64,000 nt of DNA, from positions 2,912,001-2,976,000 of the forward strand of contig OZ242311.1 of NCBI GenBank assembly GCA_965207885.1, in the 5' to 3' direction. The number at the start of each line of letters is the position of its first letter. Positions within the stretch are counted from its first letter, which is position 1. Made by a program: the position numbers and the translations under genes. The notes under the pieces are model-generated. The model was not told the origin of the DNA. It was given only the letters and a program-made list of their open reading frames with translations, and did not search any database. This document shows, piece by piece, positions 1 through 64,000 of this stretch. The stretch comes from Candidatus Latescibacterota bacterium. Lineage in GTDB: Bacteria; Latescibacterota; UBA2968.

Positions 1-75
1 AGAGTGCATCCATTATGTTGATTTCATGAGAACTGAAATTGCCAATAACCGAAATCACTTCTTTGGGGCAGACAC

Positions 76-2562
76 ATGCTGAAAAATTATCTCAAAATAA
101 TGCTGAGAAACCTGATAAACCATCGTTTCTACTCAGCTCTGAACATTATCGGATTAGCCATTGGTTTGGCTTGTTGTATCCTGATAGGCCTCTATATCGA
201 CTATGAATTAGGTTTTGATCAGAACCAAAGGAATCGAGATCAAATTTACAGGGTGATTCGAGAGACTAAAACAGTTGACCAAGCAGCTTTTAGTGAGCGC
301 ACATTAGGAGGTCTCGTAGAAGTCTTGAATCAGGATGTATATCCTGAAATTTCTGAGGCTTTGCGTATCCATCGCTGGCAAAGAACAATAATTGCTGACA
401 ATAAGAGAATATACAAACAAGCCTTTTGCCTTACAGACGAGAATGTTCTACAGGTTTTTGACTTTCCACTGATTCAAGGCGATCCCGAAACGGTTCTCTC
501 AGAACCAGGTTCCGTTTTAATCACTCACAGACTTGCACACAAACTGTTTGGCACTGAAAATCCGATTGGCAAAACCATTCTGATCGAGGAAGACGACAAA
601 GATTATGCGCATCACGTTACAGGCGTCTTAAAAAATATGCCTGAGCAGACGGCCATTCGGTTCGATATTTTATCGGCGACTAAAAATGGGCGATGGCAAG
701 AAAAATGGATGGCTTGGAAACCGAGAGGGGGGCGTCCTGTAGAAAGCTATATTTTGCTTAAAGAAGGTTATGATGCGAATCAACTTGAAGGCAAACTTTC
801 AGATCTGATTCCGAAATACCTGGGCGAAGCAGCTGCAAATAACATTCAATATCATTTGCAGCCCCTAAACCGCATCCATCTATACTCCAATCATGATTAT
901 GGCATCAAAATTGAGAATCGTGGTACTCCAGAGACCAGTAAACCTCATGGTGACATTCAAAATGTGTATTTGTTTTCTTTGCTTGCTATTTTTATTTTAG
1001 TAATTGCCTGTGTGAATTTTATAAACCTAACAACTGCTCGTGCAATTGGGCGGAAGCGAGAGGTCGGGCTTCGTAAGGTTGTCGGTGCAAACCGATTGCA
1101 ACTCATCACACAATTTTTGGGCGAATCTATATTTTTTGCTTGTATGGCGCTTATCTTGGCTTTGGTGTTGGTAGAATTGGCATTGCCAACTTTCAATTCG
1201 TTTTTTGATCGCGCTATTACACTCAATGTCAACACAACCCAGTTATTGCTCAGCCTTTTCGGTCTTATATTCATCGTCGGTATTCTGGCAGGGAGTTATC
1301 CGGCATTTGTCTTATCGACATTTCGCCCTGTTTCAATGTTGAGAGGTAAATCCGCTACAAACGTCTCTACTCGGCTTCGCAAGAGTTTGGTTGTAGGACA
1401 ATTTGCGCTTGCCATTTTATTGATGGTTGTCACTTGGGGTGTTTACAGTCAACAGAAATTTCTTCGAAATAAGAATCTGGGATTCGACCGCGAGCAGATT
1501 ATTGAAGTTCCAATTTTTGAGGCAGCGAATAGCAACCAGATGATCAATCCCACGCTTTTCAAGAGCCAATACAACGCCATCAAGCAGGCATTCACGACGC
1601 ATCCCAATATTCTCAGAGCAACAACCACCCGTGGCCCTGTTGGAGAAGGAGCAACAGTAGAGACATTCCATCCCGAAGGAAAATCCACGTACAGTATGGA
1701 TGTGATAATCGTGGATGAAGATTTTCTAGATTTCTATGGCATTAAATGCGTATCAGGCCGGAATTTCACGCGATCATATGCCGAAACAACAAACCCGCAA
1801 AGACTGAGGGAAAAATTAGACGAGCAGTTTATCTTGAATGAAACAGCGGTCGAGCAATTGGGTTGGACAAATCCAATAGGGAAACGATTTGCTTGGAAGG
1901 TTGGAGGCACGTTCTACCCAGATGGACTACGCTCCGGGACAGTCGTCGGTGTTGTCAAAGATTTTCATTACAAACCTCTTGACGAAAAAATCGGACGACT
2001 CGTATTGGTTGCAGAATTTCATGAGGCAAGGCTACTATACCTAGAGGTCAAATCTGAAGATTTATCTCAAACACTGGCATTTGTACAAAAAGTCTGGGAA
2101 AGGTATATATCCAATCGTCCATTCACATTTTCTTTTCTTGATGAGAATTTGGATCGAATCTATAAAAATGAAAGAAAATTGAGCTATATTTTTGGTTTCT
2201 TTTCAACCCTTGGTATTTTGATTGCCTGCTTGGGGTTACTTGGGTTGGCCACATTGAGTGCGCAATACCGTACAAAAGAAATCGGCATTCGCAAGGTATT
2301 GGGAGCGTCTGTATCCAATATTGTTATGTTGCTATCCAGTGATTTTGCAAAGTTGGTCGCACTTGCAAATCTCTTGGCCTGGCCGATTGGCTACTATGCC
2401 CTGTGGCAGTGGCTTCAGAATTATGCGTATCGGGTAGATCTTGGATTTGAGTTCTTTATGTTAAGTGGTATCTTGGCTTTCCTTATTGCCATGATCACAG
2501 TGAGTTTCCAGACAATGAAGGCAGCTCGATCAAATCCTGTAGATGCCTTGCGGAATGAATAA
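76..2562 (+). CDS. ABC transporter permease (MacB/FtsX-like, duplicated)
   Basis: 828 aa; MLKNYLK start; two FtsX motifs (RKREVGLRKVVGA, RTKEIGIRKVLGAS); ends NPVDALRNE. Confidence 0.92.
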   Translation: MLKNYLKIMLRNLINHRFYSALNIIGLAIGLACCILIGLYIDYELGFDQNQRNRDQIYRVIRETKTVDQAAFSERTLGGLVEVLNQDVYPEISEALRIHRWQRTIIADNKRIYKQAFCLTDENVLQVFDFPLIQGDPETVLSEPGSVLITHRLAHKLFGTENPIGKTILIEEDDKDYAHHVTGVLKNMPEQTAIRFDILSATKNGRWQEKWMAWKPRGGRPVESYILLKEGYDANQLEGKLSDLIPKYLGEAAANNIQYHLQPLNRIHLYSNHDYGIKIENRGTPETSKPHGDIQNVYLFSLLAIFILVIACVNFINLTTARAIGRKREVGLRKVVGANRLQLITQFLGESIFFACMALILALVLVELALPTFNSFFDRAITLNVNTTQLLLSLFGLIFIVGILAGSYPAFVLSTFRPVSMLRGKSATNVSTRLRKSLVVGQFALAILLMVVTWGVYSQQKFLRNKNLGFDREQIIEVPIFEAANSNQMINPTLFKSQYNAIKQAFTTHPNILRATTTRGPVGEGATVETFHPEGKSTYSMDVIIVDEDFLDFYGIKCVSGRNFTRSYAETTNPQRLREKLDEQFILNETAVEQLGWTNPIGKRFAWKVGGTFYPDGLRSGTVVGVVKDFHYKPLDEKIGRLVLVAEFHEARLLYLEVKSEDLSQTLAFVQKVWERYISNRPFTFSFLDENLDRIYKNERKLSYIFGFFSTLGILIACLGLLGLATLSAQYRTKEIGIRKVLGASVSNIVMLLSSDFAKLVALANLLAWPIGYYALWQWLQNYAYRVDLGFEFFMLSGILAFLIAMITVSFQTMKAARSNPVDALRNE

Positions 2563-2597
2563 AAAAAACATGCTCCTGAAAAATCTCTAAGGAATAC

Positions 2598-3317
2598 ATG
2601 AGCAACCCGAAACCAAGACACGACAGGCCAACTTGGGCAAGTCGAGTTCCAAGAGAAAAAATAGCCCGCCTTTATGCAACTGATGCACAGGGCATAGTAG
2701 ACGAAGAGCTTATTGAAGACGTGGGGATTGGACTCTTCGCTCGTATCGAAAGCATTTTCAAAGCACGAGAAGCCAGTGCTGGACGAGCAAGATGTCCATT
2801 ATGTGATCGCCAGATAGACCACGACGGTATGAAGGATACGATTCTGAGATGCGAATCGTGCAACTGGGAACTCACCTGGGGCGAGTATCATAAAGCCAAA
2901 CAAGGTAAGCATCTTGCTGCCTCTGGTCTCACGGTCTTTCTCCAAGAGTTCCTCCAGAAATACCAGACTGCGAGATCTCCAAAAGAGAAGATGGTCCTCA
3001 TAGACACCTTGATTCATAGGTATCATTGGGAACTTGAGGGAGGACTGACTCGGCCTGGAGCCACAGATTTAATTGGAGGAAGACAGCATGAAATTATAGA
3101 TTTTCTAAACAAGCTTTCATATGGCGAAAAGAGTAGCCCTGAAATCTTAGCCAATAGAGCAGAATGGATTCAGAAGGTTAAAAAAAGCCAACAGCATCGC
3201 AAAACAAAAAGAGAGGAACGGCAGAAAAAAAAGGAAGAGCGGGAGAGAAAGAAGAACTTAAAGAGAAAAGTTAGACAACAGATGTTGGCGCACAGGGACA
3301 AATCGAGTAAGTCATGA
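2598..3317 (+). CDS. Hypothetical protein with zinc ribbon and Lys/Arg-rich tail
   Basis: 239 aa; CPLC...CESC; AAGGA upstream. Confidence 0.7.
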   Translation: MSNPKPRHDRPTWASRVPREKIARLYATDAQGIVDEELIEDVGIGLFARIESIFKAREASAGRARCPLCDRQIDHDGMKDTILRCESCNWELTWGEYHKAKQGKHLAASGLTVFLQEFLQKYQTARSPKEKMVLIDTLIHRYHWELEGGLTRPGATDLIGGRQHEIIDFLNKLSYGEKSSPEILANRAEWIQKVKKSQQHRKTKREERQKKKEERERKKNLKRKVRQQMLAHRDKSSKS

Positions 3318-3349
3318 TTTTCCACCGAGTTGTGTTCAGTCGGGGGTGA

Positions 3350-3494
3350 ATCTGAAGAACTGAGTCGCATCAGTCCGGAATTCTGCAATGACCCATACAG
3401 TGGTGAAGTAATGCGTGAATGCTCCGTTACGACGATTGCATACGATGGCAACCAATATCGACTCGATGCTGTTGGGGCTATGCACCACCTATAA
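3350..3494 (+). pseudogene. 3' fragment, probably of a histidine phosphatase family gene
   Basis: Reads ...MRECSVTTIAYDGNQYRLDAVGAMHHL*, similar to the C-terminus of PGAM-like phosphatases; no 5' part. Confidence 0.4.
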
Positions 3495-3583
3495 TCCTCT
3501 TGTTTATCCCAACGGATAGCGCTATTTTTTCATACTATTGGCTGAGGTTATACCACCAGGCAGATTGAAAATGGAGTAAATGT

Positions 3584-3811
3584 ATGACAAATTGGGAAAC
3601 ATGCGATGCGGTTGAGCGCCATCCCAAAAAGGTCAGTGGAGCCTGGATATTTCGTGGCACTCGGGTTCCTGTATCCGCGCTTTTCGAGAATCTCAAAGAT
3701 GGGGCTTCGATTGAGCAGTTTCTGGAATGGTTCCCCGGCGTAAAACGATGGCAGATCGAAACGGTTCTCGATCACGAAGTGAAGGCGTTGGCGGGCTCTG
3801 TTGATTCATGA
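3584..3811 (+). CDS. DUF433 antitoxin (VapB45-like)
   Basis: SGAWIFRGTRVPV..LFENLKDGASIEQFLEWFPGV; ATGA overlap with the PIN gene. Confidence 0.88.
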   Translation: MTNWETCDAVERHPKKVSGAWIFRGTRVPVSALFENLKDGASIEQFLEWFPGVKRWQIETVLDHEVKALAGSVDS

Positions 3812-4125
3812 GAATTCTATTTGATCAGGGCACCCCCGTGCCTCTTCGACGATATCTGTCAAATCACTCGGTCGATACCGCCTTTGAGCGGGGATGGTCC
3901 CACCTTCAAAATAGCGAGTTGCTTCAGGCGAGTGAGCAGGATGACTACCAACTCTTGATCTCTACAGACCAAAATCTTCGATACCAACAGAATCTGTCCG
4001 GCAGACAGCTGGCGATCATCGTTCTGCTTTCGACTTCATGGCCACGAATCCAGTTGCGAATTGATGACATCCAGGCTGCTGTTGATAAAATAGCTCTAGG
4101 TGACTACATAGAGATTCCAATCTGA
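3808..4125 (+). CDS. PIN-domain toxin (VapC45/DUF5615-like)
   Basis: MRILFDQGTP...LLISTDQNLRYQQNL. Confidence 0.85.
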   Translation: MRILFDQGTPVPLRRYLSNHSVDTAFERGWSHLQNSELLQASEQDDYQLLISTDQNLRYQQNLSGRQLAIIVLLSTSWPRIQLRIDDIQAAVDKIALGDYIEIPI

Positions 4126-4236
4126 GGCTGTGGCGATCATAGACGCGGCAAATTTTTTCGGTTCCCGCTGGACGACCTATCTGGCGGGATTTCTGCAAGT
4201 GTTGTTCGTCCGCTCCCCACCCCAGGCTGGCACAGC

Positions 4237-4373
4237 ACACAACAAGACGGTTGCAAGTTGCGCTCCCTTCGGTCGCTCCAACCCAAGTGGCCGTGAGTGA
4301 TGGGTTGGCTGATGGGAAACAGGTGATCTGTTTCCTGATGCATTGCCACTTAGGCAACCGCAGGCCGTTACCT
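4237..4373 (+). repeat. attC-like integron recombination site
   Basis: ACACAAC at 4237 and GTTACCT at 4367; arms CGGTTGC/GCAACCG and CCAAGTGGC/GCCACTTAG; inner hairpin GGAAACAG/CTGTTTCC; GCTCCCTTCGGTCGCT motif typical of attC sites. Confidence 0.75.
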
Positions 4374-4413
4374 GCAATGCGCCGCTACGGCCAGTCCTGG
4401 GCCGAGAAAACCA

Positions 4414-5392
4414 ATGGAACCACGCTATCCCAGATATAGAGACGAAACGGGCCCGCTGCCTGATCAGCCAGAAATTATGGATCTCTGCAAGCGATTCTGG
4501 GATCTGGAAGTAACCAGCGTCCGCAGGGCGAATTCGCGGTGCGTCTTCTTTTGTGATAGTCTGCGGGACGGACGCGTTGTGTTCCGCGTGAATCCGGGAT
4601 GGGACGGCTCGACCCATCCCAAAACCATTGTGGAGTTTGTGCGACACCTTGCCGATCGCGGCGCGCCGTGTCCTGACATCCGTCCAACCACGGATGGTAG
4701 CCTCTACAAGTCCGTTCGAGACCTGGTGATTTCGGTGGAGAGCTTCTTGGAAGGAGAGGTCGTAGATCGCGTCGATACTCTCCGCAACGTGGGGGAGGCT
4801 CTCGCACGGGTTCACGATGCGAGCGAAGACTTTCCAGCCTACCTTTCAGAAGTCAAAAATGCGCAGGAGTACATCTCTGATGCTCTCGAGTATTGCGAGA
4901 GGACGACATTCTCGTCGGCCGCGGCAGATGCGGTCACTCGGCTTCGAGCACAGTTGAATAACACGCCGAACAAGATGGACGTTCGTTGGCTCTTCTGTCG
5001 TAGAGATGTGCGAAGTTGGAACACGATTGCTTCCCCGTCAGGTGAGGTCCGATTCACCGACTTCAATTCGGCTCACTTCGCTCCGGCGCTTGAGGATGTA
5101 GTGATGGTCCGGATGCAATGGCTGATGGGGACCGTGGGGCGACAGCTTACAGATGAGGAAATGCAGCGGTTCGTGGAGGGGTACTTTTCAGTCCGGCCTC
5201 CCTCAGATGATGAACGTACCGCACTCCCCTTCATCTTCGCGGCCTACTTATGCCAAGCGCCTCTGCCAGCTCCACCGGAAATGGGGGCCGAAGTCGCCTA
5301 ATCGGAGAACCTGGGGATTGGAAGACCGAATACTCGCTCTCCCTGATGCGGCGATTCGTATGGGCGAGGCTGCAATCGAAGGCATAGATTGA
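4414..5392 (+). pseudogene. APH/homoserine kinase type II-like phosphotransferase, frameshifted
   Basis: LARVH and FTDFNS motifs; catalytic loop reads RRDVRSWN; an extra base near 5248 (GCCTACTTATGCC) moves the C-terminus into the frame ending at 5392. Confidence 0.65.
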
Positions 5393-5424
5393 AAGGCGAG
5401 AATCAGCCAATCCGATGCTCGCCG

Positions 5425-5467
5425 TCCCCCAACCGCTTCGTGGTTCGGGAGTAATGAAACGTTATGT
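5425..5467 (+). repeat. Right-half attC remnant
   Basis: CCCCAACC-GCTTCGT-GGTTCGGG hairpin, then GTTATGT (GTTRRRY-like) at 5461 just before the next gene; no left AAC core. Confidence 0.45.
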
Positions 5468-5485
5468 GACATAGGAATAGGCGAG

Positions 5486-6001
5486 TTGGAACACGCACAT
5501 CCACGAAAACCTTGGCCAACGATCCGATCGGCCGCTGCGGTGGACGCCGAAGTCGTCACACGTATATATATCGATTCGTGGAATGCAGGATTCGGCGAAC
5601 TCATCGAGCAGTCCAATCGCATCGTCACATCAGAACTTGTTGAGCGTTGGCGCGGCGATCTTGCGAAGTCTGCCCCGCACCGGTGGTGGGTCGCAGAGCA
5701 TACGGGTAAGGTTGTCGGTTTTGTCGGCATCGGTCCCAGCCGCGATCCCGTTGACGCCACATTAGGGGAACTCGATACCATCGCCATTGACCCCTCGTAT
5801 TGGCGCCTCGGCATCGGCAAGGCGTTGGCCTCGCTCGCGTTTCGTCATCTCGTTGCCGACGGTTATAATGAAGCGATAGTTTGGACTGTTAAGGGTTATG
5901 AACGCGGGATCGCCTTCTACGAGGCGATGGGGTGGAAACGTGATGGCGGTGTTCGAGACAACGGACGCCAAATCCGGCTCCGTCGCCCATTGTCTATCTA
6001 G
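5486..6001 (+). CDS. GNAT N-acetyltransferase
   Basis: IAIDPSYWRLGIGKAL; AFYEAMGW. Confidence 0.88.
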   Translation: MEHAHPRKPWPTIRSAAAVDAEVVTRIYIDSWNAGFGELIEQSNRIVTSELVERWRGDLAKSAPHRWWVAEHTGKVVGFVGIGPSRDPVDATLGELDTIAIDPSYWRLGIGKALASLAFRHLVADGYNEAIVWTVKGYERGIAFYEAMGWKRDGGVRDNGRQIRLRRPLSI

Positions 6002-6064
6002 ATTACCGCTCCAATGGATAGTGGAGGAGTAAATGCAAATCGACATCATAAAGAAGCGTGTTCA

Positions 6065-7192
6065 ATGATTATGATAGATTGTGATTTTCCGGGTGGGAAT
6101 ATTATCGCTGAGCGAATTGACGGTGATGATGTGTTTCTTCGGCAGGATCTGCGCGATACGGATCGCGACTGGTTCTACTGGTATTTTCGGGTGCGTGGCG
6201 CAGCAGGCCGAACCGTACGGTTTCACTTTACCGGCAGCAATGTGATTGGCACGCGTGGTCCTGGGATGAGTGAAGACGGTGGGGTGACGTGGCGCTGGTT
6301 GGGTAATGATGCGGTGGATGGACAGTCGTTTGTGTATGCGTTTGCGAATGATGCGGATGATGTGCGGTTCAGTTTTGGGATGCCGTATGTGCAGGCCGAT
6401 CTGGACCGATTTTTGGCGTCGTATGTGGATTCGGACTATCTGGTGGCTGAGACGTTGTGCGAGACGCGCAAAGGACGTGATGTTGAGATGTTGTATGTGG
6501 GGAGGCTGGACGGTGGAGCGGATCTGCGCGTGTTGATTGCGGCGCGACACCACTGCTGTGAGATGATGCAGTCGTACGTGCTGGAAGGCATGATGGCGGC
6601 GATACTTGGTGAGGGTGATTTGGGGCGTTGGTTTCAGGGACGGGTTGAATGTCTGGTGATTCCGTTTGTGGATAAAGACGGTGTGGAGGATGGCGATCAG
6701 GGGAAAAATCGGAAGCCGAGGGATCACAACCGGGATTATGTCGGGGAGAGTGTGCATATTGAAACGGCTGTGATTCGAGAAAGGGTGCCGGATTGGAGCG
6801 CGGGCAAACTGAAGGTAGCGATTGATCTGCACTGTCCGTGGATTCGTAGTAATCGAAATGAGACGATTTATCTGGTGGGGTCTGAGTCAGAAGCCCCCTG
6901 GCAGGAACAGATTCGGTTTTCGCATATTTTGGAAGCGGAACGAACGGGAAGCTTGCCCTTTTTTGCAGCGGATAATTTGCCCTTTGGCGTGGAGTGGAAT
7001 ACGGCAGAGAATTATGCAGCTGGCAAGAGCTTTGGTCGGTGGGCGGATGAATTGCCGGGCGTTCAATTGGCAACGGCAATTGAGTTTCCCTATGCCAATG
7101 TGGGCGATCTGGATACGAGTCCAGAACTGGCGCGTGTATTTGGACGCGATCTGGCTGCAGCGTTGAAGGTGTATTTGGAGACGATGGTGTGA
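6065..7192 (+). CDS. Peptidase M14 zinc carboxypeptidase-like
   Basis: ARHHCCE, DHNRDY and IDLHCP motifs. Confidence 0.85.
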   Translation: MIMIDCDFPGGNIIAERIDGDDVFLRQDLRDTDRDWFYWYFRVRGAAGRTVRFHFTGSNVIGTRGPGMSEDGGVTWRWLGNDAVDGQSFVYAFANDADDVRFSFGMPYVQADLDRFLASYVDSDYLVAETLCETRKGRDVEMLYVGRLDGGADLRVLIAARHHCCEMMQSYVLEGMMAAILGEGDLGRWFQGRVECLVIPFVDKDGVEDGDQGKNRKPRDHNRDYVGESVHIETAVIRERVPDWSAGKLKVAIDLHCPWIRSNRNETIYLVGSESEAPWQEQIRFSHILEAERTGSLPFFAADNLPFGVEWNTAENYAAGKSFGRWADELPGVQLATAIEFPYANVGDLDTSPELARVFGRDLAAALKVYLETMV

Positions 7193-7239
7193 TGGTGCGA
7201 TCGCGTTGGCGAGTTGGCCCCATCGAGGTGCTGCTGACA

Positions 7240-7647
7240 ATGCAGATTACATATCAGGACACTACCGACGGAATTGGATCAGATAATCTAAAGGGGTTCT
7301 TTGTCGGATGGCCTAACCCTCCCTCCCCCGAGGCGCATCTAAGAATCTTAAAGGGAAGCGACCACGTGGTTCTTGCAGTTTCTTCTGAGGGGAAGGTGAT
7401 TGGCTTCATCAGCGCCATATCGGACGGTGTTTCGTGCGCCTATATCCCACATCTTGAGATGCTGCCGGAATGGCAAGGGAAAGGCATCGGATCGGATCTG
7501 GTCAGACGCATGATTCGAAAACTCAAAGATCTCTACATGATTGACCTGATCTGTGACCAGAAGGTCCAGAGATTCTACGAGAGACTTGGATTCGAGAAAG
7601 CTCGTGGAATGATCGTGAGGAACTTTGAGCAACAAGCGTGCGACTGA
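7240..7647 (+). CDS. GNAT N-acetyltransferase
   Basis: PEWQGKGIGSDLV; FYERLGF. Confidence 0.9.
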   Translation: MQITYQDTTDGIGSDNLKGFFVGWPNPPSPEAHLRILKGSDHVVLAVSSEGKVIGFISAISDGVSCAYIPHLEMLPEWQGKGIGSDLVRRMIRKLKDLYMIDLICDQKVQRFYERLGFEKARGMIVRNFEQQACD

Positions 7648-7759
7648 GCCACACCTCAAATCTTTCTGAGCAACCCGAATCCCTCTTTCTTGAAATGGTG
7701 GGCCACATGGACATTAGACTCTCTCTTGAGGTTTTCACAATACGACGGACCGTTTAACG

Positions 7760-8164
7760 ATGCCATCACATTACGTAAAAGCAGGCGTTGCCGGAGTGAT
7801 TCTCAGAGGCAACCAAATTGTAATGGTTCGCCGTAAATACGGGACACATAAAGGGAAGTGGTGTATCCCTTGCGGGAATGTTGAGGTTGGTGAGGACGTC
7901 CGAACTGCCGTGAGGCGCGAGATTAAAGAAGAGACTGGTCTGGATGTGGAAGTTGGTGACGTCGTGGACGTGCTCTCGACTCATCACTCGCCTGAGCGGA
8001 GTGTGGTAGGAGTATGGTTTCTCGTCAAAGAAAAGGGCGGTAATCTGGTCGCAGGGGACGATGCCGCTGAAGTCCAGCTATTCTCTCTTGAGGAGCCGCC
8101 AACAGATATGGCATTTGAGGCGGATAGGAAGATAATTGAGCGACTGAAAACCACGAGTTTGTGA
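7760..8164 (+). CDS. NUDIX hydrolase
   Basis: Nudix box GNVEVGEDVRTAVRREIKEETGL. Confidence 0.92.
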   Translation: MPSHYVKAGVAGVILRGNQIVMVRRKYGTHKGKWCIPCGNVEVGEDVRTAVRREIKEETGLDVEVGDVVDVLSTHHSPERSVVGVWFLVKEKGGNLVAGDDAAEVQLFSLEEPPTDMAFEADRKIIERLKTTSL

Positions 8165-8183
8165 AGGTCTCACGAGACCGAAG

Positions 8184-9167
8184 ATGAAATCATTCTTAAT
8201 ATTGATCCTGGCTATTTTTACGATTGCTTGCGTGTCAGATGGCTTGTTTGCTGGAGAGTCTCAAATGCGTGAGATTATTGTCAGTTGCCCTGATGAAAAT
8301 AACATACTACAACTCTATCACATCAAGGAGGACGGTTCATCCAGGCGCAAAATTACAAATTCCAATCATGAATGTATGATGCCTGCCGTGTCTCCTGACG
8401 GCAGTAAAATTGTATTTGTGCAACAGAGCGAAAAAGGAATGGCTCTTTGGATCTCCAACTTTGATGGCAGAAACCAGAAAGTACTCACAGAATCGGGGAG
8501 AAATTTGATACCTTCCTGGTTTCCTGATTCTAAACACATTGTATGGATGATATTCAAACCAGGAAAAGATCCCGCTGAAAACAGCCAGTTGCACATCATG
8601 AACACTGAGACCAGAGAATCAAGGCGATTGTTCAGCGATCCTCAACAAATTAAGTTCAGCAATTCGATGGCCGTTGTCTCGCCGAAAGGAACAAAGGTGG
8701 CCTTTGTTTCAAATCGAAGCGGCAACTATAGGGTTTGGTTGAGCAATCTCGATGGCAGTGATGCCAAACCAATTTCACCAACGTCTGCTGAACATGACGG
8801 GATCCTCAAGCTTCCCATCGAACAAAAAGTCCCTGCCTGGTCACCGGATGGCAAGTGGATCGCCCATTGGGAAGGTGTGGAGATGATCCATATGAGCAAA
8901 TTCACAGGGAGACAAGATCGCGAAAGAGACAAGCTGATCGGTGAAACCTGGAATGTATGGGTTGTCGATAGTAATGGAAATAATAAGCGAAAAGCAGGGC
9001 GTGGTGATGATCCCACATGGTCTCCCGATGGATTTGTGACTCGGGCTTTTCCAGATCCTAAAAAAGGCGGCCCGAAAATCATGGTTGAAACCAGGTCCGG
9101 GTGGAAGGAGTTACCGATCAAGCCTCCAAAAACGCCTCGATATGGTCGATTCGCTTGGAAGCCGTGA
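8184..9167 (+). CDS. Secreted TolB-like PD40-repeat protein
   Basis: Signal peptide; repeated PAVSPDG/PAWSPDG/PTWSPDG. Confidence 0.85.
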   Translation: MKSFLILILAIFTIACVSDGLFAGESQMREIIVSCPDENNILQLYHIKEDGSSRRKITNSNHECMMPAVSPDGSKIVFVQQSEKGMALWISNFDGRNQKVLTESGRNLIPSWFPDSKHIVWMIFKPGKDPAENSQLHIMNTETRESRRLFSDPQQIKFSNSMAVVSPKGTKVAFVSNRSGNYRVWLSNLDGSDAKPISPTSAEHDGILKLPIEQKVPAWSPDGKWIAHWEGVEMIHMSKFTGRQDRERDKLIGETWNVWVVDSNGNNKRKAGRGDDPTWSPDGFVTRAFPDPKKGGPKIMVETRSGWKELPIKPPKTPRYGRFAWKP

Positions 9168-9194
9168 TGGAACTCTTTATCGGAGGAGCAGTTA

Positions 9195-10139
9195 GTGGAT
9201 CAGATTCCACCAAAGGAGAAAATTCAGGAGGCCCTTCGGTCAGCCTGGCAGTTCGATGGTTCTCTCATACCGGTACCAAGCACGGAGCGCCTTTTCTCAT
9301 TCACGAAGAATGGGGCGACGTTCTTTGCACGATTGAACTGGGCACGGGGTCAGTTCTGTCCGGAGGAAGTTGTCGAGTTCCTCAATCATCTATCAACAAA
9401 TGATGCCCCTGTCCCCCAGATTGTCCCCACTCTCTCCGAAGATTTGTGTATCATGATCGGAGATGCTGTTGTGCTCTCCGTAGAAACTGATCTCGGTGGG
9501 GAACCTTGCAACTCTCGTCATCTCCACCGATTGGGTGCGGTGGGACGTGGACTTGCTAAGATTCATCTGGCATCGGAGAAGTTCGAAAAATCCAGGATGC
9601 GGAAGAAAGATCTAACTGGCTTTGTGGAGGTCAGACTTCGGCGAGCGCTTTCCCGTTCTCTTCCTGGCGATCTCCGCGACGCCATCAAGACCCTTCATAC
9701 CGAGTTGCAAACCACCTACGAGCACCTAACACGAACATCAGTGCGGTGGATGACAACGCATGGAGATGTCTGGGGTCCCAACGTCCACACGGATGGAGAG
9801 AAAGTCGGTTTCACCGACCTCTGCAACTCTTTTGCGCCAGCTACTGTAGATCTTGTAATGGTCCAACACAGATGGCTAATGAATGATCTGACTGGGGGAC
9901 GATCTCTATTGAAGAAAGAGATGCTGGATTTCCTACGAGGCTATCTTTCTGAGCGACCACTCTCAGTCGGAGACCGGGAAACATTTGGAGTCGTCTGGGC
10001 GGCCTACTATGCTGATCAGTTGTCACATTATATTGAGAAACCAGGAACGGTGAGAGACGCCGTACTCTCACGCTTTGACTTCGAAGGGCAGATTCGGAGA
10101 CTACCGTTAGCGGTGGATGAGATCAGATCACTGCTATAG
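9195..10139 (+). CDS. APH-family phosphotransferase
   Basis: LAKIH, HGDVWGPNV, FTD; related to the 4414 gene. Confidence 0.82.
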   Translation: MDQIPPKEKIQEALRSAWQFDGSLIPVPSTERLFSFTKNGATFFARLNWARGQFCPEEVVEFLNHLSTNDAPVPQIVPTLSEDLCIMIGDAVVLSVETDLGGEPCNSRHLHRLGAVGRGLAKIHLASEKFEKSRMRKKDLTGFVEVRLRRALSRSLPGDLRDAIKTLHTELQTTYEHLTRTSVRWMTTHGDVWGPNVHTDGEKVGFTDLCNSFAPATVDLVMVQHRWLMNDLTGGRSLLKKEMLDFLRGYLSERPLSVGDRETFGVVWAAYYADQLSHYIEKPGTVRDAVLSRFDFEGQIRRLPLAVDEIRSLL

Positions 10140-10152
10140 AGACGACCAACAC

Positions 10153-11952
10153 ATGGAAGGTACTCACTACAACCTCGTCATCTACGGCGGCAATCCCGCA
10201 GGTCTTGCCTGCGCAGTTCGATCTGCGCGTGAAGGATTGACCGTCTTGCTCGTCAATCATACCCCCCACATCGGTGGACTGCCAGCCAATGGGATGGGAC
10301 TCTGGGATACACTTTACGAAGGCTGGCGATCGCCCATCTACAATGAGATGCGTCAGGCGATCTTCGATCATTACCGCAATACCTATGGAAAAGATTCACC
10401 GCAATACGCAGCCTGCCTGCCCGGCGAAACGGGCCACTCCAATGGCAAATACGAAGCGCGTGTCTTCGAACAATTGTCGGAAGAGATGATACAGGCAGAA
10501 TCAAACATTACCCTGATCAAAAGCCATTACCCTACCGATATCGAACAAGCTGACCGCTTAATTACAGCTATCACATTCACAGAAATGAATCGCGATACCA
10601 GCTTCCGAGCTACCGGAGATATCTTTGTCGATACTTCTTACGAAGGCGATCTTCTACCCTTAGCCAATGTCGCTTTCAGAGTCGGACGTGAATCCAAAGA
10701 CGAATTTAACGAACCTCACGCTGGTCGCATCTTTATGCGATTTGCAAAGGAGCTTCCCGAGTCAGAACAACACATGGCCGACATTGTTGCATCGCTAAAC
10801 CTGAGGCAATTTGGTGGTGCGATGGAAACCATCAAGCCCGATAGCACGGGCGAAGGCGATGGTGTTGTGCAAGCCATGAACTTTCGCACAGCCCTCAGCA
10901 GCGATCCCAACAATCAGGTCAAACCAGAGCCACCAGAAGACTACGATCCCGCACGCATCAAAACCCTACTCCAATCCCTCGAAGTCAACAGACCTGATCG
11001 CGGGCAAGATGGCGGACAATTTCCCAACAACAAAAGCGACTGGAACCGACCACAACTTATTGAAGGTGCGACCGACTATGTCCACGGCGACTGGCCAACC
11101 CGTCAGCGCATCTTGAAAGACTTCTGGAACATCGTTATTGGCATTTTGTATTTCTTTCAAAACGATCCCGATGTGCCCGAAAACATGCGCGAAGCCTTTG
11201 CTCAGTGGGGGCTGGCCAAAGACGAATTTCCCGACAACAATCACATGCCCTGGGAGATCTATGTGCGCGAAGCCCGTCGTCTCGAAGGGCGTTATATGCT
11301 CACCGAGCACGATGTTCGCCTGGCCGAAGGCATAGACAGAGCGCCCATTCACTCAGATACGATTGCTATTTGTGAATGGTACACGGACGTTCACGCCTGC
11401 CATCCCGAACGCGTCAAAGACAGTCGCGATGAAGGCAAAGTCATGCTCCACAAGCAAACCGTCCCTGGTCAGATCCCTTATCGAAGCCTGCTCGCCAATG
11501 AATTAGACAATTTCCTCGTCCCAGTCTGCCTTTCTTCCAGCCACCTCGGACAAAGCGCGATTCGTCTGGAGCCCACCTGGATGCAAATTGCCGAGTCTGC
11601 TGGTTATGCGGCCGTCCAGGCCATCAAAAACAAACAGACACCGGCCGACATTGATATTGATCAGCTTCAACAAACCCTGGCCGAACAAAATTCCATGCTC
11701 ACATTTCTCAATGATATTGACCTTAACGACGACTATGCACACAACGCCGCTATACAATGGGCAGGTACAAAGGGATTCTTCGATACATACGATGCCAGAC
11801 CGCAGGATAAACTTGACCAGCACACAGCGCATCGTTGGATCGATGGTTTTGTCCAGTTGTGTGGAGAAAAACTCGACACCAAGACACTCGCACATTTAAC
11901 CCGAGGTGAAGCCTGCCAAATCCTTTACGATTCCTATTTTCAACAACAATAG
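10153..11952 (+). CDS. FAD-dependent oxidoreductase (FAD_oxidored family)
   Basis: VIYGGNPAG; YVREARRL; IPYRSLL; RLEPTWM. Confidence 0.87.
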   Translation: MEGTHYNLVIYGGNPAGLACAVRSAREGLTVLLVNHTPHIGGLPANGMGLWDTLYEGWRSPIYNEMRQAIFDHYRNTYGKDSPQYAACLPGETGHSNGKYEARVFEQLSEEMIQAESNITLIKSHYPTDIEQADRLITAITFTEMNRDTSFRATGDIFVDTSYEGDLLPLANVAFRVGRESKDEFNEPHAGRIFMRFAKELPESEQHMADIVASLNLRQFGGAMETIKPDSTGEGDGVVQAMNFRTALSSDPNNQVKPEPPEDYDPARIKTLLQSLEVNRPDRGQDGGQFPNNKSDWNRPQLIEGATDYVHGDWPTRQRILKDFWNIVIGILYFFQNDPDVPENMREAFAQWGLAKDEFPDNNHMPWEIYVREARRLEGRYMLTEHDVRLAEGIDRAPIHSDTIAICEWYTDVHACHPERVKDSRDEGKVMLHKQTVPGQIPYRSLLANELDNFLVPVCLSSSHLGQSAIRLEPTWMQIAESAGYAAVQAIKNKQTPADIDIDQLQQTLAEQNSMLTFLNDIDLNDDYAHNAAIQWAGTKGFFDTYDARPQDKLDQHTAHRWIDGFVQLCGEKLDTKTLAHLTRGEACQILYDSYFQQQ

Positions 11953-12164
11953 AGAATAGGAGTTTTCCAGGTTTACTGATCAACCAAACATTATTCACGA
12001 TCCAGGATCAACACGTATCGGCAGATTTTTTTCAACTGTGAAGCTATACAGAGTTACATTGCAGAGGTAGACCAAAGTCCAGCAAGTCGGCTGTGCAAAA
12101 CCTGATCGTTGTTTTCAAGCCATGATATGCAACCTCAGATAACAACAAATGGTTCCGACAGAGC

Positions 12165-12623
12165 ATGAGCCACAACGATTATATGCGACAGGCCATTGCA
12201 ATGGCGCAGAAGGCACCCAAGTCTCCGTTCGGCGCGGTGATCGTTCGACAGACAACAGGCGAGATCATCGCAAAAGGGGTTAACCGTTCTTCGGAAGATC
12301 CGACACTCCACGGCGAGATTGACGCGATCAATCGTTGTGCGGCAGCCCATTCACAGATCGACTGGACAGAACTCGATTTGTATACGACAGCTGAGCCGTG
12401 CCCCATGTGTCAAAGTGCCATCGAGTGGGCCGGAATTTCTACTGTTTACTATGGGACTTCGATCCCTTATCTGCAAAGCCTCGGTTGGCGGCAAATCGAT
12501 ATCCGCGCCAAAGAGGTGGCTCGCCGTACTCCATTTCGGCAGACCAAAGTAATCGGCGGTATTCTCGAGTTCGAGTGTAATGCCCTGTTTGAGGCCGCCC
12601 ACAAAAGTGACTCCAAGGAGTGA
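12165..12623 (+). CDS. Nucleoside/guanine deaminase family protein
   Basis: HGE...EPCPMC zinc motif. Confidence 0.9.
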   Translation: MSHNDYMRQAIAMAQKAPKSPFGAVIVRQTTGEIIAKGVNRSSEDPTLHGEIDAINRCAAAHSQIDWTELDLYTTAEPCPMCQSAIEWAGISTVYYGTSIPYLQSLGWRQIDIRAKEVARRTPFRQTKVIGGILEFECNALFEAAHKSDSKE

Positions 12624-12651
12624 GTCTATATATAGTTTGGGGTAAGAAAAT

Positions 12652-13929
12652 ATGGAGCATATGAAAGACGATGTAGATGTGCTCGTAGTTGGCGGAGGCA
12701 CAGCGGGCACGATTGCTGCCATACAAGGGGGGCGCGCGGGACTTCGCACGGCTCTGGTTGAATCTGGCAGTCAACTCGGCGGTGTCACCACAACAGGCGG
12801 CGTTTCCTTCCCCGGGCTTTTTCATGCCTGGGGAAAGCAGATTGTCGCGGGCATTGGATGGGAACTAGTTATAAAAGCAGTGGCACTTGACAGTGGTCAA
12901 CTGCCGGATTTTTCCGTCTTCTCTCCTGAGCGCCATTGGATGCACCAGATACGCATCAATGGCCCTGTATATGCGGCACTTGCAGAAGAAGCCTGTACTC
13001 AAGCAGGTGTGCAATTGCACTTTTATGAAATACCGACGCAAATTTTAGAAACAGACAGAGGTTGGAAAATCGAGACTGTCGGAAAAAACCTGCGGCGCAC
13101 CATCCTGACCAAACAGTTAATTGACTGCACCGGCGGAGCAAATATTGTGGGCCAGATCGGTTTTCCTCGTTTGCGCGAAGAAGAAACACAACCGGGCACA
13201 TTGATTTTTAAACTGGGTGGTTATGATGTTGATACGCTGGACGAAGATGTCATACAGAGACAGTTTATCGCAGCCATGAAAGATGGCCGATTACAACACG
13301 GCGATGTAAGCAATCCGCGCGCACGGTTCATCGGCTACCTTGGAAAAGGCGGAGAAAATGCCCAGCATGTATTTGGCGCTGATGCATCGACCTCTGACAG
13401 GCATACAAAAACCAACATTGCAGGGCGACAATCTTTGTTGCGGATTTTGCGGTTTGTACGTTCACTGCCTGGATGCGAAAATGCCCGCGTTTTAAAAGCG
13501 CAGGCAGAAACCGCTGTGCGCGAAACCTATCGCATTGTTGGAGAGGAGCAGATAACTCACGATGATTATACCAGTGGCCGACATTTTGAGGACGCTGTAT
13601 CGTACTCTTTTTATCCAATTGACCTCCATGACAAAGACGGTGTAAAGCCCCAACCTCTGTCTGAAGGCACAGTTGCAACAGTTCCACTACGCGCACTGAT
13701 CCCTAAAAACAGTCATAATTTACTCGTCGCTGGACGCAGTGTGAGCAGTGACCGACTTGCAAATTCTGCTTTGCGAGTACAGGCATCCTCAATGGCTATG
13801 GGACAGGCAGCGGGTGCAGCAGCAGCAGTATCTGTGCGTTTGGAAACAACACCCCGCGACGTTCCGCTTTCTGATTTACACGATCTACTCGTGCTACACG
13901 GCGCAGTTGTCCCTAAAAAAGACATCTAA
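12652..13929 (+). CDS. FAD-dependent oxidoreductase
   Basis: VVGGGTAG; VRETYRI; LLVAGRSVSSD. Confidence 0.88.
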   Translation: MEHMKDDVDVLVVGGGTAGTIAAIQGGRAGLRTALVESGSQLGGVTTTGGVSFPGLFHAWGKQIVAGIGWELVIKAVALDSGQLPDFSVFSPERHWMHQIRINGPVYAALAEEACTQAGVQLHFYEIPTQILETDRGWKIETVGKNLRRTILTKQLIDCTGGANIVGQIGFPRLREEETQPGTLIFKLGGYDVDTLDEDVIQRQFIAAMKDGRLQHGDVSNPRARFIGYLGKGGENAQHVFGADASTSDRHTKTNIAGRQSLLRILRFVRSLPGCENARVLKAQAETAVRETYRIVGEEQITHDDYTSGRHFEDAVSYSFYPIDLHDKDGVKPQPLSEGTVATVPLRALIPKNSHNLLVAGRSVSSDRLANSALRVQASSMAMGQAAGAAAAVSVRLETTPRDVPLSDLHDLLVLHGAVVPKKDI

Positions 13930-13950
13930 AAAACAAAGGCCGAACTTTTT

Positions 13951-15375
13951 ATGCCTGAAAAACCTGATATTATCTGGATTTACTGTGACGAACTGCGCAC
14001 CGATGCGCTGGACTGTTATGGGCATCCCAGATTGCAGTTGCGCACGCCAAATCTCGACCGTTTGGCGTGCAGCGGTGTGCGATTCACAAATAACTTTTGC
14101 AATGCGCCTGTTTGTGTTGCCTCCAGATATTGCACGCTAACTGGTCTCTATCCCGAAGACACAGGCGTGTACAACAACGAAGGTGCATGGCCAAATTTCC
14201 GGTTGCCCCGTATCCTGCAAACTTTCCCTAACGTATTTTCACAGAACGGCTATTCAACTGCCAATTTTGGAAAGATCCATGTTGCCCCCGAAATACGTCC
14301 AGGTGCCAATCCAGAGCACGAAATCTTCCAATACCACGACGGAGCAGGTGGTGAAATGAAAATCTGGGAACATCTTGGCGCAGACGCTGTGCAGATGATC
14401 CGCTCGCCCTACGGCGGCATGAACGGCGGTATTTTCCCAGACGGTGAACCCTATCCTCCCGACTCAGTCGTTGAAAATGCTTTACACTGGCTCCAAACGG
14501 CAACCTCCCCTTATCTCGTGCGCATTTCCCTTCTTCAGCCCCACACGCCGGTATTACCTCCAGCACAATATGTAAAGCTTCTCGACGATTGGGATCCCGG
14601 CCTGCCCGATCCGCTGCCTGACACCCTCTCTGCATTTGAAAAACGCGTTGCCGAAGTTTTTGGTGTGGCCAGAATGGATCCCGAAAAACTCCGTGCAGGA
14701 CGCCTTCACTACTACGCACAGGTCGCCTGGATTGACACTCAAGTCGGACGGGTCTTAGAGTTTCTTGAGGAAACTGGACGACAGGAACAAACGCTCATCG
14801 TATTTGGTGCGGACCACGGCAATCCACTTGGCGAGACAGGCGCCTTCGAAAAACTGACTTACACGCCCACAGTGCATCGCGTGCCACTTCTAATCTCCTG
14901 GTCAGACACCATACCTGCAGAGCAAGTGCGGGATGACATCTGCGATAGTCTGGACATTGCACGAACACTCTTTTCTTTTGCCAACATCGAGACACCTTCG
15001 CAATTCAAAGGCCGCGATCTTTTCACTGATCCACCCCCCGACTGTATCTACTCTACAATCGGATATGGCCAGCCATTCAGCAAGATGGCACCCAACGGTG
15101 GCCGTGGCGACTGGTATGGTAATCGCGGTTGGCCACGGCGAAGCTGCATACGCACGAGCCAGTATCGCCTTGATAAAAATGTGTTGCTCAATGGCGAAAA
15201 ACCGAAACCTGAAGATGAAGACATTTTCCTCGCAGATGTGTACGCTGATCCAGAAGAATTCACAAATATAGCACGAGATCCAGAATGTGCAGATGTTGTC
15301 CACCAATTGTCTGATCAACTGGACAAACACACAGCAAATTCTGTAGAAGTAGATCCGTCATGTTTGCAGAGATAG
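13951..15375 (+). CDS. Sulfatase-like hydrolase
   Basis: TPNLDRLA; CVASR (CxAxR variant); GKIH; ADHG. Confidence 0.87.
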   Translation: MPEKPDIIWIYCDELRTDALDCYGHPRLQLRTPNLDRLACSGVRFTNNFCNAPVCVASRYCTLTGLYPEDTGVYNNEGAWPNFRLPRILQTFPNVFSQNGYSTANFGKIHVAPEIRPGANPEHEIFQYHDGAGGEMKIWEHLGADAVQMIRSPYGGMNGGIFPDGEPYPPDSVVENALHWLQTATSPYLVRISLLQPHTPVLPPAQYVKLLDDWDPGLPDPLPDTLSAFEKRVAEVFGVARMDPEKLRAGRLHYYAQVAWIDTQVGRVLEFLEETGRQEQTLIVFGADHGNPLGETGAFEKLTYTPTVHRVPLLISWSDTIPAEQVRDDICDSLDIARTLFSFANIETPSQFKGRDLFTDPPPDCIYSTIGYGQPFSKMAPNGGRGDWYGNRGWPRRSCIRTSQYRLDKNVLLNGEKPKPEDEDIFLADVYADPEEFTNIARDPECADVVHQLSDQLDKHTANSVEVDPSCLQR

Positions 15376-15471
15376 AAGATGCTTTGGAAAGAGAGCGAGA
15401 ATGAAGCCTGAGAAATCATTCACCCCGGAACTTGAAATGGCCATCATCAAGCACCTCAATAGGAGGAGGAA

Positions 15472-16332
15472 ATGGCAGTGAAAACGGAACTCACAGACGA
15501 AGACCTGGAGCACTTCCGCGAGAACGGTTACCTGGTGCTCCCACAGGCATTCAACGCCGATGAAGTCGCCCGCATGCAACATGAAGCAGATCGGATACTC
15601 GAGCTCATCATCAACTCTTCCCTGGCCAACGGGCGAAAAAGCGGGCGACTCGACATTCTGCAGACATCTACCGGGCCGATGGTGCGCAAGATCCAGCCCA
15701 TTAACGACCTGTCGCTGTTCCTGGCCGGAGTGTCTGCCGACGAACGACTCATCGGACCCATGCGTCAACTCATGGGTGACGAGCCGATTCTCATGGAGGA
15801 GAAGCTGAACTACAAAGAGCCGCTGCCCGAAGCGATAGAGGGCATCCCATTGGTCGATCGAGAAGACCGGTTTCCGGTTCACAACGATTGGGCGTATTAT
15901 CTGGCGCAGGATTACCCGCAAGAGATCATCTCTTCGGCCGTGACTATAGATCCGTACGACGAATCGTCCGGACCGCTTCACGTCTGGCCGGGGAGTCACA
16001 AACAGCACCTGGAACATCGCCGACCACCCAACAAAAGGGGATGGGAAGTGCTACCGGATTTGATCGATTTCGATGGGGGCATCGACCTGTTGGCGCCGCC
16101 CGGCTCCATCATGCTCTTCCATTCGGTGCTGGTCCACAACTCCAGGCCGAATATTTCCGGTCGTCCGCGGAGGCTTATGATCTACAGTCATTACCCCAGG
16201 CAAAGCGACATCGGGCACGATGTGAGGAACGGGCCCAGCAGGCTCAGGGAATCGCCCTACGAGTGGGAGTATCAGCGGGCGAAGGAACGCGGTGAATTCG
16301 AGGATGTGTTCCAGGCGCCGGTGTTTTCCTGA
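15472..16332 (+). CDS. Phytanoyl-CoA dioxygenase (PhyH) family
   Basis: FRENGYLV; HND (HxD); VHNS. Confidence 0.88.
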   Translation: MAVKTELTDEDLEHFRENGYLVLPQAFNADEVARMQHEADRILELIINSSLANGRKSGRLDILQTSTGPMVRKIQPINDLSLFLAGVSADERLIGPMRQLMGDEPILMEEKLNYKEPLPEAIEGIPLVDREDRFPVHNDWAYYLAQDYPQEIISSAVTIDPYDESSGPLHVWPGSHKQHLEHRRPPNKRGWEVLPDLIDFDGGIDLLAPPGSIMLFHSVLVHNSRPNISGRPRRLMIYSHYPRQSDIGHDVRNGPSRLRESPYEWEYQRAKERGEFEDVFQAPVFS

Positions 16333-16377
16333 TTCCTCACTCGCTGAGTTCATTACCTTTTCATACTGGAGGTTTTA

Positions 16378-17691
16378 ATGGCAAAAATTGTAATCATTGG
16401 TGCTGGCAGTGGATTCGGAAGCCGACTGTCCCTCGATATTTTATCTCGTGAATTATTAAACGATTCCACAATCGCACTCTGTGATATCAACGAAGAGCGA
16501 TTGACCCAGGTGCACGATTACGTGAACCGCGCCATTGATGGCCATAGGCTCCCTGGCAAATGCATCGCCAGCACGGATCGCGAAGAATTATTGCCCGGCG
16601 CAGATTTTGTCGTCACTGCCGTATCCATTGGAGGCGCAGCCTACTGGGGCGAACCTTACGCATCTGAAATCAACATCCCCAAAAAGTACGGCATTAACCA
16701 AACTGTCGCCGACACAGTAGGTGTAGGAGGAGTGTTCCGTTATCTTCGCACCGCACACGAGCACCTATCATTTTGCAAAAGCATGGAAAAACACTGCCCC
16801 GATGCACTCATGTTAAATTATACCAACCCCATGGCCATGCTCACCTGGATGCATTCTATCGGTTCATCCATCCAAAACGTCGGCCTCTGCCACAGCGTAC
16901 AGGGCACAACAAAAAAACTGGCAAATGGCATTGACGTTCCCTACGAAGATGTTAGTTACCTCGTTGCGGGGATTAACCACCAGGCCTGGATTCTAAAATT
17001 CAACAGAGACGGCGAAGACCTGTATCCTCGCATCTTCAAAGCCGTCGATACCCATCCCAGTTTCAAAGACGACCTGGTGCGGGTCGAGATGATGAAGCAA
17101 TTTGGCTATTTTGTCACCGAAAGCACCCGACACAATTCAGAATACCTCCCCTACTTCCAGCGCACTCAGGAATTGCGGGACATCTACAACCTGCCAGAAC
17201 GCGATCCCGTCTATATGGAATTGCCCGAAGGCCGCAAACGGTCCTGGATGAAAGACACGGGCATCACAGATGACGATACCGAAGCCGAAGTCCCAAAACT
17301 GCAAGCATCCCACGAATACGCTTCTTCAATCGTAGAAGCAAAAATCACAGGTGTCCCATTTGTCTTCAACGGCAACGTCATGAACAACGGATCTATCACC
17401 AATCTTCCCGACGAATGCTGTGTTGAAGTACCCTGCATGATCGACAGAGAAGGCATTCATCCCTGTTACGTTGGTGAACTCCCGCCTCAGTGCGCCGCAT
17501 TAAACATGACCAACATCGCCGTACAAGAACTCTCCGTCAAAGCTGCAATGGAAAAAAATAAAGAAGCGGCATTCCATGCTTGTGCATTGGACCCACTTAC
17601 TGCATCCGTCGTATCTTTACCCGATATCCGAAAAATGTTTGAAGAACTCTGGGAAGCAGAAGGCGATCGACTCAGTTATTTTGATGCCTGA
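16378..17691 (+). CDS. melA: GH4 NAD-dependent alpha-galactosidase/glucosidase
   Basis: IIGAGS; NYTNPM; GLCHSV; GINHQAW. Confidence 0.85.
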   Translation: MAKIVIIGAGSGFGSRLSLDILSRELLNDSTIALCDINEERLTQVHDYVNRAIDGHRLPGKCIASTDREELLPGADFVVTAVSIGGAAYWGEPYASEINIPKKYGINQTVADTVGVGGVFRYLRTAHEHLSFCKSMEKHCPDALMLNYTNPMAMLTWMHSIGSSIQNVGLCHSVQGTTKKLANGIDVPYEDVSYLVAGINHQAWILKFNRDGEDLYPRIFKAVDTHPSFKDDLVRVEMMKQFGYFVTESTRHNSEYLPYFQRTQELRDIYNLPERDPVYMELPEGRKRSWMKDTGITDDDTEAEVPKLQASHEYASSIVEAKITGVPFVFNGNVMNNGSITNLPDECCVEVPCMIDREGIHPCYVGELPPQCAALNMTNIAVQELSVKAAMEKNKEAAFHACALDPLTASVVSLPDIRKMFEELWEAEGDRLSYFDA

Positions 17692-17765
17692 TAAGGAGCA
17701 CGCATGACCGCACTCACAAATGAAGTCGGATCCGTCTGCTGTAACACTTGCGTATCGGTAGCCAG

Positions 17766-18725
17766 ATGAAAGAAGCTAAACGGGCTTTAGAAGCTTGGGA
17801 TGTCTCCGTCCAGTGCATCAGAGCAGACGCAGTCCCAGAAGTGTATCACGTCGAGTCAACCACAGGCGAGCGCTTCGTTCTGAAGAACGTCGGCGCGCCC
17901 GATGTGCTGGTGCGTACTGAGACTCAGTTCCGAGTCACACGTCATGTTCATGACTCGGGTCTTCCCATAGCCTATCTGGTCGAGACCAGGTCCGGCTTGT
18001 CTTATAGCAAAATCGACTCGTCCATCTACATTTTGATGCCCTTCCTACCAGACGACGAACCTGACTTCTATGGCCCAGATTCAGGCCCGCTCTATCGAAC
18101 TCTAGGAGCAGCCTACGGTCGATTGCACGCCATCTTGGCCGACTTTGAGGGACCCATCATCGAGACGTGGGAGGACAACGCCTATGACCCACTTTTCAAA
18201 GACTATGTTCCCAAGGCGCTACCCAAACTTTCTGGTGAGGCAAGACGAAGAGTTGAGGACACGCTGAGTGAAGTTGAAGGCCACCTGCGACTGATCGCGT
18301 CTTCGTTGCCGATGGAGCCAGTATTCCAGGACGTGCATCGCGGAAATGTCCGGATGGTCAAGGGTGAATTTCGCGGGTTCATCGACTGCGATCACATCAG
18401 TATTGGACAGCGGATTGACGACATCACGACAGCTCTGATTTCGATGATCAAGTACCGAGGTCGCAATGGCCTGCCTTCAGAGGGAGAGACGGGTGAGCAC
18501 CGTCGCTGGTGGCTGGCTCACTTCAGCGAGTTTCTGGCGTCCTACAACGCGGTTAATCCGCTTCGTCCGTTGGAGAGAGACCACATGCCGTATGTGATGC
18601 TTTCGCGCTGTCTCCCAGAGCTTGAGGAGATAGAAAAGGGGAATACCTGTTTGCAACTCCTGGAATGGTTCCAGGCTAATCGAACGGAGATAGAGGTCAG
18701 ATTCGAAGAAGCGGTTGGCGAGTAA
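17766..18725 (+). CDS. APH-family phosphotransferase
   Basis: YGRLH; QDVHRGNV; FIDCD. Confidence 0.78.
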   Translation: MKEAKRALEAWDVSVQCIRADAVPEVYHVESTTGERFVLKNVGAPDVLVRTETQFRVTRHVHDSGLPIAYLVETRSGLSYSKIDSSIYILMPFLPDDEPDFYGPDSGPLYRTLGAAYGRLHAILADFEGPIIETWEDNAYDPLFKDYVPKALPKLSGEARRRVEDTLSEVEGHLRLIASSLPMEPVFQDVHRGNVRMVKGEFRGFIDCDHISIGQRIDDITTALISMIKYRGRNGLPSEGETGEHRRWWLAHFSEFLASYNAVNPLRPLERDHMPYVMLSRCLPELEEIEKGNTCLQLLEWFQANRTEIEVRFEEAVGE

Positions 18726-18764
18726 ACGCAGTGTCTGGCAACAGGCCACAGAGGCAGGTTTATT

Positions 18765-19259
18765 ATGGAACGCATCAATTTCAAACGGGTAATTCCAGCC
18801 GACCAGAACCGATTTCGTCCACTCGTCGAAGCTTACTGGCTGGAGATCATGCCACATGCCGATACGGTATGTACATCTGATAGTCGGGATTCGTATTTCG
18901 CAGATCGTTTTCCCCTGTCCAGCACTGAACCAAGGGTATTTTGGGGGCTAAGCGAAGGATCCCCAGTGGGATTTATTTCATTCTCCATATCTGGCACCAG
19001 GGCAGAGATAAACGACTTTTACGTTGTTCCTGCCAAGCGCAGGAGGAGCATTGGGACGTTCCTGGTAAAATCAGCCATAGAAATTACCGATAGTCTGGGA
19101 GTTGATAGGATCGATTTAAATGTCCGACGGGACAATCCAGAAGCCTTGAAATTCTGGGAAGCACAAGGATTTATGATTGGGCACTACGAACTGATTCAAT
19201 ACCGGGATCCTGAAAAGCGAGTTGGATTTTTGGGAGCCCTTTCCTCTGATTTTGTGTAA
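18765..19259 (+). CDS. GNAT N-acetyltransferase
   Basis: FYVVPAKRRRSIGT; NPEALKFWEAQGF. Confidence 0.85.
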   Translation: MERINFKRVIPADQNRFRPLVEAYWLEIMPHADTVCTSDSRDSYFADRFPLSSTEPRVFWGLSEGSPVGFISFSISGTRAEINDFYVVPAKRRRSIGTFLVKSAIEITDSLGVDRIDLNVRRDNPEALKFWEAQGFMIGHYELIQYRDPEKRVGFLGALSSDFV

Positions 19260-19337
19260 AATGTCCAATCTAAAAGAGAAACACAACACCCGCAAAATCG
19301 CGCAAAAAAATCATCTCTTCTTGAGGAGTAATTCATA

Positions 19338-20978
19338 GTGTGGCCAACACTGCGAGACTTTCTGCAAGTTCCTGTTGAGCTTACGGGGAAAGGTGTCCGT
19401 ATTGCTGTTGTCGATGGTAGATTTTCAAATCATCCCGATATTAGTACAAATAGACACCGTACAACCCACATAGTACATGTGATGGATTCTGAACCACGCC
19501 CCGAAGTGTTTTATCCAGAACCCGAACCCTGGGCAGCAGGTAGTTCGCACGCGCTGCGTGCCGCCGCTGGTGCTGCAGGATCGGGGGCTGCATCGCAGGG
19601 ATTATACACAGGTGTTGCGCCAGAGGCAGACCTATTTCTCATTGCTATGTACTTCCCAGAGCATAAATCGAACCCTAATAGATATTTACCAGACATGAAG
19701 GCGCTGGAATGGGTTCGGGACAATTGGCGAAAGTACGAGATTCGAGCAGTTATGGCAGCGCGTGCATTTCGGACAGACTCAGGCATTCTCCCCTGGCAGA
19801 TGGAACCGCTTCGCATTTTATGTGAAGAACTGGCCTCAGAGGGCGTGCTTGTAATCTCGGGATCAGGCAATGTACCTGACCAGACTGCTGCTACATCGCA
19901 GACCGCATCCCCTTCTGTGCTATCTGTGGGTGGCATCATAATCCCACCGAGTGGCGACTCGTCCCAAGCCGAAATATATCAAGGATGCCGTGGAACGACA
20001 TTTGAAGGAAAATGGGTTCCCCAAATTCTGGCACCTGCAGCGAACATTGCCCTCCCTGATGTAGAGATCGCGCAACTCCTTCATGCGAAAATAGACAACC
20101 TTCCAGGTGGCTATGCCCGCACAAATGGCACATCCTTCGCAGGGCCAATTCTGCTTGGTGCAGCCGCCTGTTTATGGCAAGCCCATCCAAATTGGACAGC
20201 TGCGGAAATAAAATCTGCGCTCATCGCTTCATCAAAGAAAGAACCTCAATGGTTAGATTTGCGTGCTGGCCTCGTATCCGTACGTGATGCGCTGGTAATC
20301 GAAGAAACAGAGAGTACACCTGAGCCTTCGATTACACCCTACCGAAACTGGTCATCGTGGCGGAACCGCCCCCTGCAGCAGAGATTAACAAAACTCAACA
20401 GCACTGATCATGAGGAAGTGAAGGATGCAATTCTTTCTTTTCTTGGAGATGCCATCCCATCTCAAGCAATAGAACCAATAAGTAAGCACGTAAAACACCC
20501 TATAGCAACTGTTCGCACAGCAGCCTTATGTGCTCTGGCAACCGAACCGGCTCAGATAAATGCGAACCATATACTGGACGCGTTCCGAGATTCTTCGCCG
20601 AATGTTCGGATGGCGGGCGTTTACTTGCTGCAAAGGTGCCAGAATTTGTGGCTCGATTGTAAAACGTCATTCTCCAATCTCTTCAACGACACGAGCTTAG
20701 ATGTTCGTTATCAATCGCTTCTACTAGCCGCACAAATGGCTTATCCAGATTTTGCCGCAGAAATTGCCGCTGGCCTTGAAGAAGACGCCCAAATGGGTCG
20801 CGTAGCGAACTTCGGGGCGCGAAGAGATGCGTTAGAGGCAATAACAGGACAGCAGTTTCCGCTTAACTCACCTCCAGAGCCAGGAAAAATACCCCATTCG
20901 AACTCGCTTCGAGATGCGCGAATGGATTTGGCACGTCGATGGAAAGATTGGCTCAGTCGTGAGTGGGAGACAAAATGA
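19338..20978 (+). CDS. S8 subtilase with C-terminal HEAT-like repeats
   Basis: IAVVDG, SSHA, GTSFAGP catalytic triad; VRTAA/VRMAG/VRYQS helical repeats. Confidence 0.8.
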   Translation: MWPTLRDFLQVPVELTGKGVRIAVVDGRFSNHPDISTNRHRTTHIVHVMDSEPRPEVFYPEPEPWAAGSSHALRAAAGAAGSGAASQGLYTGVAPEADLFLIAMYFPEHKSNPNRYLPDMKALEWVRDNWRKYEIRAVMAARAFRTDSGILPWQMEPLRILCEELASEGVLVISGSGNVPDQTAATSQTASPSVLSVGGIIIPPSGDSSQAEIYQGCRGTTFEGKWVPQILAPAANIALPDVEIAQLLHAKIDNLPGGYARTNGTSFAGPILLGAAACLWQAHPNWTAAEIKSALIASSKKEPQWLDLRAGLVSVRDALVIEETESTPEPSITPYRNWSSWRNRPLQQRLTKLNSTDHEEVKDAILSFLGDAIPSQAIEPISKHVKHPIATVRTAALCALATEPAQINANHILDAFRDSSPNVRMAGVYLLQRCQNLWLDCKTSFSNLFNDTSLDVRYQSLLLAAQMAYPDFAAEIAAGLEEDAQMGRVANFGARRDALEAITGQQFPLNSPPEPGKIPHSNSLRDARMDLARRWKDWLSREWETK

Positions 20979-21045
20979 GGTTAAAATAGCGGACTAATAA
21001 AACAAAACGACAAATCATTAATAATCACTAATAAGGAGACTCGCA

Positions 21046-21495
21046 ATGGAGACACATGTTCCTCTCATCAGCACCCGGACAAAAGGCCCGTTGGGATTGG
21101 TTCACCTTCCGAGGCTATGGTTGAAAATGCGTCTGTCGGCAAAGGGCAAGTTGGCAGATGAATACAGAGCAGGTGAAGGCGGGTTCGATGGCCTGCTGCT
21201 CGAAGCTCTGGGAATTGATTCGACCGCCGCTGTCGCTTTCGTAAGCGCGTCGCAGCCGGGCTACCTGGCGTTCGAGACCTGGGTGAAGAAAAATGCAAAA
21301 CCGGAAAGCCTGACGCCGGAGGCGATTGACCAATTCAACGAACGCATCCTCTCGTTCCCCAAGCCAGAGCCAGGCCGAAGCGAAATGCTTGAGGTCCTTG
21401 GGTTACCCCAGTCTGACAAAGAGTGGCTCGGCACCGACCTCAACGATCTCGACGACTGGCATGGCTTTCATCTGGCGCTACTCGATGAGGAGTGA
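21046..21495 (+). CDS. DUF5069-like protein
   Basis: GPLGLVHLPRLWLK...DLDDW; AAGGAG RBS. Confidence 0.7.
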   Translation: METHVPLISTRTKGPLGLVHLPRLWLKMRLSAKGKLADEYRAGEGGFDGLLLEALGIDSTAAVAFVSASQPGYLAFETWVKKNAKPESLTPEAIDQFNERILSFPKPEPGRSEMLEVLGLPQSDKEWLGTDLNDLDDWHGFHLALLDEE

Positions 21496-21496
21496 A

Positions 21497-22120
21497 GTGA
21501 TCAAAGCCATCATCTGGGATATGGGTGGAGTACTGATAAAAGAAAACCTAACAGTGGACGACACTCAAATTCCTCAAATTGGTATGTCAATAGCTGAACT
21601 GGCCCAAATGGTATTCTATCACCCTCTAACGCCGAAACTTTTCGTGGGGGAAGAACATCCAGAAAAGTTATGGAAAGTTATTGGAGATGAACTGAATATA
21701 TCAAATGATGAAGCACAGAAATTAGGTGCGGATTTCTGGGGCGAACCCATCTGGAATTATGATCTGTTAGACTATATTACCTCATTAAAAGGCAAATATA
21801 AACTCGGCGTGCTCAGCGATGCTTGGATCACGACGCGCAAAATTGTACAGGAAGAGATTCATGATGACCTTTTTGATGCGATAATGTTCTCAGCTGAAGA
21901 AGGTTTGCGCAAACCTGACCCAAAGATTTTTCAGCGTATGCTATCCCGTTTGGAAGTGACTGCTGAAGAAGCCATTTTTGTGGATGACAGAATTAACAAT
22001 GTGCAAGGCGCAGAGCAAGTTAGCATACATGATATTCACTATACGCCAGAAATCGATATCCAAGAACGAATCAATCAAATTACGTCAAACGCAAAAACGA
22101 AGAACCGATTACCAAAGTAA
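21497..22120 (+). CDS. HAD family phosphatase
   Basis: IIWDMGGVL; KPDPKIF; FVDD; GTG start. Confidence 0.88.
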   Translation: MIKAIIWDMGGVLIKENLTVDDTQIPQIGMSIAELAQMVFYHPLTPKLFVGEEHPEKLWKVIGDELNISNDEAQKLGADFWGEPIWNYDLLDYITSLKGKYKLGVLSDAWITTRKIVQEEIHDDLFDAIMFSAEEGLRKPDPKIFQRMLSRLEVTAEEAIFVDDRINNVQGAEQVSIHDIHYTPEIDIQERINQITSNAKTKNRLPK

Positions 22121-22159
22121 TGCAAGCACTAAAGGAAATCGGAGGCTTCGCCGTGATGG

Positions 22160-22188
22160 GGCCGCCAGCGGTTAACAGGCCGTTAGGC
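22160..22188 (+). repeat. Right-end attC remnant
   Basis: GCGGTTAACAGGCCGTTAGGC ending in a canonical GTTAGGC at 22182. Confidence 0.5.
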
Positions 22189-22208
22189 AAAATGCCGCTT
22201 GAGGGAAG

Positions 22209-22349
22209 CTTGATCTGGACGAATTGCATCAGTTTGAGCAGGCCCGTGAACTCTCTATCGATTTGCTTGAGTAATGGGTTTCTCAATTCAAGTTCAAAGA
22301 TTGGGCTAACTACAGTTCAACGGGTACCGAAGTCACTATTGATGAGAAG
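22209..22349 (+). pseudogene. Internal fragment resembling an SDH-family Clp-fold serine protease
   Basis: LDLDELHQFEQARELSIDLLE*WVSQFKFKDW, with an in-frame stop; recognised by eye. Confidence 0.4.
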
Positions 22350-22410
22350 CGATCCTCGTGATAGACTAGGCGGTACCTTAAACCAAGCGGCGGAAAGGAT
22401 ATAAAGTGCC

Positions 22411-23061
22411 ATGCTGAAAGCCATTCTTTGGGACAACGACGGCGTCCTGGTCGACACCGAAGGCCTGTACTTTCAGGCTTGCCGCGAAACCTTGGAACGC
22501 CTCGGCGTCCGCCTGAGCGAAGCCCGTTTCATCGAGCTCTTCCTCAAGGCCAGCGAAGGCCTTACCAAGATCGCCGCCGAACACGGCATAGACGAACAGG
22601 CGCTGGAGCCAGCCCGCATCTGGCGCAACGCCCGCTACACCGAACTCTTGCGTGCCGGTGTACCCGTCATCGACGGCGCCCGCCAAGTGCTGCGCCAACT
22701 CCACGGCACGGTGCGCATGGGCATCGTCACCAGTTCGCGGCGGGAGCACTTTGAGATCATTCACGCCGCCACCGGCCTGCTGGACTGCATCGATTTCACG
22801 CTCGTGCGCGAAGACTACCGACATTCCAAGCCCGACCCCGAGCCTTACCTCACGGCCATGCGGCAAAACGGTCTTAGCGCCGCCGAATGCGTCGTTATCG
22901 AAGACTCGGACCGGGGGCTGCGCGCCGCACTGGCGGCCGGGCTGCGCTGCATCGTCATACCGCAGGGCCTGACGAGCGGCCTGGACTTCACCGGCGCCCT
23001 GCGGCAACTGACCGATATCCGTCAGGTCCCACCGCTGATCCATGAGCTTATGCAAACTTAG
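22411..23061 (+). CDS. HAD family phosphatase (GC-rich)
   Basis: WDNDGVLVDTE; KPDPEPY; IEDS. Confidence 0.92.
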   Translation: MLKAILWDNDGVLVDTEGLYFQACRETLERLGVRLSEARFIELFLKASEGLTKIAAEHGIDEQALEPARIWRNARYTELLRAGVPVIDGARQVLRQLHGTVRMGIVTSSRREHFEIIHAATGLLDCIDFTLVREDYRHSKPDPEPYLTAMRQNGLSAAECVVIEDSDRGLRAALAAGLRCIVIPQGLTSGLDFTGALRQLTDIRQVPPLIHELMQT

Positions 23062-23203
23062 TACTGTTTCAATTAAGTTTCTTGCATGCAATTCCACCCG
23101 TTACGGACGAAAAGCTTGAGGGTTAGAACTTGAAAATCAAAGGGGTGAAGGTTTCCCCTCTATGTTATTTTTTGCCAGGTCCCAAGTTTTGAAAGGAGCC
23201 TTC

Positions 23204-24196
23204 ATGTCCGACTTCCCATCCCAATCGCGTTACGACAGCATGACATATAGACGGTGTGGCAACAGCGGTATTCAACTCCCCCTGCTCTCTCTCGGCCTGT
23301 GGCATAATTTTGGTGGCGTCGATGTGTTTGAAACCGGACGCGCTACGGTGCGCACCGCCTTTGACCACGGCATCACGCACCTGGATCTGGCCAACAACTA
23401 TGGACCGCCCTATGGCTCTGCCGAAGAGACCTTCGGCCGCATCCTCCAGCTCGACCTGACGCCCTACCGGGACGAACTGATCATCTCCACCAAGGCCGGA
23501 TTTGATATGTGGCCCGGACCCTATGGCAATTTTGGCTCGCGGAAATACCTCGTTGCCAGCCTCGACCAAAGCCTCAAACGCCTGGGGGTAGATTATGTCG
23601 ATATCTTCTACCACCATCGCCCCGATCCCGACACGCCACTTGCAGAAACCATGGGCGCTCTCGATTTCACCGTCCGTTCAGGTCGCGCCCTCTATGTTGG
23701 CATCTCCAATTATCCGCCTGACAAAACCAGAGAGGCCGCGCGAATCCTGCGCGACTTAGGTACGCCCTGCCTGATCCATCAGCCCAAATACAATCTGCTT
23801 ACCCGACAACCCGAAAACAATGGTCTCTTCGACGTCCTTCAGGAGGAAGGCATCGGCTGCATCGCCTTCTCCATCCTCAACAGCGGCATGCTCACCGATA
23901 AATACCTGGACGGCATCCCCGCAGACTCCCGCGCCGCTCGCCCGGGTCACCCGCTCAAAAATCGCCTCGACAAAAAAACCATCGATAAAATCAGCAAGCT
24001 CAACGACCACGCCTGTGCCCGTGGCCAGACCCTCGCCCAGATGGCCATCGCCTGGGTCCTCCGCCAGGAGGCGGTCACGACCGCGCTTTGCGGAGCCAGC
24101 CGCCCCGAACAAATCGAGGACAGCATCGGTGCCCTCGACAACCTGAATTTCACCGAAGACGAACAGCAGACAATCGACAATATATTAGCGACGTAA
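23204..24196 (+). CDS. Aldo/keto reductase, L-glyceraldehyde 3-phosphate reductase (YghZ/Gpr-like)
   Basis: LSLGLWHNFG; DLANNYGPPYGSAEE; IISTKAG. Confidence 0.9.
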   Translation: MSDFPSQSRYDSMTYRRCGNSGIQLPLLSLGLWHNFGGVDVFETGRATVRTAFDHGITHLDLANNYGPPYGSAEETFGRILQLDLTPYRDELIISTKAGFDMWPGPYGNFGSRKYLVASLDQSLKRLGVDYVDIFYHHRPDPDTPLAETMGALDFTVRSGRALYVGISNYPPDKTREAARILRDLGTPCLIHQPKYNLLTRQPENNGLFDVLQEEGIGCIAFSILNSGMLTDKYLDGIPADSRAARPGHPLKNRLDKKTIDKISKLNDHACARGQTLAQMAIAWVLRQEAVTTALCGASRPEQIEDSIGALDNLNFTEDEQQTIDNILAT

Positions 24197-24235
24197 ACAA
24201 CCTGCTGAGACCGTTCGTTGATCCCGTAGTTAGGC
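24192..24235 (+). repeat. Collapsed attC remnant
   Basis: CGTAAAC-AACCTGCTGA...CGTTGATCCCGTAGTTAGGC; GTTAGGC at 24229; only 44 bp. Confidence 0.45.
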
Positions 24236-24288
24236 GATATAGAAGAAAGAGCTGAAAGTGGCTAAACTGATCAAGAAAGGGAAGTAGA

Positions 24289-24735
24289 ATGTCTTCAGCC
24301 TCCGATACTCCGCGCGTGTACCTGGGTGCCTATGGGCTCTGTCGTGATCCGTCAGGTCGCCTTCTCTTGGTTCGCATGGCGAGTGGACCGGACGAAGGAA
24401 GATGGACGATTCCAGGTGGTGGTATTGAGTGGGGGGAGCATCCGGATGCTACGGTGCTTCGCGAGTTAGAAGAGGAGACAGGCATCGTGGACGTTGAGAC
24501 CTTTAGAGCCGCTGAGGTGTATTCACATACGTACACCAAAAGTGTGGAGCGTCCAGACGACTCGGTACACCATGTCGGCATCGTCTATAACGTGACTGTT
24601 GGTTTGCTCGATCTCAGGTTCGAACAAGATGGATCGACTGATCGTTGCGAGTGGTGTACCAAGAGTCAATCCCGGTCCTTGCCCCTCACTCCACTGGGGG
24701 CATTCGCAGTTGACTTGGCCTGGCCGAGACCTTAG
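24289..24735 (+). CDS. NUDIX hydrolase
   Basis: GGGIEWGEHPDATVLRELEEETG; followed by a left attC core ACACAACAAG at 24765. Confidence 0.92.
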   Translation: MSSASDTPRVYLGAYGLCRDPSGRLLLVRMASGPDEGRWTIPGGGIEWGEHPDATVLRELEEETGIVDVETFRAAEVYSHTYTKSVERPDDSVHHVGIVYNVTVGLLDLRFEQDGSTDRCEWCTKSQSRSLPLTPLGAFAVDLAWPRP

Positions 24736-24824
24736 CCGCGTTCTGTTGGTGAAGTGGAGGCAACACACAACAAGAAATCCACGTTCATTGGCAAGAGTCT
24801 CTCATCCACTTACTCTTTTGTAAG

Positions 24825-24908
24825 TAGGAAGCGCCTCCTATGATCTCGAAATACATTGATAAACTCAGAGAAGGTGAATCTCTCCAGGCCGATGAGGCTA
24901 AACAATGA
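24825..24908 (+). pseudogene. 5' stub of a second trpD allele
   Basis: RBS region plus first 68 nt match 28425-28507, with 2 mismatches after the ATG. Confidence 0.9.
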
Positions 24909-24931
24909 AGAAAATCCTATAAGGATATACC

Positions 24932-25795
24932 ATGAATTTCACGATTGATCTTGAATATACTCCACGCAGTCCCCAAGATGGATTGCCCTTCACTGAGAAA
25001 ACATTCTGTCGGCGTAGTATCCCATTTACTTTTGACGTCAAAGAAGTAGGGATTGCTTTGGTTGATTTTTGGAATTTTGGCTGGGATGATGGCCCCTTTG
25101 ACGAAGAACTTGGTGACCGCAGTTTTGAACGGGGTCGCTCCCATGCAGAACGAAAACGCCAAATTATTGAGACAAAAGTCAGGCCATTAGTAAATATGCT
25201 TCGCGATATGGATTTCCAGATTTTTCACTGCAATCAAGCAGATTTTATGAAACGCTATCCTCAATGGAATCAGTCAACAACCGATGCAGAACGCCAGAGC
25301 CTATCTGCGGATCCTGCTTCTTCTGAAAATTTAAAAGAAGAACGAAACAGTCAATGGCCTCCTCAAGAGTGGGTGGACAGTTGGAAAAATCAGCATCGCG
25401 AATTGATTTGGCGAATGGAGGATTGGGCGAATATTCAGGGGAAACTCTATTACCAAATATCGATACCTGAACCCGTTGAACCCCAGGATGGCGATTTACT
25501 GGTTTATTCAGGAGACCAGTTTCATCGGCTGCTTGCCGAAAAGCGTATCAAGGTTCTGTTTTACATGGGCTTTGAGACCGATGAATGTTTGATGAATAAG
25601 CCTCATGGCATAAGAAATATGAGTCGCCTGGGTTATATGCCTATAGCTGTAACCGACTGTACAACAACATATGAAGCGGCTGAAACTTTGGATGGACTGT
25701 GGAAAACACGAGTTACAATTCTCAATATTGAAGCCCATCAGGGCTATTCAGTAACATCTGAAGCCCTTTTAAATTCTCTGAAAATTCTGAAATAA
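24932..25795 (+). CDS. Isochorismatase/cysteine hydrolase family protein
   Basis: IALVDFWN; LFYMGFETDEC; VTDCTT. Confidence 0.75.
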   Translation: MNFTIDLEYTPRSPQDGLPFTEKTFCRRSIPFTFDVKEVGIALVDFWNFGWDDGPFDEELGDRSFERGRSHAERKRQIIETKVRPLVNMLRDMDFQIFHCNQADFMKRYPQWNQSTTDAERQSLSADPASSENLKEERNSQWPPQEWVDSWKNQHRELIWRMEDWANIQGKLYYQISIPEPVEPQDGDLLVYSGDQFHRLLAEKRIKVLFYMGFETDECLMNKPHGIRNMSRLGYMPIAVTDCTTTYEAAETLDGLWKTRVTILNIEAHQGYSVTSEALLNSLKILK

Positions 25796-25861
25796 AAAAT
25801 CCTCAGGCTTGCGTCCTGTAAGCCCCAACCACTACCTCAGGGCCTAAAAAAATGCCGCCAC

Positions 25862-25957
25862 CGCACAAAAAGCAATATCCTGAATTGCTAACTTTCCTCA
25901 ATAGCTCGGCCGGAAAACCTAAACCCCATCCCATTTGTCTAAAACACATGAACCTTG
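25862..25957 (+). repeat. ~97-bp intergenic repeat, copy 1 (ECF promoter-like)
   Basis: Near-identical to 29545-29641; contains GGAAAACCT-N16-GTCTAA. Confidence 0.85.
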
Positions 25958-26000
25958 AAGAAGATTCTATTTTGAGAGTAGCTTAGTCGGGAGTTGAGCA

Positions 26001-26789
26001 TTGAAAATCGAAAATCTTCCAACTGCTGTTCAAGCCCATCTCGCGGGTTTTGAGTCAGATGGAGAAAATCTCCGAACAGCATCGTGTGCCGACGTGTTCC
26101 GGTACACTCATCCACGCAAACAGAGTTTGTTCCTCAAAGCACGAGATATGCATGCGGCACCACAAGAATCCGATCTTCTGGCCGAGAAAACGGCAATGTC
26201 TTGGCTCCAGGGAAAATTGAACGTTCCTCGCGTGGTCTGCTTCCACGAAAAAGGTGATACTCAGTATCTGCTCATGACCCAAATCGCTGGTGTATCTGGC
26301 ATCCACCAGGATGCCAAAAGTGATGTTCCGAATCTCGTACGCCTGTTCGCTCGTGGTCTTCGCGAAATTCACGCAATAGCGGTCGATTCGTGCCCCTTAG
26401 ATTGGCGCATGGAACGCTATTTTGCTTGGGCGACAGACTTGATTGACTCAGGCGTACTGGACGGTCAGATACCAGATGGTAAAACGAGGAATGTTCTTCG
26501 GGATGAGCTGGACAGCATAAGGGCCGACCTACCACCCGAGGACCTGGTGTTCACCCATGGGGATTATTGCCTACCCAACGTAATGATCCACAATGGCCGT
26601 TTAAGTGGCTACATTGATTTGGGCTATGCGGGCGTTGGAGATCGATATCTCGATTTTGTCGCAGCTTACTACACCATTCGCAGAAATCTTGGAAATGAGT
26701 GGATTCCTTTGTTTTTCCAGGAATATGGGCATAAATTGGATCAGGCCAGATTGAGCGTATATCAAAGAATCCATGACTTTACCTACTGA
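26001..26789 (+). CDS. Aminoglycoside 3'-phosphotransferase-like
   Basis: WLQGKLNVPRVV; CPLDWR; DLVFTHGDYCLPNV; GYIDLGYAGVGDRYLD. Confidence 0.85.
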   Translation: MKIENLPTAVQAHLAGFESDGENLRTASCADVFRYTHPRKQSLFLKARDMHAAPQESDLLAEKTAMSWLQGKLNVPRVVCFHEKGDTQYLLMTQIAGVSGIHQDAKSDVPNLVRLFARGLREIHAIAVDSCPLDWRMERYFAWATDLIDSGVLDGQIPDGKTRNVLRDELDSIRADLPPEDLVFTHGDYCLPNVMIHNGRLSGYIDLGYAGVGDRYLDFVAAYYTIRRNLGNEWIPLFFQEYGHKLDQARLSVYQRIHDFTY

Positions 26790-26827
26790 GAATGCTTTGA
26801 AATGGTCCTTTCTTCTTGGAGGAATCT

Positions 26828-27700
26828 ATGGCAAACTTGAATGGAAAGATCGCCCTTGTCACTGGAGGAAGTAGAGGATTGGGACAAGGAATCGCTCTGG
26901 TCTTGGGGGAACATGGATGCACGGTCTATGTTACTGGTCGTAGCACCAAAGAAGACTCACAGCACCCTGAATGGCCTAATGCAACAATTGATAAAACAGC
27001 ACAATTGGTGACTGAGATGGGTGGAAAGGGAATCCCAATTCAATGTGACCATACAGATGACGATCAAGTCGATGGCGTTTATGAACGAATCAAGGAGGAG
27101 AGGGGTTATATTGATATTCTTGTAAATGTCATCTGGGGCGGCTACGAAAATATGGAGAATTTCAGCAAGCCCTTCTGGGATCAGCCGAATTGGCGCATTG
27201 ATAAAATGTATCAGACAGGCGTTCGCACTTCATACACGGCTTGTCGAATAGGTGCAAAACTGATGCTCTCTCGAAAACAAGGACTGATCATCAATATTAC
27301 TTTCTGGGATCAAGACAAATATCTCGAACCCGTGCCCCAGGACTTTGCTTTGACTGCAATGGGGCGGCTTGTGTTCGCTATGGCTCAGGAATTGAAGCCT
27401 CACAATATTGCATCTATTGCTCTTTCTCCAGGCTTCATTCGAAACGAGGGGATGTTATCCCAAGAGGAAATTCGAGGTGAATATCAGAGGCCACCTGTTG
27501 TCTCTCAAAATCTACCACCAAAAACTGAATCTATCCAATACGCAGGAAGAGCTGTCGTCGCCCTTGCCTGCGACCCGAATATTATATCGCGAACAGGTCA
27601 GATTCTCAATATTGGAAACCTATCTCGTGAATATGGATTTACAGATATCGACGGTACGCAGCCACCCCCTTACCAGATTGAATGGACAGGAAAGCCTTGA
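26828..27700 (+). CDS. SDR oxidoreductase (DHRS1-like)
   Basis: VTGGSRGLG; CDHTDD; SPGFIR. Confidence 0.88.
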   Translation: MANLNGKIALVTGGSRGLGQGIALVLGEHGCTVYVTGRSTKEDSQHPEWPNATIDKTAQLVTEMGGKGIPIQCDHTDDDQVDGVYERIKEERGYIDILVNVIWGGYENMENFSKPFWDQPNWRIDKMYQTGVRTSYTACRIGAKLMLSRKQGLIINITFWDQDKYLEPVPQDFALTAMGRLVFAMAQELKPHNIASIALSPGFIRNEGMLSQEEIRGEYQRPPVVSQNLPPKTESIQYAGRAVVALACDPNIISRTGQILNIGNLSREYGFTDIDGTQPPPYQIEWTGKP

Positions 27701-27752
27701 ATCCGTTCCAAAAGAAGCACTGTTTTGACTATAGACAGAGGTTTAATTTTTT

Positions 27753-28349
27753 ATGAAGAAAATTCTATTTGGAACGGCTAATAAAGAAAAAATTCGTCAT
27801 GTTAGACATATTTTATCGCCGTTTGCAATTGAAATTCTGGACCCTGGCCAATTGGGGCTAAAATTAGATGTAACTGAAGACGGCGATACCCCTGAAAAGA
27901 ATGCGATCAAAAAGGCAATAGCTTATTATCAAGCATCGGGCCTCCCATCTTTTGCGATCGATTCTGGGCTGGAGATTAATGGATTGTCAAATAAAGAGCA
28001 ACCTAACGTCTTTGTTCGACGAATTTGTTCCCAAGAACAAGAGGTCACAGATCAGCAGATTATTGACCATTATCTAAAAAAAATATGTTCTGTTGGTGGC
28101 TCAACTTTTGGCACCTGGCACAATTGTATCGCTCTGGTTCATAGTGAGGCTGCCCCCCTTCTTCACAGTTGGCAAATGGAAGTGCTATTTACTTCAAATC
28201 AGAGCCAAAAAACTATTCCTGGTGCGCCTCTCAATTCGATAATGTGTGATCTCGATAGTAGATGTTATTTTTCAGACATGGCCTATATAGATAGGCCGGA
28301 TTCCAGGGCTATTATGAATTTTTTTGATCGCAATCTGGATAAGTGGTAA
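27753..28349 (+). CDS. Ham1/RdgB-like non-canonical purine NTP pyrophosphatase
   Basis: FGTANKEK; EDGDTPEKNAIKKA; IDSGL. Confidence 0.82.
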   Translation: MKKILFGTANKEKIRHVRHILSPFAIEILDPGQLGLKLDVTEDGDTPEKNAIKKAIAYYQASGLPSFAIDSGLEINGLSNKEQPNVFVRRICSQEQEVTDQQIIDHYLKKICSVGGSTFGTWHNCIALVHSEAAPLLHSWQMEVLFTSNQSQKTIPGAPLNSIMCDLDSRCYFSDMAYIDRPDSRAIMNFFDRNLDKW

Positions 28350-28439
28350 AATTGTCACACCTACATCGGCAATGGCAGCCGTTTCACACTCAAGGCAAGC
28401 TTCTGGATAAAAGGACTATCTGAATAGGAAGCACTACCT

Positions 28440-29456
28440 ATGATCTCGAAATACATTGATAAACTCAGAGAGGGTGAATCTCTCCAGGCCGATGAGGCTG
28501 AACAATGTCTGAGTGCAATCCTGGAAAGTAACCTGCCAGACGAACAGATCGCAAAACTGCTCATAGCGTTCTCTGGGAAGGGCGAAACTGCCGATGAAAT
28601 TCTCGGATTTTCGAGAGCTTTATTGACCAAAGCAAGACCTGTACCTCTCCCTTCCTCCGTCATTGATTCGTGTGGCACAGGTGGAAGCGGTTTAAATCGA
28701 TTCAACGTATCTACAACCGCTGCGTTCGTTTTATCTGCTGGTGGCGTTCCGGTGGTGAAACACGGCAATAAAGGATCAAAGCGACCGAATGGAAGCTTTG
28801 ATTTGCTGGAAGAACTCGACTGTGAGTTTGATTTCAGAGATGACCGTTTAGAGGACATTTTCAGGAGAACGAATGTATGTTTTCTGTTTGCCCGCATATA
28901 CCACCCAGTAATGAAAAAAGTGGTGACCGCCAGACAAATGGTTGACAAGAGGACGATTTTCAATCTCAGCGCTCCGTTATGTAATCCTGCCAATCCCCAA
29001 TATCAGATACTCGGAACAATTGATGTCGATATGGGCAGACAACTGGTAGAAGTGCTCCGCCATCTTGGGCGTAAACGCTTCTTGATTGTTGTCGGAGAGC
29101 CGGGGATTGATGAGATCTCCATTTCTGGACACACGCATATCTTTGAAGTGGCCGAAGGTGTGACCAGAGAATACCAGATTTCGCCTTCAGATTTTGGGAT
29201 AGCAAAATGGGATTACAGTGAGATTCCAGGTGGTGATAGTGACGAGAATGCAGAAATCTTCCTATCTCTTTTACAGCACCAAACTCCCGAACCAATTCTG
29301 GATCTGGTGTGTTTGAATGCCGGTGCAGCTTTCTACTGTTTTGGACGCACAGATTCGATTGAGGAAGGCTTTGATCTGAGCAAGGATCTCTTCGCAAAAG
29401 GGTTGGTTCAAGAGAAATTTCTTAAATATAAACGACTGTCCAGCAAGCAGAAGTGA
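28440..29456 (+). CDS. trpD: Anthranilate phosphoribosyltransferase (orphan copy)
   Basis: DSCGTGG; FNVST; KHGN; RTIFN; GIDEIS; LNAGAA. Confidence 0.9.
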   Translation: MISKYIDKLREGESLQADEAEQCLSAILESNLPDEQIAKLLIAFSGKGETADEILGFSRALLTKARPVPLPSSVIDSCGTGGSGLNRFNVSTTAAFVLSAGGVPVVKHGNKGSKRPNGSFDLLEELDCEFDFRDDRLEDIFRRTNVCFLFARIYHPVMKKVVTARQMVDKRTIFNLSAPLCNPANPQYQILGTIDVDMGRQLVEVLRHLGRKRFLIVVGEPGIDEISISGHTHIFEVAEGVTREYQISPSDFGIAKWDYSEIPGGDSDENAEIFLSLLQHQTPEPILDLVCLNAGAAFYCFGRTDSIEEGFDLSKDLFAKGLVQEKFLKYKRLSSKQK

Positions 29457-29464
29457 AAGACAAA

Positions 29465-29500
29465 AAATAGAAGGGTGTGACGGCTGTCCCTCTATTTCTT
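29465..29500 (+). terminator. Hairpin after trpD
   Basis: AAATAGAAGGG...CCCTCTATTT followed by a short T-rich tail. Confidence 0.45.
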
Positions 29501-29544
29501 CACTGATGACAAAAACAACTCCCAAATCCCACCCCGCTAAATCG

Positions 29545-29641
29545 CGCACAAAAAGCAATATCCTCAATTGCTAACTTTTCCTCAATAGCCCGGTCGGAAA
29601 ACCTAAACCCCCTTCCATTTGTCTAAACCACATGAACCTTG
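29545..29641 (+). repeat. ~97-bp intergenic repeat, copy 2
   Basis: Matches 25862-25957; its left flank resembles 19287-19317. Confidence 0.85.
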
Positions 29642-29690
29642 TCTTCCTCACCCTTATGACTTGTAATGCCCAGATCAGGAGGCAAAAACG

Positions 29691-31760
29691 GTGGAGAAAG
29701 CCAAACAGGTGCGGTGGTCATGCGCGATAATTTGGGTGCCAATTGTGCTGCTGACGCTACCGCTTTTCGCAGAAACGCAAAGCTCGACGCGTACTATCAG
29801 TGCCACATGGACGGATAATCCCCCCATTATTGATGGCGAACTTACAGACAGTGACTGGCAACGCGCCCAAATTGCAACCAATTTCTTTCGTGCAAAGGAA
29901 GGAAGCATCCATCCGGCGCAATTGAACACGGAAGTCAGGATTTTGTACGATGAGCATATGATCTATATCGGCGTGCGTTGCGATGAGCCGGACATGAAGA
30001 GTTTGCGCGAGACGAAAATTCGCCGGGATTCCGCCATCTGGCAGAATGACTGTATCGAAGTGATGCTTGATACCTATCGCGACCGTCGCAACTGCTACGT
30101 TTTTGGAATCAATACACTCGGCACACAGATGGACGAGCGGGTCAGTAATGAGAGTGTTTTCGACCTGAGTTGGGATGCAAAATGGAAATCGAAAATAAAA
30201 AAACACCGAAATCACTGGACCGCAGAATTTGCGATCCCGTTTCGCATGCTCCGTTTTAATCGACACAATACGACGTGGGGAATCAACTTTTGGCGGACAC
30301 ATCCGATAAATGGTCAATCCTATTCGTGGGCACGCACCGATTTTTTCGGGCGCGTATCGGAGTTTGGCGATTTGACCGGATTGGATTTCGGAAAGATCAA
30401 AACAGAGCAGAAGATCGGTATTCTCCCCTACGGGACCTATCGTGCAATAGAAAATCGTTCCAATGACCACGATGGTGGTTTAGACCTGATTCTCCCGATC
30501 TCGACGCACCTCACCTCGAATGTGACTTTCAATCCCGATTTTTCACAATTGGAAAGTGACCCGACGCAAATTAACATATCAAGTGACCGGGAATTGTCTC
30601 TCCCAGAACGCCGTCCATTCTTCCGGGAAGGTGCTGAACTGTTCAGGCTGCCGCTCAATTTATTCTATACCCGTCGCGTTCAAGAAATCGATTTTGGTGT
30701 AAAAACAGCAGGTAAAATTGGCGGTTCTAATTTCGCGGTCATCAATACTTACGGCAAAATGATCGATCGGTACGATGCGGATAAAAAAAAGCAGGCAAAT
30801 CTTTTGGCCGGGCGGGTTAATTACGATATCGGTGAGCGCACTGTCATCGGTGCAATGGGAATCCATAAACACCAGGCAGATCGAGATGTGGCACTCCTAT
30901 CGCTCAATGGTCGATTTGGACTTCATCGAGACTGGACTGTAACGTCGCAGTATGCTGTCGATTTCATCGATGGCGAAACGCATTGGGCGTATCACACCGA
31001 GATGGAATGGCTTCATGAAGGTTGGCTCACCGAAATCGCGTTTGAAGAGATTCAGGACGGTTTTCGTCCAAATGAGATGGGGCTTGAAGATGAGGCATTC
31101 CGTCGGGGCCGTGCTCGCGTGAGGTACAGACACGAGTTTCCAGAGGCGAATCTCTTGCAGTCATTTGGTGCTGATATGCGCCATTTTTATCAAACCAATG
31201 CACAAAAATTGCTGCGGGAACGGCGGAGTGAGTTCCGTTTTGATATTGATATTGGCCGATTTGATTTCTTTACCTATGGTGGGTTTGGCGCTCTTCGCGA
31301 AGTCGGTCAACTTTTCGATACCAGGTTTATCGGCTCATTGATTGATTACCAGGCACCGTGGTGGCACCTGGAGGTTTCAAATCGCTTTGGAATCCGTCGA
31401 GATGAATTCAACCGATTTACCAGCTTCTCTGCGGGTGTCAACCTCTTTGGCAAATTGACCGCTGATCTCGACCTGGATAATTTTTTTTGGCGTACACATC
31501 GAAATACGCTAATTTTCCGGCTCCGCAGTAACTATCAATTGACCCAAAAGATCGGCTGGCGCATTTTTTTTGAACGCGTAGATGAACGGTTGCAAGATGA
31601 GATCAGCTACAATTTCAACGCAATCTTCGACTACGAGTTCACCCCAGAGAGCCACTTCTATTTTGTGTTTGTTGATAGACTCCCAGGTGGACGAGCTGTG
31701 TTTACAAAGCTCGCGTATCTTTTTGAAGTCAGTTTCCCAGATTTTGGTCGATTTTATTGA
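29691..31760 (+). CDS. CBM9-like/DUF5916 outer-membrane protein
   Basis: PIIDGELTDSDW; WTAEFAIPF; NPDFSQLESD; ERRPFFREG. Confidence 0.82.
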   Translation: MEKAKQVRWSCAIIWVPIVLLTLPLFAETQSSTRTISATWTDNPPIIDGELTDSDWQRAQIATNFFRAKEGSIHPAQLNTEVRILYDEHMIYIGVRCDEPDMKSLRETKIRRDSAIWQNDCIEVMLDTYRDRRNCYVFGINTLGTQMDERVSNESVFDLSWDAKWKSKIKKHRNHWTAEFAIPFRMLRFNRHNTTWGINFWRTHPINGQSYSWARTDFFGRVSEFGDLTGLDFGKIKTEQKIGILPYGTYRAIENRSNDHDGGLDLILPISTHLTSNVTFNPDFSQLESDPTQINISSDRELSLPERRPFFREGAELFRLPLNLFYTRRVQEIDFGVKTAGKIGGSNFAVINTYGKMIDRYDADKKKQANLLAGRVNYDIGERTVIGAMGIHKHQADRDVALLSLNGRFGLHRDWTVTSQYAVDFIDGETHWAYHTEMEWLHEGWLTEIAFEEIQDGFRPNEMGLEDEAFRRGRARVRYRHEFPEANLLQSFGADMRHFYQTNAQKLLRERRSEFRFDIDIGRFDFFTYGGFGALREVGQLFDTRFIGSLIDYQAPWWHLEVSNRFGIRRDEFNRFTSFSAGVNLFGKLTADLDLDNFFWRTHRNTLIFRLRSNYQLTQKIGWRIFFERVDERLQDEISYNFNAIFDYEFTPESHFYFVFVDRLPGGRAVFTKLAYLFEVSFPDFGRFY

Positions 31761-31773
31761 GTGGAGATCCAGA

Positions 31774-32346
31774 ATGGATGATCATGCGTTTTCAGAGATT
31801 CGGGATATGCTGGATCTGGGTCGGTTTCCCCAGAGCCAGATTACGCTCTTGGATATATCGGAAAAGCTTCTGACGGAAGCAGCGAGACGGCTGGAAGAGA
31901 CCGGTGCCGAGTTCAGAACCGTTGTCGGGGATTTGTTCGCAGATGATGACGTACAACTTGAAGCCGATTCGTTCGATTGTGTGGTCTCATCGTATGCGCT
32001 GTGTCATGGCAGACTAGAATCGGAATACGAGGGTCTATACGCACGGATTCGCAATTGGATCAAGCCAGGCGGATGCTTTCTGTGTCTTGACCACGTTCAC
32101 GGCTCAAAAGCAGAACTGACCATGCTTGGATTCGAAGATTGGGCTGAGTTGCTTCGACGGAACTTTCCAGAAGATAGAGTTGAGCCGATCCTGAAGAACT
32201 CTTTGATAGAAGATTCTCCGTTGGATATTCCTCATCATCTCTCTCTGCTATCAAAAGTCGGGTTTGAGAGAGTTGATGTGCTTTGGAAGAAAGGTCTGTT
32301 CGCTCTCTACGGAGGCTTCGGAAAGGCGGAAGAAACCCGACACTGA
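31774..32346 (+). pseudogene. Class I SAM methyltransferase with motif I deleted
   Basis: LDLG runs directly into RFPQSQITLLDIS (GxG and following helix absent); FDCVVSSYAL; IKPGGCF. Confidence 0.6.
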
Positions 32347-32389
32347 TCTCCCCGTACTGTTTCTTATGAGATCCAAACCTGCCACAGGC

Positions 32390-32479
32390 ATATAACAGGT
32401 CCACTTGCGCTGTGGCGCATTTGCGCCATGGTCTTCAGCAATCCGCTTCGCAGGTTCGCAACCCGCGAGAACGTTACAC
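32390..32479 (+). repeat. attC-like site
   Basis: ATATAAC at 32390 and GTTACAC at 32473; TTGCG/CGCAA arms; inner TGGCGCA/TGCGCCA hairpin. Confidence 0.6.
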
Positions 32480-32514
32480 GCAAACCGGATTCGCATCTTA
32501 GGCTGGAAAGGGAA

Positions 32515-32877
32515 ATGATTAAGAGCTTACACCACGCACAGATTACGGTACCCAGGGGCGCTGAGGATGCTGCGAGGGAGTTCTATTGCGGCATTTTAGG
32601 GTTACCCGAAATCGAGAAGCCGGAATCGCTTAAGGCCCGAGGTGGATTGTGGTTGCAAGTCGGTGATCGCCAGGTTCACGTAGGAATCGAAGAGGGCGTG
32701 GATCGGCTGGCTACCAAGGCACACCTGGCCTACGAGGTGACAGACATCTCTTTTTGGAGGTCTCTGCTTGCTGAGGCGGGCGTCGAGATAGAAAAATCCA
32801 TCGCAATTTCCGGCATCGATCGCTTCGAATTTCGGGATCCTTTTGGGAATCGAGTTGAAATCCTCATGCAGACTTAA
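32515..32877 (+). CDS. VOC/glyoxalase family protein
   Basis: LHHAQITVP; FYCGILGL; DPFGNRVE. Confidence 0.9.
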   Translation: MIKSLHHAQITVPRGAEDAAREFYCGILGLPEIEKPESLKARGGLWLQVGDRQVHVGIEEGVDRLATKAHLAYEVTDISFWRSLLAEAGVEIEKSIAISGIDRFEFRDPFGNRVEILMQT

Positions 32878-32891
32878 GAAAGGATGGCAGA

Positions 32892-33004
32892 ATGTCTTCA
32901 GCCTCCGATACTCCGCGCGTGTACCTGGGTGCCTATGGATTCTGCCGTACCGCGTTCTGTTGGTGAGGTGGAGGCAACGCACAACAAGAAGCTCAAGTTC
33001 GTTC
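32892..33004 (+). pseudogene. Collapsed copy of the 24289 NUDIX gene (head + downstream flank + left attC arm)
   Basis: 32892-32948 matches 24289-24345; 32950-32990 matches 24736-24776. Confidence 0.9.
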
Positions 33005-33129
33005 AGTATACTTGAGCATAGAGAAAATTTCGCTGGAAATGACCGGTATCGGAAGCTATATTGTTACGAGAGTAGCCAAACCGAAGTCGATTCGAACCGT
33101 ACATATTATTCTGGAAAATTTGACTCCAG

Positions 33130-33237
33130 ATGAAGAATTGGCCTGAATTCGATCATAATGGTGATTTACCAGTAGGGATTCATGAGGCAACACTGGATGA
33201 GGTGATCAACGATGATTCAGAACGATCAGGAACTTGA
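33130..33237 (+). pseudogene. Internally deleted DUF6932-like gene
   Basis: MKNWPEFDHNGDLPVGIHEATLDEVI joined to a short tail that overlaps the next gene. Confidence 0.55.
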
Positions 33238-33421
33238 GGCGACCAAGGAACGCATCCAATATTTTCAGCGACAAGTAGAAAAGCTTCGACAGGTCGAAAC
33301 CAATCCACAGAACTATTGGTTATCGGCAGGAGGCTATCTGGCCGAAATAGATCGGATGAATCTCGAGGTGAGAGAGTATCTTTCGCTTCATCCAAGTGAA
33401 CAAAGAGAGCGGGTTACCTGA
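33212..33421 (+). CDS. Small hypothetical protein (possible partner of the DUF6932-like gene)
   Basis: MIQNDQELEATKERI... 69 aa; GAGGTG upstream. Confidence 0.7.
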   Translation: MIQNDQELEATKERIQYFQRQVEKLRQVETNPQNYWLSAGGYLAEIDRMNLEVREYLSLHPSEQRERVT

Positions 33422-33451
33422 GTTTATCATAGAACATGTTTTGTGATATAG

Positions 33452-33487
33452 ATCCCCGTTCAGTAGGTTCTGACGGGGATTTTCTTT
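33452..33487 (+). terminator. Rho-independent terminator
   Basis: ATCCCCGT(T)CAG...CTGACGGGGAT followed by TTTCTTT. Confidence 0.7.
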
Positions 33488-33532
33488 ACCAAACACACCG
33501 TTGTTGCGCTGCGTCGCCCTACGCCCAAAAAC

Positions 33533-33722
33533 AAGGACATCCCATGAATTTCACGGTTGATCTTGAATATACTACATGCAGCCCCCAAGATGGATTGCCG
33601 TTTACAGAGGAGACATTCTGTCGGCGTAGTATCCCATTTACCTTTTAAAATCTGTGAAAATTCTTAAATAAAAAGCCCCTAAGCTTGCGTCATCCCGACT
33701 CCAACCACTACTCCAGAGACTA
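33533..33722 (+). pseudogene. Collapsed allele of the 24932 isochorismatase gene (head + tail + downstream flank)
   Basis: First 34 codons match at 92/102 nt, then the sequence jumps at CCTTT to the last codons and the 3' flank of 25765-25846. Confidence 0.9.
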
Positions 33723-34659
33723 GGTAGTGTCTGAAAAGTAAGCTTTGAAGAGTTGTCTGATACAGGCCAGCTTGACCATAGTGAGAAAATGAGTCGCCTT
33801 TTTTTCAAATCGGGTCACAATCCGTCGGCAGTGTTTAAGCCAACCAAAGAGACGCTCCACGATATTGCGTTTGGCATATAATCTTTTATCACACTTAGGC
33901 CGTGGTCCTCTCTTACGCCGTTTTCTGCCTTTGGGAATCGCCTTGTTTGGGATAGCAGCCTTGATACCCCGTTTGCGTAGATAGACTCTGATGCGTGAGA
34001 CATCATAAGATTTATCAGCTACCAGATACTTGGGTCGGTTTCTTGGACGCCCTCGTTTGGTGGGTATGCATACCTTTGACAGTAGCCTTTCAGCCTGTGT
34101 GGATTCTGACTGGTTACCAGGGAGAAGATCCACTGCTAAAGGATGCCCGACTGCATCGCAAAGAAGATGGATTTTCGTGGTCAAACCGCCACGAGAGCGT
34201 CCTAAAGCGTGATCTGGGGGCTCTTCTTCACCCTTTTTGCCCTTTTTTTTTCGCTCCTGCCGCGGCTTGTGTGGCTCGAATATGGGTTGCATCCATCATC
34301 CAGGTCGCATAATCTAAAAGACCATCTTCACCCAATTTGAGATGTAGCTTTTCTACAATGCGATCAAAGGTGCCATCCTGTTTCCATTTGCAGAATCGGT
34401 CAAAGGCTGTCTGCCAAGGACCATATCGTTCTGGCAGGTCGCGCCAAGCTGCACCTGAACACAATATCCAGAAGATCCCGTTGAATAATGTACGATCATC
34501 CCGACGGGGACGACCCATCTTCTTCGGCGGTGGGAACAGGTCTTGGATCAGATGCCAAGCCTCGTCGCGCAGTTCATATCTCCGTTGCATATCATACTCC
34601 TTGGTTTAGGGCGTATGCTGCAACTAAAATACATACTTTACGACTTTTCAGACACTACC
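33723..34659 (-). mobile_element. IS5-family element (IS427-like, two ORFs, -1 frameshift), copy 1
   Basis: 937 bp; 17-bp IRs GGTAGTGTCTGAAAAGT; TA on both sides; orfA 34228-34590, orfB ends at 33720. Confidence 0.93.
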
Positions 34660-34661
34660 TA

Positions 34662-34930
34662 GGAAACTCGCGATCGAGTTTTTTCTGCGTTTCTCTGCAC
34701 CATTGGTGGTCAGTTTCTCTTAACGGTCCCTCAATGAAGGAATATAAATCAAGATCGGAAACGCCTTGAATGGCTTCATTTCTGTGAACACTGCCCCATA
34801 CGTAGATCGAAATGAGTCTCTCTGCAAAGTATGCCTGATACTCCAATACATGACGCTGAATAAGCTGCACAAAATATTGGTCGTCAAATAGATGTAAATT
34901 TCTGTATTTATCTGAGGTGTTCGATTTCAT
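34662..34930 (-). pseudogene. Nucleotidyltransferase-domain gene truncated by the IS
   Basis: IYVWGSVHRNEAIQGVSDLDL (GS...DxD); runs into the IS end. Confidence 0.75.
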
Positions 34931-35086
34931 AAAGTAGCTGCCTTTAGATAGAATGGATGAAACAAATTTAGATTACAAATATGTGTAAATCAAGTTTTCA
35001 ATAGGGATGAGGGAACGCCAGATCAGAGATATATATCTAATAATTCAGAACCGCAGATTATAAACGATCCATCGGATAGATGAAAA

Positions 35087-36652
35087 ATGGCCAGATACAC
35101 ACATAAATCGCCTGCTTCTATTGACCGAAGGGATTTTATTCACCTGGCCGGTCTTGGCGCAATGGGTGCGCTTGTCCTGGGGCTGGATGCTCCTGTTGGC
35201 GCACAAAAACAACCTAATTTTATCTTTATGGTTTCTGACGATCAGGGGTGGGACGGCCTTTCAGTGCAGATGCACGATGCGATTTCCGGTTCAAAGAGCG
35301 ATTTTTATCAGACGCCCAATCTCGAGAAGCTCGCACAGCAGGGCATGCGTTTTTCGGCTGCTTATTCGCCTTCGCCTGTCTGTTCGCCAACGCGATGCAG
35401 CCTTCAAACGGGTAAGAGTCCGGCAAAGAACCACTGGACAAAGGCATCCCCTATTCTGACCGTCAGAGATGGCCGTAAACTCATCCCACCAATGCATGGC
35501 AGAGATCTTTCCAGTGATGAAATAACCATTGCTGAGATGTTGAAACAGGCCGGTTATACCACAGCACATTATGGCAAATGGCATCTCGGTGGCGGTGGAC
35601 CAGGACGTCACGGGTATGACGTACACGATGGGAATACGGGTAACAGGGATGCAGCTCGTCATGTCGATCCCAATCCTGTAGATATCTTCGGCATGTCCCG
35701 GCGTGCGAATGCGTTTATGGAGGAGAATACAGAAGCTGGCAAGCCGTTCTTTATTCAGTTGTCTTATTATGCCCTGCACTATCCCCGGAATGCGCTGGAA
35801 AGCACGCGGCAAGCATACTTAAATCGGCCGAGAGGGGACGTCCATCGAAATGTCAATCGCGCGGCGATTACTGAAGACCTGGATACGGGTGTGGGTATGA
35901 TCATGGATCAAGTTGAGAAACTCGGCATAGGTGGTCATACGTATCTGATTTACATGTCTGATAATGGTGCTGTGGGAGGCGGTCTGGGTGTGTTGCGCGG
36001 GTCGAAGGGGTCTTTGTGGGAGGGTGGTATTCGCGTGCCATTGATTATCCAGGGACCTGGTATAGAGCCAAATACAGTTTGTCACGAACGCGTGGTCGGC
36101 GTTGATTTGTTTCCCACGCTTTGCGAACTGGGCGGTGTGAGCCAGCCGTTGCCAGTGGGTATTGAGGGGGGGAGTATCGCATCGTTATTATCTGGTGGGG
36201 CGGGTGCCGTTGTGAGACCTCGTGAGGAATTGGTCTTTCATTTTCCGCATTATCAAAGCGGAGATGGACCGCATTCGGCAATCATGTTGGACGATTACAA
36301 GCTGATCAAGTTTTACGAGACCGATGACGTGCGATTGTACGATTTGGTCAATGATATTGGAGAACAAAATGATTTGTCCAAAGATATGGGGGAAGAGGCG
36401 ATGCACCTGCGCGAACGGCTCGAACAGTATCTGGTATCTGTTGACGCTCAGTTGCCCGTGCCGAATCCCAATTATGGACCAGGCAAATCAAGTGATTTTA
36501 ATGGCGATGGACAAATTGATTTTGTGGATTTTCTCGAATTTGCCAGAGCTTATGGGTCGGAGGAGACTCGGTTTGATCTGGACAATAGCGGACAGGTAGA
36601 TTTTGCCGATTTTTTGAGGTTTGTACAGGATTTTGGAAGCACCGGGAATTAA
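35087..36652 (+). CDS. Tat-exported sulfatase with C-terminal dockerin-like/EF-hand tag
   Basis: DRRDFI; CSPTR; GKWHLG; DFNGDGQIDFVDFLEF..DLDNSGQVDFADF. Confidence 0.92.
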   Translation: MARYTHKSPASIDRRDFIHLAGLGAMGALVLGLDAPVGAQKQPNFIFMVSDDQGWDGLSVQMHDAISGSKSDFYQTPNLEKLAQQGMRFSAAYSPSPVCSPTRCSLQTGKSPAKNHWTKASPILTVRDGRKLIPPMHGRDLSSDEITIAEMLKQAGYTTAHYGKWHLGGGGPGRHGYDVHDGNTGNRDAARHVDPNPVDIFGMSRRANAFMEENTEAGKPFFIQLSYYALHYPRNALESTRQAYLNRPRGDVHRNVNRAAITEDLDTGVGMIMDQVEKLGIGGHTYLIYMSDNGAVGGGLGVLRGSKGSLWEGGIRVPLIIQGPGIEPNTVCHERVVGVDLFPTLCELGGVSQPLPVGIEGGSIASLLSGGAGAVVRPREELVFHFPHYQSGDGPHSAIMLDDYKLIKFYETDDVRLYDLVNDIGEQNDLSKDMGEEAMHLRERLEQYLVSVDAQLPVPNPNYGPGKSSDFNGDGQIDFVDFLEFARAYGSEETRFDLDNSGQVDFADFLRFVQDFGSTGN

Positions 36653-36684
36653 CAAATTCAATTGTTTATACAGGAGTTTTTCCC

Positions 36685-37905
36685 ATGAAGATTGTCGGGT
36701 TTGCGCTTGTCGCGTGCTTGTTGTGCGCTTTGGAAACGAATGCCTACGGTGCGGATTCCTTATCCGTCGAGGCGGGCTATGGTCGGATTGTGCTTCCGGG
36801 TACACAGGTGGATCTCAATGCCTCGATTACCAATGGTTCGGGCGCCCGTGTTGTGTGGCGGCAAGTGCAAGGGACGTCGGCGGCGATCAGTTCACCCAAT
36901 GCGCTCCAGACGACTGTTAGCGTTCCTGTCAATTTCAACCAGGCGGAGACATTGCTATTTGAAGTGCGTGCCGAGATGAATTCGGGTCAACAAGCATCGG
37001 ATACGGTTTGGATCGAGGTGTACGTACCTGAACAGAATCCCGCCGACCTGACGCTTGTGGCAGATTTTTCGCCGAAAGTTGGCTGGGAGTGCAATCAGGA
37101 CCCCGTAGAGGTTCCAGAGGTTCAGACCCGCGTTTTGGAAGATGCCATCGAGTACACGTCCAACGGCATTCCCGCCCATGCGACGGGAATATTTCCCAAT
37201 CGGGGAAATCCGAACATGATTTGGTCGGTAACGCAAACCTGGCGCATTCCCCGCTATCCCGTAAAGACAGATTCGCCCACCGAAATGGTTGTATTTGGCA
37301 TTACGCTTGAGGGCATAAAGCTCGAACCCGGCACTGCGGAGAGTTATCGCAACCAGCGGCAGTGGCGTTACGAGGCACTGACCCCGGGTATGGCGCGTCG
37401 ATTGAGCGGCACTGCGCGGTTCGAATGGCTGGGTACAGATTGCAATAACGCGCACGTTCAGCCGACGGGTGTTTACCACTATCACGGCGTGCCGCATAGC
37501 TTGATAAATGAACTCGCCGGTGGGATGGACAGTGAGGAGATGGTATTGGTCGGATATGCTGCCGACGGTTTTCCGGTCTATGTCGCCAGCGGACCCAATG
37601 CTCCTGAGGGGAGTTGGGAATTGCGCTCGGGTACGCGAGAAAGTGGACCAGGTGGAGAATATGACGGTACGTTTCGGGAAGATTGGCAATTTGTCGAGGG
37701 ATCGGGCGACCTCGACCAGTGCAATGGGCGATTCGGGATTACGCCCGAGTTTCCGGAAGGGATCTACCATTATTATTTGACCGAGGATTACCCGTACATA
37801 CCCCGCTGTGTATGGGGAACGCCAGATCCTTCGTTCCGGCAACACCGAGATGGTGGACCGCCCGGCGGTCGGCGTTTTAGAAGGCCCCCACCGCGGCGTC
37901 GTTGA
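36685..37905 (+). CDS. Secreted YHYH-domain protein with Ig/PKD-like domain
   Basis: Signal peptide; HVQPTGVYHYHG; GYAADGFP; GDLDQCNG; YHYY. Confidence 0.88.
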   Translation: MKIVGFALVACLLCALETNAYGADSLSVEAGYGRIVLPGTQVDLNASITNGSGARVVWRQVQGTSAAISSPNALQTTVSVPVNFNQAETLLFEVRAEMNSGQQASDTVWIEVYVPEQNPADLTLVADFSPKVGWECNQDPVEVPEVQTRVLEDAIEYTSNGIPAHATGIFPNRGNPNMIWSVTQTWRIPRYPVKTDSPTEMVVFGITLEGIKLEPGTAESYRNQRQWRYEALTPGMARRLSGTARFEWLGTDCNNAHVQPTGVYHYHGVPHSLINELAGGMDSEEMVLVGYAADGFPVYVASGPNAPEGSWELRSGTRESGPGGEYDGTFREDWQFVEGSGDLDQCNGRFGITPEFPEGIYHYYLTEDYPYIPRCVWGTPDPSFRQHRDGGPPGGRRFRRPPPRRR

Positions 37906-37939
37906 AACGATAGGGGATGAAGATTATAATAAGAGGCTA

Positions 37940-39343
37940 ATGATGAGGCGACAATTGAGGATGTTCGGATTGGTTTTTTGCCTGATGAGTGTGTTGTGTA
38001 CCAGTTATGCAGAAGGGCACATGCTCTACAGCGATGAGAGTGATGTGACGGATTTCAATGGCGACGGAAAAACGGACTTCGATGATTTTATTTTGTTCGT
38101 GGCCGCATTTGGTTCACAACAGGTGCCGTTCGATCTAAATGGGAATGGCCTGGTAGATTTTCCCGATTTTCTGATATTTGCCGCCCAATTTGTTCAAACG
38201 TCTCCGAACGAAACGCCAGATACCTTATCCGTCGAGGCGGGCTATGGTCGGATTGTTCTTCCGGGTACACAGGTGCAACTCAACGCCACGCTTAATGGTC
38301 CGGGTGCCCAGATTGCGTGGCGACAAGTGGGCGGCATAGTGGCGGAGATTCGTTCGGCAAACGCGCTCCAGCCGATCATTAGCATTCCCGTTATGATCAA
38401 CCAGCCGGAAACCTTGCTATTTGAAGTGCGTGCCGAAAAGGATTCGGGGCAACAAGCATCGGATATCGTTTGGGTCGAGGCGTACGTGCCGCAACAGGAT
38501 GTCACAGATTTGACGCTTGTGGCAGATTTTTCGCCGAAAGTTGGCTGGGAGTGCGACCAGGATCCCGTCGCGGTTCCAGAGGTTCGGACCCGCGTTCTGG
38601 AAAACACCATCGAGTACACGACGAATGGCATTCCCGCCCATGCAACGGGAATGTTTCCCAATCGGGGTAATCCAAATACGATAGCTCAAGTGACGCAAAC
38701 CTGGAGGATTCCCCGCTATCCGGAAAAGACGAATACGCCTACTGAAATGGCTACATTTGGCATCACGCTGGACGGCATCAAACTCGAGCGCGATACCGCC
38801 GAGAGTTATCGCAATCAGCGGCAGTGGAGTTACGAGGCGCTGACCCCGGGTATGGCGCGGCGGTTAAGCGGCAATGCGCGGTTTGAATGGCTGGGGACAG
38901 ATTGCAATAACGCGCACGTTCAGCCGACGGGCATTTACCACTACCACGGCGTACCGCACGGACTGGTCAATGAACTCGCCAGTGAGGCTGGGAGCCAGGA
39001 TATGATATTGGTCGGATATGCTGCCGATGGTTTTCCGTTCTATGTCGCCCTCGGACCCGATGCGCCCGAGGGTAGTTGGGTATTGCGCCAGGGTACGCGA
39101 GAAAGCGCGCCGGGAGGGGCTTATGACGGCACGTTTCGGGAAGATTGGCAATATGTCGGATCGGGCGACCTGGATCAGTGCAATGGTCGGTTCGGGGTGA
39201 CGCCCGAGTTTCCGGAAGGGATCTACCATTATTATTTGACCGAGGATTACCCGTACATACCCCGATGTGTTTGGGGGACGCCTGATTCTTCGTTTCGGCG
39301 ACGTCGGGCTGGTGGCCCACCTCCTGGTGGTCCAGGAGGTTGA
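37940..39343 (+). CDS. Secreted YHYH-domain protein with N-terminal dockerin-like tag
   Basis: Paralog of the 36685 gene plus DFNGDGKTDFDDF..DLNGNGLVDFPDF. Confidence 0.88.
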   Translation: MMRRQLRMFGLVFCLMSVLCTSYAEGHMLYSDESDVTDFNGDGKTDFDDFILFVAAFGSQQVPFDLNGNGLVDFPDFLIFAAQFVQTSPNETPDTLSVEAGYGRIVLPGTQVQLNATLNGPGAQIAWRQVGGIVAEIRSANALQPIISIPVMINQPETLLFEVRAEKDSGQQASDIVWVEAYVPQQDVTDLTLVADFSPKVGWECDQDPVAVPEVRTRVLENTIEYTTNGIPAHATGMFPNRGNPNTIAQVTQTWRIPRYPEKTNTPTEMATFGITLDGIKLERDTAESYRNQRQWSYEALTPGMARRLSGNARFEWLGTDCNNAHVQPTGIYHYHGVPHGLVNELASEAGSQDMILVGYAADGFPFYVALGPDAPEGSWVLRQGTRESAPGGAYDGTFREDWQYVGSGDLDQCNGRFGVTPEFPEGIYHYYLTEDYPYIPRCVWGTPDSSFRRRRAGGPPPGGPGG

Positions 39344-39460
39344 CGAAGTCCATCGCCACACATTCGAGGGCGAGCAGTTGTAGGGACGATGCCTTTGTGC
39401 TCGCCCATCGGATGATCACATAACTTGATCGGGTATATCTGCGCGGAGGAGACAGACATC

Positions 39461-41822
39461 ATGTTTTTAAAATTATTAAAATCAAAATGGGTGCTGGGTG
39501 CGACCTTCGCTTTATTTTGTATTTTTAGCCCAATCACTTTGAAAGCGTCACTGCCCGATTTTGATGGGAATGGCAAAGTCGATTTTGCCGATTTTCTACT
39601 TTTTGTAGCTGTATTTGGGCAATCGGCTGCTGGGCAAAATGCGATTTTCGACCTGGACACAAGTGGAACAGTTGATTTTGGAGATTTTTTAATTTTTGCC
39701 AGTGCATTTGGGCAACCCGTCTCTGATCCTGTTCGAGGTGTTAGTACTCAGGGTTTTGCAACGCAAACAATTTCCAATCTGCTCGATTGTCCCGGGGGGC
39801 GTATAAGTCGTGTGGGGACCATTACATCTGACGATGGCAATGTGTGGATTATGCCTGCCGAGACGCAATACACAACCGCAAGACATGCATCGGACATGTA
39901 TAACCAATGCACAGGTATTTTCACTTCCAATAGCAGTGCTCTCAATTTGTCGGCTGTGCCAGTCGTAGAGATCGATCAAGATGGTGAGACGATTACGGGA
40001 TATATCTTTGCTGACAATTACTTTGAATTGTATGTGAACGGTATCTTGATCGCGGTTGATGCAGTTCCGTTCACCCCGTTTAATTCGAGCATGGTTCGGT
40101 TTAAGGTTAAGCGGCCATTTACGATTGCAATGAAGCTGGTTGATTGGGAAGAGAATTTGGGGCTTGGTACAGAAGCTAATCGCAATTTTTTACACCATCC
40201 GGGAGATGGTGGTCTGGTCGCGAGTTTTCACGATGCCAATGGAAATACTATTGCAATTACAAATGATCAATGGAAAGCGCAGACTTTCTATATTGCACCC
40301 ATTAGAGATTTGAGCTGTATTGTCGAGAAGGAGACCGAGCATTTGTCCGGCGACTGTGACACGCGTGGTACAAATGATGGGAGTCTATTTTACGCAATGC
40401 ACTATCCCGTCCCATCGAACTGGTACGATAGCGACTTTGATGATTCGGCCTGGCCACGGGCATATACTTATACAAATGCGACAGTTGGTGTGAACAATAA
40501 ACCCGCATTAAAGTACACGACAAAAAATAAAAGACCTGTGCAAAACGTGAAAAAGAGTTAGGTTTGAATGTGTGAAAACGAACCTTCTCATCTCAACAAG
40601 GCACAGGTCTATGTCTCGTCAAGTTATACAACTTCACCATGTATTGCAAGGCCATTTTGGGTGGCATAAAGCACGCATCACTTTCACAGCGGCCTTCATC
40701 TTGTCTTTGGTCAAGCTGAGCAGGGTCAACTTCGCCAAATTGGCTAATGCGCTAAATGGACAGGTCAAACCGCAATCAAATTACCGCAGGATACAGCGTT
40801 TTTTCGCTGAGTTTGACATTCCTTATGAAGCCGTGACGCGACTGATCTTGCACTTATTACCTATAAAGACCGATTTTGCAGTCTCAATAGATCGCACTAA
40901 TTGGAAGTTAGGCAAATTCAATATCAACATCCTAACCGCAGGCATTATCTATGAAGGGGTCGCCTTTCCTATGTGTTGGCACTTGTTAAAAAAACGAGGC
41001 AATTCCAATAGTGATGAGCGTATCAATTTGATGAAACAGGTGCTTACGCGCATTCCCAAGTCTCATATCCGCGTTGTATTGGCAGATAGAGAATTCATTG
41101 GAAGAGAATGGTTTGCGTGGTTAGACACACAAAACATCCCTTTTGTCATCCGCATCAAGGAAAATGCCCTTGTCTCAAGGGCAGATAGAGAGATACCCAT
41201 AAAAAAACTCTTTGAAAATTTGCACATCCATCAGCAGGTCAGCCTACAAAGACCTCGCCGCGTTTATGACCTACCTGTGTATGTGTCTGCGCTAAGATTG
41301 AAGGATCAATACCTCATTCTTGCAAGCAACCAACAACGTCAAGTCGCATTGGAGGTGTATAAAAAACGTTGGGGCATTGAAGTCCTTTTTGCAAATTTGA
41401 AAAGTCGAGGATTTAATCTGGAAGAGACCCACCTTATACATCAAGATCGCATTGAAAAACTCATCGCGCTTTTGGCTATTGCCTGCACCTGGGCCCATAT
41501 CATCGGCGAATGGATCGCCCTTACAAAACCTTTGAAGGTCAAAAACCACGGACGGATGGAAAAAAGTCTCTTCCGATATGGGTTGGACTATTTGCAGTAT
41601 GTCCTGCTCAATATACACCAACAAGCCCAGCAGTTCCTCAAATGCATTCGTTTACTGATTAATCCGCCAGATTTTAACCCGATTTAGGTTTTGTCGTGTA
41701 CTATGCCCGCATATACAAATTTTACGGATCTATTTGATAATCCTGAGCACGATGCACAATTTATATGGTCATCGAATCTCATTTTGGACAATGAAGTGAT
41801 TGTGAGATATACCGTAAAGTAG
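39461..41822 (+). pseudogene. Secreted dockerin-tagged protein interrupted by IS4
   Basis: Removing 40509-41712 restores ...GVNNKPA-YTNFTDLFDN...VRYTVK* in frame. Confidence 0.85.
40509..41705 (+). mobile_element. IS4-family element
   Basis: IR core AGTACACGACAAAA at both ends; 7-bp direct repeat CCCGCAT (40502-40508, 41706-41712); transposase 40572-41687 with IDRTNW, ADREFIG, YKKRWGIEVLF. Confidence 0.92.
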
Positions 41823-41843
41823 TGTTATGGAGGAATTGGACCA

Positions 41844-43268
41844 ATGAAGCGTAGAGAGTTTCTCGGTGTCGTCGGTGCTGGTGTCTGTGGGGTGGCGGTG
41901 GCCAATGCGTTTGGTCAAATTACGTCTAAGCGTTCCAAACAACCCAATTTTATTTTTATGGTTTCTGACGATCAGGGGTGGGATGGCCTTTCGGTGCAGA
42001 TGCACGATGCAGTTGCTGGCTCAAAGAGCGACTTTTATCAGACGCCTAATCTCGAGAAATTGGCACAACAGGGCATGCGTTTTTCGGCTGCTTATTCGCC
42101 TGCACCCGTCTGTGCGCCAACGCGATGCAGCCTTCAAACGGGCAAGAGTCCGGCAAAGAACCACTGGACAACGGTAGCCCCTCTCCAGGGTGCCGCGGAG
42201 AACCATAAACTCGTCCCGCCGATACATGGCAGAAATCTTGCCAAGGGTGAGACGACGATTGCCGAAATGTTGAAACAGGCTGGTTATGCCACGGCACATT
42301 ATGGCAAATGGCATCTCGGTGGTGGTGGTCCTGGAAATCACGGGTATGACGTACACGATGGAAATACGGGGAATCAGGATGCGGCGCCTCATGTCGATCC
42401 CAATCCGGTGGATATTTTCGGTATGTCCAGACGTGCGAATGCGCTTATGGAAGAGAATACGAAAGCCGGTAAGCCGTTCTTTATTCAGCTATCTTATTAT
42501 GCCCTGCACTATCCTCAGAATGCACTGGCAAGTACGCGGCAGGCATATGAAAATCGACTGAGAGGGCGCAGCTATCGAGAGATCAACCGTGCAGCCATTA
42601 CTGAAGATCTCGACACAGGTGTGGGTATGGTCATGGATCAAGTTGAGAAACTCGGCATAGGTGATCACACGTATCTGATTTACATGTCGGATAATGGTGC
42701 TGGCGGAAGAGGTCGGGGTATGTTGCGCGGTGGAAAAGGGTCTTTGTGGGAGGGAGGCATTCGCGTGCCGTTGATCATTCAGGGACCTGGTATAGAGCCA
42801 AATACGTTTTGTGATGAACGCGTGGTCGGTTTTGATCTATTTCCCACGCTTTGCGAACTGGGAGGCGTGAGCCCGCCGTTGCCAGTGGGTATTGAGGGGG
42901 GGAGTATCACATCGTTATTATCTGGTGGCGAGGGTGTGGTGGAGAGACCTCGTGAGGAGCTTGTGTTTCATTTTCCGCATTATCAAAGTGGGGATGGCCC
43001 ACATTCGGCAATCATGTTGGGCGATTACAAGCTGATCAAACTTTATGAGACCGATAAATTGCACCTGTTTGATCTGAGTAAGGATATAGGTGAGGAGAAT
43101 GACTTAGCAGATCGTAAACCAGAAGTTGTTGAGAAATTGCACGACCGACTGAATGAATATTTAGTATCTGTTGATGCCCAAATGCCCCAGCCCAATCCGT
43201 ATTACGATCCGAGTTGGCCGGTCGGCGGGCGAAGGGGGAGAAATAATCGGAGGAGAAGAACGCAGTAG
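41844..43268 (+). CDS. Tat-exported sulfatase (paralog of the 35087 gene, Arg-rich tail)
   Basis: KRREFL; CAPTR; GKWHLG. Confidence 0.92.
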   Translation: MKRREFLGVVGAGVCGVAVANAFGQITSKRSKQPNFIFMVSDDQGWDGLSVQMHDAVAGSKSDFYQTPNLEKLAQQGMRFSAAYSPAPVCAPTRCSLQTGKSPAKNHWTTVAPLQGAAENHKLVPPIHGRNLAKGETTIAEMLKQAGYATAHYGKWHLGGGGPGNHGYDVHDGNTGNQDAAPHVDPNPVDIFGMSRRANALMEENTKAGKPFFIQLSYYALHYPQNALASTRQAYENRLRGRSYREINRAAITEDLDTGVGMVMDQVEKLGIGDHTYLIYMSDNGAGGRGRGMLRGGKGSLWEGGIRVPLIIQGPGIEPNTFCDERVVGFDLFPTLCELGGVSPPLPVGIEGGSITSLLSGGEGVVERPREELVFHFPHYQSGDGPHSAIMLGDYKLIKLYETDKLHLFDLSKDIGEENDLADRKPEVVEKLHDRLNEYLVSVDAQMPQPNPYYDPSWPVGGRRGRNNRRRRTQ

Positions 43269-43750
43269 TCTTTGTCCTTCTATCCACTTCATCTATCATA
43301 GGTATTACGTCAACGCCTTTAAAGCGTCCTTATGCCATTAAAAGACAGGCTAACACGCTACGCTGCGCCAACTTGCGCGGCGTATTCTTTTTTAAAAACG
43401 GACTTACGCAATCAACCACAAAAAAACGCAAGTGAACGATGTACAACTGCGTAGCAGTTCATTTGAGCGTTTTACAGCGCGGCGGACAGATGGGCAAGTG
43501 GTACATATCTTTCACATTACCGCCCATTCATCGCTCAAAATGTGCAGAGACTGTTCTGAGCCAAATAGACAATCCTTAAATTCAAGTTGAAAAAAAGGGC
43601 GCAATACAGCATATTGAAGGCATAATAAGGGTATTTGATGCTGTCCATACCATTTGTCGTGCGATTCTGTGACATTGGCCTGATATTTGCTTGAGTTCTG
43701 ATTGTTGCGTTTGTCCAAAATACGACCAACCCTCAGACCAGACATCTCAC

Positions 43751-44701
43751 ATGGCAGAATTCGATACGATATCCAAACACCTGATTCAGAAATATCCCGA
43801 CGACTTTGCCAGCTTCACCCTCGGGAGCGAGGACATTGAAGTTCTTGCTGTCATTGACACAGAGCAATACACTGTTGAAGCACGCCAGACCGATAGCCTG
43901 ATTCGCGTGCGTATGGGTGACGAGGAGGTATTGGTCCACAACGAGTTTCAAACCACTGACAGCACCAATCCTCCTATGCCACGCCGCATGGCGGGCTATA
44001 TTGGACATGCTATTCGGCAACACGGCCTGCCGATATATTCCAATGTCATCTACCTGCGTCCGGATGCAGGGCAACGCGATCTCGGGTACTATGTCCAGGA
44101 GCATCTCGACTACGAAATCACGATTCGGTATCGCGTGATCAGACTGATTGAGATAGAAGGCGAGCGTGTCCTCAGTGCGGGGCAATCGGGCCTGATCCCA
44201 TTCACGCCATTGATGAAGCCACCTGAAGGGATGGCCTCGGATGTATGGTTGCATCAGTGTATTCACACGGCTCGGACGCGCCCCATCATTCGGTCATCCA
44301 GGGCCGATTATCTCGCAGGTATGGTGGCGTTGAGCGAATTGGTATATGAGTCTGAAGTCATTTCTGCTATTATTTTACAGGAGGGCATCATGGACTTGAT
44401 CCGCGAATCATCTCTTTTTCAATCCCTTACCCAGAAAAGCCGAGAGGAAAGTTTTGAACAGGGCAGAGAGGAAGGCAGAGAGGAGGGCATTGAGCAAGGC
44501 ATTGAGCAAGGGGGTAGAGAACGCGCTATTGAGGATATCCTCGACGTGCTGGAGATTCGATTTGATCTCCGCCAGATAGATCCCTTATCTGCTCGCATTT
44601 CAGCTATTGAAGATTTACAACGCCTCAAGCAGTTGCACCGTGCGGCGATACAGGTGTCCAATCTTGATGAATTTGAACGCATGTTAGATTCAACGACGTG
44701 A
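43751..44701 (+). CDS. Rpn-family PD-(D/E)XK nuclease (putative transposase)
   Basis: TDSL...HNEFQT..MPRRMAGY; EQG/EEG repeats; helical C-terminal domain. Confidence 0.82.
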   Translation: MAEFDTISKHLIQKYPDDFASFTLGSEDIEVLAVIDTEQYTVEARQTDSLIRVRMGDEEVLVHNEFQTTDSTNPPMPRRMAGYIGHAIRQHGLPIYSNVIYLRPDAGQRDLGYYVQEHLDYEITIRYRVIRLIEIEGERVLSAGQSGLIPFTPLMKPPEGMASDVWLHQCIHTARTRPIIRSSRADYLAGMVALSELVYESEVISAIILQEGIMDLIRESSLFQSLTQKSREESFEQGREEGREEGIEQGIEQGGRERAIEDILDVLEIRFDLRQIDPLSARISAIEDLQRLKQLHRAAIQVSNLDEFERMLDSTT

Positions 44702-44702
44702 T

Positions 44703-46421
44703 ATGAAAAAAATATCATCCATCCCAATTTACACCATCGGTTACGGTAGCCGTTCCATTGAGCAATTCATCGAAGTACTACAACAACATGAAATTGCCTA
44801 CCTTATTGATGTGCGCTCAACTCCCTATTCTCGCTATAAACCCGAATTTTCCAAAGAGGCACTGGAGGTGAAGCTGCAACAGCACCAGATTCGGTATGTG
44901 TTCATGGGGGACACGTTGGGCGGGCATCCCGATGACGAAACTTGTTATGATGCGAAAGGGCAGGTGGATTACGAAAAGGTAAAGGAGATCGAAGTCTATC
45001 AGATGGGAATTGAACGTCTCCAAACAGCCTTTGCTCAACAACAATGTATTGCTCTCATGTGTAGCGAGGGAAAACCGGAACACTGCCATCGAAGCAAACT
45101 CATCGGAGCATCGCTCACGGCTCAGGATCTCCCCGTGATTCATATTGACGAAAACGACGAGCAGCAGACGCAGGATGACGTTATTGAGCGTCTGACAAAA
45201 GGACAAATGCTTCTGTCAGCCCAAGAGGTGCTCAAAGACGTTTTTGGGTATGAACAGTTCCGACCTTTGCAGGAGACAATAATCAGCCACATTCTCAACC
45301 GGCACGATGCGCTGATCGTTCTGCCAACGGGGGGTGGGAAGTCACTCTGCTATCAACTGCCCGCCCTTATCTTCAATGGCGTAACGGTTGTCGTATCTCC
45401 GTTGATTTCGCTTATGCAAGACCAGGTAATGCAGTTGCAACAGCGGGATGTTTGCGCCGCTTTTCTCAACAGTACCCTTAGCCAGCGAGAATATGTTGCC
45501 ACAATGCAGCGTGTCAAAAGGGGTGAAATTAAGCTACTTTACGTTGCGCCTGAAACGCTCCTGCGACCTGAGATTTTGTTGATGCTCGATGAGTCACATG
45601 TAGCCTGCCTTGCAATTGATGAAGCACACTGTATTTCACAGTGGGGCCACGATTTTCGTCCAGAGTATCGACAACTGGTTTCCGTTCGTGAACGATTCAG
45701 GAACGCTGTCTGCGTCGCGCTGACAGCTACTGCCACGCCACGGGTTCAGCAGGACATTAAACAATTGCTCAAAATTCAGGTGGAAAATGAATTCATTGCC
45801 AGTTTTGACCGGAAAAATCTCTTCATGGGTATTGAATTGAAAGAGGCGGTGCTACAGCAGACGCTTGCATTTCTCAATACCCATCGTGATGAATCCGGTA
45901 TCATCTATTGCCAGACGAAGAAACAAGTTGAATCGCTGTTTCGCAATTTAATTGAACGTGGGATTCCGGCACTTCCTTATCATGCAGACCTGGATAGCGA
46001 AACCCGCAAGCAGAATCAGGAAGCTTTCATCAACGGGGACATTCAGGTGATAGTTGCAACAATTGCTTTTGGAATGGGGATTGATAAAGAAGATGTACGT
46101 TTCATACTACATATAGGATTGCCAAAGGAACCTGAGTCTTACTATCAGGAGATTGGACGTGCTGGCCGAGATGGACATCAAGCGGATTGCCTTTTACTGT
46201 TCAATCACGGCGACGTTGACACCATCAAATATTTCATAGATCAAGGTGCGCCATCTGAACGAGAAGGAGCTTTGAAACGATTACAGACGCTTGTTGATTG
46301 GGCGACTTCTGCAGCGTGTCGCCGCAAAGGATTATTGGCTTATTTCGGAGATCATTACGAAGAACAAAATTGTGGAATGTGTGATAACTGTCGCCAGGCG
46401 GAAATGGAGCGAGTTGACCTA
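44703..46421 (+). pseudogene. recQ: DUF488-RecQ helicase fusion, truncated by the IS
   Basis: YTIGY..DVRS..CSE..CHR; PTGGGKSLCYQ; DEAHCISQWGHDFRP; QEIGRAGRDG; CGMCDNC, then the IS. Confidence 0.85.
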
Positions 46422-47358
46422 GGTAGTGTCTGAAAAGTCGTAAAGTATGTATTTTAGTTGCAGCATACGCCCTAAACCAAGGAGTATGATATGCAACGGA
46501 GATATGAACTGCGCGACGAGGCTTGGCATCTGATCCAAGACCTGTTCCCACCGCCGAAGAAGATGGGTCGTCCCCGTCGGGATGATCGTACATTATTCAA
46601 CGGGATCTTCTGGATATTGTGTTCAGGTGCAGCTTGGCGCGACCTGCCAGAACGATATGGTCCTTGGCAGACAGCCTTTGACCGATTCTGCAAATGGAAA
46701 CAGGATGGCACCTTTGATCGCATTGTAGAAAAGCTACATCTCAAATTGGGTGAAGATGGTCTTTTAGATTATGCGACCTGGATGATGGATGCAACCCATA
46801 TTCGAGCCACACAAGCCGCGGCAGGAGCGAAAAAAAAAGGGCAAAAAGGGTGAAGAAGAGCCCCCAGATCACGCTTTAGGACGCTCTCGTGGCGGTTTGA
46901 CCACGAAAATCCATCTTCTTTGCGATGCAGTCGGGCATCCTTTAGCAGTGGATCTTCTCCCTGGTAACCAGTCAGAATCCACACAGGCTGAAAGGCTACT
47001 GTCAAAGGTATGCATACCCACCAAACGAGGGCGTCCAAGAAACCGACCCAAGTATCTGGTAGCTGATAAATCTTATGATGTCTCACGCATCAGAGTCTAT
47101 CTACGCAAACGGGGTATCAAGGCTGCTATCCCAAACAAGGCGATTCCCAAAGGCAGAAAACGGCGTAAGAGAGGACCACGGCCTAAGTGTGATAAAAGAT
47201 TATATGCCAAACGCAATATCGTGGAGCGTCTCTTTGGTTGGCTTAAACACTGCCGACGGATTGTGACCCGATTTGAAAAAAAGGCGACTCATTTTCTCAC
47301 TATGGTCAAGCTGGCCTGTATCAGACAACTCTTCAAAGCTTACTTTTCAGACACTACC
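46422..47358 (+). mobile_element. IS5-family element, copy 2 (inverted relative to copy 1)
   Basis: 937 bp; same IRs and same protein sequences; A9G slippery site at 46830-46839. Confidence 0.93.
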
Positions 47359-47361
47359 TAA

Positions 47362-47611
47362 AGAATTCGATCTGGATAGATACAACGATTCTCCGTATGG
47401 CATCACGTATGCGAACAACCGATTCTATGTGGTTGATCGGCCAGATGCTAAGGTCTATGTGTACACCAGTGACGGACAGCGGGTGGCAGAGGCAGACTTT
47501 TTTTTGGATATCGGCAACGGTTATCCGAGTGGTATCACATATGCGAACAACCGACTCTATGTGGTTGATTCGGAGAATAAGAAGGTCTATGTGTACACGG
47601 GTTCCGAATAA
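47362..47611 (+). pseudogene. 3' fragment of an NHL/beta-propeller repeat protein
   Basis: Two 44-aa repeats PxGITYANNRxYVVD....KVYVYT (132-bp period). Confidence 0.7.
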
Positions 47612-47623
47612 AACATCGGAGGA

Positions 47624-49399
47624 ATGAATAGGAGAGTACATGGCCCGAACGTTCTTATTTTTTTTATTCTCACAGCGCCCGCCCGTGCAGATACAATAAT
47701 ACCAGGTATTGAAAGCGTCTTGTACGAAGTCTATCAGGACTGGCAATCTCAAAAATATGCTCGTGCGAAACAGACGCTCAATCAATACGATACTGAATTG
47801 GTGCAATCCAATAGGGTTATAGTTACACTTGAACCCGATTCAATAGGGCACTCTAAAACAATCAATACTGACGAACTCGAAGAAATCCAAGCCAAGATTC
47901 TGGCACGTTCTCGAAGCCTCTTAAGAGTCTCTGTACCGATACCCAAGCTCCCGAGACTGACACAAGTTTCAGGCGTCAATTTGGTACGAACACCGATGCG
48001 TCCGATATTAAACGCGGTTGAAGGCGAAGGTTTCCAGTTGATTCAGGCATTAAAATTTCATAATGCTGGACACATGGGCGAAGGGGTGAAAATTGCTGTT
48101 TTAGACGGAGGATATGCTAAATCTCAAGAAGCACAGTCTAATGGCGACCTCCCACCAAATTTCAGTGTCATAGGTTATTCGCCGAACAATGAGCGCCATG
48201 GAACCGGTTGTGCCGAAATTATTTATGACATAGTGCCTGAAGCGTTGTTATTACCATTTCAATATGATGATTTTCTGGAGTTTGAAAACGCAGTTGACAC
48301 AGCAATCCAAAACGACATAGATATTATCTCTTATTCTGGTGGATGGGTTGATGGTTGGGGTGACGGTAAGGGACGGTCTTGTGAGATTGTAAAACGTGCG
48401 TATCAGAACGGGATTTTATGGGTTAATGGCATTGGGAATGAAGCCAAAAATTTCTATCGCGGACGCTTTCAAAGTACCGATGGCGACAGAGATCATGACT
48501 TTGGAGGTGAATACGATGCGATTCAGATCAAGAATGTCAGCGTGGGAGATGAGATTCGTATAGCTTTGGTGTGGGATGACTTTCCTCGGACTTCAGAAGA
48601 CTATGACATGTATCTGTGGAAGTCAGTATTGGGAAGCAATGCGAGAGTTGACAGGTCTATAACGACGCAAAGAAATTCAAAACCGTTTGAGTCTATTGAA
48701 TATACTGTTACAGATGCGGGACTCTTTACAAGCTATCATATTCAAATTGTAAAATCTGCTTCTGCTCGACCTATGGACTTTAAAATTATCAGCCTAAATC
48801 ACAACTTATCAGAAGAATTTGTCACGCCTCGTGGGTCTCTTATTAACCCTTCTGATTCCGAGTATGCTGTATCGGTGGGAGCTATCAGATCGAGTCGATA
48901 TATTTATGGGCCTCAAGAAGATTACAGCTCGCAAGGTCCTACAATGGACGGCAGAATAAAGCCTGATATCATGGGGCCAACAGGCGTGAAAACGTATGCT
49001 TACGGCTCACAGGGTTTTCATGGAACCTCCGCCGCAACTCCGCATGTTGCTGGCGCAGCAGCGTTGATACTCTCGGCGAATTCCGAATTAACGGTTTCGG
49101 AACTTCGCAACAAATTGTTTGAGGCTACAGTTGACATGGGAAGCCCTGGGAAGGACAATATTTATGGTCATGGCCGATTGGATTTATCGCCGATAGATAT
49201 AACGCCTCCTGTCTTTCATGCAGGAGATTTTGACGGCGATTTGGATGTAGATATTTTAGATTTGTTGGCTTTTTCAGAGGTCTATGGGCTTACGTCGTCA
49301 GACCCGAATTATGATGCCCGTATGGATATGGACAACAATGGTGTCATTGATGTGTTAGACCTTCTGCTGTTTGCGGAAGTTTATGGAAAAACGTACTAA
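47624..49399 (+). CDS. S8 subtilase with C-terminal dockerin-like tag
   Basis: IAVLDGG; HGTGCA; GTSAATPHVAG; DFDGDLDVDILDL..DMDNNGVIDVLDL. Confidence 0.88.
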   Translation: MNRRVHGPNVLIFFILTAPARADTIIPGIESVLYEVYQDWQSQKYARAKQTLNQYDTELVQSNRVIVTLEPDSIGHSKTINTDELEEIQAKILARSRSLLRVSVPIPKLPRLTQVSGVNLVRTPMRPILNAVEGEGFQLIQALKFHNAGHMGEGVKIAVLDGGYAKSQEAQSNGDLPPNFSVIGYSPNNERHGTGCAEIIYDIVPEALLLPFQYDDFLEFENAVDTAIQNDIDIISYSGGWVDGWGDGKGRSCEIVKRAYQNGILWVNGIGNEAKNFYRGRFQSTDGDRDHDFGGEYDAIQIKNVSVGDEIRIALVWDDFPRTSEDYDMYLWKSVLGSNARVDRSITTQRNSKPFESIEYTVTDAGLFTSYHIQIVKSASARPMDFKIISLNHNLSEEFVTPRGSLINPSDSEYAVSVGAIRSSRYIYGPQEDYSSQGPTMDGRIKPDIMGPTGVKTYAYGSQGFHGTSAATPHVAGAAALILSANSELTVSELRNKLFEATVDMGSPGKDNIYGHGRLDLSPIDITPPVFHAGDFDGDLDVDILDLLAFSEVYGLTSSDPNYDARMDMDNNGVIDVLDLLLFAEVYGKTY

Positions 49400-49421
49400 G
49401 GATAGCCCGATGTTCACCAAA

Positions 49422-49497
49422 CAAATACCCCTGTCTGATTATTTTGGACAGGGGGTATTTGCCTGCCCGCCTATCTGCTGACAGGCAGCGGGCGGGC
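49422..49497. terminator. Bidirectional terminator plus a second GC hairpin
   Basis: CAAATACCCCTGTC/GACAGGGGGTATTTG between convergent genes; then GCCTGCCCGC/GCGGGCGGGC. Confidence 0.7.
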
Positions 49498-49549
49498 GTG
49501 ATGGCGCGATCACAGATCGCCCATTTCAATTTATCTTATTGGTTCGCCT

Positions 49550-50368
49550 CTATTTTTTGCCATTTTCCTCTTTCAATACAGAACGGATGGCTTCCATATC
49601 AATATCTGGATACGTCTTTTGAATGGCTGCAAATATTTCTCTCTGTCCTTCTTCTCGGCCTTCTTCTCGGCCTTCTTCTCTGGCTTGTTTCATGATGTAT
49701 TGTGCAAAAGATGATTCGCGCATAATCGCATCCATAAGACCCTCCTGGGATAAAATACGACTAATCGTGGCTGGCGCATACGCTAATCCACTCAATATCG
49801 TCAACCCACCCAAAATGTCAACCTTTATTGATTCTTCCAACGGCAAAGCTCTCGCAGCATCAATACACGACTGTAACCACGCTTCAGAATCCATTTCATC
49901 AGGACGTTTCATCAATGGCGCAAATGGAAGCAATCCCGCGTGTCCTTCATTGAGAATGTGCTGTCCTTCGATCTCGATCAGTCTGATCACGCTATATTGG
50001 AAGAGAAGACGATGACCTGGCAGGTTTTGGATATAGTGTCCCGGATCGTTCTTTCCCGCATTGGGACGCAAGTAGATCACGCTGGAATAGATCGGCAAGT
50101 GATGCGTCTCAATGGCTCTGATGGTATAGCCGGCCATCCGAATGGGCATTGTCGGATCGGTAGTGGTTTGAAATTCGTGATGTACCAATGCCTCTTCACC
50201 TGCAATCTGAACTTTGATGAGGCTGTCCATGTGATGTGTTTGTGTTGTTGGTTGTTCTGTGTCGAGAATGTCGAGAAATTGGACGTCGTCTCGTTGGAGA
50301 GAGAGTCGGATGAAGTCTTGAGGGTAGGTTTGGATGAAGTGTTTTGAGATGGTGTCGTATTGGGGCAT
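49550..50368 (-). CDS. Rpn-family PD-(D/E)XK nuclease
   Basis: Homolog of the 43751 gene: YDTISKH, MDSL, HHEFQT, MPIRMAGY, (REEG)3. Confidence 0.82.
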   Translation of the reverse strand: MPQYDTISKHFIQTYPQDFIRLSLQRDDVQFLDILDTEQPTTQTHHMDSLIKVQIAGEEALVHHEFQTTTDPTMPIRMAGYTIRAIETHHLPIYSSVIYLRPNAGKNDPGHYIQNLPGHRLLFQYSVIRLIEIEGQHILNEGHAGLLPFAPLMKRPDEMDSEAWLQSCIDAARALPLEESIKVDILGGLTILSGLAYAPATISRILSQEGLMDAIMRESSFAQYIMKQAREEGREEGREEGQREIFAAIQKTYPDIDMEAIRSVLKEENGKK

Positions 50369-50826
50369 GTGCTCGCCTTTGGTCTGTATATTTCTGAGGC
50401 GGGCGAAAGATGTTTCGCCGTCCCGTAACCCTCAGACCTTATGCAAACCTTATGCCAATGGCCTGGAATTGGGCGATGAATGGCAGGATAAGACGCGCTA
50501 ATCTCCTTATTTTTCTTCAGTTATTGATCACTCAATTTTAAGAATTATCTATTGACTCGGATCAGCCTCAGTGCAAATGTGAGGCAAAAAAGTGTACATT
50601 TTGAGCGATGATTGAGTAGAGAAGTGAAAGATATGTGTTCGAATGTAGAGCGAAAAATGCCAGCCTTTATTGATTCATATTGTGCTGACATAGCGCAATT
50701 GCCTGTTGTTTTTTTCTATGACTATCGAGTTTATTTTTATAGGTTTATCATTATATTGCCTACCTTTGTGCCGTGAACTGGTCTGGACTGCGACCAGTTG
50801 TACACCGCCCGTGGATAATTATCGCC

Positions 50827-53820
50827 ATGCCAGACGATCCCATCACATTAAACGCACGCCAGCGCGAAGCGGTTACCGCGCCGATAGGTCCAGTTCTCGT
50901 GCTGGCGGGACCGGGTACGGGGAAGACGCGGGTGCTGACCGAACGCATTGCGTATCTGGTCTCGCGGCGCGGCGTCCATCCGGAAAATATCCTGGCGCTC
51001 ACATTTACAAATAAGGCTGCTGCAGAACTTCAAATCCGCTTGTCGCGCACGTTGAGCAAAGAAACTGCGGAGGTTATTACCGCAGGTACATTTCACAGGT
51101 TTTGTATCTCAATTCTGCGGGAGCATCGAGAAACGGTTGGGTTGCCGCCGCATTTTGGCATTGCCGATGAAGACCTTCAGCGCACGCTGATCTATCGCGC
51201 ATTTCCTCGCCTGAATCCCAATGAAAGCAATTTGAATAATGTGATGCAAAATGTGAATCGCCTGAAGTGGCAGCGGCGATACAAGGCGCATGTTCCGATG
51301 AAAAAAGGGGATGCGGCATTGCTTGATCAGTACGAATCCGAGCTTAAGAAAAATCGATTGATCGATTTTGACGATCTCATCTTTCTCGCGCATGATTTGC
51401 TTCATTCGCATCGCCAGATTCTGGCGGATTATCGCGCGCAATTTCAACATATTCTCGTCGATGAGTTTCAAGATACCGATCCCGTGCAATACGCCCTCGT
51501 TTATTTGTTGGGCGCGGCTCACCGGAGTGTTTTTGTGGTTGCAGATGACGAGCAGTCCATTTACGGGTGGCGACATGCCAGGCCAGAACATATCGAACAA
51601 TTTCGGGATGATTTTCTCAAAGGTCGTTCGCCCATTTTTTTGGAGGAAAACTACCGATCATCCGCAGAAATTTTGCGGCTGGCGCGCGTGTTTATCGCCA
51701 ATAATGACGTGTTGTTTGAACGCAGTATCCATACCCAGAGATCGGGACGCCGCGTGCGGGGGATGGCTTTTGATACGTTTGAGGAAGAAGGCCAGTTTAT
51801 TGCGGGCGATATCTGGGATCGCATCCGGGAAACGCCCGATCTGGTTCACCGGGATATTGCGGTGCTTTATCCCCAACACGCAATAGGCAGCGAGCTCGAG
51901 CGCATTTTTATGCGCGCCAATGTTCCCTGCCTGATGGCTCATCGCAGGGGCTTGTTCGATCAGCCCGTGATCCGTCGTGCCCTGTCCGTGTTGCGCTATG
52001 CCCTCGATGGCGCGAATGACGCGAGTCTCGAGTTGTTTTTGCGGCGCGAACTCGAAGCAGTGGATCCCAAATTATACCCGGCGGTGCGGGGATTTCAGAA
52101 ACAAAAAAATATTGGGAGTTTCAAACAGGCGGCTTTTCTGTATCCGCGAACGGTTTCGGAAGAAGAGGGCGTGGATGTGGAACGCGCGCTGGGTCTGGCA
52201 GGTGTGGTACACAATGCCGTGCAAAGAGGCGCGGTCGCATCTTTGCCCCATCTGGTGGATGATATTCTGGACCAATTGAATACATCGGAGTTGCCATCTC
52301 TGAAAAATCATCTCGATGACATTGTAGATCCACTCGAACTTTCGGATCTCAATATCGCTCTGAATCGCGTGTTGCCACTCTGGCGCAGGGGCGGCACCTT
52401 GTATGTGGCGTGTCGAGACGAGGTGCTGCGGCATATGCTCACAACTCTGATCCGGGATGCACTGGCGCGGCCGGGTCTCATCATACGAGAGGCTGTGCCC
52501 GGCAGCCGATTGGATGTTTTATCCGATACTCTAATTTTGTCCTTTGACGAAGATCCGCCGAAAACACCCGAACACTTTTTACATTTGGGAGGCATGGCGT
52601 GTGGTGCAATGCTCGCTGCTCTCAAATTGTGTCAGGCGATCCGCTGCGCAGATTTGCCAGCGTATATGCCGGAATACACTGCATTTGCGTTGGAAACGGC
52701 GGATGACGATCCCGAGCAAGCACAGATCACAGCTCTGGGTGCTGTGCGCGTGCGAGATGGGCGTGCTGTCGATACATTTTATTCGCCCGTACGCCTGCGA
52801 GAGGACAAAGGCACGGCTCCTACATTTCAGGAAATTTATCTCGCGTTTCAGGCGTTTGTCGGTATCGATATTCTGGTCGCACACAATGGCTATGCGTTCG
52901 ATTTTCAGGTTTTGCACCGCGAAGCCCGCCGCAATGGCAGGTCTCGCATGCCCAATCCGACGGTTGATATATTGCCTATGGCGCGAAGCTATGGCGCGAC
53001 TGCTACACGCGATTTGCGCCCTCTTTGCGAGCGGTATGATATTGCGTCAGATCCAAACGATCCGCCGGCACGCGCGCGGGCATTGGCCTTGCATCGCGTG
53101 TTTGAAGCTATGAAGAAAGAGCGCGCCTCTCGCTACCGGCGTATGACGCATGAACGCCTTTTGGATCACGTTGCTCTGGGCTTGCTTTTTCGCACGCGCG
53201 ATGGGGTAAGGGATACGGAATTTTCCCGCGAAGAACACGTGCATTTCAATCTGGGGGCGCAGCGTCTTTTGGGGCCGGCCAATTTGTGCATTCGCAATCT
53301 CGTGCAGCACTACCCTCGATTGGATGCCGACCGGCTGCGGGGACAGGCGCGGATGTTGCTCGGCGAAGATCCCCGTCCCGATGTGCTCGCGTTGCACGCC
53401 CCCGATCAGATTCAACGCTTTCGAGACCTTTGCGAACGCCACGGTGCTGCTGCGCCATCTCTTCAGGAGGGCATTCGCAATTTGCTCGATTTTGCCGATC
53501 TCTACAAAGTCGAATTGGATACCCAAGACCGCGATGCTGTGCATTTGCTGACGTTGCACGCGGCAAAGGGGCTTGAGTTTCGAGAGGTCTATATTTGCGG
53601 TCTCGAAGATCGCATTTTGCCCAATGCCCGCGCCCTGAACAGCGCGGATTTGGCCGAACAACGCAGGTTGTTGTACGTGGGGATCACCCGCGCAATGGAT
53701 CGCCTCACGCTTTCCTGTGTGCAGCATCGTCCGGGCCGAAATATGGCGCCTTCTCGATTCTGGGATGAACTCGGTTTAGAACGCGATGATCGCGGTGTGG
53801 ATGCCGCTCCAACGGCGTAA
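50827..53820 (+). CDS. UvrD/PcrA-like helicase with inserted DnaQ-like domain
   Basis: AGPGTGKT; TFTNKAA; VDEFQD; ENYRS; TLHAAKGLEF; YVGITRA; insert with VAHNGYAFD. Confidence 0.88.
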   Translation: MPDDPITLNARQREAVTAPIGPVLVLAGPGTGKTRVLTERIAYLVSRRGVHPENILALTFTNKAAAELQIRLSRTLSKETAEVITAGTFHRFCISILREHRETVGLPPHFGIADEDLQRTLIYRAFPRLNPNESNLNNVMQNVNRLKWQRRYKAHVPMKKGDAALLDQYESELKKNRLIDFDDLIFLAHDLLHSHRQILADYRAQFQHILVDEFQDTDPVQYALVYLLGAAHRSVFVVADDEQSIYGWRHARPEHIEQFRDDFLKGRSPIFLEENYRSSAEILRLARVFIANNDVLFERSIHTQRSGRRVRGMAFDTFEEEGQFIAGDIWDRIRETPDLVHRDIAVLYPQHAIGSELERIFMRANVPCLMAHRRGLFDQPVIRRALSVLRYALDGANDASLELFLRRELEAVDPKLYPAVRGFQKQKNIGSFKQAAFLYPRTVSEEEGVDVERALGLAGVVHNAVQRGAVASLPHLVDDILDQLNTSELPSLKNHLDDIVDPLELSDLNIALNRVLPLWRRGGTLYVACRDEVLRHMLTTLIRDALARPGLIIREAVPGSRLDVLSDTLILSFDEDPPKTPEHFLHLGGMACGAMLAALKLCQAIRCADLPAYMPEYTAFALETADDDPEQAQITALGAVRVRDGRAVDTFYSPVRLREDKGTAPTFQEIYLAFQAFVGIDILVAHNGYAFDFQVLHREARRNGRSRMPNPTVDILPMARSYGATATRDLRPLCERYDIASDPNDPPARARALALHRVFEAMKKERASRYRRMTHERLLDHVALGLLFRTRDGVRDTEFSREEHVHFNLGAQRLLGPANLCIRNLVQHYPRLDADRLRGQARMLLGEDPRPDVLALHAPDQIQRFRDLCERHGAAAPSLQEGIRNLLDFADLYKVELDTQDRDAVHLLTLHAAKGLEFREVYICGLEDRILPNARALNSADLAEQRRLLYVGITRAMDRLTLSCVQHRPGRNMAPSRFWDELGLERDDRGVDAAPTA

Positions 53821-53842
53821 AATCTCTTTCTCTACTCTGCCG

Positions 53843-54634
53843 ATGAAAAAAAACAAAGTTTATTTTATTTCTGACGCGCATATAGGCGGGGGCAAATATA
53901 TTCGTCCACCGCGCGTTCGGGAAGATGCGTTGATCGATTTTCTACGCGCTATTCGCAAAGATGCCAAATGTTTGTATATTGTGGGGGATTTGTTCGATTT
54001 TTGGTTTGAATATCGTTCTGTCGTTCCCGCACACGGAGCGCGTGTGATCTTTGAGCTCTACCATCTCGTTCAAAGTGGAACGCGCGTCATTTATCTGCCG
54101 GGCAATCACGATAGCTGGCTGGGGGGCTATTTATCAGAGCAGGTGGGGGCGGAGCTTCCCGGGCCTTTTTGCGACATCTCACATCAGAATTGCCGTCTGT
54201 ATGTGACACACGGCGATATTTTTCAGCAAAATTGGAAATTTGAATTGCGGCGGCGCATTTTGAAGCATCCACTGTGTATCGCCTTGTTTCGGTGGTTACA
54301 TCCAGATATCGGCGCTTATCTGGCGCGTATTGTGTCGCGGTCTTCGGATCTTGATATCAGAGAAGGAACGCGAAAGAAAAAGAAAACATATTTGCCTTTG
54401 TATTTTATTAAAAGCGCGGCAGAGAAATTTGCCGAGGGATTTGATTTTGTGATTTGTGGACATTATCACGCGCTGAGTGTTGAGCCGATGGACGGCGGGA
54501 CACTTATTGTGTTGGGCGATTGGCTGAGATACGATGCTTATGCTGTGCTCGAAAATGGCGAGATTGCATTAAAGCACTGGCATACAGCACCGGAAAAGCC
54601 GCTGCTGACCGATGATACAGGAGATCTCAAATGA
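53843..54634 (+). CDS. lpxH: UDP-2,3-diacylglucosamine hydrolase (LpxH-like)
   Basis: SDAH; GDLFDFW; GNHD; HGD; GHYH; GDW. Confidence 0.8.
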   Translation: MKKNKVYFISDAHIGGGKYIRPPRVREDALIDFLRAIRKDAKCLYIVGDLFDFWFEYRSVVPAHGARVIFELYHLVQSGTRVIYLPGNHDSWLGGYLSEQVGAELPGPFCDISHQNCRLYVTHGDIFQQNWKFELRRRILKHPLCIALFRWLHPDIGAYLARIVSRSSDLDIREGTRKKKKTYLPLYFIKSAAEKFAEGFDFVICGHYHALSVEPMDGGTLIVLGDWLRYDAYAVLENGEIALKHWHTAPEKPLLTDDTGDLK

Positions 54635-56109
54635 TTTTGAGTATTGATCAGGGCACAACGGGGACAACTGCGTTGGTGTTGGATTCTCAGGGGGAAGTTT
54701 TGGGGCGAGGATATTCGGAGTTTCGACAAATTTTTCCACGTCCCGGGTGGGTATCGCACGACGCAACAGAAATATGGAATACGACACTGAAAGTTATTGG
54801 CATCGCAATCTCAGAGGCGGGGATAGACGCCTCTGACGTAAAAGGTATTGGCATTGCCAATCAACGCGAGACGACGGTCTTATGGGATTGGAGAACAGGT
54901 GAACCCGTACACGACGCGATTGTCTGGCAGTGCCGACGCACGGCGGATTTGTGTGCCCAATATCGCGCAGATGGTCTCGAAGACATGGTGCGTGAAAAGA
55001 CAGGATTGGTTATTGACGCTTATTTTTCGGCGAGTAAGATTGTGTGGTTACTCGACCGCGTCTATGGTCTGCGTGCGCGTGCGGAGCGGGGCGAGGTGTG
55101 TTTTGGCACTGTGGATAGTTTTTTGTTGTACAAACTCACAGGAGGGGCTGTTCATGCGACTGATTATACCAATGCATCGCGCACAATGATTTACAATATT
55201 CACGGGAGAGCATGGGATAGCAGATTATTGGAAATTTTTGACATTCCCGTGGGCATACTCCCCAAAGTGCGATCATCGGCTGGCGACTTTGGGACTACTG
55301 TGGATTTGGACATCTTGCCTGCGGGCATTCCAATAGGCGGGATTGCGGGTGACCAGCAAGCAGCACTTTTTGGGCAACGCGGTGTTTTCAAAGGTGATAT
55401 AAAAAATACGTATGGCACGGGGTGTTTTACACTTTTTCAAACGGGTGATCGGGCTGTACAATCCGCGCATGGTCTGTTGACGACGCTTGCGTGTGGGCCT
55501 TCTGGGCGCGTATCCCACGCGCTTGAAGGTTCGGTGTTCAGCGCGGGGGCGACGGTTCAATGGCTGCGCGATGGCCTGGGGATTATTGATACTGCCGCTG
55601 AGACCGAGGCCTGGTCCCAGGCGATTGACGATACGGGAGGTGTGTATTTTGTTCCCGCATTTACCGGCCTGGGCGCACCGCACTGGAACGCGGATGCGCG
55701 GGGGACAATTGTAGGGCTTACGCGCGGCACAGGGCGTCCACATCTCGTCCGTGCGGCACTGGAGTCCATTGCCTATCAGTCTGCCGATCTCGTCCACGCA
55801 ATGGCCGCCGATGCAGGGCAGTCTGTGACGAGTTTGCACGTGGATGGGGGGGCTGTGGTGAATGATTTTTTGATGCAGTTTCAAGCGGATATTCTGGATG
55901 TACCGGTGATTCGTCCAAAGTACGTGGAGACGACTGCATTGGGGGCGGGAATGCTGGCGGGATTGGCGACGGGCGTGTGGGATGATGCTGACGCACTTGC
56001 CGATCTTAACCCACCGCAACGCACCTTTGATCCTGCGATGTCGCAGGATCGCCGCGAGGCATTGCTGGCGGGCTGGCACAAAGCAGTAGAGAGAACCCTG
56101 TTGGCGTAA
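54631..56109 (+). CDS. glpK: Glycerol kinase
   Basis: IDQGTT; NQRETT; WQCRRT; GDQQAALFG; KNTYGTG; ETTALG. Confidence 0.95.
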   Translation: MILSIDQGTTGTTALVLDSQGEVLGRGYSEFRQIFPRPGWVSHDATEIWNTTLKVIGIAISEAGIDASDVKGIGIANQRETTVLWDWRTGEPVHDAIVWQCRRTADLCAQYRADGLEDMVREKTGLVIDAYFSASKIVWLLDRVYGLRARAERGEVCFGTVDSFLLYKLTGGAVHATDYTNASRTMIYNIHGRAWDSRLLEIFDIPVGILPKVRSSAGDFGTTVDLDILPAGIPIGGIAGDQQAALFGQRGVFKGDIKNTYGTGCFTLFQTGDRAVQSAHGLLTTLACGPSGRVSHALEGSVFSAGATVQWLRDGLGIIDTAAETEAWSQAIDDTGGVYFVPAFTGLGAPHWNADARGTIVGLTRGTGRPHLVRAALESIAYQSADLVHAMAADAGQSVTSLHVDGGAVVNDFLMQFQADILDVPVIRPKYVETTALGAGMLAGLATGVWDDADALADLNPPQRTFDPAMSQDRREALLAGWHKAVERTLLA

Positions 56110-56121
56110 CCTACAGACTTC

Positions 56122-57282
56122 TCACTGTATTTGTTCCAAATAGGCAAGATGGGTTTGGACGGCTTTGTTTTGAGGATCAATAGCGAGCATATCGCGGTAG
56201 TGCTGACAAGCTTCCGCGATATCGTTTTTTTGTTCGGCAATGATGGCCAATCCGTGTAGAATGCGGGTATTTTCCGGGTGCTGTTCTCGGATGTGTAACA
56301 GCAGTATTTCAATATCATCAATATAGTCGGGATAATGTAGCTGTTCATTATTTTCACGAGACAATGCCACGAGACTTAGCAACGGATTCACACTGCCAGC
56401 AACGCCGCTACCTCGACGCGGTTTGAGATCAATTTTATCCCCAATTTCGGGAAGGCCGAGAACGATGGCTTCGATCAGGGATTCAACCGCTTCATCTAAC
56501 CGATCCAGTTCTATTAAAATATTGCCTCGGTTATAATGCACAGCGAGATTATCGGGCACCAGTTCAGATAAGATGTCGTAAATCCTCAGTTCCTGTTCAG
56601 AATTTTCTGTCTCGGCCAAATGCTCAGCCCGATCGTAGAGTTGCTCAATTTTGGTATGATTTCTATCCGTGATCTCTTGCGCCTGCTTCTCAAAGTCCGG
56701 ATGCACCAGCAAGACGAGTTGTCCCTTTTGATCTTGTGAAAACAGGGGCGTTTTGACTGTGTGCAAAATATCGCCCAATTCCGAAATAATTTTGTTCAAA
56801 AACGCAGGGGATCGCGATTGAAAAATGGGTTTCCAGGTATTGAGATCATGCGAGACATCAACCGTCCACAATTCGAGAGATAAAAAACGCCTGAGCGTTG
56901 ACTTCAACTGTTCTGTGGTATCAAAAAAAAACGATGTTAGGTAACCTTCTTCTACATAGTGGTGAACGAGCCATTGACGGAATTCGCGCTGGATAACCCA
57001 GGCGTCCTCCAGGCAATTGGCGAGCGTGAGTATCGACCAGAGCGGAATATCTGAATCTACTTTTGCAAGCGCCTGATCAATGGTACACGACTCGCCTTCC
57101 TCATCATTCTGGGCCAGATGGACATCGTCGATAAAGTTTTCTATGGACAATGCGCGTTTTTCTCGTTCGCTTTCTGCGATAACGAGAAAATTCCCCTGGA
57201 AATTTTCCCGGTCAATTGTCAGTGTGCGCACAAGTTCTCGATCGCTCATCACAGCACACTGTTGTATAACCCGGTCACTCAT
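56122..57282 (-). CDS. TPR-containing protein
   Basis: C-terminal TPR-like helices (VHYNRGNIL, AIDPQN). Confidence 0.7.
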   Translation of the reverse strand: MSDRVIQQCAVMSDRELVRTLTIDRENFQGNFLVIAESEREKRALSIENFIDDVHLAQNDEEGESCTIDQALAKVDSDIPLWSILTLANCLEDAWVIQREFRQWLVHHYVEEGYLTSFFFDTTEQLKSTLRRFLSLELWTVDVSHDLNTWKPIFQSRSPAFLNKIISELGDILHTVKTPLFSQDQKGQLVLLVHPDFEKQAQEITDRNHTKIEQLYDRAEHLAETENSEQELRIYDILSELVPDNLAVHYNRGNILIELDRLDEAVESLIEAIVLGLPEIGDKIDLKPRRGSGVAGSVNPLLSLVALSRENNEQLHYPDYIDDIEILLLHIREQHPENTRILHGLAIIAEQKNDIAEACQHYRDMLAIDPQNKAVQTHLAYLEQIQ

Positions 57283-57292
57283 GTTCGTAAAC

Positions 57293-57511
57293 TCAACGGT
57301 GATATTCGCGCAAAGACAAACGCTTTCGCGGTCGTTGGATCTCAATGGGTTTTTCAGATACACTGACGTCATTGCGCATCTTGCGACCGAGCTTGCGAAT
57401 CAGATGAACCCCCCACCAGATTAGCGCCCCGATCACAGCCATCACCATCCCAATGCTGCGACCGCTGGCACTTTCAAGGCTCTTGAGCAAACTGTTAATC
57501 AGATCTTCCAC
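57293..57511 (-). CDS. Small membrane protein
   Basis: 72 aa; one hydrophobic helix; co-oriented with purC. Confidence 0.55.
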   Translation of the reverse strand: MEDLINSLLKSLESASGRSIGMVMAVIGALIWWGVHLIRKLGRKMRNDVSVSEKPIEIQRPRKRLSLREYHR

Positions 57512-57526
57512 TGTTGATCGTTTCTT

Positions 57527-58492
57527 TTAAAAATACGGCTCGATATTTTTTTCAATGCGCTCGAGTATGGGCGTATCATCCACTTCGGTTTCAAATTGTT
57601 CACCTGTTACACGCTCGAACAGGTCTATGTATCGCGCGGAGACTTGTGTGCGAATTTCGTCATCTAATTCGGGAATATTATCGTCGGATATCCCCTTATC
57701 CACGAGCCAGAGGCGCAGGAATTCTTTGTCCAGACTTTCGGGTTCTTCGCCGCGCGCATGGAGGTCTTCATAAGAATCCAGGATCCAGTAGCGCGAGGAG
57801 TCGGGCGTGTGGATCTCATCGGCAACGGTTAGATTGCCATCTGGGTCCAGTCCCATTTCGTATTTTGTATCCACGAGAATCAATCCGCGCTGTGCGGCTA
57901 ATTCTGTGCCGCGCGCGAATAATTCCAGAGCTACTTCCTCGACTTCTGCCCACCTGTCTGCATCGACCAGGCCGCGTTCGACAATTTCCTGTGGCGAGAT
58001 CGATTCGTCGTGATCTTCTGCTTTTGTGGTCGGCGTAATAATCGCTTCGTCAAATTTTTGATTTTTTATCATGCCATCGGGCAAGTCAACGCCACAAAAT
58101 TTCCGTACACCGTTATTGTAATTCGTCCACACCGAGGTGTCTGTGCTGCCGGTCAGGTACCGGCGTACGACGATTTCGACGGGTAACATATCGAGTTCGC
58201 GCGCAACTGTCACATTGGGGTCCGGTACGTCAAGTACCTGATTGGGCACGATATCTGTGGTCTGATCAAACCAGTATTTTGCCGTTTTGTTCAACACCTG
58301 TCCCTTCAGAGGGATTGCGCCGAGCACATGGTCAAACGCGCTTTGCCGATCTGTGGTGATGAGGATGCGCTTGTCTTCGAGCAGATAGATGTCCCGCACT
58401 TTCCCTTTTTGGTATTGATTTGACCAGCGGTCAAATTTGGCTTCCAACAAACAGTTATTCAGTTGTGAACGGATTTGTGCTTGAGAGATCAT
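57527..58492 (-). CDS. purC: SAICAR synthase
   Basis: GKVRD; TDRQSAFD; TPTTK; LVDTKYE; DEIHTPDSSRYW. Confidence 0.95.
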   Translation of the reverse strand: MISQAQIRSQLNNCLLEAKFDRWSNQYQKGKVRDIYLLEDKRILITTDRQSAFDHVLGAIPLKGQVLNKTAKYWFDQTTDIVPNQVLDVPDPNVTVARELDMLPVEIVVRRYLTGSTDTSVWTNYNNGVRKFCGVDLPDGMIKNQKFDEAIITPTTKAEDHDESISPQEIVERGLVDADRWAEVEEVALELFARGTELAAQRGLILVDTKYEMGLDPDGNLTVADEIHTPDSSRYWILDSYEDLHARGEEPESLDKEFLRLWLVDKGISDDNIPELDDEIRTQVSARYIDLFERVTGEQFETEVDDTPILERIEKNIEPYF

Positions 58493-58531
58493 GTTTGGTA
58501 CACTCCTTGGGAAAAATGATTTATGGTTGCT

Positions 58532-60520
58532 TTAAGCCGCGCGGAAATGCACGGCGTGGCCCCTTTCTGGGAACCAGATTACATCCAGCATCATTGATAG
58601 GGCTACGCCCAGGACATAGCCGACGAGTAAGCCTATGAAAAAGGGTCGCGATTTGTGATAGACAGAGGGACCGCCCACTTTGAGCATCACCAGCTTGATC
58701 AGCCAGGCGATAAATAATGTGAAGCTGCTGGCGCGAATCAATGGCGTTCCGGAAAGCGCGAGGCCCACCGGGTGCAGGGGCCACCACACAAACCGATGGC
58801 GCATAAAAATGAGGCCAATCATCGCCAGACCGCCTATGCCGAAAAAGGCCAGATTTTCGGGGTTATCCACGTAAAAGGGCGGATTATCGGCATTCTTGAC
58901 CGCGTTGGCGGAATTCCTAAAATAATTGCGCGCACTTCTGGGGATCTCGGCGACATTAAAATTAAATGCGCCTTCATTATAGCCCAGGTTCAAAGTGAGA
59001 AAAATGCTCGTTACAAAACTCACTGCGAAAGCCATATAAAGTGCTGCTATCAACTTGCGGCGGTTATCGGTGATGCCCTCGGATAACTTGCCGACCTGTG
59101 CGGTCGCTGGCAAAAATAAGCCCTTGGCATTCCCCGTAATCAAATTGGCGAATCGAAACGCCACATGCGTGGTGGATGGAATCCCGACGTTGCCGAAAAA
59201 GGGTGCCACGTAATTCCAGGCAATCCCCGGTATCTGCGTGTAGGGCATGCCCGTATCTGACAGAATTTTCGCCATCCCAATATATCCACACATACACGCC
59301 ATTAGCAGCAGGGCACTGATGATGGGATCCATATTCATCTGCATCATCCAGATAAACAAAAACGCGAGGCCCGCCACCACGCCGATCACGGCGGCGCGAT
59401 AGGACAATAGTTCGTCGCGATCATCTATGCTGTCGTCTTTGCCAAGGGCTTTCATTATCACATCCCGCAAATGCAGCCGCGCCACCCAGAACATCGAAAT
59501 CACCAGCACGACGAACGCGCCGCGCGTCTGCCATTGGTACACGCCGCGATAGGCAACGGGAACCATGGATTTATATCCCAATTTATTGAGCCAGCCGCCT
59601 TCGACAATGAAAAGGAGATCGAATACCCATAAACTGAGCAACACATCGAGGCTGGCAAAATAGGAAAAGAAGATGGAAAACAAACCCACCGATGCCCGAA
59701 TGCGCGGAAATTGTGGATCAATGATATGCCATCTGCCCCCGTGAATGGGAAAGCGCGGGAAATTTGGCAAAAAATAATTGATACAATTCCAGGCGATCAT
59801 GCCAAATGCCAGGGCGAATCCAACCCAGAACAGGCGATTGTACATAAAGCCGGGCAATGCGCGTTTGTCGCCTCCCGGTTCGGACATCATGTTGATCAGG
59901 GGAGCCATGGCTGGATATGCCAGGCGTTCGTTTTGCACCCACTGTTTTCTAAAAATGACGCCTATACAGGTCAGTACCACAAACGCAGCCGTAAAAGCCA
60001 TGAACCACCAGAATAGCGGTAGCACCCATATATCCCAGGGGATGGCCGCGCCCTCGGGGCGGCCTTCGAAAAACCACGCGATTCCATTGCCATCATTGGT
60101 GGGGATTAAAAAGTCGGGCAGATGTGGGTGCAGTAATTCAGCCCAGTTATTGTCTTCGGTCGCATAGAAATATGGCGCGGAAATATATCCGATCAAATAC
60201 CCTGTGCTGCTCCAGATCGGCATGGTCGCGCCCACGAGGCCCATCGATAAAATGGTATGCCATTCCCCGGATTGAAGTGAGAATCGCGCAAGCCTGCCCA
60301 TTATTGCGAGCGCAATGAGCATGGTAATAAATACGATGAGCATGGCCATTGGTATGTGCGAGAGCACCATGCGCGAGCCGTGATAATGAAATCGCACATA
60401 GACCGCTATCACATCCAGCAGTACCACCAGGAGCAGTCCCAATCCGATAGCCCGCGGCGTAATACCCCCGCGAGGAGATTGTTCGGCCTCGCGGCCAATA
60501 TTTGGTACTTGTGTTGCCAT
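58532..60520 (-). CDS. DUF6785-like multi-pass membrane (putative peptide) transporter
   Basis: RKQWVQNERLAYP; WWPLHPVG; RPFFIGL. Confidence 0.75.
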   Translation of the reverse strand: MATQVPNIGREAEQSPRGGITPRAIGLGLLLVVLLDVIAVYVRFHYHGSRMVLSHIPMAMLIVFITMLIALAIMGRLARFSLQSGEWHTILSMGLVGATMPIWSSTGYLIGYISAPYFYATEDNNWAELLHPHLPDFLIPTNDGNGIAWFFEGRPEGAAIPWDIWVLPLFWWFMAFTAAFVVLTCIGVIFRKQWVQNERLAYPAMAPLINMMSEPGGDKRALPGFMYNRLFWVGFALAFGMIAWNCINYFLPNFPRFPIHGGRWHIIDPQFPRIRASVGLFSIFFSYFASLDVLLSLWVFDLLFIVEGGWLNKLGYKSMVPVAYRGVYQWQTRGAFVVLVISMFWVARLHLRDVIMKALGKDDSIDDRDELLSYRAAVIGVVAGLAFLFIWMMQMNMDPIISALLLMACMCGYIGMAKILSDTGMPYTQIPGIAWNYVAPFFGNVGIPSTTHVAFRFANLITGNAKGLFLPATAQVGKLSEGITDNRRKLIAALYMAFAVSFVTSIFLTLNLGYNEGAFNFNVAEIPRSARNYFRNSANAVKNADNPPFYVDNPENLAFFGIGGLAMIGLIFMRHRFVWWPLHPVGLALSGTPLIRASSFTLFIAWLIKLVMLKVGGPSVYHKSRPFFIGLLVGYVLGVALSMMLDVIWFPERGHAVHFRAA

Positions 60521-60551
60521 CCTTAAATGTTCCCTAAAGAAAAATACACAC

Positions 60552-61286
60552 CTATAGTGCGCGCCCGCGCAAAACCTCGCGGCATTGTCCCTCGCTATTG
60601 CCCGTCACATTATAGGCAAAGGTATTCATGCGGCGATCTCGATGCGATGTATTTGGTCCCGATCCGTGGATGGTCAATGCGCTAAAAAATACCCCATCGC
60701 CCGGTTCCATCGGAACGGGCACCGCGTCTTCTCGCTCGCGATAGTGCCCCGGCAAAAATACGCCAAAACTCATTTGTGCACGTCCGTGTTCTTGCAGACC
60801 CCATTTCTGGCTGCCGGGGATGAACTGAATACATCCATTTTCGTCATCTGCGCCGTCAATGGCGAGTTGACAATTTACCATCAGAGGCCGATTGTCTTCG
60901 CGTTTCCAATACGCGTAATCCTGATGCCAGGGTATTGCCGTGCCATCGCGTGCGGCTTTCATCAATAGCTTGCTGTGATACAGTGAGATATTCGGCCCGA
61001 TCAGTGCTTCTATAATATCCAACATATCATCGCAGCGCAATGCGCGATTTAATCCCTCGCTGATTACTTCGCTGTGCATTAACTGTCGGATGCGCCTGGG
61101 CAGGTGCTCATCCTCAAATTCTTCCCATGAGATGCCGACTCTGTCGGGCATGTTTTTTGACATTCGCTCGTGCAAGCCCGCAATTTCTCGTTCGATATGG
61201 GAAATCTCTCCGGAAGTGATCAATCCCTTTTTTAACACATATCCATTCTGGTCGTAGAATTTTTGTTCTGCATCCGTTAGCCCCAT
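60552..61286 (-). CDS. PhyH family dioxygenase
   Basis: FYDQNGY; PWHQDY; HGSGPN. Confidence 0.9.
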   Translation of the reverse strand: MGLTDAEQKFYDQNGYVLKKGLITSGEISHIEREIAGLHERMSKNMPDRVGISWEEFEDEHLPRRIRQLMHSEVISEGLNRALRCDDMLDIIEALIGPNISLYHSKLLMKAARDGTAIPWHQDYAYWKREDNRPLMVNCQLAIDGADDENGCIQFIPGSQKWGLQEHGRAQMSFGVFLPGHYREREDAVPVPMEPGDGVFFSALTIHGSGPNTSHRDRRMNTFAYNVTGNSEGQCREVLRGRAL

Positions 61287-61484
61287 GGAACACTCCTTTG
61301 AAGTTTCAACCAATATCTAATTTACAAATTATGACACGCTCTTGCAAAATCATTTATATTGTATAACGTGCAAATTAGAAATAGGGAACAGAAAAAGAGT
61401 GGCTGACGTATAATTGAGATTGAGCGCGTTTGTTATGCTCTATTTTTTTCACCGCCCAATTGGGCATTAAAATAAGGAAAGCCG

Positions 61485-63641
61485 ATGAAAATACGTATTC
61501 TTTTTGCTTTGTTGTTCTGTATCTCTCTTTTGGGAAGTATTTCCGAGGCGTCTGATTGGACGCACTGGCGCGGTCCCATGCAAAATGGCGCTTCGCCGGA
61601 GACTGGGCTTATTTCTACCTGGTCTCTGGAGGGCGAAAATCTGATCTGGCGCCGTGATTTTATCGGCAGATCTACACCGATTATTGTAAATGGTCGGGTC
61701 TATGTTATCGGGCGAACCGGCAAAGACATAACCGAGCAGGAGCACATCGCGTGTTTTGATGCGGAAACAGGTGATCTCATTTGGGAAAAGAAATTCAATG
61801 TCTGGCACTCAACCATAACCTTCAATCGTCTGGGATGGGCAAGCCTGGGGGCCGATGGCGAGACCGGTAATATTTACGCCCATCTCGTCAGTGGATTATT
61901 GATCTGTTTTGATACCGATGGCTATGTCCAGTGGCAGCGGTCTCTAACCGAAGAATTTAACCGATTCTCCGGTTATGGCGGACGATTGCACACGCCCGTT
62001 GTCGATGGCGATCTGGTTATCATCAGCATGGGCAATCGCGGATGGGCTGGTGTACCTCCTTCTCATCGGTATGTTGCCTTTAATAAACATACGGGTGAAA
62101 CCGCGTGGATGGCTCGTCCAGGCGGCGGTGGGCAGGTTGATTTAACCGTTTACTCTACGCCTGTTGTCACGACAATTGACGGGCAGCGCGTGTTGGTTGC
62201 CGGCAATGGCAATGGCGGTATTTTTGCCTTCAAAGTCGCAACGGGCGAAAAAGTATGGGGTTTTTCATTCAGTAAGCGCGGCATCAATACCTCGCCTGTT
62301 GTGGCTGATAATCGCGTTTATGTCGCACATAGTGAAGAAAATGTCGATAATACCTCTCTTGGTCGCGTTGCGTGTTTGGATGCGCGTACGGGCAAAGAAA
62401 TCTGGCGACAAGACGGTATGACCGCGGGCTATGCTTCGCCAGCGGTTCACGCGGGACGCGTCTATGTGATCGACAATTCGGCCAATGTGCATTGTTTAGA
62501 CGCCAAAACGGGAAAGCAATATTGGGAGCAAAATATCGGCACTGTGGGCAAGGGATCGCCGACCTGGGCCGATGGAAAACTCTATGTTACTGAAGTCAAT
62601 GGCGGCTTCCAGATTCTCAAAACGAACAATATGAACGCTGAAGTGCTCGACAAAAAGAAAATTGCAATGCCCGAAGGTGGGCATGCCGAGATCTACGGAT
62701 CAGCCGCTGTTGCGTATCGCCGCATCTATTTTGCGACCGAAGCCGGGTTGTTTTGTCTGGGCGATAAAAACGCGCGATTTGAAGTCACGCCTTCTCCCCA
62801 TACAAAGCACGAAAGCGCGCCTTCGAGTGCTGAACCAGCATCTATTCTTTCTATTCCGGCTGAGGCGACCATACAACAAGGCGAGGTACTGCCTCTGCGG
62901 GCAGAGGCTTATGACGAGAAGGGCCGCTTGATCGGCAATGCCGACGTCGAGTGGTCGTTGAATGGCCTGGATGGAGAAATAAAGAATAATCAGTTTGTAC
63001 CATCCCGACCGGGACAGGGCGGGTGGATCACGGCCAAACTGGGGGAATTAACCCGACAAACCTGGGTGCGCGTGGTGCCCGATGTGCCCTGGACAGAGGA
63101 TTTTGAAAATGTCGAAGTCGGCACAAATCCATTGCACTGGGTGTGGGGGGGCAGGGGTTTTGTGGTGGAGGAAAAAGATGGCAACATGGTGCTGGCAAAA
63201 CCGCCAGCTGCACGCGGCTTAGACCGGTCAAATCTCTACGTGGCGCCATACAACTTCAGTGGCTATACGATTCAGGCCGATCTTATGGGTACGCAGAACA
63301 AGCGCCGACGTCCCGATATGGGGCTTGTAGCGCATCGCTATATCCTCGACCTTCAGGGCATTCACCAACGCCTTGAAGTGCGATCGTGGTCGTCGGATTT
63401 GCGCATGGCAAAACGCATTGATTTCCACTGGGACATGGGGGTGTGGTACACCATGAAAATGAGAGTTGATATCGAAGGCGGTAAAGCTATCGTTCGGGGC
63501 AAAGTCTGGAAAAAAGGCGATCCCGAACCCGATGCGTGGAGTATTGAAGTAGAGGATCCCCTGCCGATAGAAGAGGGCAGCCCCGCGCTTTACGGCTATT
63601 CACCCGCCACGATTTACTACGATAATGTGAAAGTGTGGTAA
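61485..63641 (+). CDS. Secreted PQQ-like beta-propeller protein
   Basis: Signal peptide; DWTHWRGP; repeated DAxTGxxxW. Confidence 0.87.
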   Translation: MKIRILFALLFCISLLGSISEASDWTHWRGPMQNGASPETGLISTWSLEGENLIWRRDFIGRSTPIIVNGRVYVIGRTGKDITEQEHIACFDAETGDLIWEKKFNVWHSTITFNRLGWASLGADGETGNIYAHLVSGLLICFDTDGYVQWQRSLTEEFNRFSGYGGRLHTPVVDGDLVIISMGNRGWAGVPPSHRYVAFNKHTGETAWMARPGGGGQVDLTVYSTPVVTTIDGQRVLVAGNGNGGIFAFKVATGEKVWGFSFSKRGINTSPVVADNRVYVAHSEENVDNTSLGRVACLDARTGKEIWRQDGMTAGYASPAVHAGRVYVIDNSANVHCLDAKTGKQYWEQNIGTVGKGSPTWADGKLYVTEVNGGFQILKTNNMNAEVLDKKKIAMPEGGHAEIYGSAAVAYRRIYFATEAGLFCLGDKNARFEVTPSPHTKHESAPSSAEPASILSIPAEATIQQGEVLPLRAEAYDEKGRLIGNADVEWSLNGLDGEIKNNQFVPSRPGQGGWITAKLGELTRQTWVRVVPDVPWTEDFENVEVGTNPLHWVWGGRGFVVEEKDGNMVLAKPPAARGLDRSNLYVAPYNFSGYTIQADLMGTQNKRRRPDMGLVAHRYILDLQGIHQRLEVRSWSSDLRMAKRIDFHWDMGVWYTMKMRVDIEGGKAIVRGKVWKKGDPEPDAWSIEVEDPLPIEEGSPALYGYSPATIYYDNVKVW

Positions 63642-63673
63642 TCTTTATAACCCCTTACAGATAAAGGAATAAA

Positions 63674-64000
63674 ATGAAATTGAAACGACTTTTTAGCGGA
63701 TGTGCCATCGTTGGTTTAATCGTATCGACTGGTATTGCTGAAGAGGTTATGTGGGGATTTACTCCAGATCGCAACCTCGTGTCAGACGCAAAAAATTTGC
63801 CAATGAACTGGAATGTAGAAACGGGTGAAAATATCGCCTGGAAAGCAGATCTCGGTTCGCAGTCCTACGCCGGTCCCATCAGGGTTGGTGGAAAAATATT
63901 CATGGGTACAAATAACCAGATTGAGCGCAATCCCAAAGTCACGGGTGACAAGGGCGTGATCATGGCGTTTCAGGAATCCGATGGGAAATTTCTCTGGCAA
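63674..64000 (+). CDS. Secreted PQQ-like beta-propeller protein (partial, runs off the window)
   Basis: AAGGA RBS; MKLKRLFSG...WNVETGENIAWKADLGSQSY. Confidence 0.75.
   Translation, partial: MKLKRLFSGCAIVGLIVSTGIAEEVMWGFTPDRNLVSDAKNLPMNWNVETGENIAWKADLGSQSYAGPIRVGGKIFMGTNNQIERNPKVTGDKGVIMAFQESDGKFLWQ

Follow-up and report, generated by a model that had tools for sequence, protein, structure and literature searches.

A probable eroded integron-type cassette array at a fixed chromosomal site in a sponge-associated Latescibacterota bacterium

Introduction

Integrons are recognised by an integrase together with attC sites. The extra domain that is specific to the integrase IntI is held indispensable for attC recombination, and integron arrays are generally reported with APH, GNAT, NUDIX, glyoxalase, HAD and toxin–antitoxin-like genes. 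Vibrio arrays carry attC after essentially every cassette, and their functional IntI is divergently transcribed.

In Xanthomonas, a chromosomal integron occupies one fixed site downstream of ilvD, intI has been repeatedly truncated or lost in separate lineages, and the arrays differ between species and were then frozen, according to the account in PMC12444791, which also summarises Gillings and colleagues. Sites without a nearby integrase are termed CALIN, for which intI loss is proposed as one origin, and are clustered at a threshold of at least two attC within 4 kb; single attC sites may come from cassette degradation (Cury et al., 2016, PMC4889954). The same source describes four tyrosine recombinases without intI_Cterm, each beside fewer than three attC sites, and concludes that these are not IntI.

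The DNA considered here is a window of 64,000 nt, the whole stretch analysed, from a sponge-associated Latescibacterota genome (G000; 6.2 Mb, one contig, 97% complete). Its left part is most probably (a probability of about 80%) the integrase-proximal part of an old integron-type array at a fixed chromosomal site, eroded by deletion and reshuffled in blocks. A putative ancestral integron at a fixed site, integrase loss and species-different arrays recall Xanthomonas as described in PMC12444791, but the Xanthomonas arrays treated there are still recognised by attC as integrons or CALIN, whereas here attC has almost entirely gone and spacers are compacted. Likenesses to the large sedentary chromosomal integrons of Vibrio are the long co-directional array of promoterless cassettes, the toxin–antitoxin cassettes and the fixed chromosomal site; here, however, attC is present at 3 of 42 junctions, there is no integrase, and the recombinase of relatives points towards the cassettes. 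Of the features that make an integron, G000 lacks the integrase and per-cassette attC, and has co-oriented cassettes varying between relatives.

Extent, gene content and composition of the array

The following features delimit the array and its most conserved part:

1..33722, + strand: cassette array, in-window part (ORF list, Pfam, mosaic in comparison with seven congeners)
12645..17697, + strand: four-gene block of FAD oxidoreductase, sulfatase, PhyH dioxygenase and GH4 genes (order kept in relatives)

As reported in the preliminary description of this DNA, made from the sequence alone, 34 consecutive co-directional ORFs lie on the + strand, between 76 and 33133. The short spacers it noted are also borne out: of the 33 junctions, 6 are overlaps and 27 are spacers of 6–490 nt, and 18 of the 33 overlap or are shorter than 57 nt, too little for even the shortest attC of this clade (56 nt). 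The whole variable array is longer than the window part, beginning 8.2 kb upstream at window position -8237 (genome 2903763) and ending at 33722, with 43 ORFs in ~42 kb; the co-directional run, first given as >33 kb, starts still earlier, at genome 2900509.

Two descriptions of the gene content hold in part. The portrayal of the 34 ORFs, of which 29 have Pfam matches, as unrelated singletons is overstated, as families recur (APH four times, GNAT three times, NUDIX, HAD and FAD_oxidored twice each) and the order of the block at 12645–17697 is the same in all six relatives having it. Gene-by-gene shifts in composition are real but modest: the standard deviation of GC3 is 0.095 in the array, compared with 0.055–0.084 in three control regions.

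attC sites

Two complete attC sites and a cassette that keeps its site are found in the window:

3584..4125, + strand: two small ORFs forming a toxin–antitoxin-like cassette that keeps its attC (DUF433, 50.5 bits; DUF5615, 18.7 bits)
4237..4373, + strand: complete attC of 137 nt with TAAC...GTTA ends and a covarying 9-bp stem (R1 101.3 bits, E 7e-21)
32390..32479, + strand: complete attC of the 90-nt class, between methyltransferase and glyoxalase genes (R1 12.4 bits, E 1.8)

The search model, R1, was built on this clade's own sites; the 90-nt class scores poorly with it (12–16 bits), and other classes could be missed. The 16 aligned sites have invariant AAC-A...C-GTTA ends and a 9-bp stem with compensatory changes in all nine pairs. 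The 137-nt site, located 3' of the DUF433/DUF5615-like two-gene cassette (the DUF5615 match is weak and under the cut-off), is 93% identical to an attC of the congeneric genome G006. The 90-nt site aligns with R1 over its full length and extends over the first ATG of the glyoxalase ORF as listed; it is confirmed by a match to an attC of G010 (84% identity over 58 nt), and it is 93% identical over 28 nt to an attC upstream in G000. This third site lies at genome 2905600–2905688 (window -6400 to -6312).

The claim of only two near-complete sites in the window thus agrees with the two complete ones found. The preliminary description had set the locus apart from an ordinary integron with attC at most junctions and an upstream IntI; attC was found at 2 of the 33 window junctions, and no IntI upstream. 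The gaps between the three sites of G000 are 10.5 kb and 28 kb. CALIN resemble this locus in having attC without a nearby integrase (Cury et al., 2016, PMC4889954), but the gaps far exceed the 4-kb threshold, so the array does not form a CALIN, and IntegronFinder would report at most three isolated sites and no array; 40 attC-less cassettes would go unreported.

Relatives' arrays carry attC beside genes that lack it in G000. An attC lies 64 nt 3' of the ABC permease gene in G006 and 34 nt 5' of it in G008, contrary to the supposition that genes as large as this (2.5 kb) are unlikely cassettes, and the adjacent gene for a 239-aa protein is followed by one after 122 nt in G006 and G015. The same cassettes therefore carry attC in some species and lack it in others.

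Compacted junctions and deletion scars

The junctions and gene fragments that record the loss of sequence are these:

2563..2597, + strand: compacted junction between the ABC permease gene and the 239-aa gene (by comparison with G006; breakpoint in G000 between 2574 and 2575)
3351..3481, + strand: deletion scar, orphan 3' end of a His_Phos gene (copy in the intact gene at genome 2906223–2906351)
8165..8183, + strand: compacted junction between NUDIX and PD40-protein genes (~150 extra nt in G004 and G015)
9168..9194, + strand: compacted junction between PD40-protein and APH genes (98 extra nt in G004)
24825..24907, + strand: deletion scar, orphan start of a trpD-like gene (94% identical to 28425–28507, repeat family D8)
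32876..33003, + strand: deletion scar, NUDIX gene start and 3' flank with the body missing (repeat families D12 and D16)

Where the ABC permease gene meets the 239-aa gene, the junction measures 322 nt in G006, including a 141-nt attC, all of which is missing from G000. Compared from species to species rather than along a species tree, it exists in five states: one deletion is common to G000 and G017, G005 and G008 have deletions of their own, and G010 has undergone a different recombination. Compaction by deletion, as had been proposed, is upheld by these independent deletions. The 98 extra nt of G004 at the PD40/APH junction were taken, by eye and without an R1 score, for an attC-like hairpin. 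The scar at 32876–33003 consists of copies of 24273–24345 and 24736–24789.

Conserved boundary and mosaic in relatives

Seven congeneric species were compared (G004, G005, G006, G008, G010, G015 and G017). In all seven, the left flank is collinear with G000, at 91.6–93.8% identity, up to about window position -8250, and the array follows a cluster of ispH, oxidoreductase, Ldh_2 and UVR-domain genes. Beyond this boundary, gene order differs in every genome, forming a species-specific mosaic of modules. A shared gene order, which the preliminary description regarded as contrary to its proposal, was not found; nor is the region a conserved operon, with only sub-blocks such as 12645–17697 and 4379–9179 being common to relatives.

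Of 91 shared array blocks, counted among survivors of at least 300 nt that are findable by BLAST, 75 exceed the adjacent core in similarity to G000. Blocks above core identity include some with attC-less junctions, such as -9..2640 (99.2% in G017). These similarities suggest that multi-cassette blocks are exchanged between species by homologous recombination, and such exchange appears to have occurred after integrase loss, a difference from Xanthomonas as portrayed in PMC12444791.

Tyrosine recombinase at the array head

The reported lack of an integrase in the window was confirmed and extends to the whole G000 genome, in which the best TIGR02249 match (88.6 bits; cut-off 265) is a Xer paralogue. 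An intact recombinase of the type found at the head of relatives' arrays is likewise missing from G000, which has only two Xer paralogues at 30–33% identity. In G005, the UVR-domain gene is immediately followed, on the strand of the cassettes, by an intact gene for a 376-aa tyrosine recombinase. Behind this come five R1 attC matches (22722–28054), one at the end of each of the first five cassette intervals; the rest of the contig, 8 kb, contains no R1 match. G010 has an internally deleted copy in the same place. Remnants of 54 codons in G006 and of 33 codons in G000 (genome 2909768–2909866) lie 6–10 kb inside the array rather than at its head, so that further rearrangements must be assumed; neither gene nor remnant was found within the regions retrieved from G004, G008, G015 and G017. 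The heads of integrase-less genomes have a terminator-like hairpin, then a 40–60-nt stretch common to G000, G006 and G008, and a sigma-70 consensus scan for a Pc promoter at the array head gave results at the chance level; no attI was defined.

A sister-genus genome, G034, encodes a 405-aa homologue followed by four cassettes, each ending in a 136–137-nt attC. There is no further R1 match on that contig, and a scan of the 10.8 kb retrieved upstream revealed no hairpin with TAAC...GTTA ends. Unlike the cases of Cury et al. (2016, PMC4889954), as these are described there, the recombinase thus heads four (G034) and five (G005) consecutive attC cassettes in two genera. Across the phylum, R1 attC matches are located within 1.5 kb of 13 of 28 recombinase homologues.

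The head recombinase of relatives scores 214 bits against TIGR02249 (cut-off 265). It aligns with IntI4 (PDB 2a3v) in two stretches, between which 67 IntI4 residues are skipped and the query has 25. In an alignment of 33 rows, the IntI-specific insertion is present in all six canonical IntI of the phylum and absent from all 18 head-type Latescibacterota proteins and all seven homologues of other phyla. The head recombinase therefore lacks the additional domain near patch III by which an integron integrase is defined, and differs in this from the canonical IntI of Xanthomonas (as given in PMC12444791). The head recombinase presumably made the array, its link to the cassettes being purely positional. 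The lack of the domain in a protein that heads attC arrays bears on the accepted rule that IntI needs an extra domain, and the protein is a candidate for a different attC recombinase.

Origin of the array and alternative explanations

In the favoured reading, a tyrosine recombinase whose gene lay at the array head and was read in the cassette direction would have inserted cassettes there, each a gene with its attC hairpin. The recombinase gene was presumably later destroyed in G000, leaving 33 codons, and attC hairpins and cassette leaders would have been lost junction by junction through ordinary deletions with arbitrary end points. Only deletions sparing the neighbouring ORFs would persist, so that the array shrank to gene after gene, with spacers of 6–100 nt and a few gene-fragment scars; selection on ORF integrity would thereby shape the deletion end points. 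The array would now change by deletion, duplication, IS activity and interspecies block exchange, with no more site-specific rearrangement. Of the two possibilities raised in the preliminary description, the heavily eroded chromosomal integron is favoured by the cassettes with and without attC between species and by the recombinase remnant in G000, and the new capture system of its title finds no support.

That second possibility, an attC-independent locus in which chromosomal genes or small operons, or those of other species, enter by homologous or illegitimate recombination and integron cassettes are one input of several, is unlikely but has evidence on its side. The four-gene block at 12645–17697 is flanked by attC in none of seven arrays examined, and may have arrived another way; whole genes are inserted between its members in G004 and G015 without recognisable attC. 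In relatives, the mosaic also runs on over tens of kb in which the genes are larger, and attC-less multi-gene blocks are common to species at 97–99% identity, above the 92–94% of the core, so DNA does enter without an integrase. Homologous exchange of existing blocks, however, is not capture of new genes. In every informative comparison, moreover, the attC-less state has an attC-bearing counterpart in another species, and the deletions differ from species to species. No common junction motif or microhomology class was found: in a search for another recombination site (Xer/dif-type), no 7–9-mer was common to more than 5 of the 33 junction windows, the level of within-gene control windows, and hairpins are not in excess in the spacers (2.4 per kb; genome background, 2.8 per kb).

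It is very improbable that the locus is an ordinary variable genomic island or leading-strand cluster without integron ancestry, carrying attC-like hairpins and recombinase as passengers. Long same-strand runs do occur elsewhere in G000 (e.g., 2693000–2794000), the heterogeneity of composition exceeds that of the controls modestly, and the recombinase family is also found as multi-copy elements (six copies in G030). Yet in relatives' arrays all 23 R1 attC matches are on the coding strand and at module boundaries, with clusters that immediately follow the recombinase gene in G005, G010 and G034; the sole full-scoring attC of the whole G000 genome is in this array; and the APH, GNAT, NUDIX, glyoxalase and HAD genes and the toxin–antitoxin-like pair are typical integron content. 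Least probable of all is an integron that is still active, with an integrase supplied in trans from elsewhere in the cell: cassette blocks are very similar between species, and in contigs from sponge, coral and marine metagenomes and metatranscriptomes the same module boundaries are joined in alternative ways, but these joins match arrangements of other species' genomes and need not be within-strain rearrangement, substrates are down to three attC sites, and the 97%-complete genome encodes neither canonical IntI nor head-type recombinase.

On the reading as an eroded integron-type array, the locus shows what an array looks like once integrase and attC are both gone: a compact operon-like string of ~43 accessory genes (for kinases, acetyltransferases, NUDIX and HAD hydrolases, a permease, a sulfatase and a glycosidase), still variable between species and still exchanged in blocks. 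With the recombinase gene and nearly all recombination sites deleted, standard integron finders would miss it. If such loci are common, genome surveys undercount integron-derived DNA, and some 'variable genomic islands' may be fossil cassette arrays. A joint reading of the arrays in two genera of this Latescibacterota family, g1 and g6, is more tentative, at somewhat less than an even chance: both might have been built by the recombinase family nearest to IntI but without the IntI domain, a second kind of attC-recombining integrase transcribed towards its own cassettes, and attC loss, with genes kept and exchanged, might then have left 40-kb 'ghost integrons' invisible to current integron finders. 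If this is true, integron-type capture has contributed more to bacterial genomes than is now estimated.

Insertion sequences and core DNA to the right of the array

The right-hand side of the window is organised as follows:

33721..34662, - strand: IS with DDE_Tnp_1 and DUF4096 ORFs, truncating the array (Pfam; 23 identical copies genome-wide)
34663..46418, + strand: core segment, not array, with sulfatases, YHYH proteins, another transposase and a RecQ-like helicase (elsewhere in relatives)
46419..47361, + strand: another copy of this IS, in the opposite orientation to the first (99.8% identical across 952 nt)
47362..64000, + strand: core DNA, not array, with S8 peptidase, UvrD-like helicase, metallophosphatase, FGGY kinase and others (comparison with relatives)

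The array had been thought to resume at 47362–49461, but it does not. The segment 34663–64000 is core DNA moved beside the array by the 23-copy IS, and 47362–64000 was brought there by an inversion: window positions 49400–64000 are 90–92% identical to core DNA that is ~100 kb away and inverted in all five relatives checked.

Extent and mosaic structure of the array

The array begins upstream of the window. In the genome that holds it (G000, a single contig of 6.23 Mb, with the window at 2912001–2976000), the + strand gene run starts at genome position 2900509. Comparison with seven congeneric species (G004, G005, G006, G008, G010, G015 and G017) shows a left flank with ispH and genes for a Gfo/Idh/MocA oxidoreductase, a 383-aa protein, Ldh_2 and a UVR-motif protein, which is collinear at 91.6–93.8% identity to about window position −8250 (negative positions lie upstream of the window). 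Past this point the order of common and private modules differs from genome to genome; the variable array of G000 thus spans window −8237 to 33722, about 42 kb with 43 ORFs, of which nine precede the window. The 34 consecutive same-strand genes reported in the preliminary description were recovered in full by ORF listing, and 29 of the 34 have a Pfam match.

Contents of the array
Window 76 to 33133, + strand, by Pfam: one MacB/FtsX-type ABC permease; four APH-type kinases; three GNAT acetyltransferases; two NUDIX hydrolases; two HAD hydrolases; two PF12831 FAD oxidoreductases; cytidine deaminase; sulfatase; PhyH dioxygenase; GH4 glycosidase; S8 peptidase; aldo-keto reductase; SDR; Ham1-like protein; TrpD-like phosphoribosyltransferase; CBM9/DUF5916 protein; methyltransferase; glyoxalase
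Same region, + strand: a DUF433/DUF5615-like pair
Upstream of the window, + strand, including: metallophosphatase; AadA-like nucleotidyltransferase; histidine phosphatase; methyltransferase; a second NUDIX copy; GNAT; APH

The 33 junctions in the window consist of 6 overlaps and 27 spacers of 6–490 nt; with the overlaps counted, 18 of them stay under 57 nt. The uneven composition noted earlier is also seen, the SD of GC3 being somewhat higher in the array (0.095) than in three control regions (0.055–0.084).

Module breaks among the relatives fall a few to about 50 nt from ORF ends. Common array blocks are on average 93.6–98.6% identical to G000, above the adjacent core, and 75 of the 91 common blocks still detectable by BLAST exceed the adjacent core in similarity to G000. 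Metagenome runs of several studies (sponge, coral and marine) contain at least half of the words sampled from window 1–10000. Across window 1–20000, metagenome and metatranscriptome contigs of four runs (X15, X16, X18 and X5; sponge, coral, marine) show other module orders, with alternative joins at the relatives' breakpoints (e.g., 2640>3382, 3496>4379, 4715>5471, 9166>10153), indicating that the mosaic is visible in independent samples. In G004, a 590-nt insert lies between the sulfatase and PhyH genes (locus L029, ~10555–11143), flanked on both sides by direct repeats TTGCTTAAYCC; it holds two small ORFs, by eye a HicB/HicA-like pair, and no attC was recognised in it.

Contigs from three RNA libraries cover 30, 24 and 23 of 30 bins on the array, bare parts carrying no meaning, and one 2.7-kb contig crosses three array genes. 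As such libraries can hold DNA and transcript ends are invisible in contigs, these are not taken as evidence of co-transcription. Scans for promoter and terminator consensus sequences remained at shuffle level or lower in all three stretches scanned, and no claim on a single operon or on missing terminators is drawn from them.

Probable loss of attC sites by deletion

The proposal that the array is an eroded integron compacted by deletion is supported by the same junctions occurring in attC-bearing and in deleted states, and by gene scars. This reading is well supported, and we put its probability at about 0.8. In G006, 64 nt separate the ABC permease gene from a 141-nt attC, after which come a 115-nt leader and the gene for a 239-aa protein. 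G000 and G017 have in common a 322-nt deletion of this whole junction; a larger, different deletion is present in G005 and a third one in G008, and in G010 the junction is joined into the inside of another attC. The same two genes have further attC neighbors, 122 nt downstream of the 239-aa gene in G006 and G015 and 34 nt upstream of the ABC permease in G008. The NUDIX–PD40 and PD40–APH junctions are direct in G000, with about 150 and 98 extra nt, respectively, in G004/G015. Partial-gene scars lie at window 3351–3481, 24825–24907 and 32876–33003.

A scan for AAC...GTT(A/G) pairs around a stem of 10 bp or more revealed sites of 56–141 nt in the arrays of the relatives and a single one in G000. 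In an alignment of 16 of these sites, the ends TAAC-A and C-GTTA never vary, and compensatory changes occur in all nine pairs of a 9-bp stem. The covariance model built from these sites (R1), run with filters off on the window and 20 kb upstream, gave three sites.

attC sites in the G000 array
Window 4237–4373: attC, R1 101 bits
Genome 2905600–2905688: attC of the 90-nt class, R1 15.9 bits
Window 32390–32479: attC of the 90-nt class, R1 12.4 bits

The two low-scoring sites are confirmed by 84–94% identity to an attC of G010. BLAST with 21 attC sequences on 62 kb around the array returned only the three sites and one 19-nt fragment. Genome-wide at E ≤ 0.001, R1 finds one site in G000, 0–4 sites per genome in the genus (at least one in 10 of 20 genomes), and 4, 7 and 10 sites in the three genomes of the sister genus, g6; short attC classes may be undercounted here, as their alignment (A2) is structurally inconsistent and yielded no model. 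All 23 R1 matches in the regions of the seven relatives are on the coding strand. In G005, the first five cassette intervals after a recombinase gene are each followed by one match (five in all, 22722–28054), and none lies in the last 8 kb of the contig, which carries the ABC-permease block in common with G000.

A separate attC-independent capture system, the other option of the preliminary description, is not needed for the array and is unlikely, though conceivable for some blocks. As to an alternative site at the junctions, no k-mer is common to more than 5 of the 33, the same as in controls, and the array spacers hold no excess of hairpins. The strongest non-attC hairpin among them, of 14 pairs, reaches from the SDR gene end to the Ham1-like start codon (window 27703–27777).

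Several other search routes were rejected. A scanner demanding 5/7 R-box pairs returned mostly coding-region noise and missed true sites, an ordering of AAC...GTT pairs by constrained folding energy placed coding hairpins among the true sites and served for spotting examples only, and an ungapped inverted-repeat search was blind to bulged hairpins. Collapsed "mini-attC" sites (TAAC, 3–32 nt, GTTA) numbered 2 in the array vs 1.5 expected, and a cassette-leader motif had 2 matches in the window vs 1.2 expected. What looked like a cluster of attC at genome 6.03 Mb proved to be repeated counts of a single terminator hairpin.

The sole full-scoring attC of G000 belongs to a two-gene cassette (window 3584–4373) encoding the DUF433/DUF5615-like pair, presumably toxin-antitoxin-like, with the DUF5615 match below cut-off.

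The recombinase at the head of the array

No integron integrase was found in the whole G000 genome at the TIGR02249 cut-off of 265; the two best scores, 88.6 and 57.7 bits, belong to Xer-like genes located at 0.66 and 1.70 Mb. In G005, the UVR-motif gene is immediately followed by a gene for a 376-aa tyrosine recombinase, aimed into the array and with box I/II motifs intact. The G010 copy is without residues 17–142, and remnants persist as 54 codons in G006 and 33 codons in G000 (genome 2909768–2909866, 97% identity); none was found in the fetched regions of G004, G008, G015 and G017. Only 2 of the 20 genus genomes have a match at E ≤ 1e-50. In G034, of the sister genus, a 405-aa homolog (50% identical) precedes four cassettes, each with a terminal 136–137-nt attC, and this locus shows the intact form. 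The four sites are the only R1 matches on that contig, and in the 10.8 kb examined upstream of the recombinase gene a hairpin scan found none with TAAC...GTTA ends.

The head recombinase is of a short type, without the IntI-specific domain, and scores below both cut-offs (TIGR02249, 214 vs 265; XerA model NF040815, 215.7 vs 220). Its best solved-structure matches are Vibrio IntI4 (2a3v) and archaeal XerA, and the alignment to IntI4 skips 67 IntI4 residues opposite 25 query residues. In a 33-row alignment, the IntI insertion is present in all six canonical IntI of the phylum and in none of 18 head-type proteins, seven homologs from other phyla and two Xer paralogs. In the recombinase tree, Xer is split off at 100/100 and canonical IntI form a single long-branched clade (100/100) joined to an unresolved short-type radiation, the root being insecure with only two outgroup rows.

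Canonical IntI is present in 17 of the 168 phylum genomes, in none of the 20 of this genus and in none of the three of g6. Across four families, 13 of 28 short-type loci have an R1 match no more than 1.5 kb away, and for 9 of these 13 it is downstream on the same strand. No R1 site lies within 1.5 kb of six canonical IntI genes of the phylum, which is uninformative because R1 is specific to the attC classes of this clade. A second type of attC recombinase might build arrays that afterwards turn invisible, a tentative idea for which somewhat less than even odds seem appropriate. Three observations count against the simple reading. The short-type family is large, with 7,321 of the 8,000 proteins scored reaching E ≤ 1e-20, in many phyla. 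Another genome, G030, has six near-identical short-type copies (loci L072 and L078); R1 matches flank one of these on both sides, as if the recombinase gene itself might be a cassette or an attC-targeting element. In G082, a canonical intI has a short-type gene some 370 nt downstream (L084, C1 2492064–2496008), and this pairing occurs twice in the genome.

Comparison with described systems

The closest described case is that of Xanthomonas, whose ancestral integron, sitting at a fixed site, has repeatedly lost integrase activity, with the arrays stable afterwards (PMC12444791). An origin of CALIN by intI loss, and of single attC by degradation, is proposed in another paper (PMC4889954). This array differs in how far it has eroded and in the kind of recombinase at its head. 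An attC is left at only three of its 42 junctions, with gaps of 10.5 and 28 kb between the sites; spacers are compacted and whole blocks are swapped between species. A literature search, with supplements outside its scope, found no paper on integrons in Latescibacterota. For attC arrays headed by a recombinase without the IntI domain it found none except a negative statement in PMC4889954, whose supplementary tree of 21 recombinases may bear on this.

Right end of the array and rearrangement

Features at the right end (window positions)
33721–34662: insertion sequence (IS)
34663–46418: core segment, located elsewhere in five of five relatives
46419–47361: second IS copy, inverted
47362–47606: two copies of a ~132-nt unit, 76% alike
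49400–64000: core DNA, in those five relatives inverted and ~100 kb on the other side of the array head

In the preliminary description the array appeared to restart after the transposon, at 47362–49461. This is not the case; the DNA beyond is core that is placed elsewhere and inverted in relatives. The IS is 942 nt long, with DDE_Tnp_1 and DUF4096 ORFs apparently read through a frameshift, and its 23 identical copies in the G000 genome point to recent expansion. The inverted pair flanks the 12-kb translocated core segment.

The distal array modules of G008, G015, G017 and G006 correspond to G000 2716000–2790800 in reverse orientation. The simplest reading of this sequence comparison would be a ~155 kb inversion, with one end inside the array, that split the variable region. 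The distal part at 2716000–2790800 has larger genes, and no R1 match was found in it.

All five relatives checked have 2-kb tandem arrays made of units like the ~132-nt one (e.g., G006 C1 5299704–5301946 and G015 C1 4479584–4481804). The translocated segment also contains tandem paralogs, namely two YHYH/PKD proteins (36685–39343; stretches of 80–91% identity, offset by 1462 nt) and a pair of sulfatase genes (35087–36652 and 41844–43268; 86% over 300 nt).

Follow-up and report, generated by a model that had tools for sequence, protein, structure and literature searches.

Positions 33533-33722 of the window analysed here, a 64,000-nt stretch of the genome of an uncultured, sponge-associated Candidatus Latescibacterota bacterium (G000), hold the beginning of an isochorismatase-family gene fused directly to its end; in an alignment to the intact copy of this gene at 24932-25795, the interior is absent. 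The locus raises the question of whether such a joined pair of gene ends is the residue of a lost gene or a structure with a use of its own, for example as a site through which genes could be regained or exchanged. We conclude that the feature is very probably a non-functional pseudogene remnant of a second isochorismatase-family hydrolase gene, and that it is decaying. The remnant, here called the stub, has four parts:

33533-33640, + strand: head stub, holding the RBS, the start codon (ATG, 33544) and 97 nt of coding sequence from the beginning of the lost gene.
33641-33645, + strand: CCTTT junction, a microhomology at which the alignment blocks meet, with ~736 bp deleted.
33642-33671, + strand: tail stub, the last 9 codons and the stop in the original frame, out of frame with the head.
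33672-33722, + strand: 3' flank travelling with the gene, cut short by an IS element at 33721.

The head stub matched positions 24921-25028 of the intact gene with 97/108 identities, and the tail with its 3' flank (33641-33722) matched 25765-25846 in two blocks (43/51 and 18/22 identities) separated by a 7-nt gap. When the whole 6.23-Mb genome was searched, only the matches of the head (E = 8.3e-37) and of the tail (E = 9.1e-11) were significant. No further copies of the gene were found in this genome, the five remaining matches all having E > 1, and a search at the protein level added just three distant paralogues (25-31% identity) to the intact copy and the stub. The sequence-only reading of this DNA had described a scar that keeps the head and the tail of a gene, and that observation is real: the homology, the junction and the counts all reproduce. 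Its figure of 92 identities over 102 coding nucleotides of the head, with 10 differences of which six fall at third positions and five are silent, is exact. The join at CCTTT is where it had been placed, with 736 nt between the two CCTTT sites in intact-copy coordinates against the "about 730 bp" first given, and the colinearity claimed for about 50 bp beyond the tail runs for 51 nt to 33722. The reading had also begun the feature at 33533, which holds as the start of homology and fails as the start of the coding sequence, since the start codon lies at 33544.

The CCTTT pentamer on the tail side is present in the resident gene at 24932. On the head side, the join reads ACT TTT in the resident copy and ACC TTT in G008, G003 and G039; the G007 sequence is also without CCTTT at this point. 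Because ACC TTT occurs at the head side in three genomes, a parent gene with CCTTT at both sites is realistic. The repeat fits either side of the join, and the coding head can accordingly be assigned as 97 to 102 nt. The deletion shifts the reading frame into an immediate TAA, leaving a remnant ORF of 34 codons (33544-33648). In the old frame the tail, for which the nucleotide alignment took in six alleles, translates as LLKSVKILK followed by a stop at 33669-33671. The 3' flank is colinear over its 51 nt with 25796-25846 and also with the 3' flanks of the gene in G008, G036, G039 and the metagenome locus L089. With its colinear ends, short repeat and functional parent, the feature is, as far as alignment can tell, a gene remnant produced by internal deletion between short direct repeats.

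We examined whether the stub could be derived from the resident copy. The two heads differ by 6.0 silent differences over 21.5 silent sites and by 4.0 replacement differences over 80.5 replacement sites, a silent excess that is significant by the Fisher (p = 0.006) and binomial (p = 0.008) tests, on 102 nt only. Among the six intact alleles compared as DNA, dN/dS was 0.13-0.22. Seven of the ten head differences are states that occur in other alleles in the DNA alignment, and two further differences, encoding T11 and C12, occur in full-length protein alleles; this protein comparison covered the 19 members listed for the two closest protein clusters. T11 and C12 had looked like candidate decay mutations, P11 and R12 being invariant in five alleles, and their presence in full-length alleles rules this out. 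The full-length protein P0074 (287 aa), which is 94% identical to the resident copy, carries both T11 and C12 and matches the codons of the stub at 34 of 34 positions, and related alleles carry S11 with C12 (P0001 and P0076) or C12 (P0087). The LLKSVKILK of the stub tail is the exact C-terminus of another full-length protein, P0080. P0074 thus has the head of the stub and the tail of the resident copy, and this mosaic indicates that alleles of the isochorismatase-like gene recombine. The scar had been proposed to come from a functional allele distinct from the 24932 copy, a proposal that the silent excess, the 34/34 match and the P0080 tail all favor; the full-length gene closer to the scar than to the resident copy, which was to be looked for in metagenomes, exists at the protein level in P0074. 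Judged from these comparisons, the parent of the stub is a functional allele different from the resident copy.

Where this allele came from is a separate matter. Coding identity over the head was 94/102 with G007, 93/102 with both G008 and G003, and 92/102 with the resident copy, making G007 barely closer over 102 nt only. A metagenome scan for alleles yielded the single locus L089 (88% amino acid identity), whose head matches at 90/102 positions and is no closer than the other alleles. In a scan of genome contigs, only G008, G036 and G039 were close, and the other 18 loci were 48-54% identical. The two G000 copies differ by about 10% in the head, slightly above the 4-7% by which array genes differ from species to species. 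These values are compatible with an old second copy as well as with import by recombination, and 102 nt are too few to decide for an origin in another lineage's array.

The resident copy and its surroundings comprise the following features:

24825-24907, + strand: TrpD-like head stub, directly upstream of the intact gene, a copy of 28425-28507 (gene 28440-29456).
24921-25846, + strand: intact resident isochorismatase-like gene (ORF 24932-25795, 287 aa), with RBS and 3' flank.
25862-25957, + strand: TrpD-like 3' flank copy, 96 nt, a copy of 29545-29641.

The resident protein shares 94% amino acid identity with the copies in G003 and G008. Against Pfam PF00857 it scores 24.0 bits over residues 192-255 only, where the cut-off is 27 bits. 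Many homologues at 48-65% identity carry PF00857, the family of isochorismatase-like and nicotinamidase-related amidases, and are named isochorismatase family or nicotinamidase-related amidase in their source databases. Compared with this family, the stub keeps residues 1-34 and the last 9 residues and none of the matched domain at 192-255. The TrpD-like segments belong to repeat families D8, D11 and D13 (94%, 92% and 97% identity), the head stub being 83 nt, and they bracket the resident gene in both G000 and G008. By its flanks, the intact 24932 copy is the one that stands in a derived context. This bracketed arrangement would be equally explained by two ordinary deletions or replacements.

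The stub, by comparison, lies beside sequence that accompanies the gene elsewhere. Its upstream neighborhood is made up of:

32876-33003, + strand: companion stub of the NUDIX gene at 24289-24735, with 390 nt missing.
33008-33486, + strand: small-ORF module between the two stubs, with an ORF at 33212-33421 (69 aa, no Pfam match).
33489-33532, + strand: the isochorismatase-like gene's native 5' flank, which separates its RBS from the small-ORF module.

From 33480 on, the region is colinear with G007 at 93.6% identity over 173 nt, including the head, and from about 33515-33518 the 5' flank is partly common to G003, G036 and G039. This flank is absent from the resident 24932 copy and from G008, where the TrpD-like head is found instead. 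Because the 5' flank is common to these four genomes and is not that of the resident copy, the stub keeps its native flank. The neighbors of the gene differ from place to place: NUDIX and phosphotransferase genes in G000 and G008, a sulfotransferase-phosphoesterase gene and another NUDIX gene in G003, a HAD gene and an unknown gene in G036 and G039, and DUF4437 and peptidoglycan-binding genes on the L089 metagenome contig. Any part of the gene is present in 6 of the 53 genomes of the order, and no intact gene was found behind the small-ORF module in those 53 genomes.

Only G007, a sister species within the same genus, has the same slot, and there the truncation is different. Its slot reads, in order, methyltransferase, glyoxalase, a 15-nt IS-end remnant, a 252-nt piece from the 3' end of NUDIX, the small-ORF module and a 295-nt isochorismatase-like head, which is fused in frame to an SDR gene at a short microhomology. 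The fusion (locus L058, contig C160, about 1650-2830, minus strand) joins the first 97 codons to the SDR gene in an open frame of 425 aa, and the 15-nt IS-end remnant marks the NUDIX truncation. No intact copy was found elsewhere in the G007 genome, which is 95% complete. Since different deletions affect the same two genes in the same slot in G000 and G007, their common ancestor had longer copies there, and these ancestral copies were probably intact, to judge from the two surviving structures.

We also followed the slot in metagenomes. Four runs (X1, X4, X5 and X7) were compared over 32400-33760 as contigs rather than reads, and the statements below hold among the contigs shown; coverage gaps in single runs were not counted as evidence. 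The runs that hold this stretch are sponge and marine metagenomes. The junction is bridged with 0 mismatches in contigs from two other studies, by X1 record 6 (33543-33722) and X7 record 25 (33607-33722). Contigs of X5 and X7 that are otherwise identical to the window are without 33052-33606, a loss of 555 bp that takes most of the head, and further breakpoints within the head lie at 33586 (X1) and 33608 (X4). In X1 and X5, a native-type 3' flank continues past 33722 in place of the IS element. No intact gene was found in the slot among the contigs shown for the four runs. A low-depth contig, X7 record 29, carries the small-ORF flank and a head with P11 and R12 and ends exactly at 33641, and could be either the stub or an intact form. 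The slot shows independent, progressive deletions only. The same gene has been inactivated repeatedly elsewhere: P0084, P0002 and P0089 are frameshifted, and in P0079 an internal deletion joins residues to about 110 out of frame to nt 743-820.

The 3' edge of the stub is abutted by a mobile element:

33721-34661, - strand: IS4/IS5-type IS element, 941 bp, with ORFs at 34228-34590 and 33720-34292.

The element carries Pfam DUF4096 and DDE_Tnp_1 domains and ends in GGTAGTGTCTGAAAAGT and ACTTTTCAGACACTACC. It had 22 further matches in the genome, 11 of which are listed and are 99.8-100% identical. With a DDE transposase, terminal inverted repeats and multiple identical copies, it is an IS4/IS5-type element; a further copy lies within the window at 46419-47361. 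In G007 and G006, the DNA found to the right of the IS is preceded by a different sequence than in G000. In G000, the natural left neighbor of this right flank adjoins an inverted IS copy at a distance of about 502 kb. The IS beside the stub thus lies on a rearrangement junction, one consistent with a putative inversion of about 502 kb between inverted copies. Because the two flanks of the IS do not belong together, the downstream neighbors of the stub were presumably removed by recombination between IS copies. The original downstream neighbor was not recovered at the partner copy (G000 about 3447000-3448024), beyond which come a repeat-protein gene and a further, intervening IS copy.

The stub stands at the end of an array of about 30 kb in which every gene between about 4400 and 33700 reads on the + strand, and which continues upstream of the window. 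By Pfam, the array encodes phosphotransferases, GNAT acetyltransferases, NUDIX and HAD hydrolases, FAD oxidoreductases, a deaminase, a sulfatase, PhyH and GH4 enzymes, a subtilase, aldo-keto and short-chain reductases, Ham1, a TrpD-like transferase, a CBM9 protein, a methyltransferase and a glyoxalase. The order of blocks differs in each of the 10 genus genomes compared, and blocks tend to start near an RBS and to end past a short 3' flank. The NUDIX companion stub consists of a 73-nt head (32876-32948), one base, and 54 nt of post-stop flank (32950-33003), which fall into repeat families D10 (90%) and D12 (87%). In X4 and X5 contigs, 390 letters stand between the halves of this stub, in a third context. 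The small-ORF module is whole, at 86-90% identity, in G019, G012, G004, G020 and G015, parts of it are found at 91-96% in G006, G020, G017 and G008, and, whole or partial, it recurs at several places with 84-97% identity in no fewer than 10 genus genomes. A hairpin (CCCCGT..ACGGGG) followed by a T-rich run closes the module at about 33453-33490; it was seen by eye and was not listed by the simple terminator scan; a 35-codon ORF lies upstream of its 69-aa ORF.

Other repeats were seen in and around the window. The first NUDIX gene of the window (7760-8164; region 7658-8183) matches, at 96.6% identity, a copy lying 2-3 kb ahead of the window start (G000 2908723-2909770), with about 520 nt inserted between the matching parts. 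Tandem YHYH/PKD-domain paralogues at 36685-39343 contain DNA segments of 80-91% identity at a spacing of about 1462 nt, and the sulfatase paralogues at 35087-36652 and 41844-43268 are 86% identical over 300 nt.

The array genes are also shared beyond the genus. The purC gene of G000 is 93% identical to that of G007, G008 and G003, and no DNA match to it was found in G036 or G039, which belong to another family. The isochorismatase-like gene is nevertheless 88% identical to the G036 and G039 copies, and the HAD gene at 22388-23072 is 90-91% identical in DNA to theirs. Identity of 88-91% with another family despite the missing purC match indicates that array genes cross between families, and points to recent transfer of the HAD and isochorismatase-like genes between what would be co-occurring lineages.

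Four other readings of the locus were weighed. There is hardly any chance that the stub is an assembly artefact in which two gene ends collapsed in a metagenome-assembled genome. The assembly does come from a metagenome, another copy of the gene stands at a distance of 8.6 kb and the stub borders on an IS repeat, but contigs from independent runs, generated in two other studies, span the join with 0 mismatches, and the 10 differences from the resident copy over 102 coding positions mean that the stub is not a collapsed read-through of that copy. Retention for a function is very unlikely, be it a role in cis, with the 5' region or the 3' flank driving or ending transcription, or a 34-residue peptide. 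Such a role could explain why the RBS, the ATG and the open 34-codon frame are intact, why alleles of two families share a conserved 3' flank and why the stub is unchanged in two other runs. However, the variant without 33052-33606 occurs in two runs, and no array gene follows the stub, where only the IS element is found. A simple scan for promoters and terminators over 33490-33722 gave none above shuffled controls, and a structured RNA was rejected because no Rfam family matched in 31000-35200.

The sequence-only reading had gone further and suggested that scars keeping both ends of a gene act as landing pads, that is, as homology arms by which a gene is regained or swapped without an integrase, using the DNA of related arrays. 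The data do not support this idea, which we consider very improbable. Recombination through arms of 113 and 82 nt with a matching allele is physically possible, and allelic recombination evidently happens, given P0074 with the stub's head and P0080 with its tail. The high identity of two array genes across families in which purC has no DNA match, the resident copy lying between a TrpD-like head and 3' flank in G000 and G008, which is the geometry that a stub-guided swap would leave, and X7 record 29, which could belong to an intact copy in this slot, can all be read in its favor. Yet no intact gene was found at the slot in the order or in the contigs of the four runs, and only erosion was seen; the alternation between scar and intact states that the idea predicts was found neither in the 53 genomes nor in the contigs shown, with X7 record 29 ambiguous. 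The deletions of G000 and G007 differ, and the 555-bp loss in the population removes most of the head arm. This loss in X5 and X7, together with the breakpoints at 33586 and 33608, also shows no better preservation of the stub than of neutral DNA. Stubs in relatives, as we read them, include at least nine with a tail only, against two with a head only and two with both ends. Exact runs shared with the resident copy reach no more than 29 nt (head) and 10 nt (tail), adjacent intact genes would give far longer arms, and a double crossover in the TrpD-like arms needs a donor that is already so arranged. Moreover, removing a dispensable gene without harming its tightly packed neighbors must leave stubs, and they therefore need no special explanation. 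The broader form of the idea, in which one-directional arrays are integrase-free cassette arrays whose gene-sized blocks are exchanged among co-resident strains and families, with stub ends anchoring homology-facilitated recombination, is only a little less doubtful.

The reading of the stub as a decaying pseudogene remnant suggests the following course of events. A second gene, once intact and under selection, would have stood behind the small-ORF module at the end of the array. One deletion event, spanning about 736 bp from one CCTTT pentamer to the other and caused by replication slippage or illegitimate recombination, may then have removed its catalytic body, leaving a head of 97 to 102 coding nt, a tail of 30 nt and the 5' and 3' flanks that belonged to the gene. 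The adjacent upstream NUDIX gene would have been lost likewise. A young IS element may later have landed at the 3' edge of the stub, with recombination between IS copies moving the downstream DNA, and the stub would now be eroding neutrally.

Pseudogene remnants formed by deletion between short direct repeats, through microhomology-mediated events or replication slippage, are known in bacterial accessory genes. Like them, the stub has one 5-nt repeat at its junction, colinear ends, a broken frame and other lesions elsewhere. It shows no essential difference from them; here the full-length match can be named and the erosion can be traced in metagenomes. Integron gene-cassette arrays, which include attC-site arrays without an integrase, resemble the present array in lining up numerous small and unrelated accessory genes on one strand, in an order that changes from relative to relative; here these are GNAT, NUDIX, glyoxalase, isochorismatase-like and phosphotransferase genes. 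Unlike them, the array here has no repeated site family between its genes, and its block boundaries vary by genome. A Pfam scan of 57 window ORFs detected neither an integrase nor a recombinase family. The spacers are short, from overlaps to about 30 nt; 12 of the 33 listed are overlaps or at most 28 nt, too short for attC. No attC-like site repeated between genes was found among 14 direct-repeat families. An integron or attC reading was rejected on these three grounds. A candidate recombination-site motif in 3' flanks, CCGCNAAATCGCGCA, was also rejected: it occurs twice in the array and has 23 genome matches at one mismatch or fewer, the contexts printed for them being without common flanking sequence.

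Arrays of orphan modules and displaced ends in T6SS effector-immunity, Rhs and CDI systems form by homologous and homology-facilitated illegitimate recombination, according to the portions of Kirchberger et al. (2017, PMC5361080) drawn on here. As those portions describe them, such arrays resemble the present one in being integrase-free and mosaic among relatives, with leftover gene ends marking past replacements. They reuse one conserved 5' anchor gene, behind which displaced 3' ends pile up, whereas the stubs here come from unrelated enzyme genes with no common anchor. Here, both ends of the gene are kept through internal deletion rather than displacement, and compared with the systems in those portions, no toxin-immunity logic is visible.

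If stubs did guide exchange, which these data do not demonstrate, the array would represent gene-cassette turnover without a dedicated recombinase. By itself, the stub is an ordinary remnant in decay, and its value lies in being a well-resolved case: its parent allele is identifiable, its junction is legible, an independent truncation occupies the slot in a sister species, and metagenomes record the next step of erosion. The wider array is of greater interest, as its content is reshuffled within the genus and some of its genes share 88-91% DNA identity with another family.
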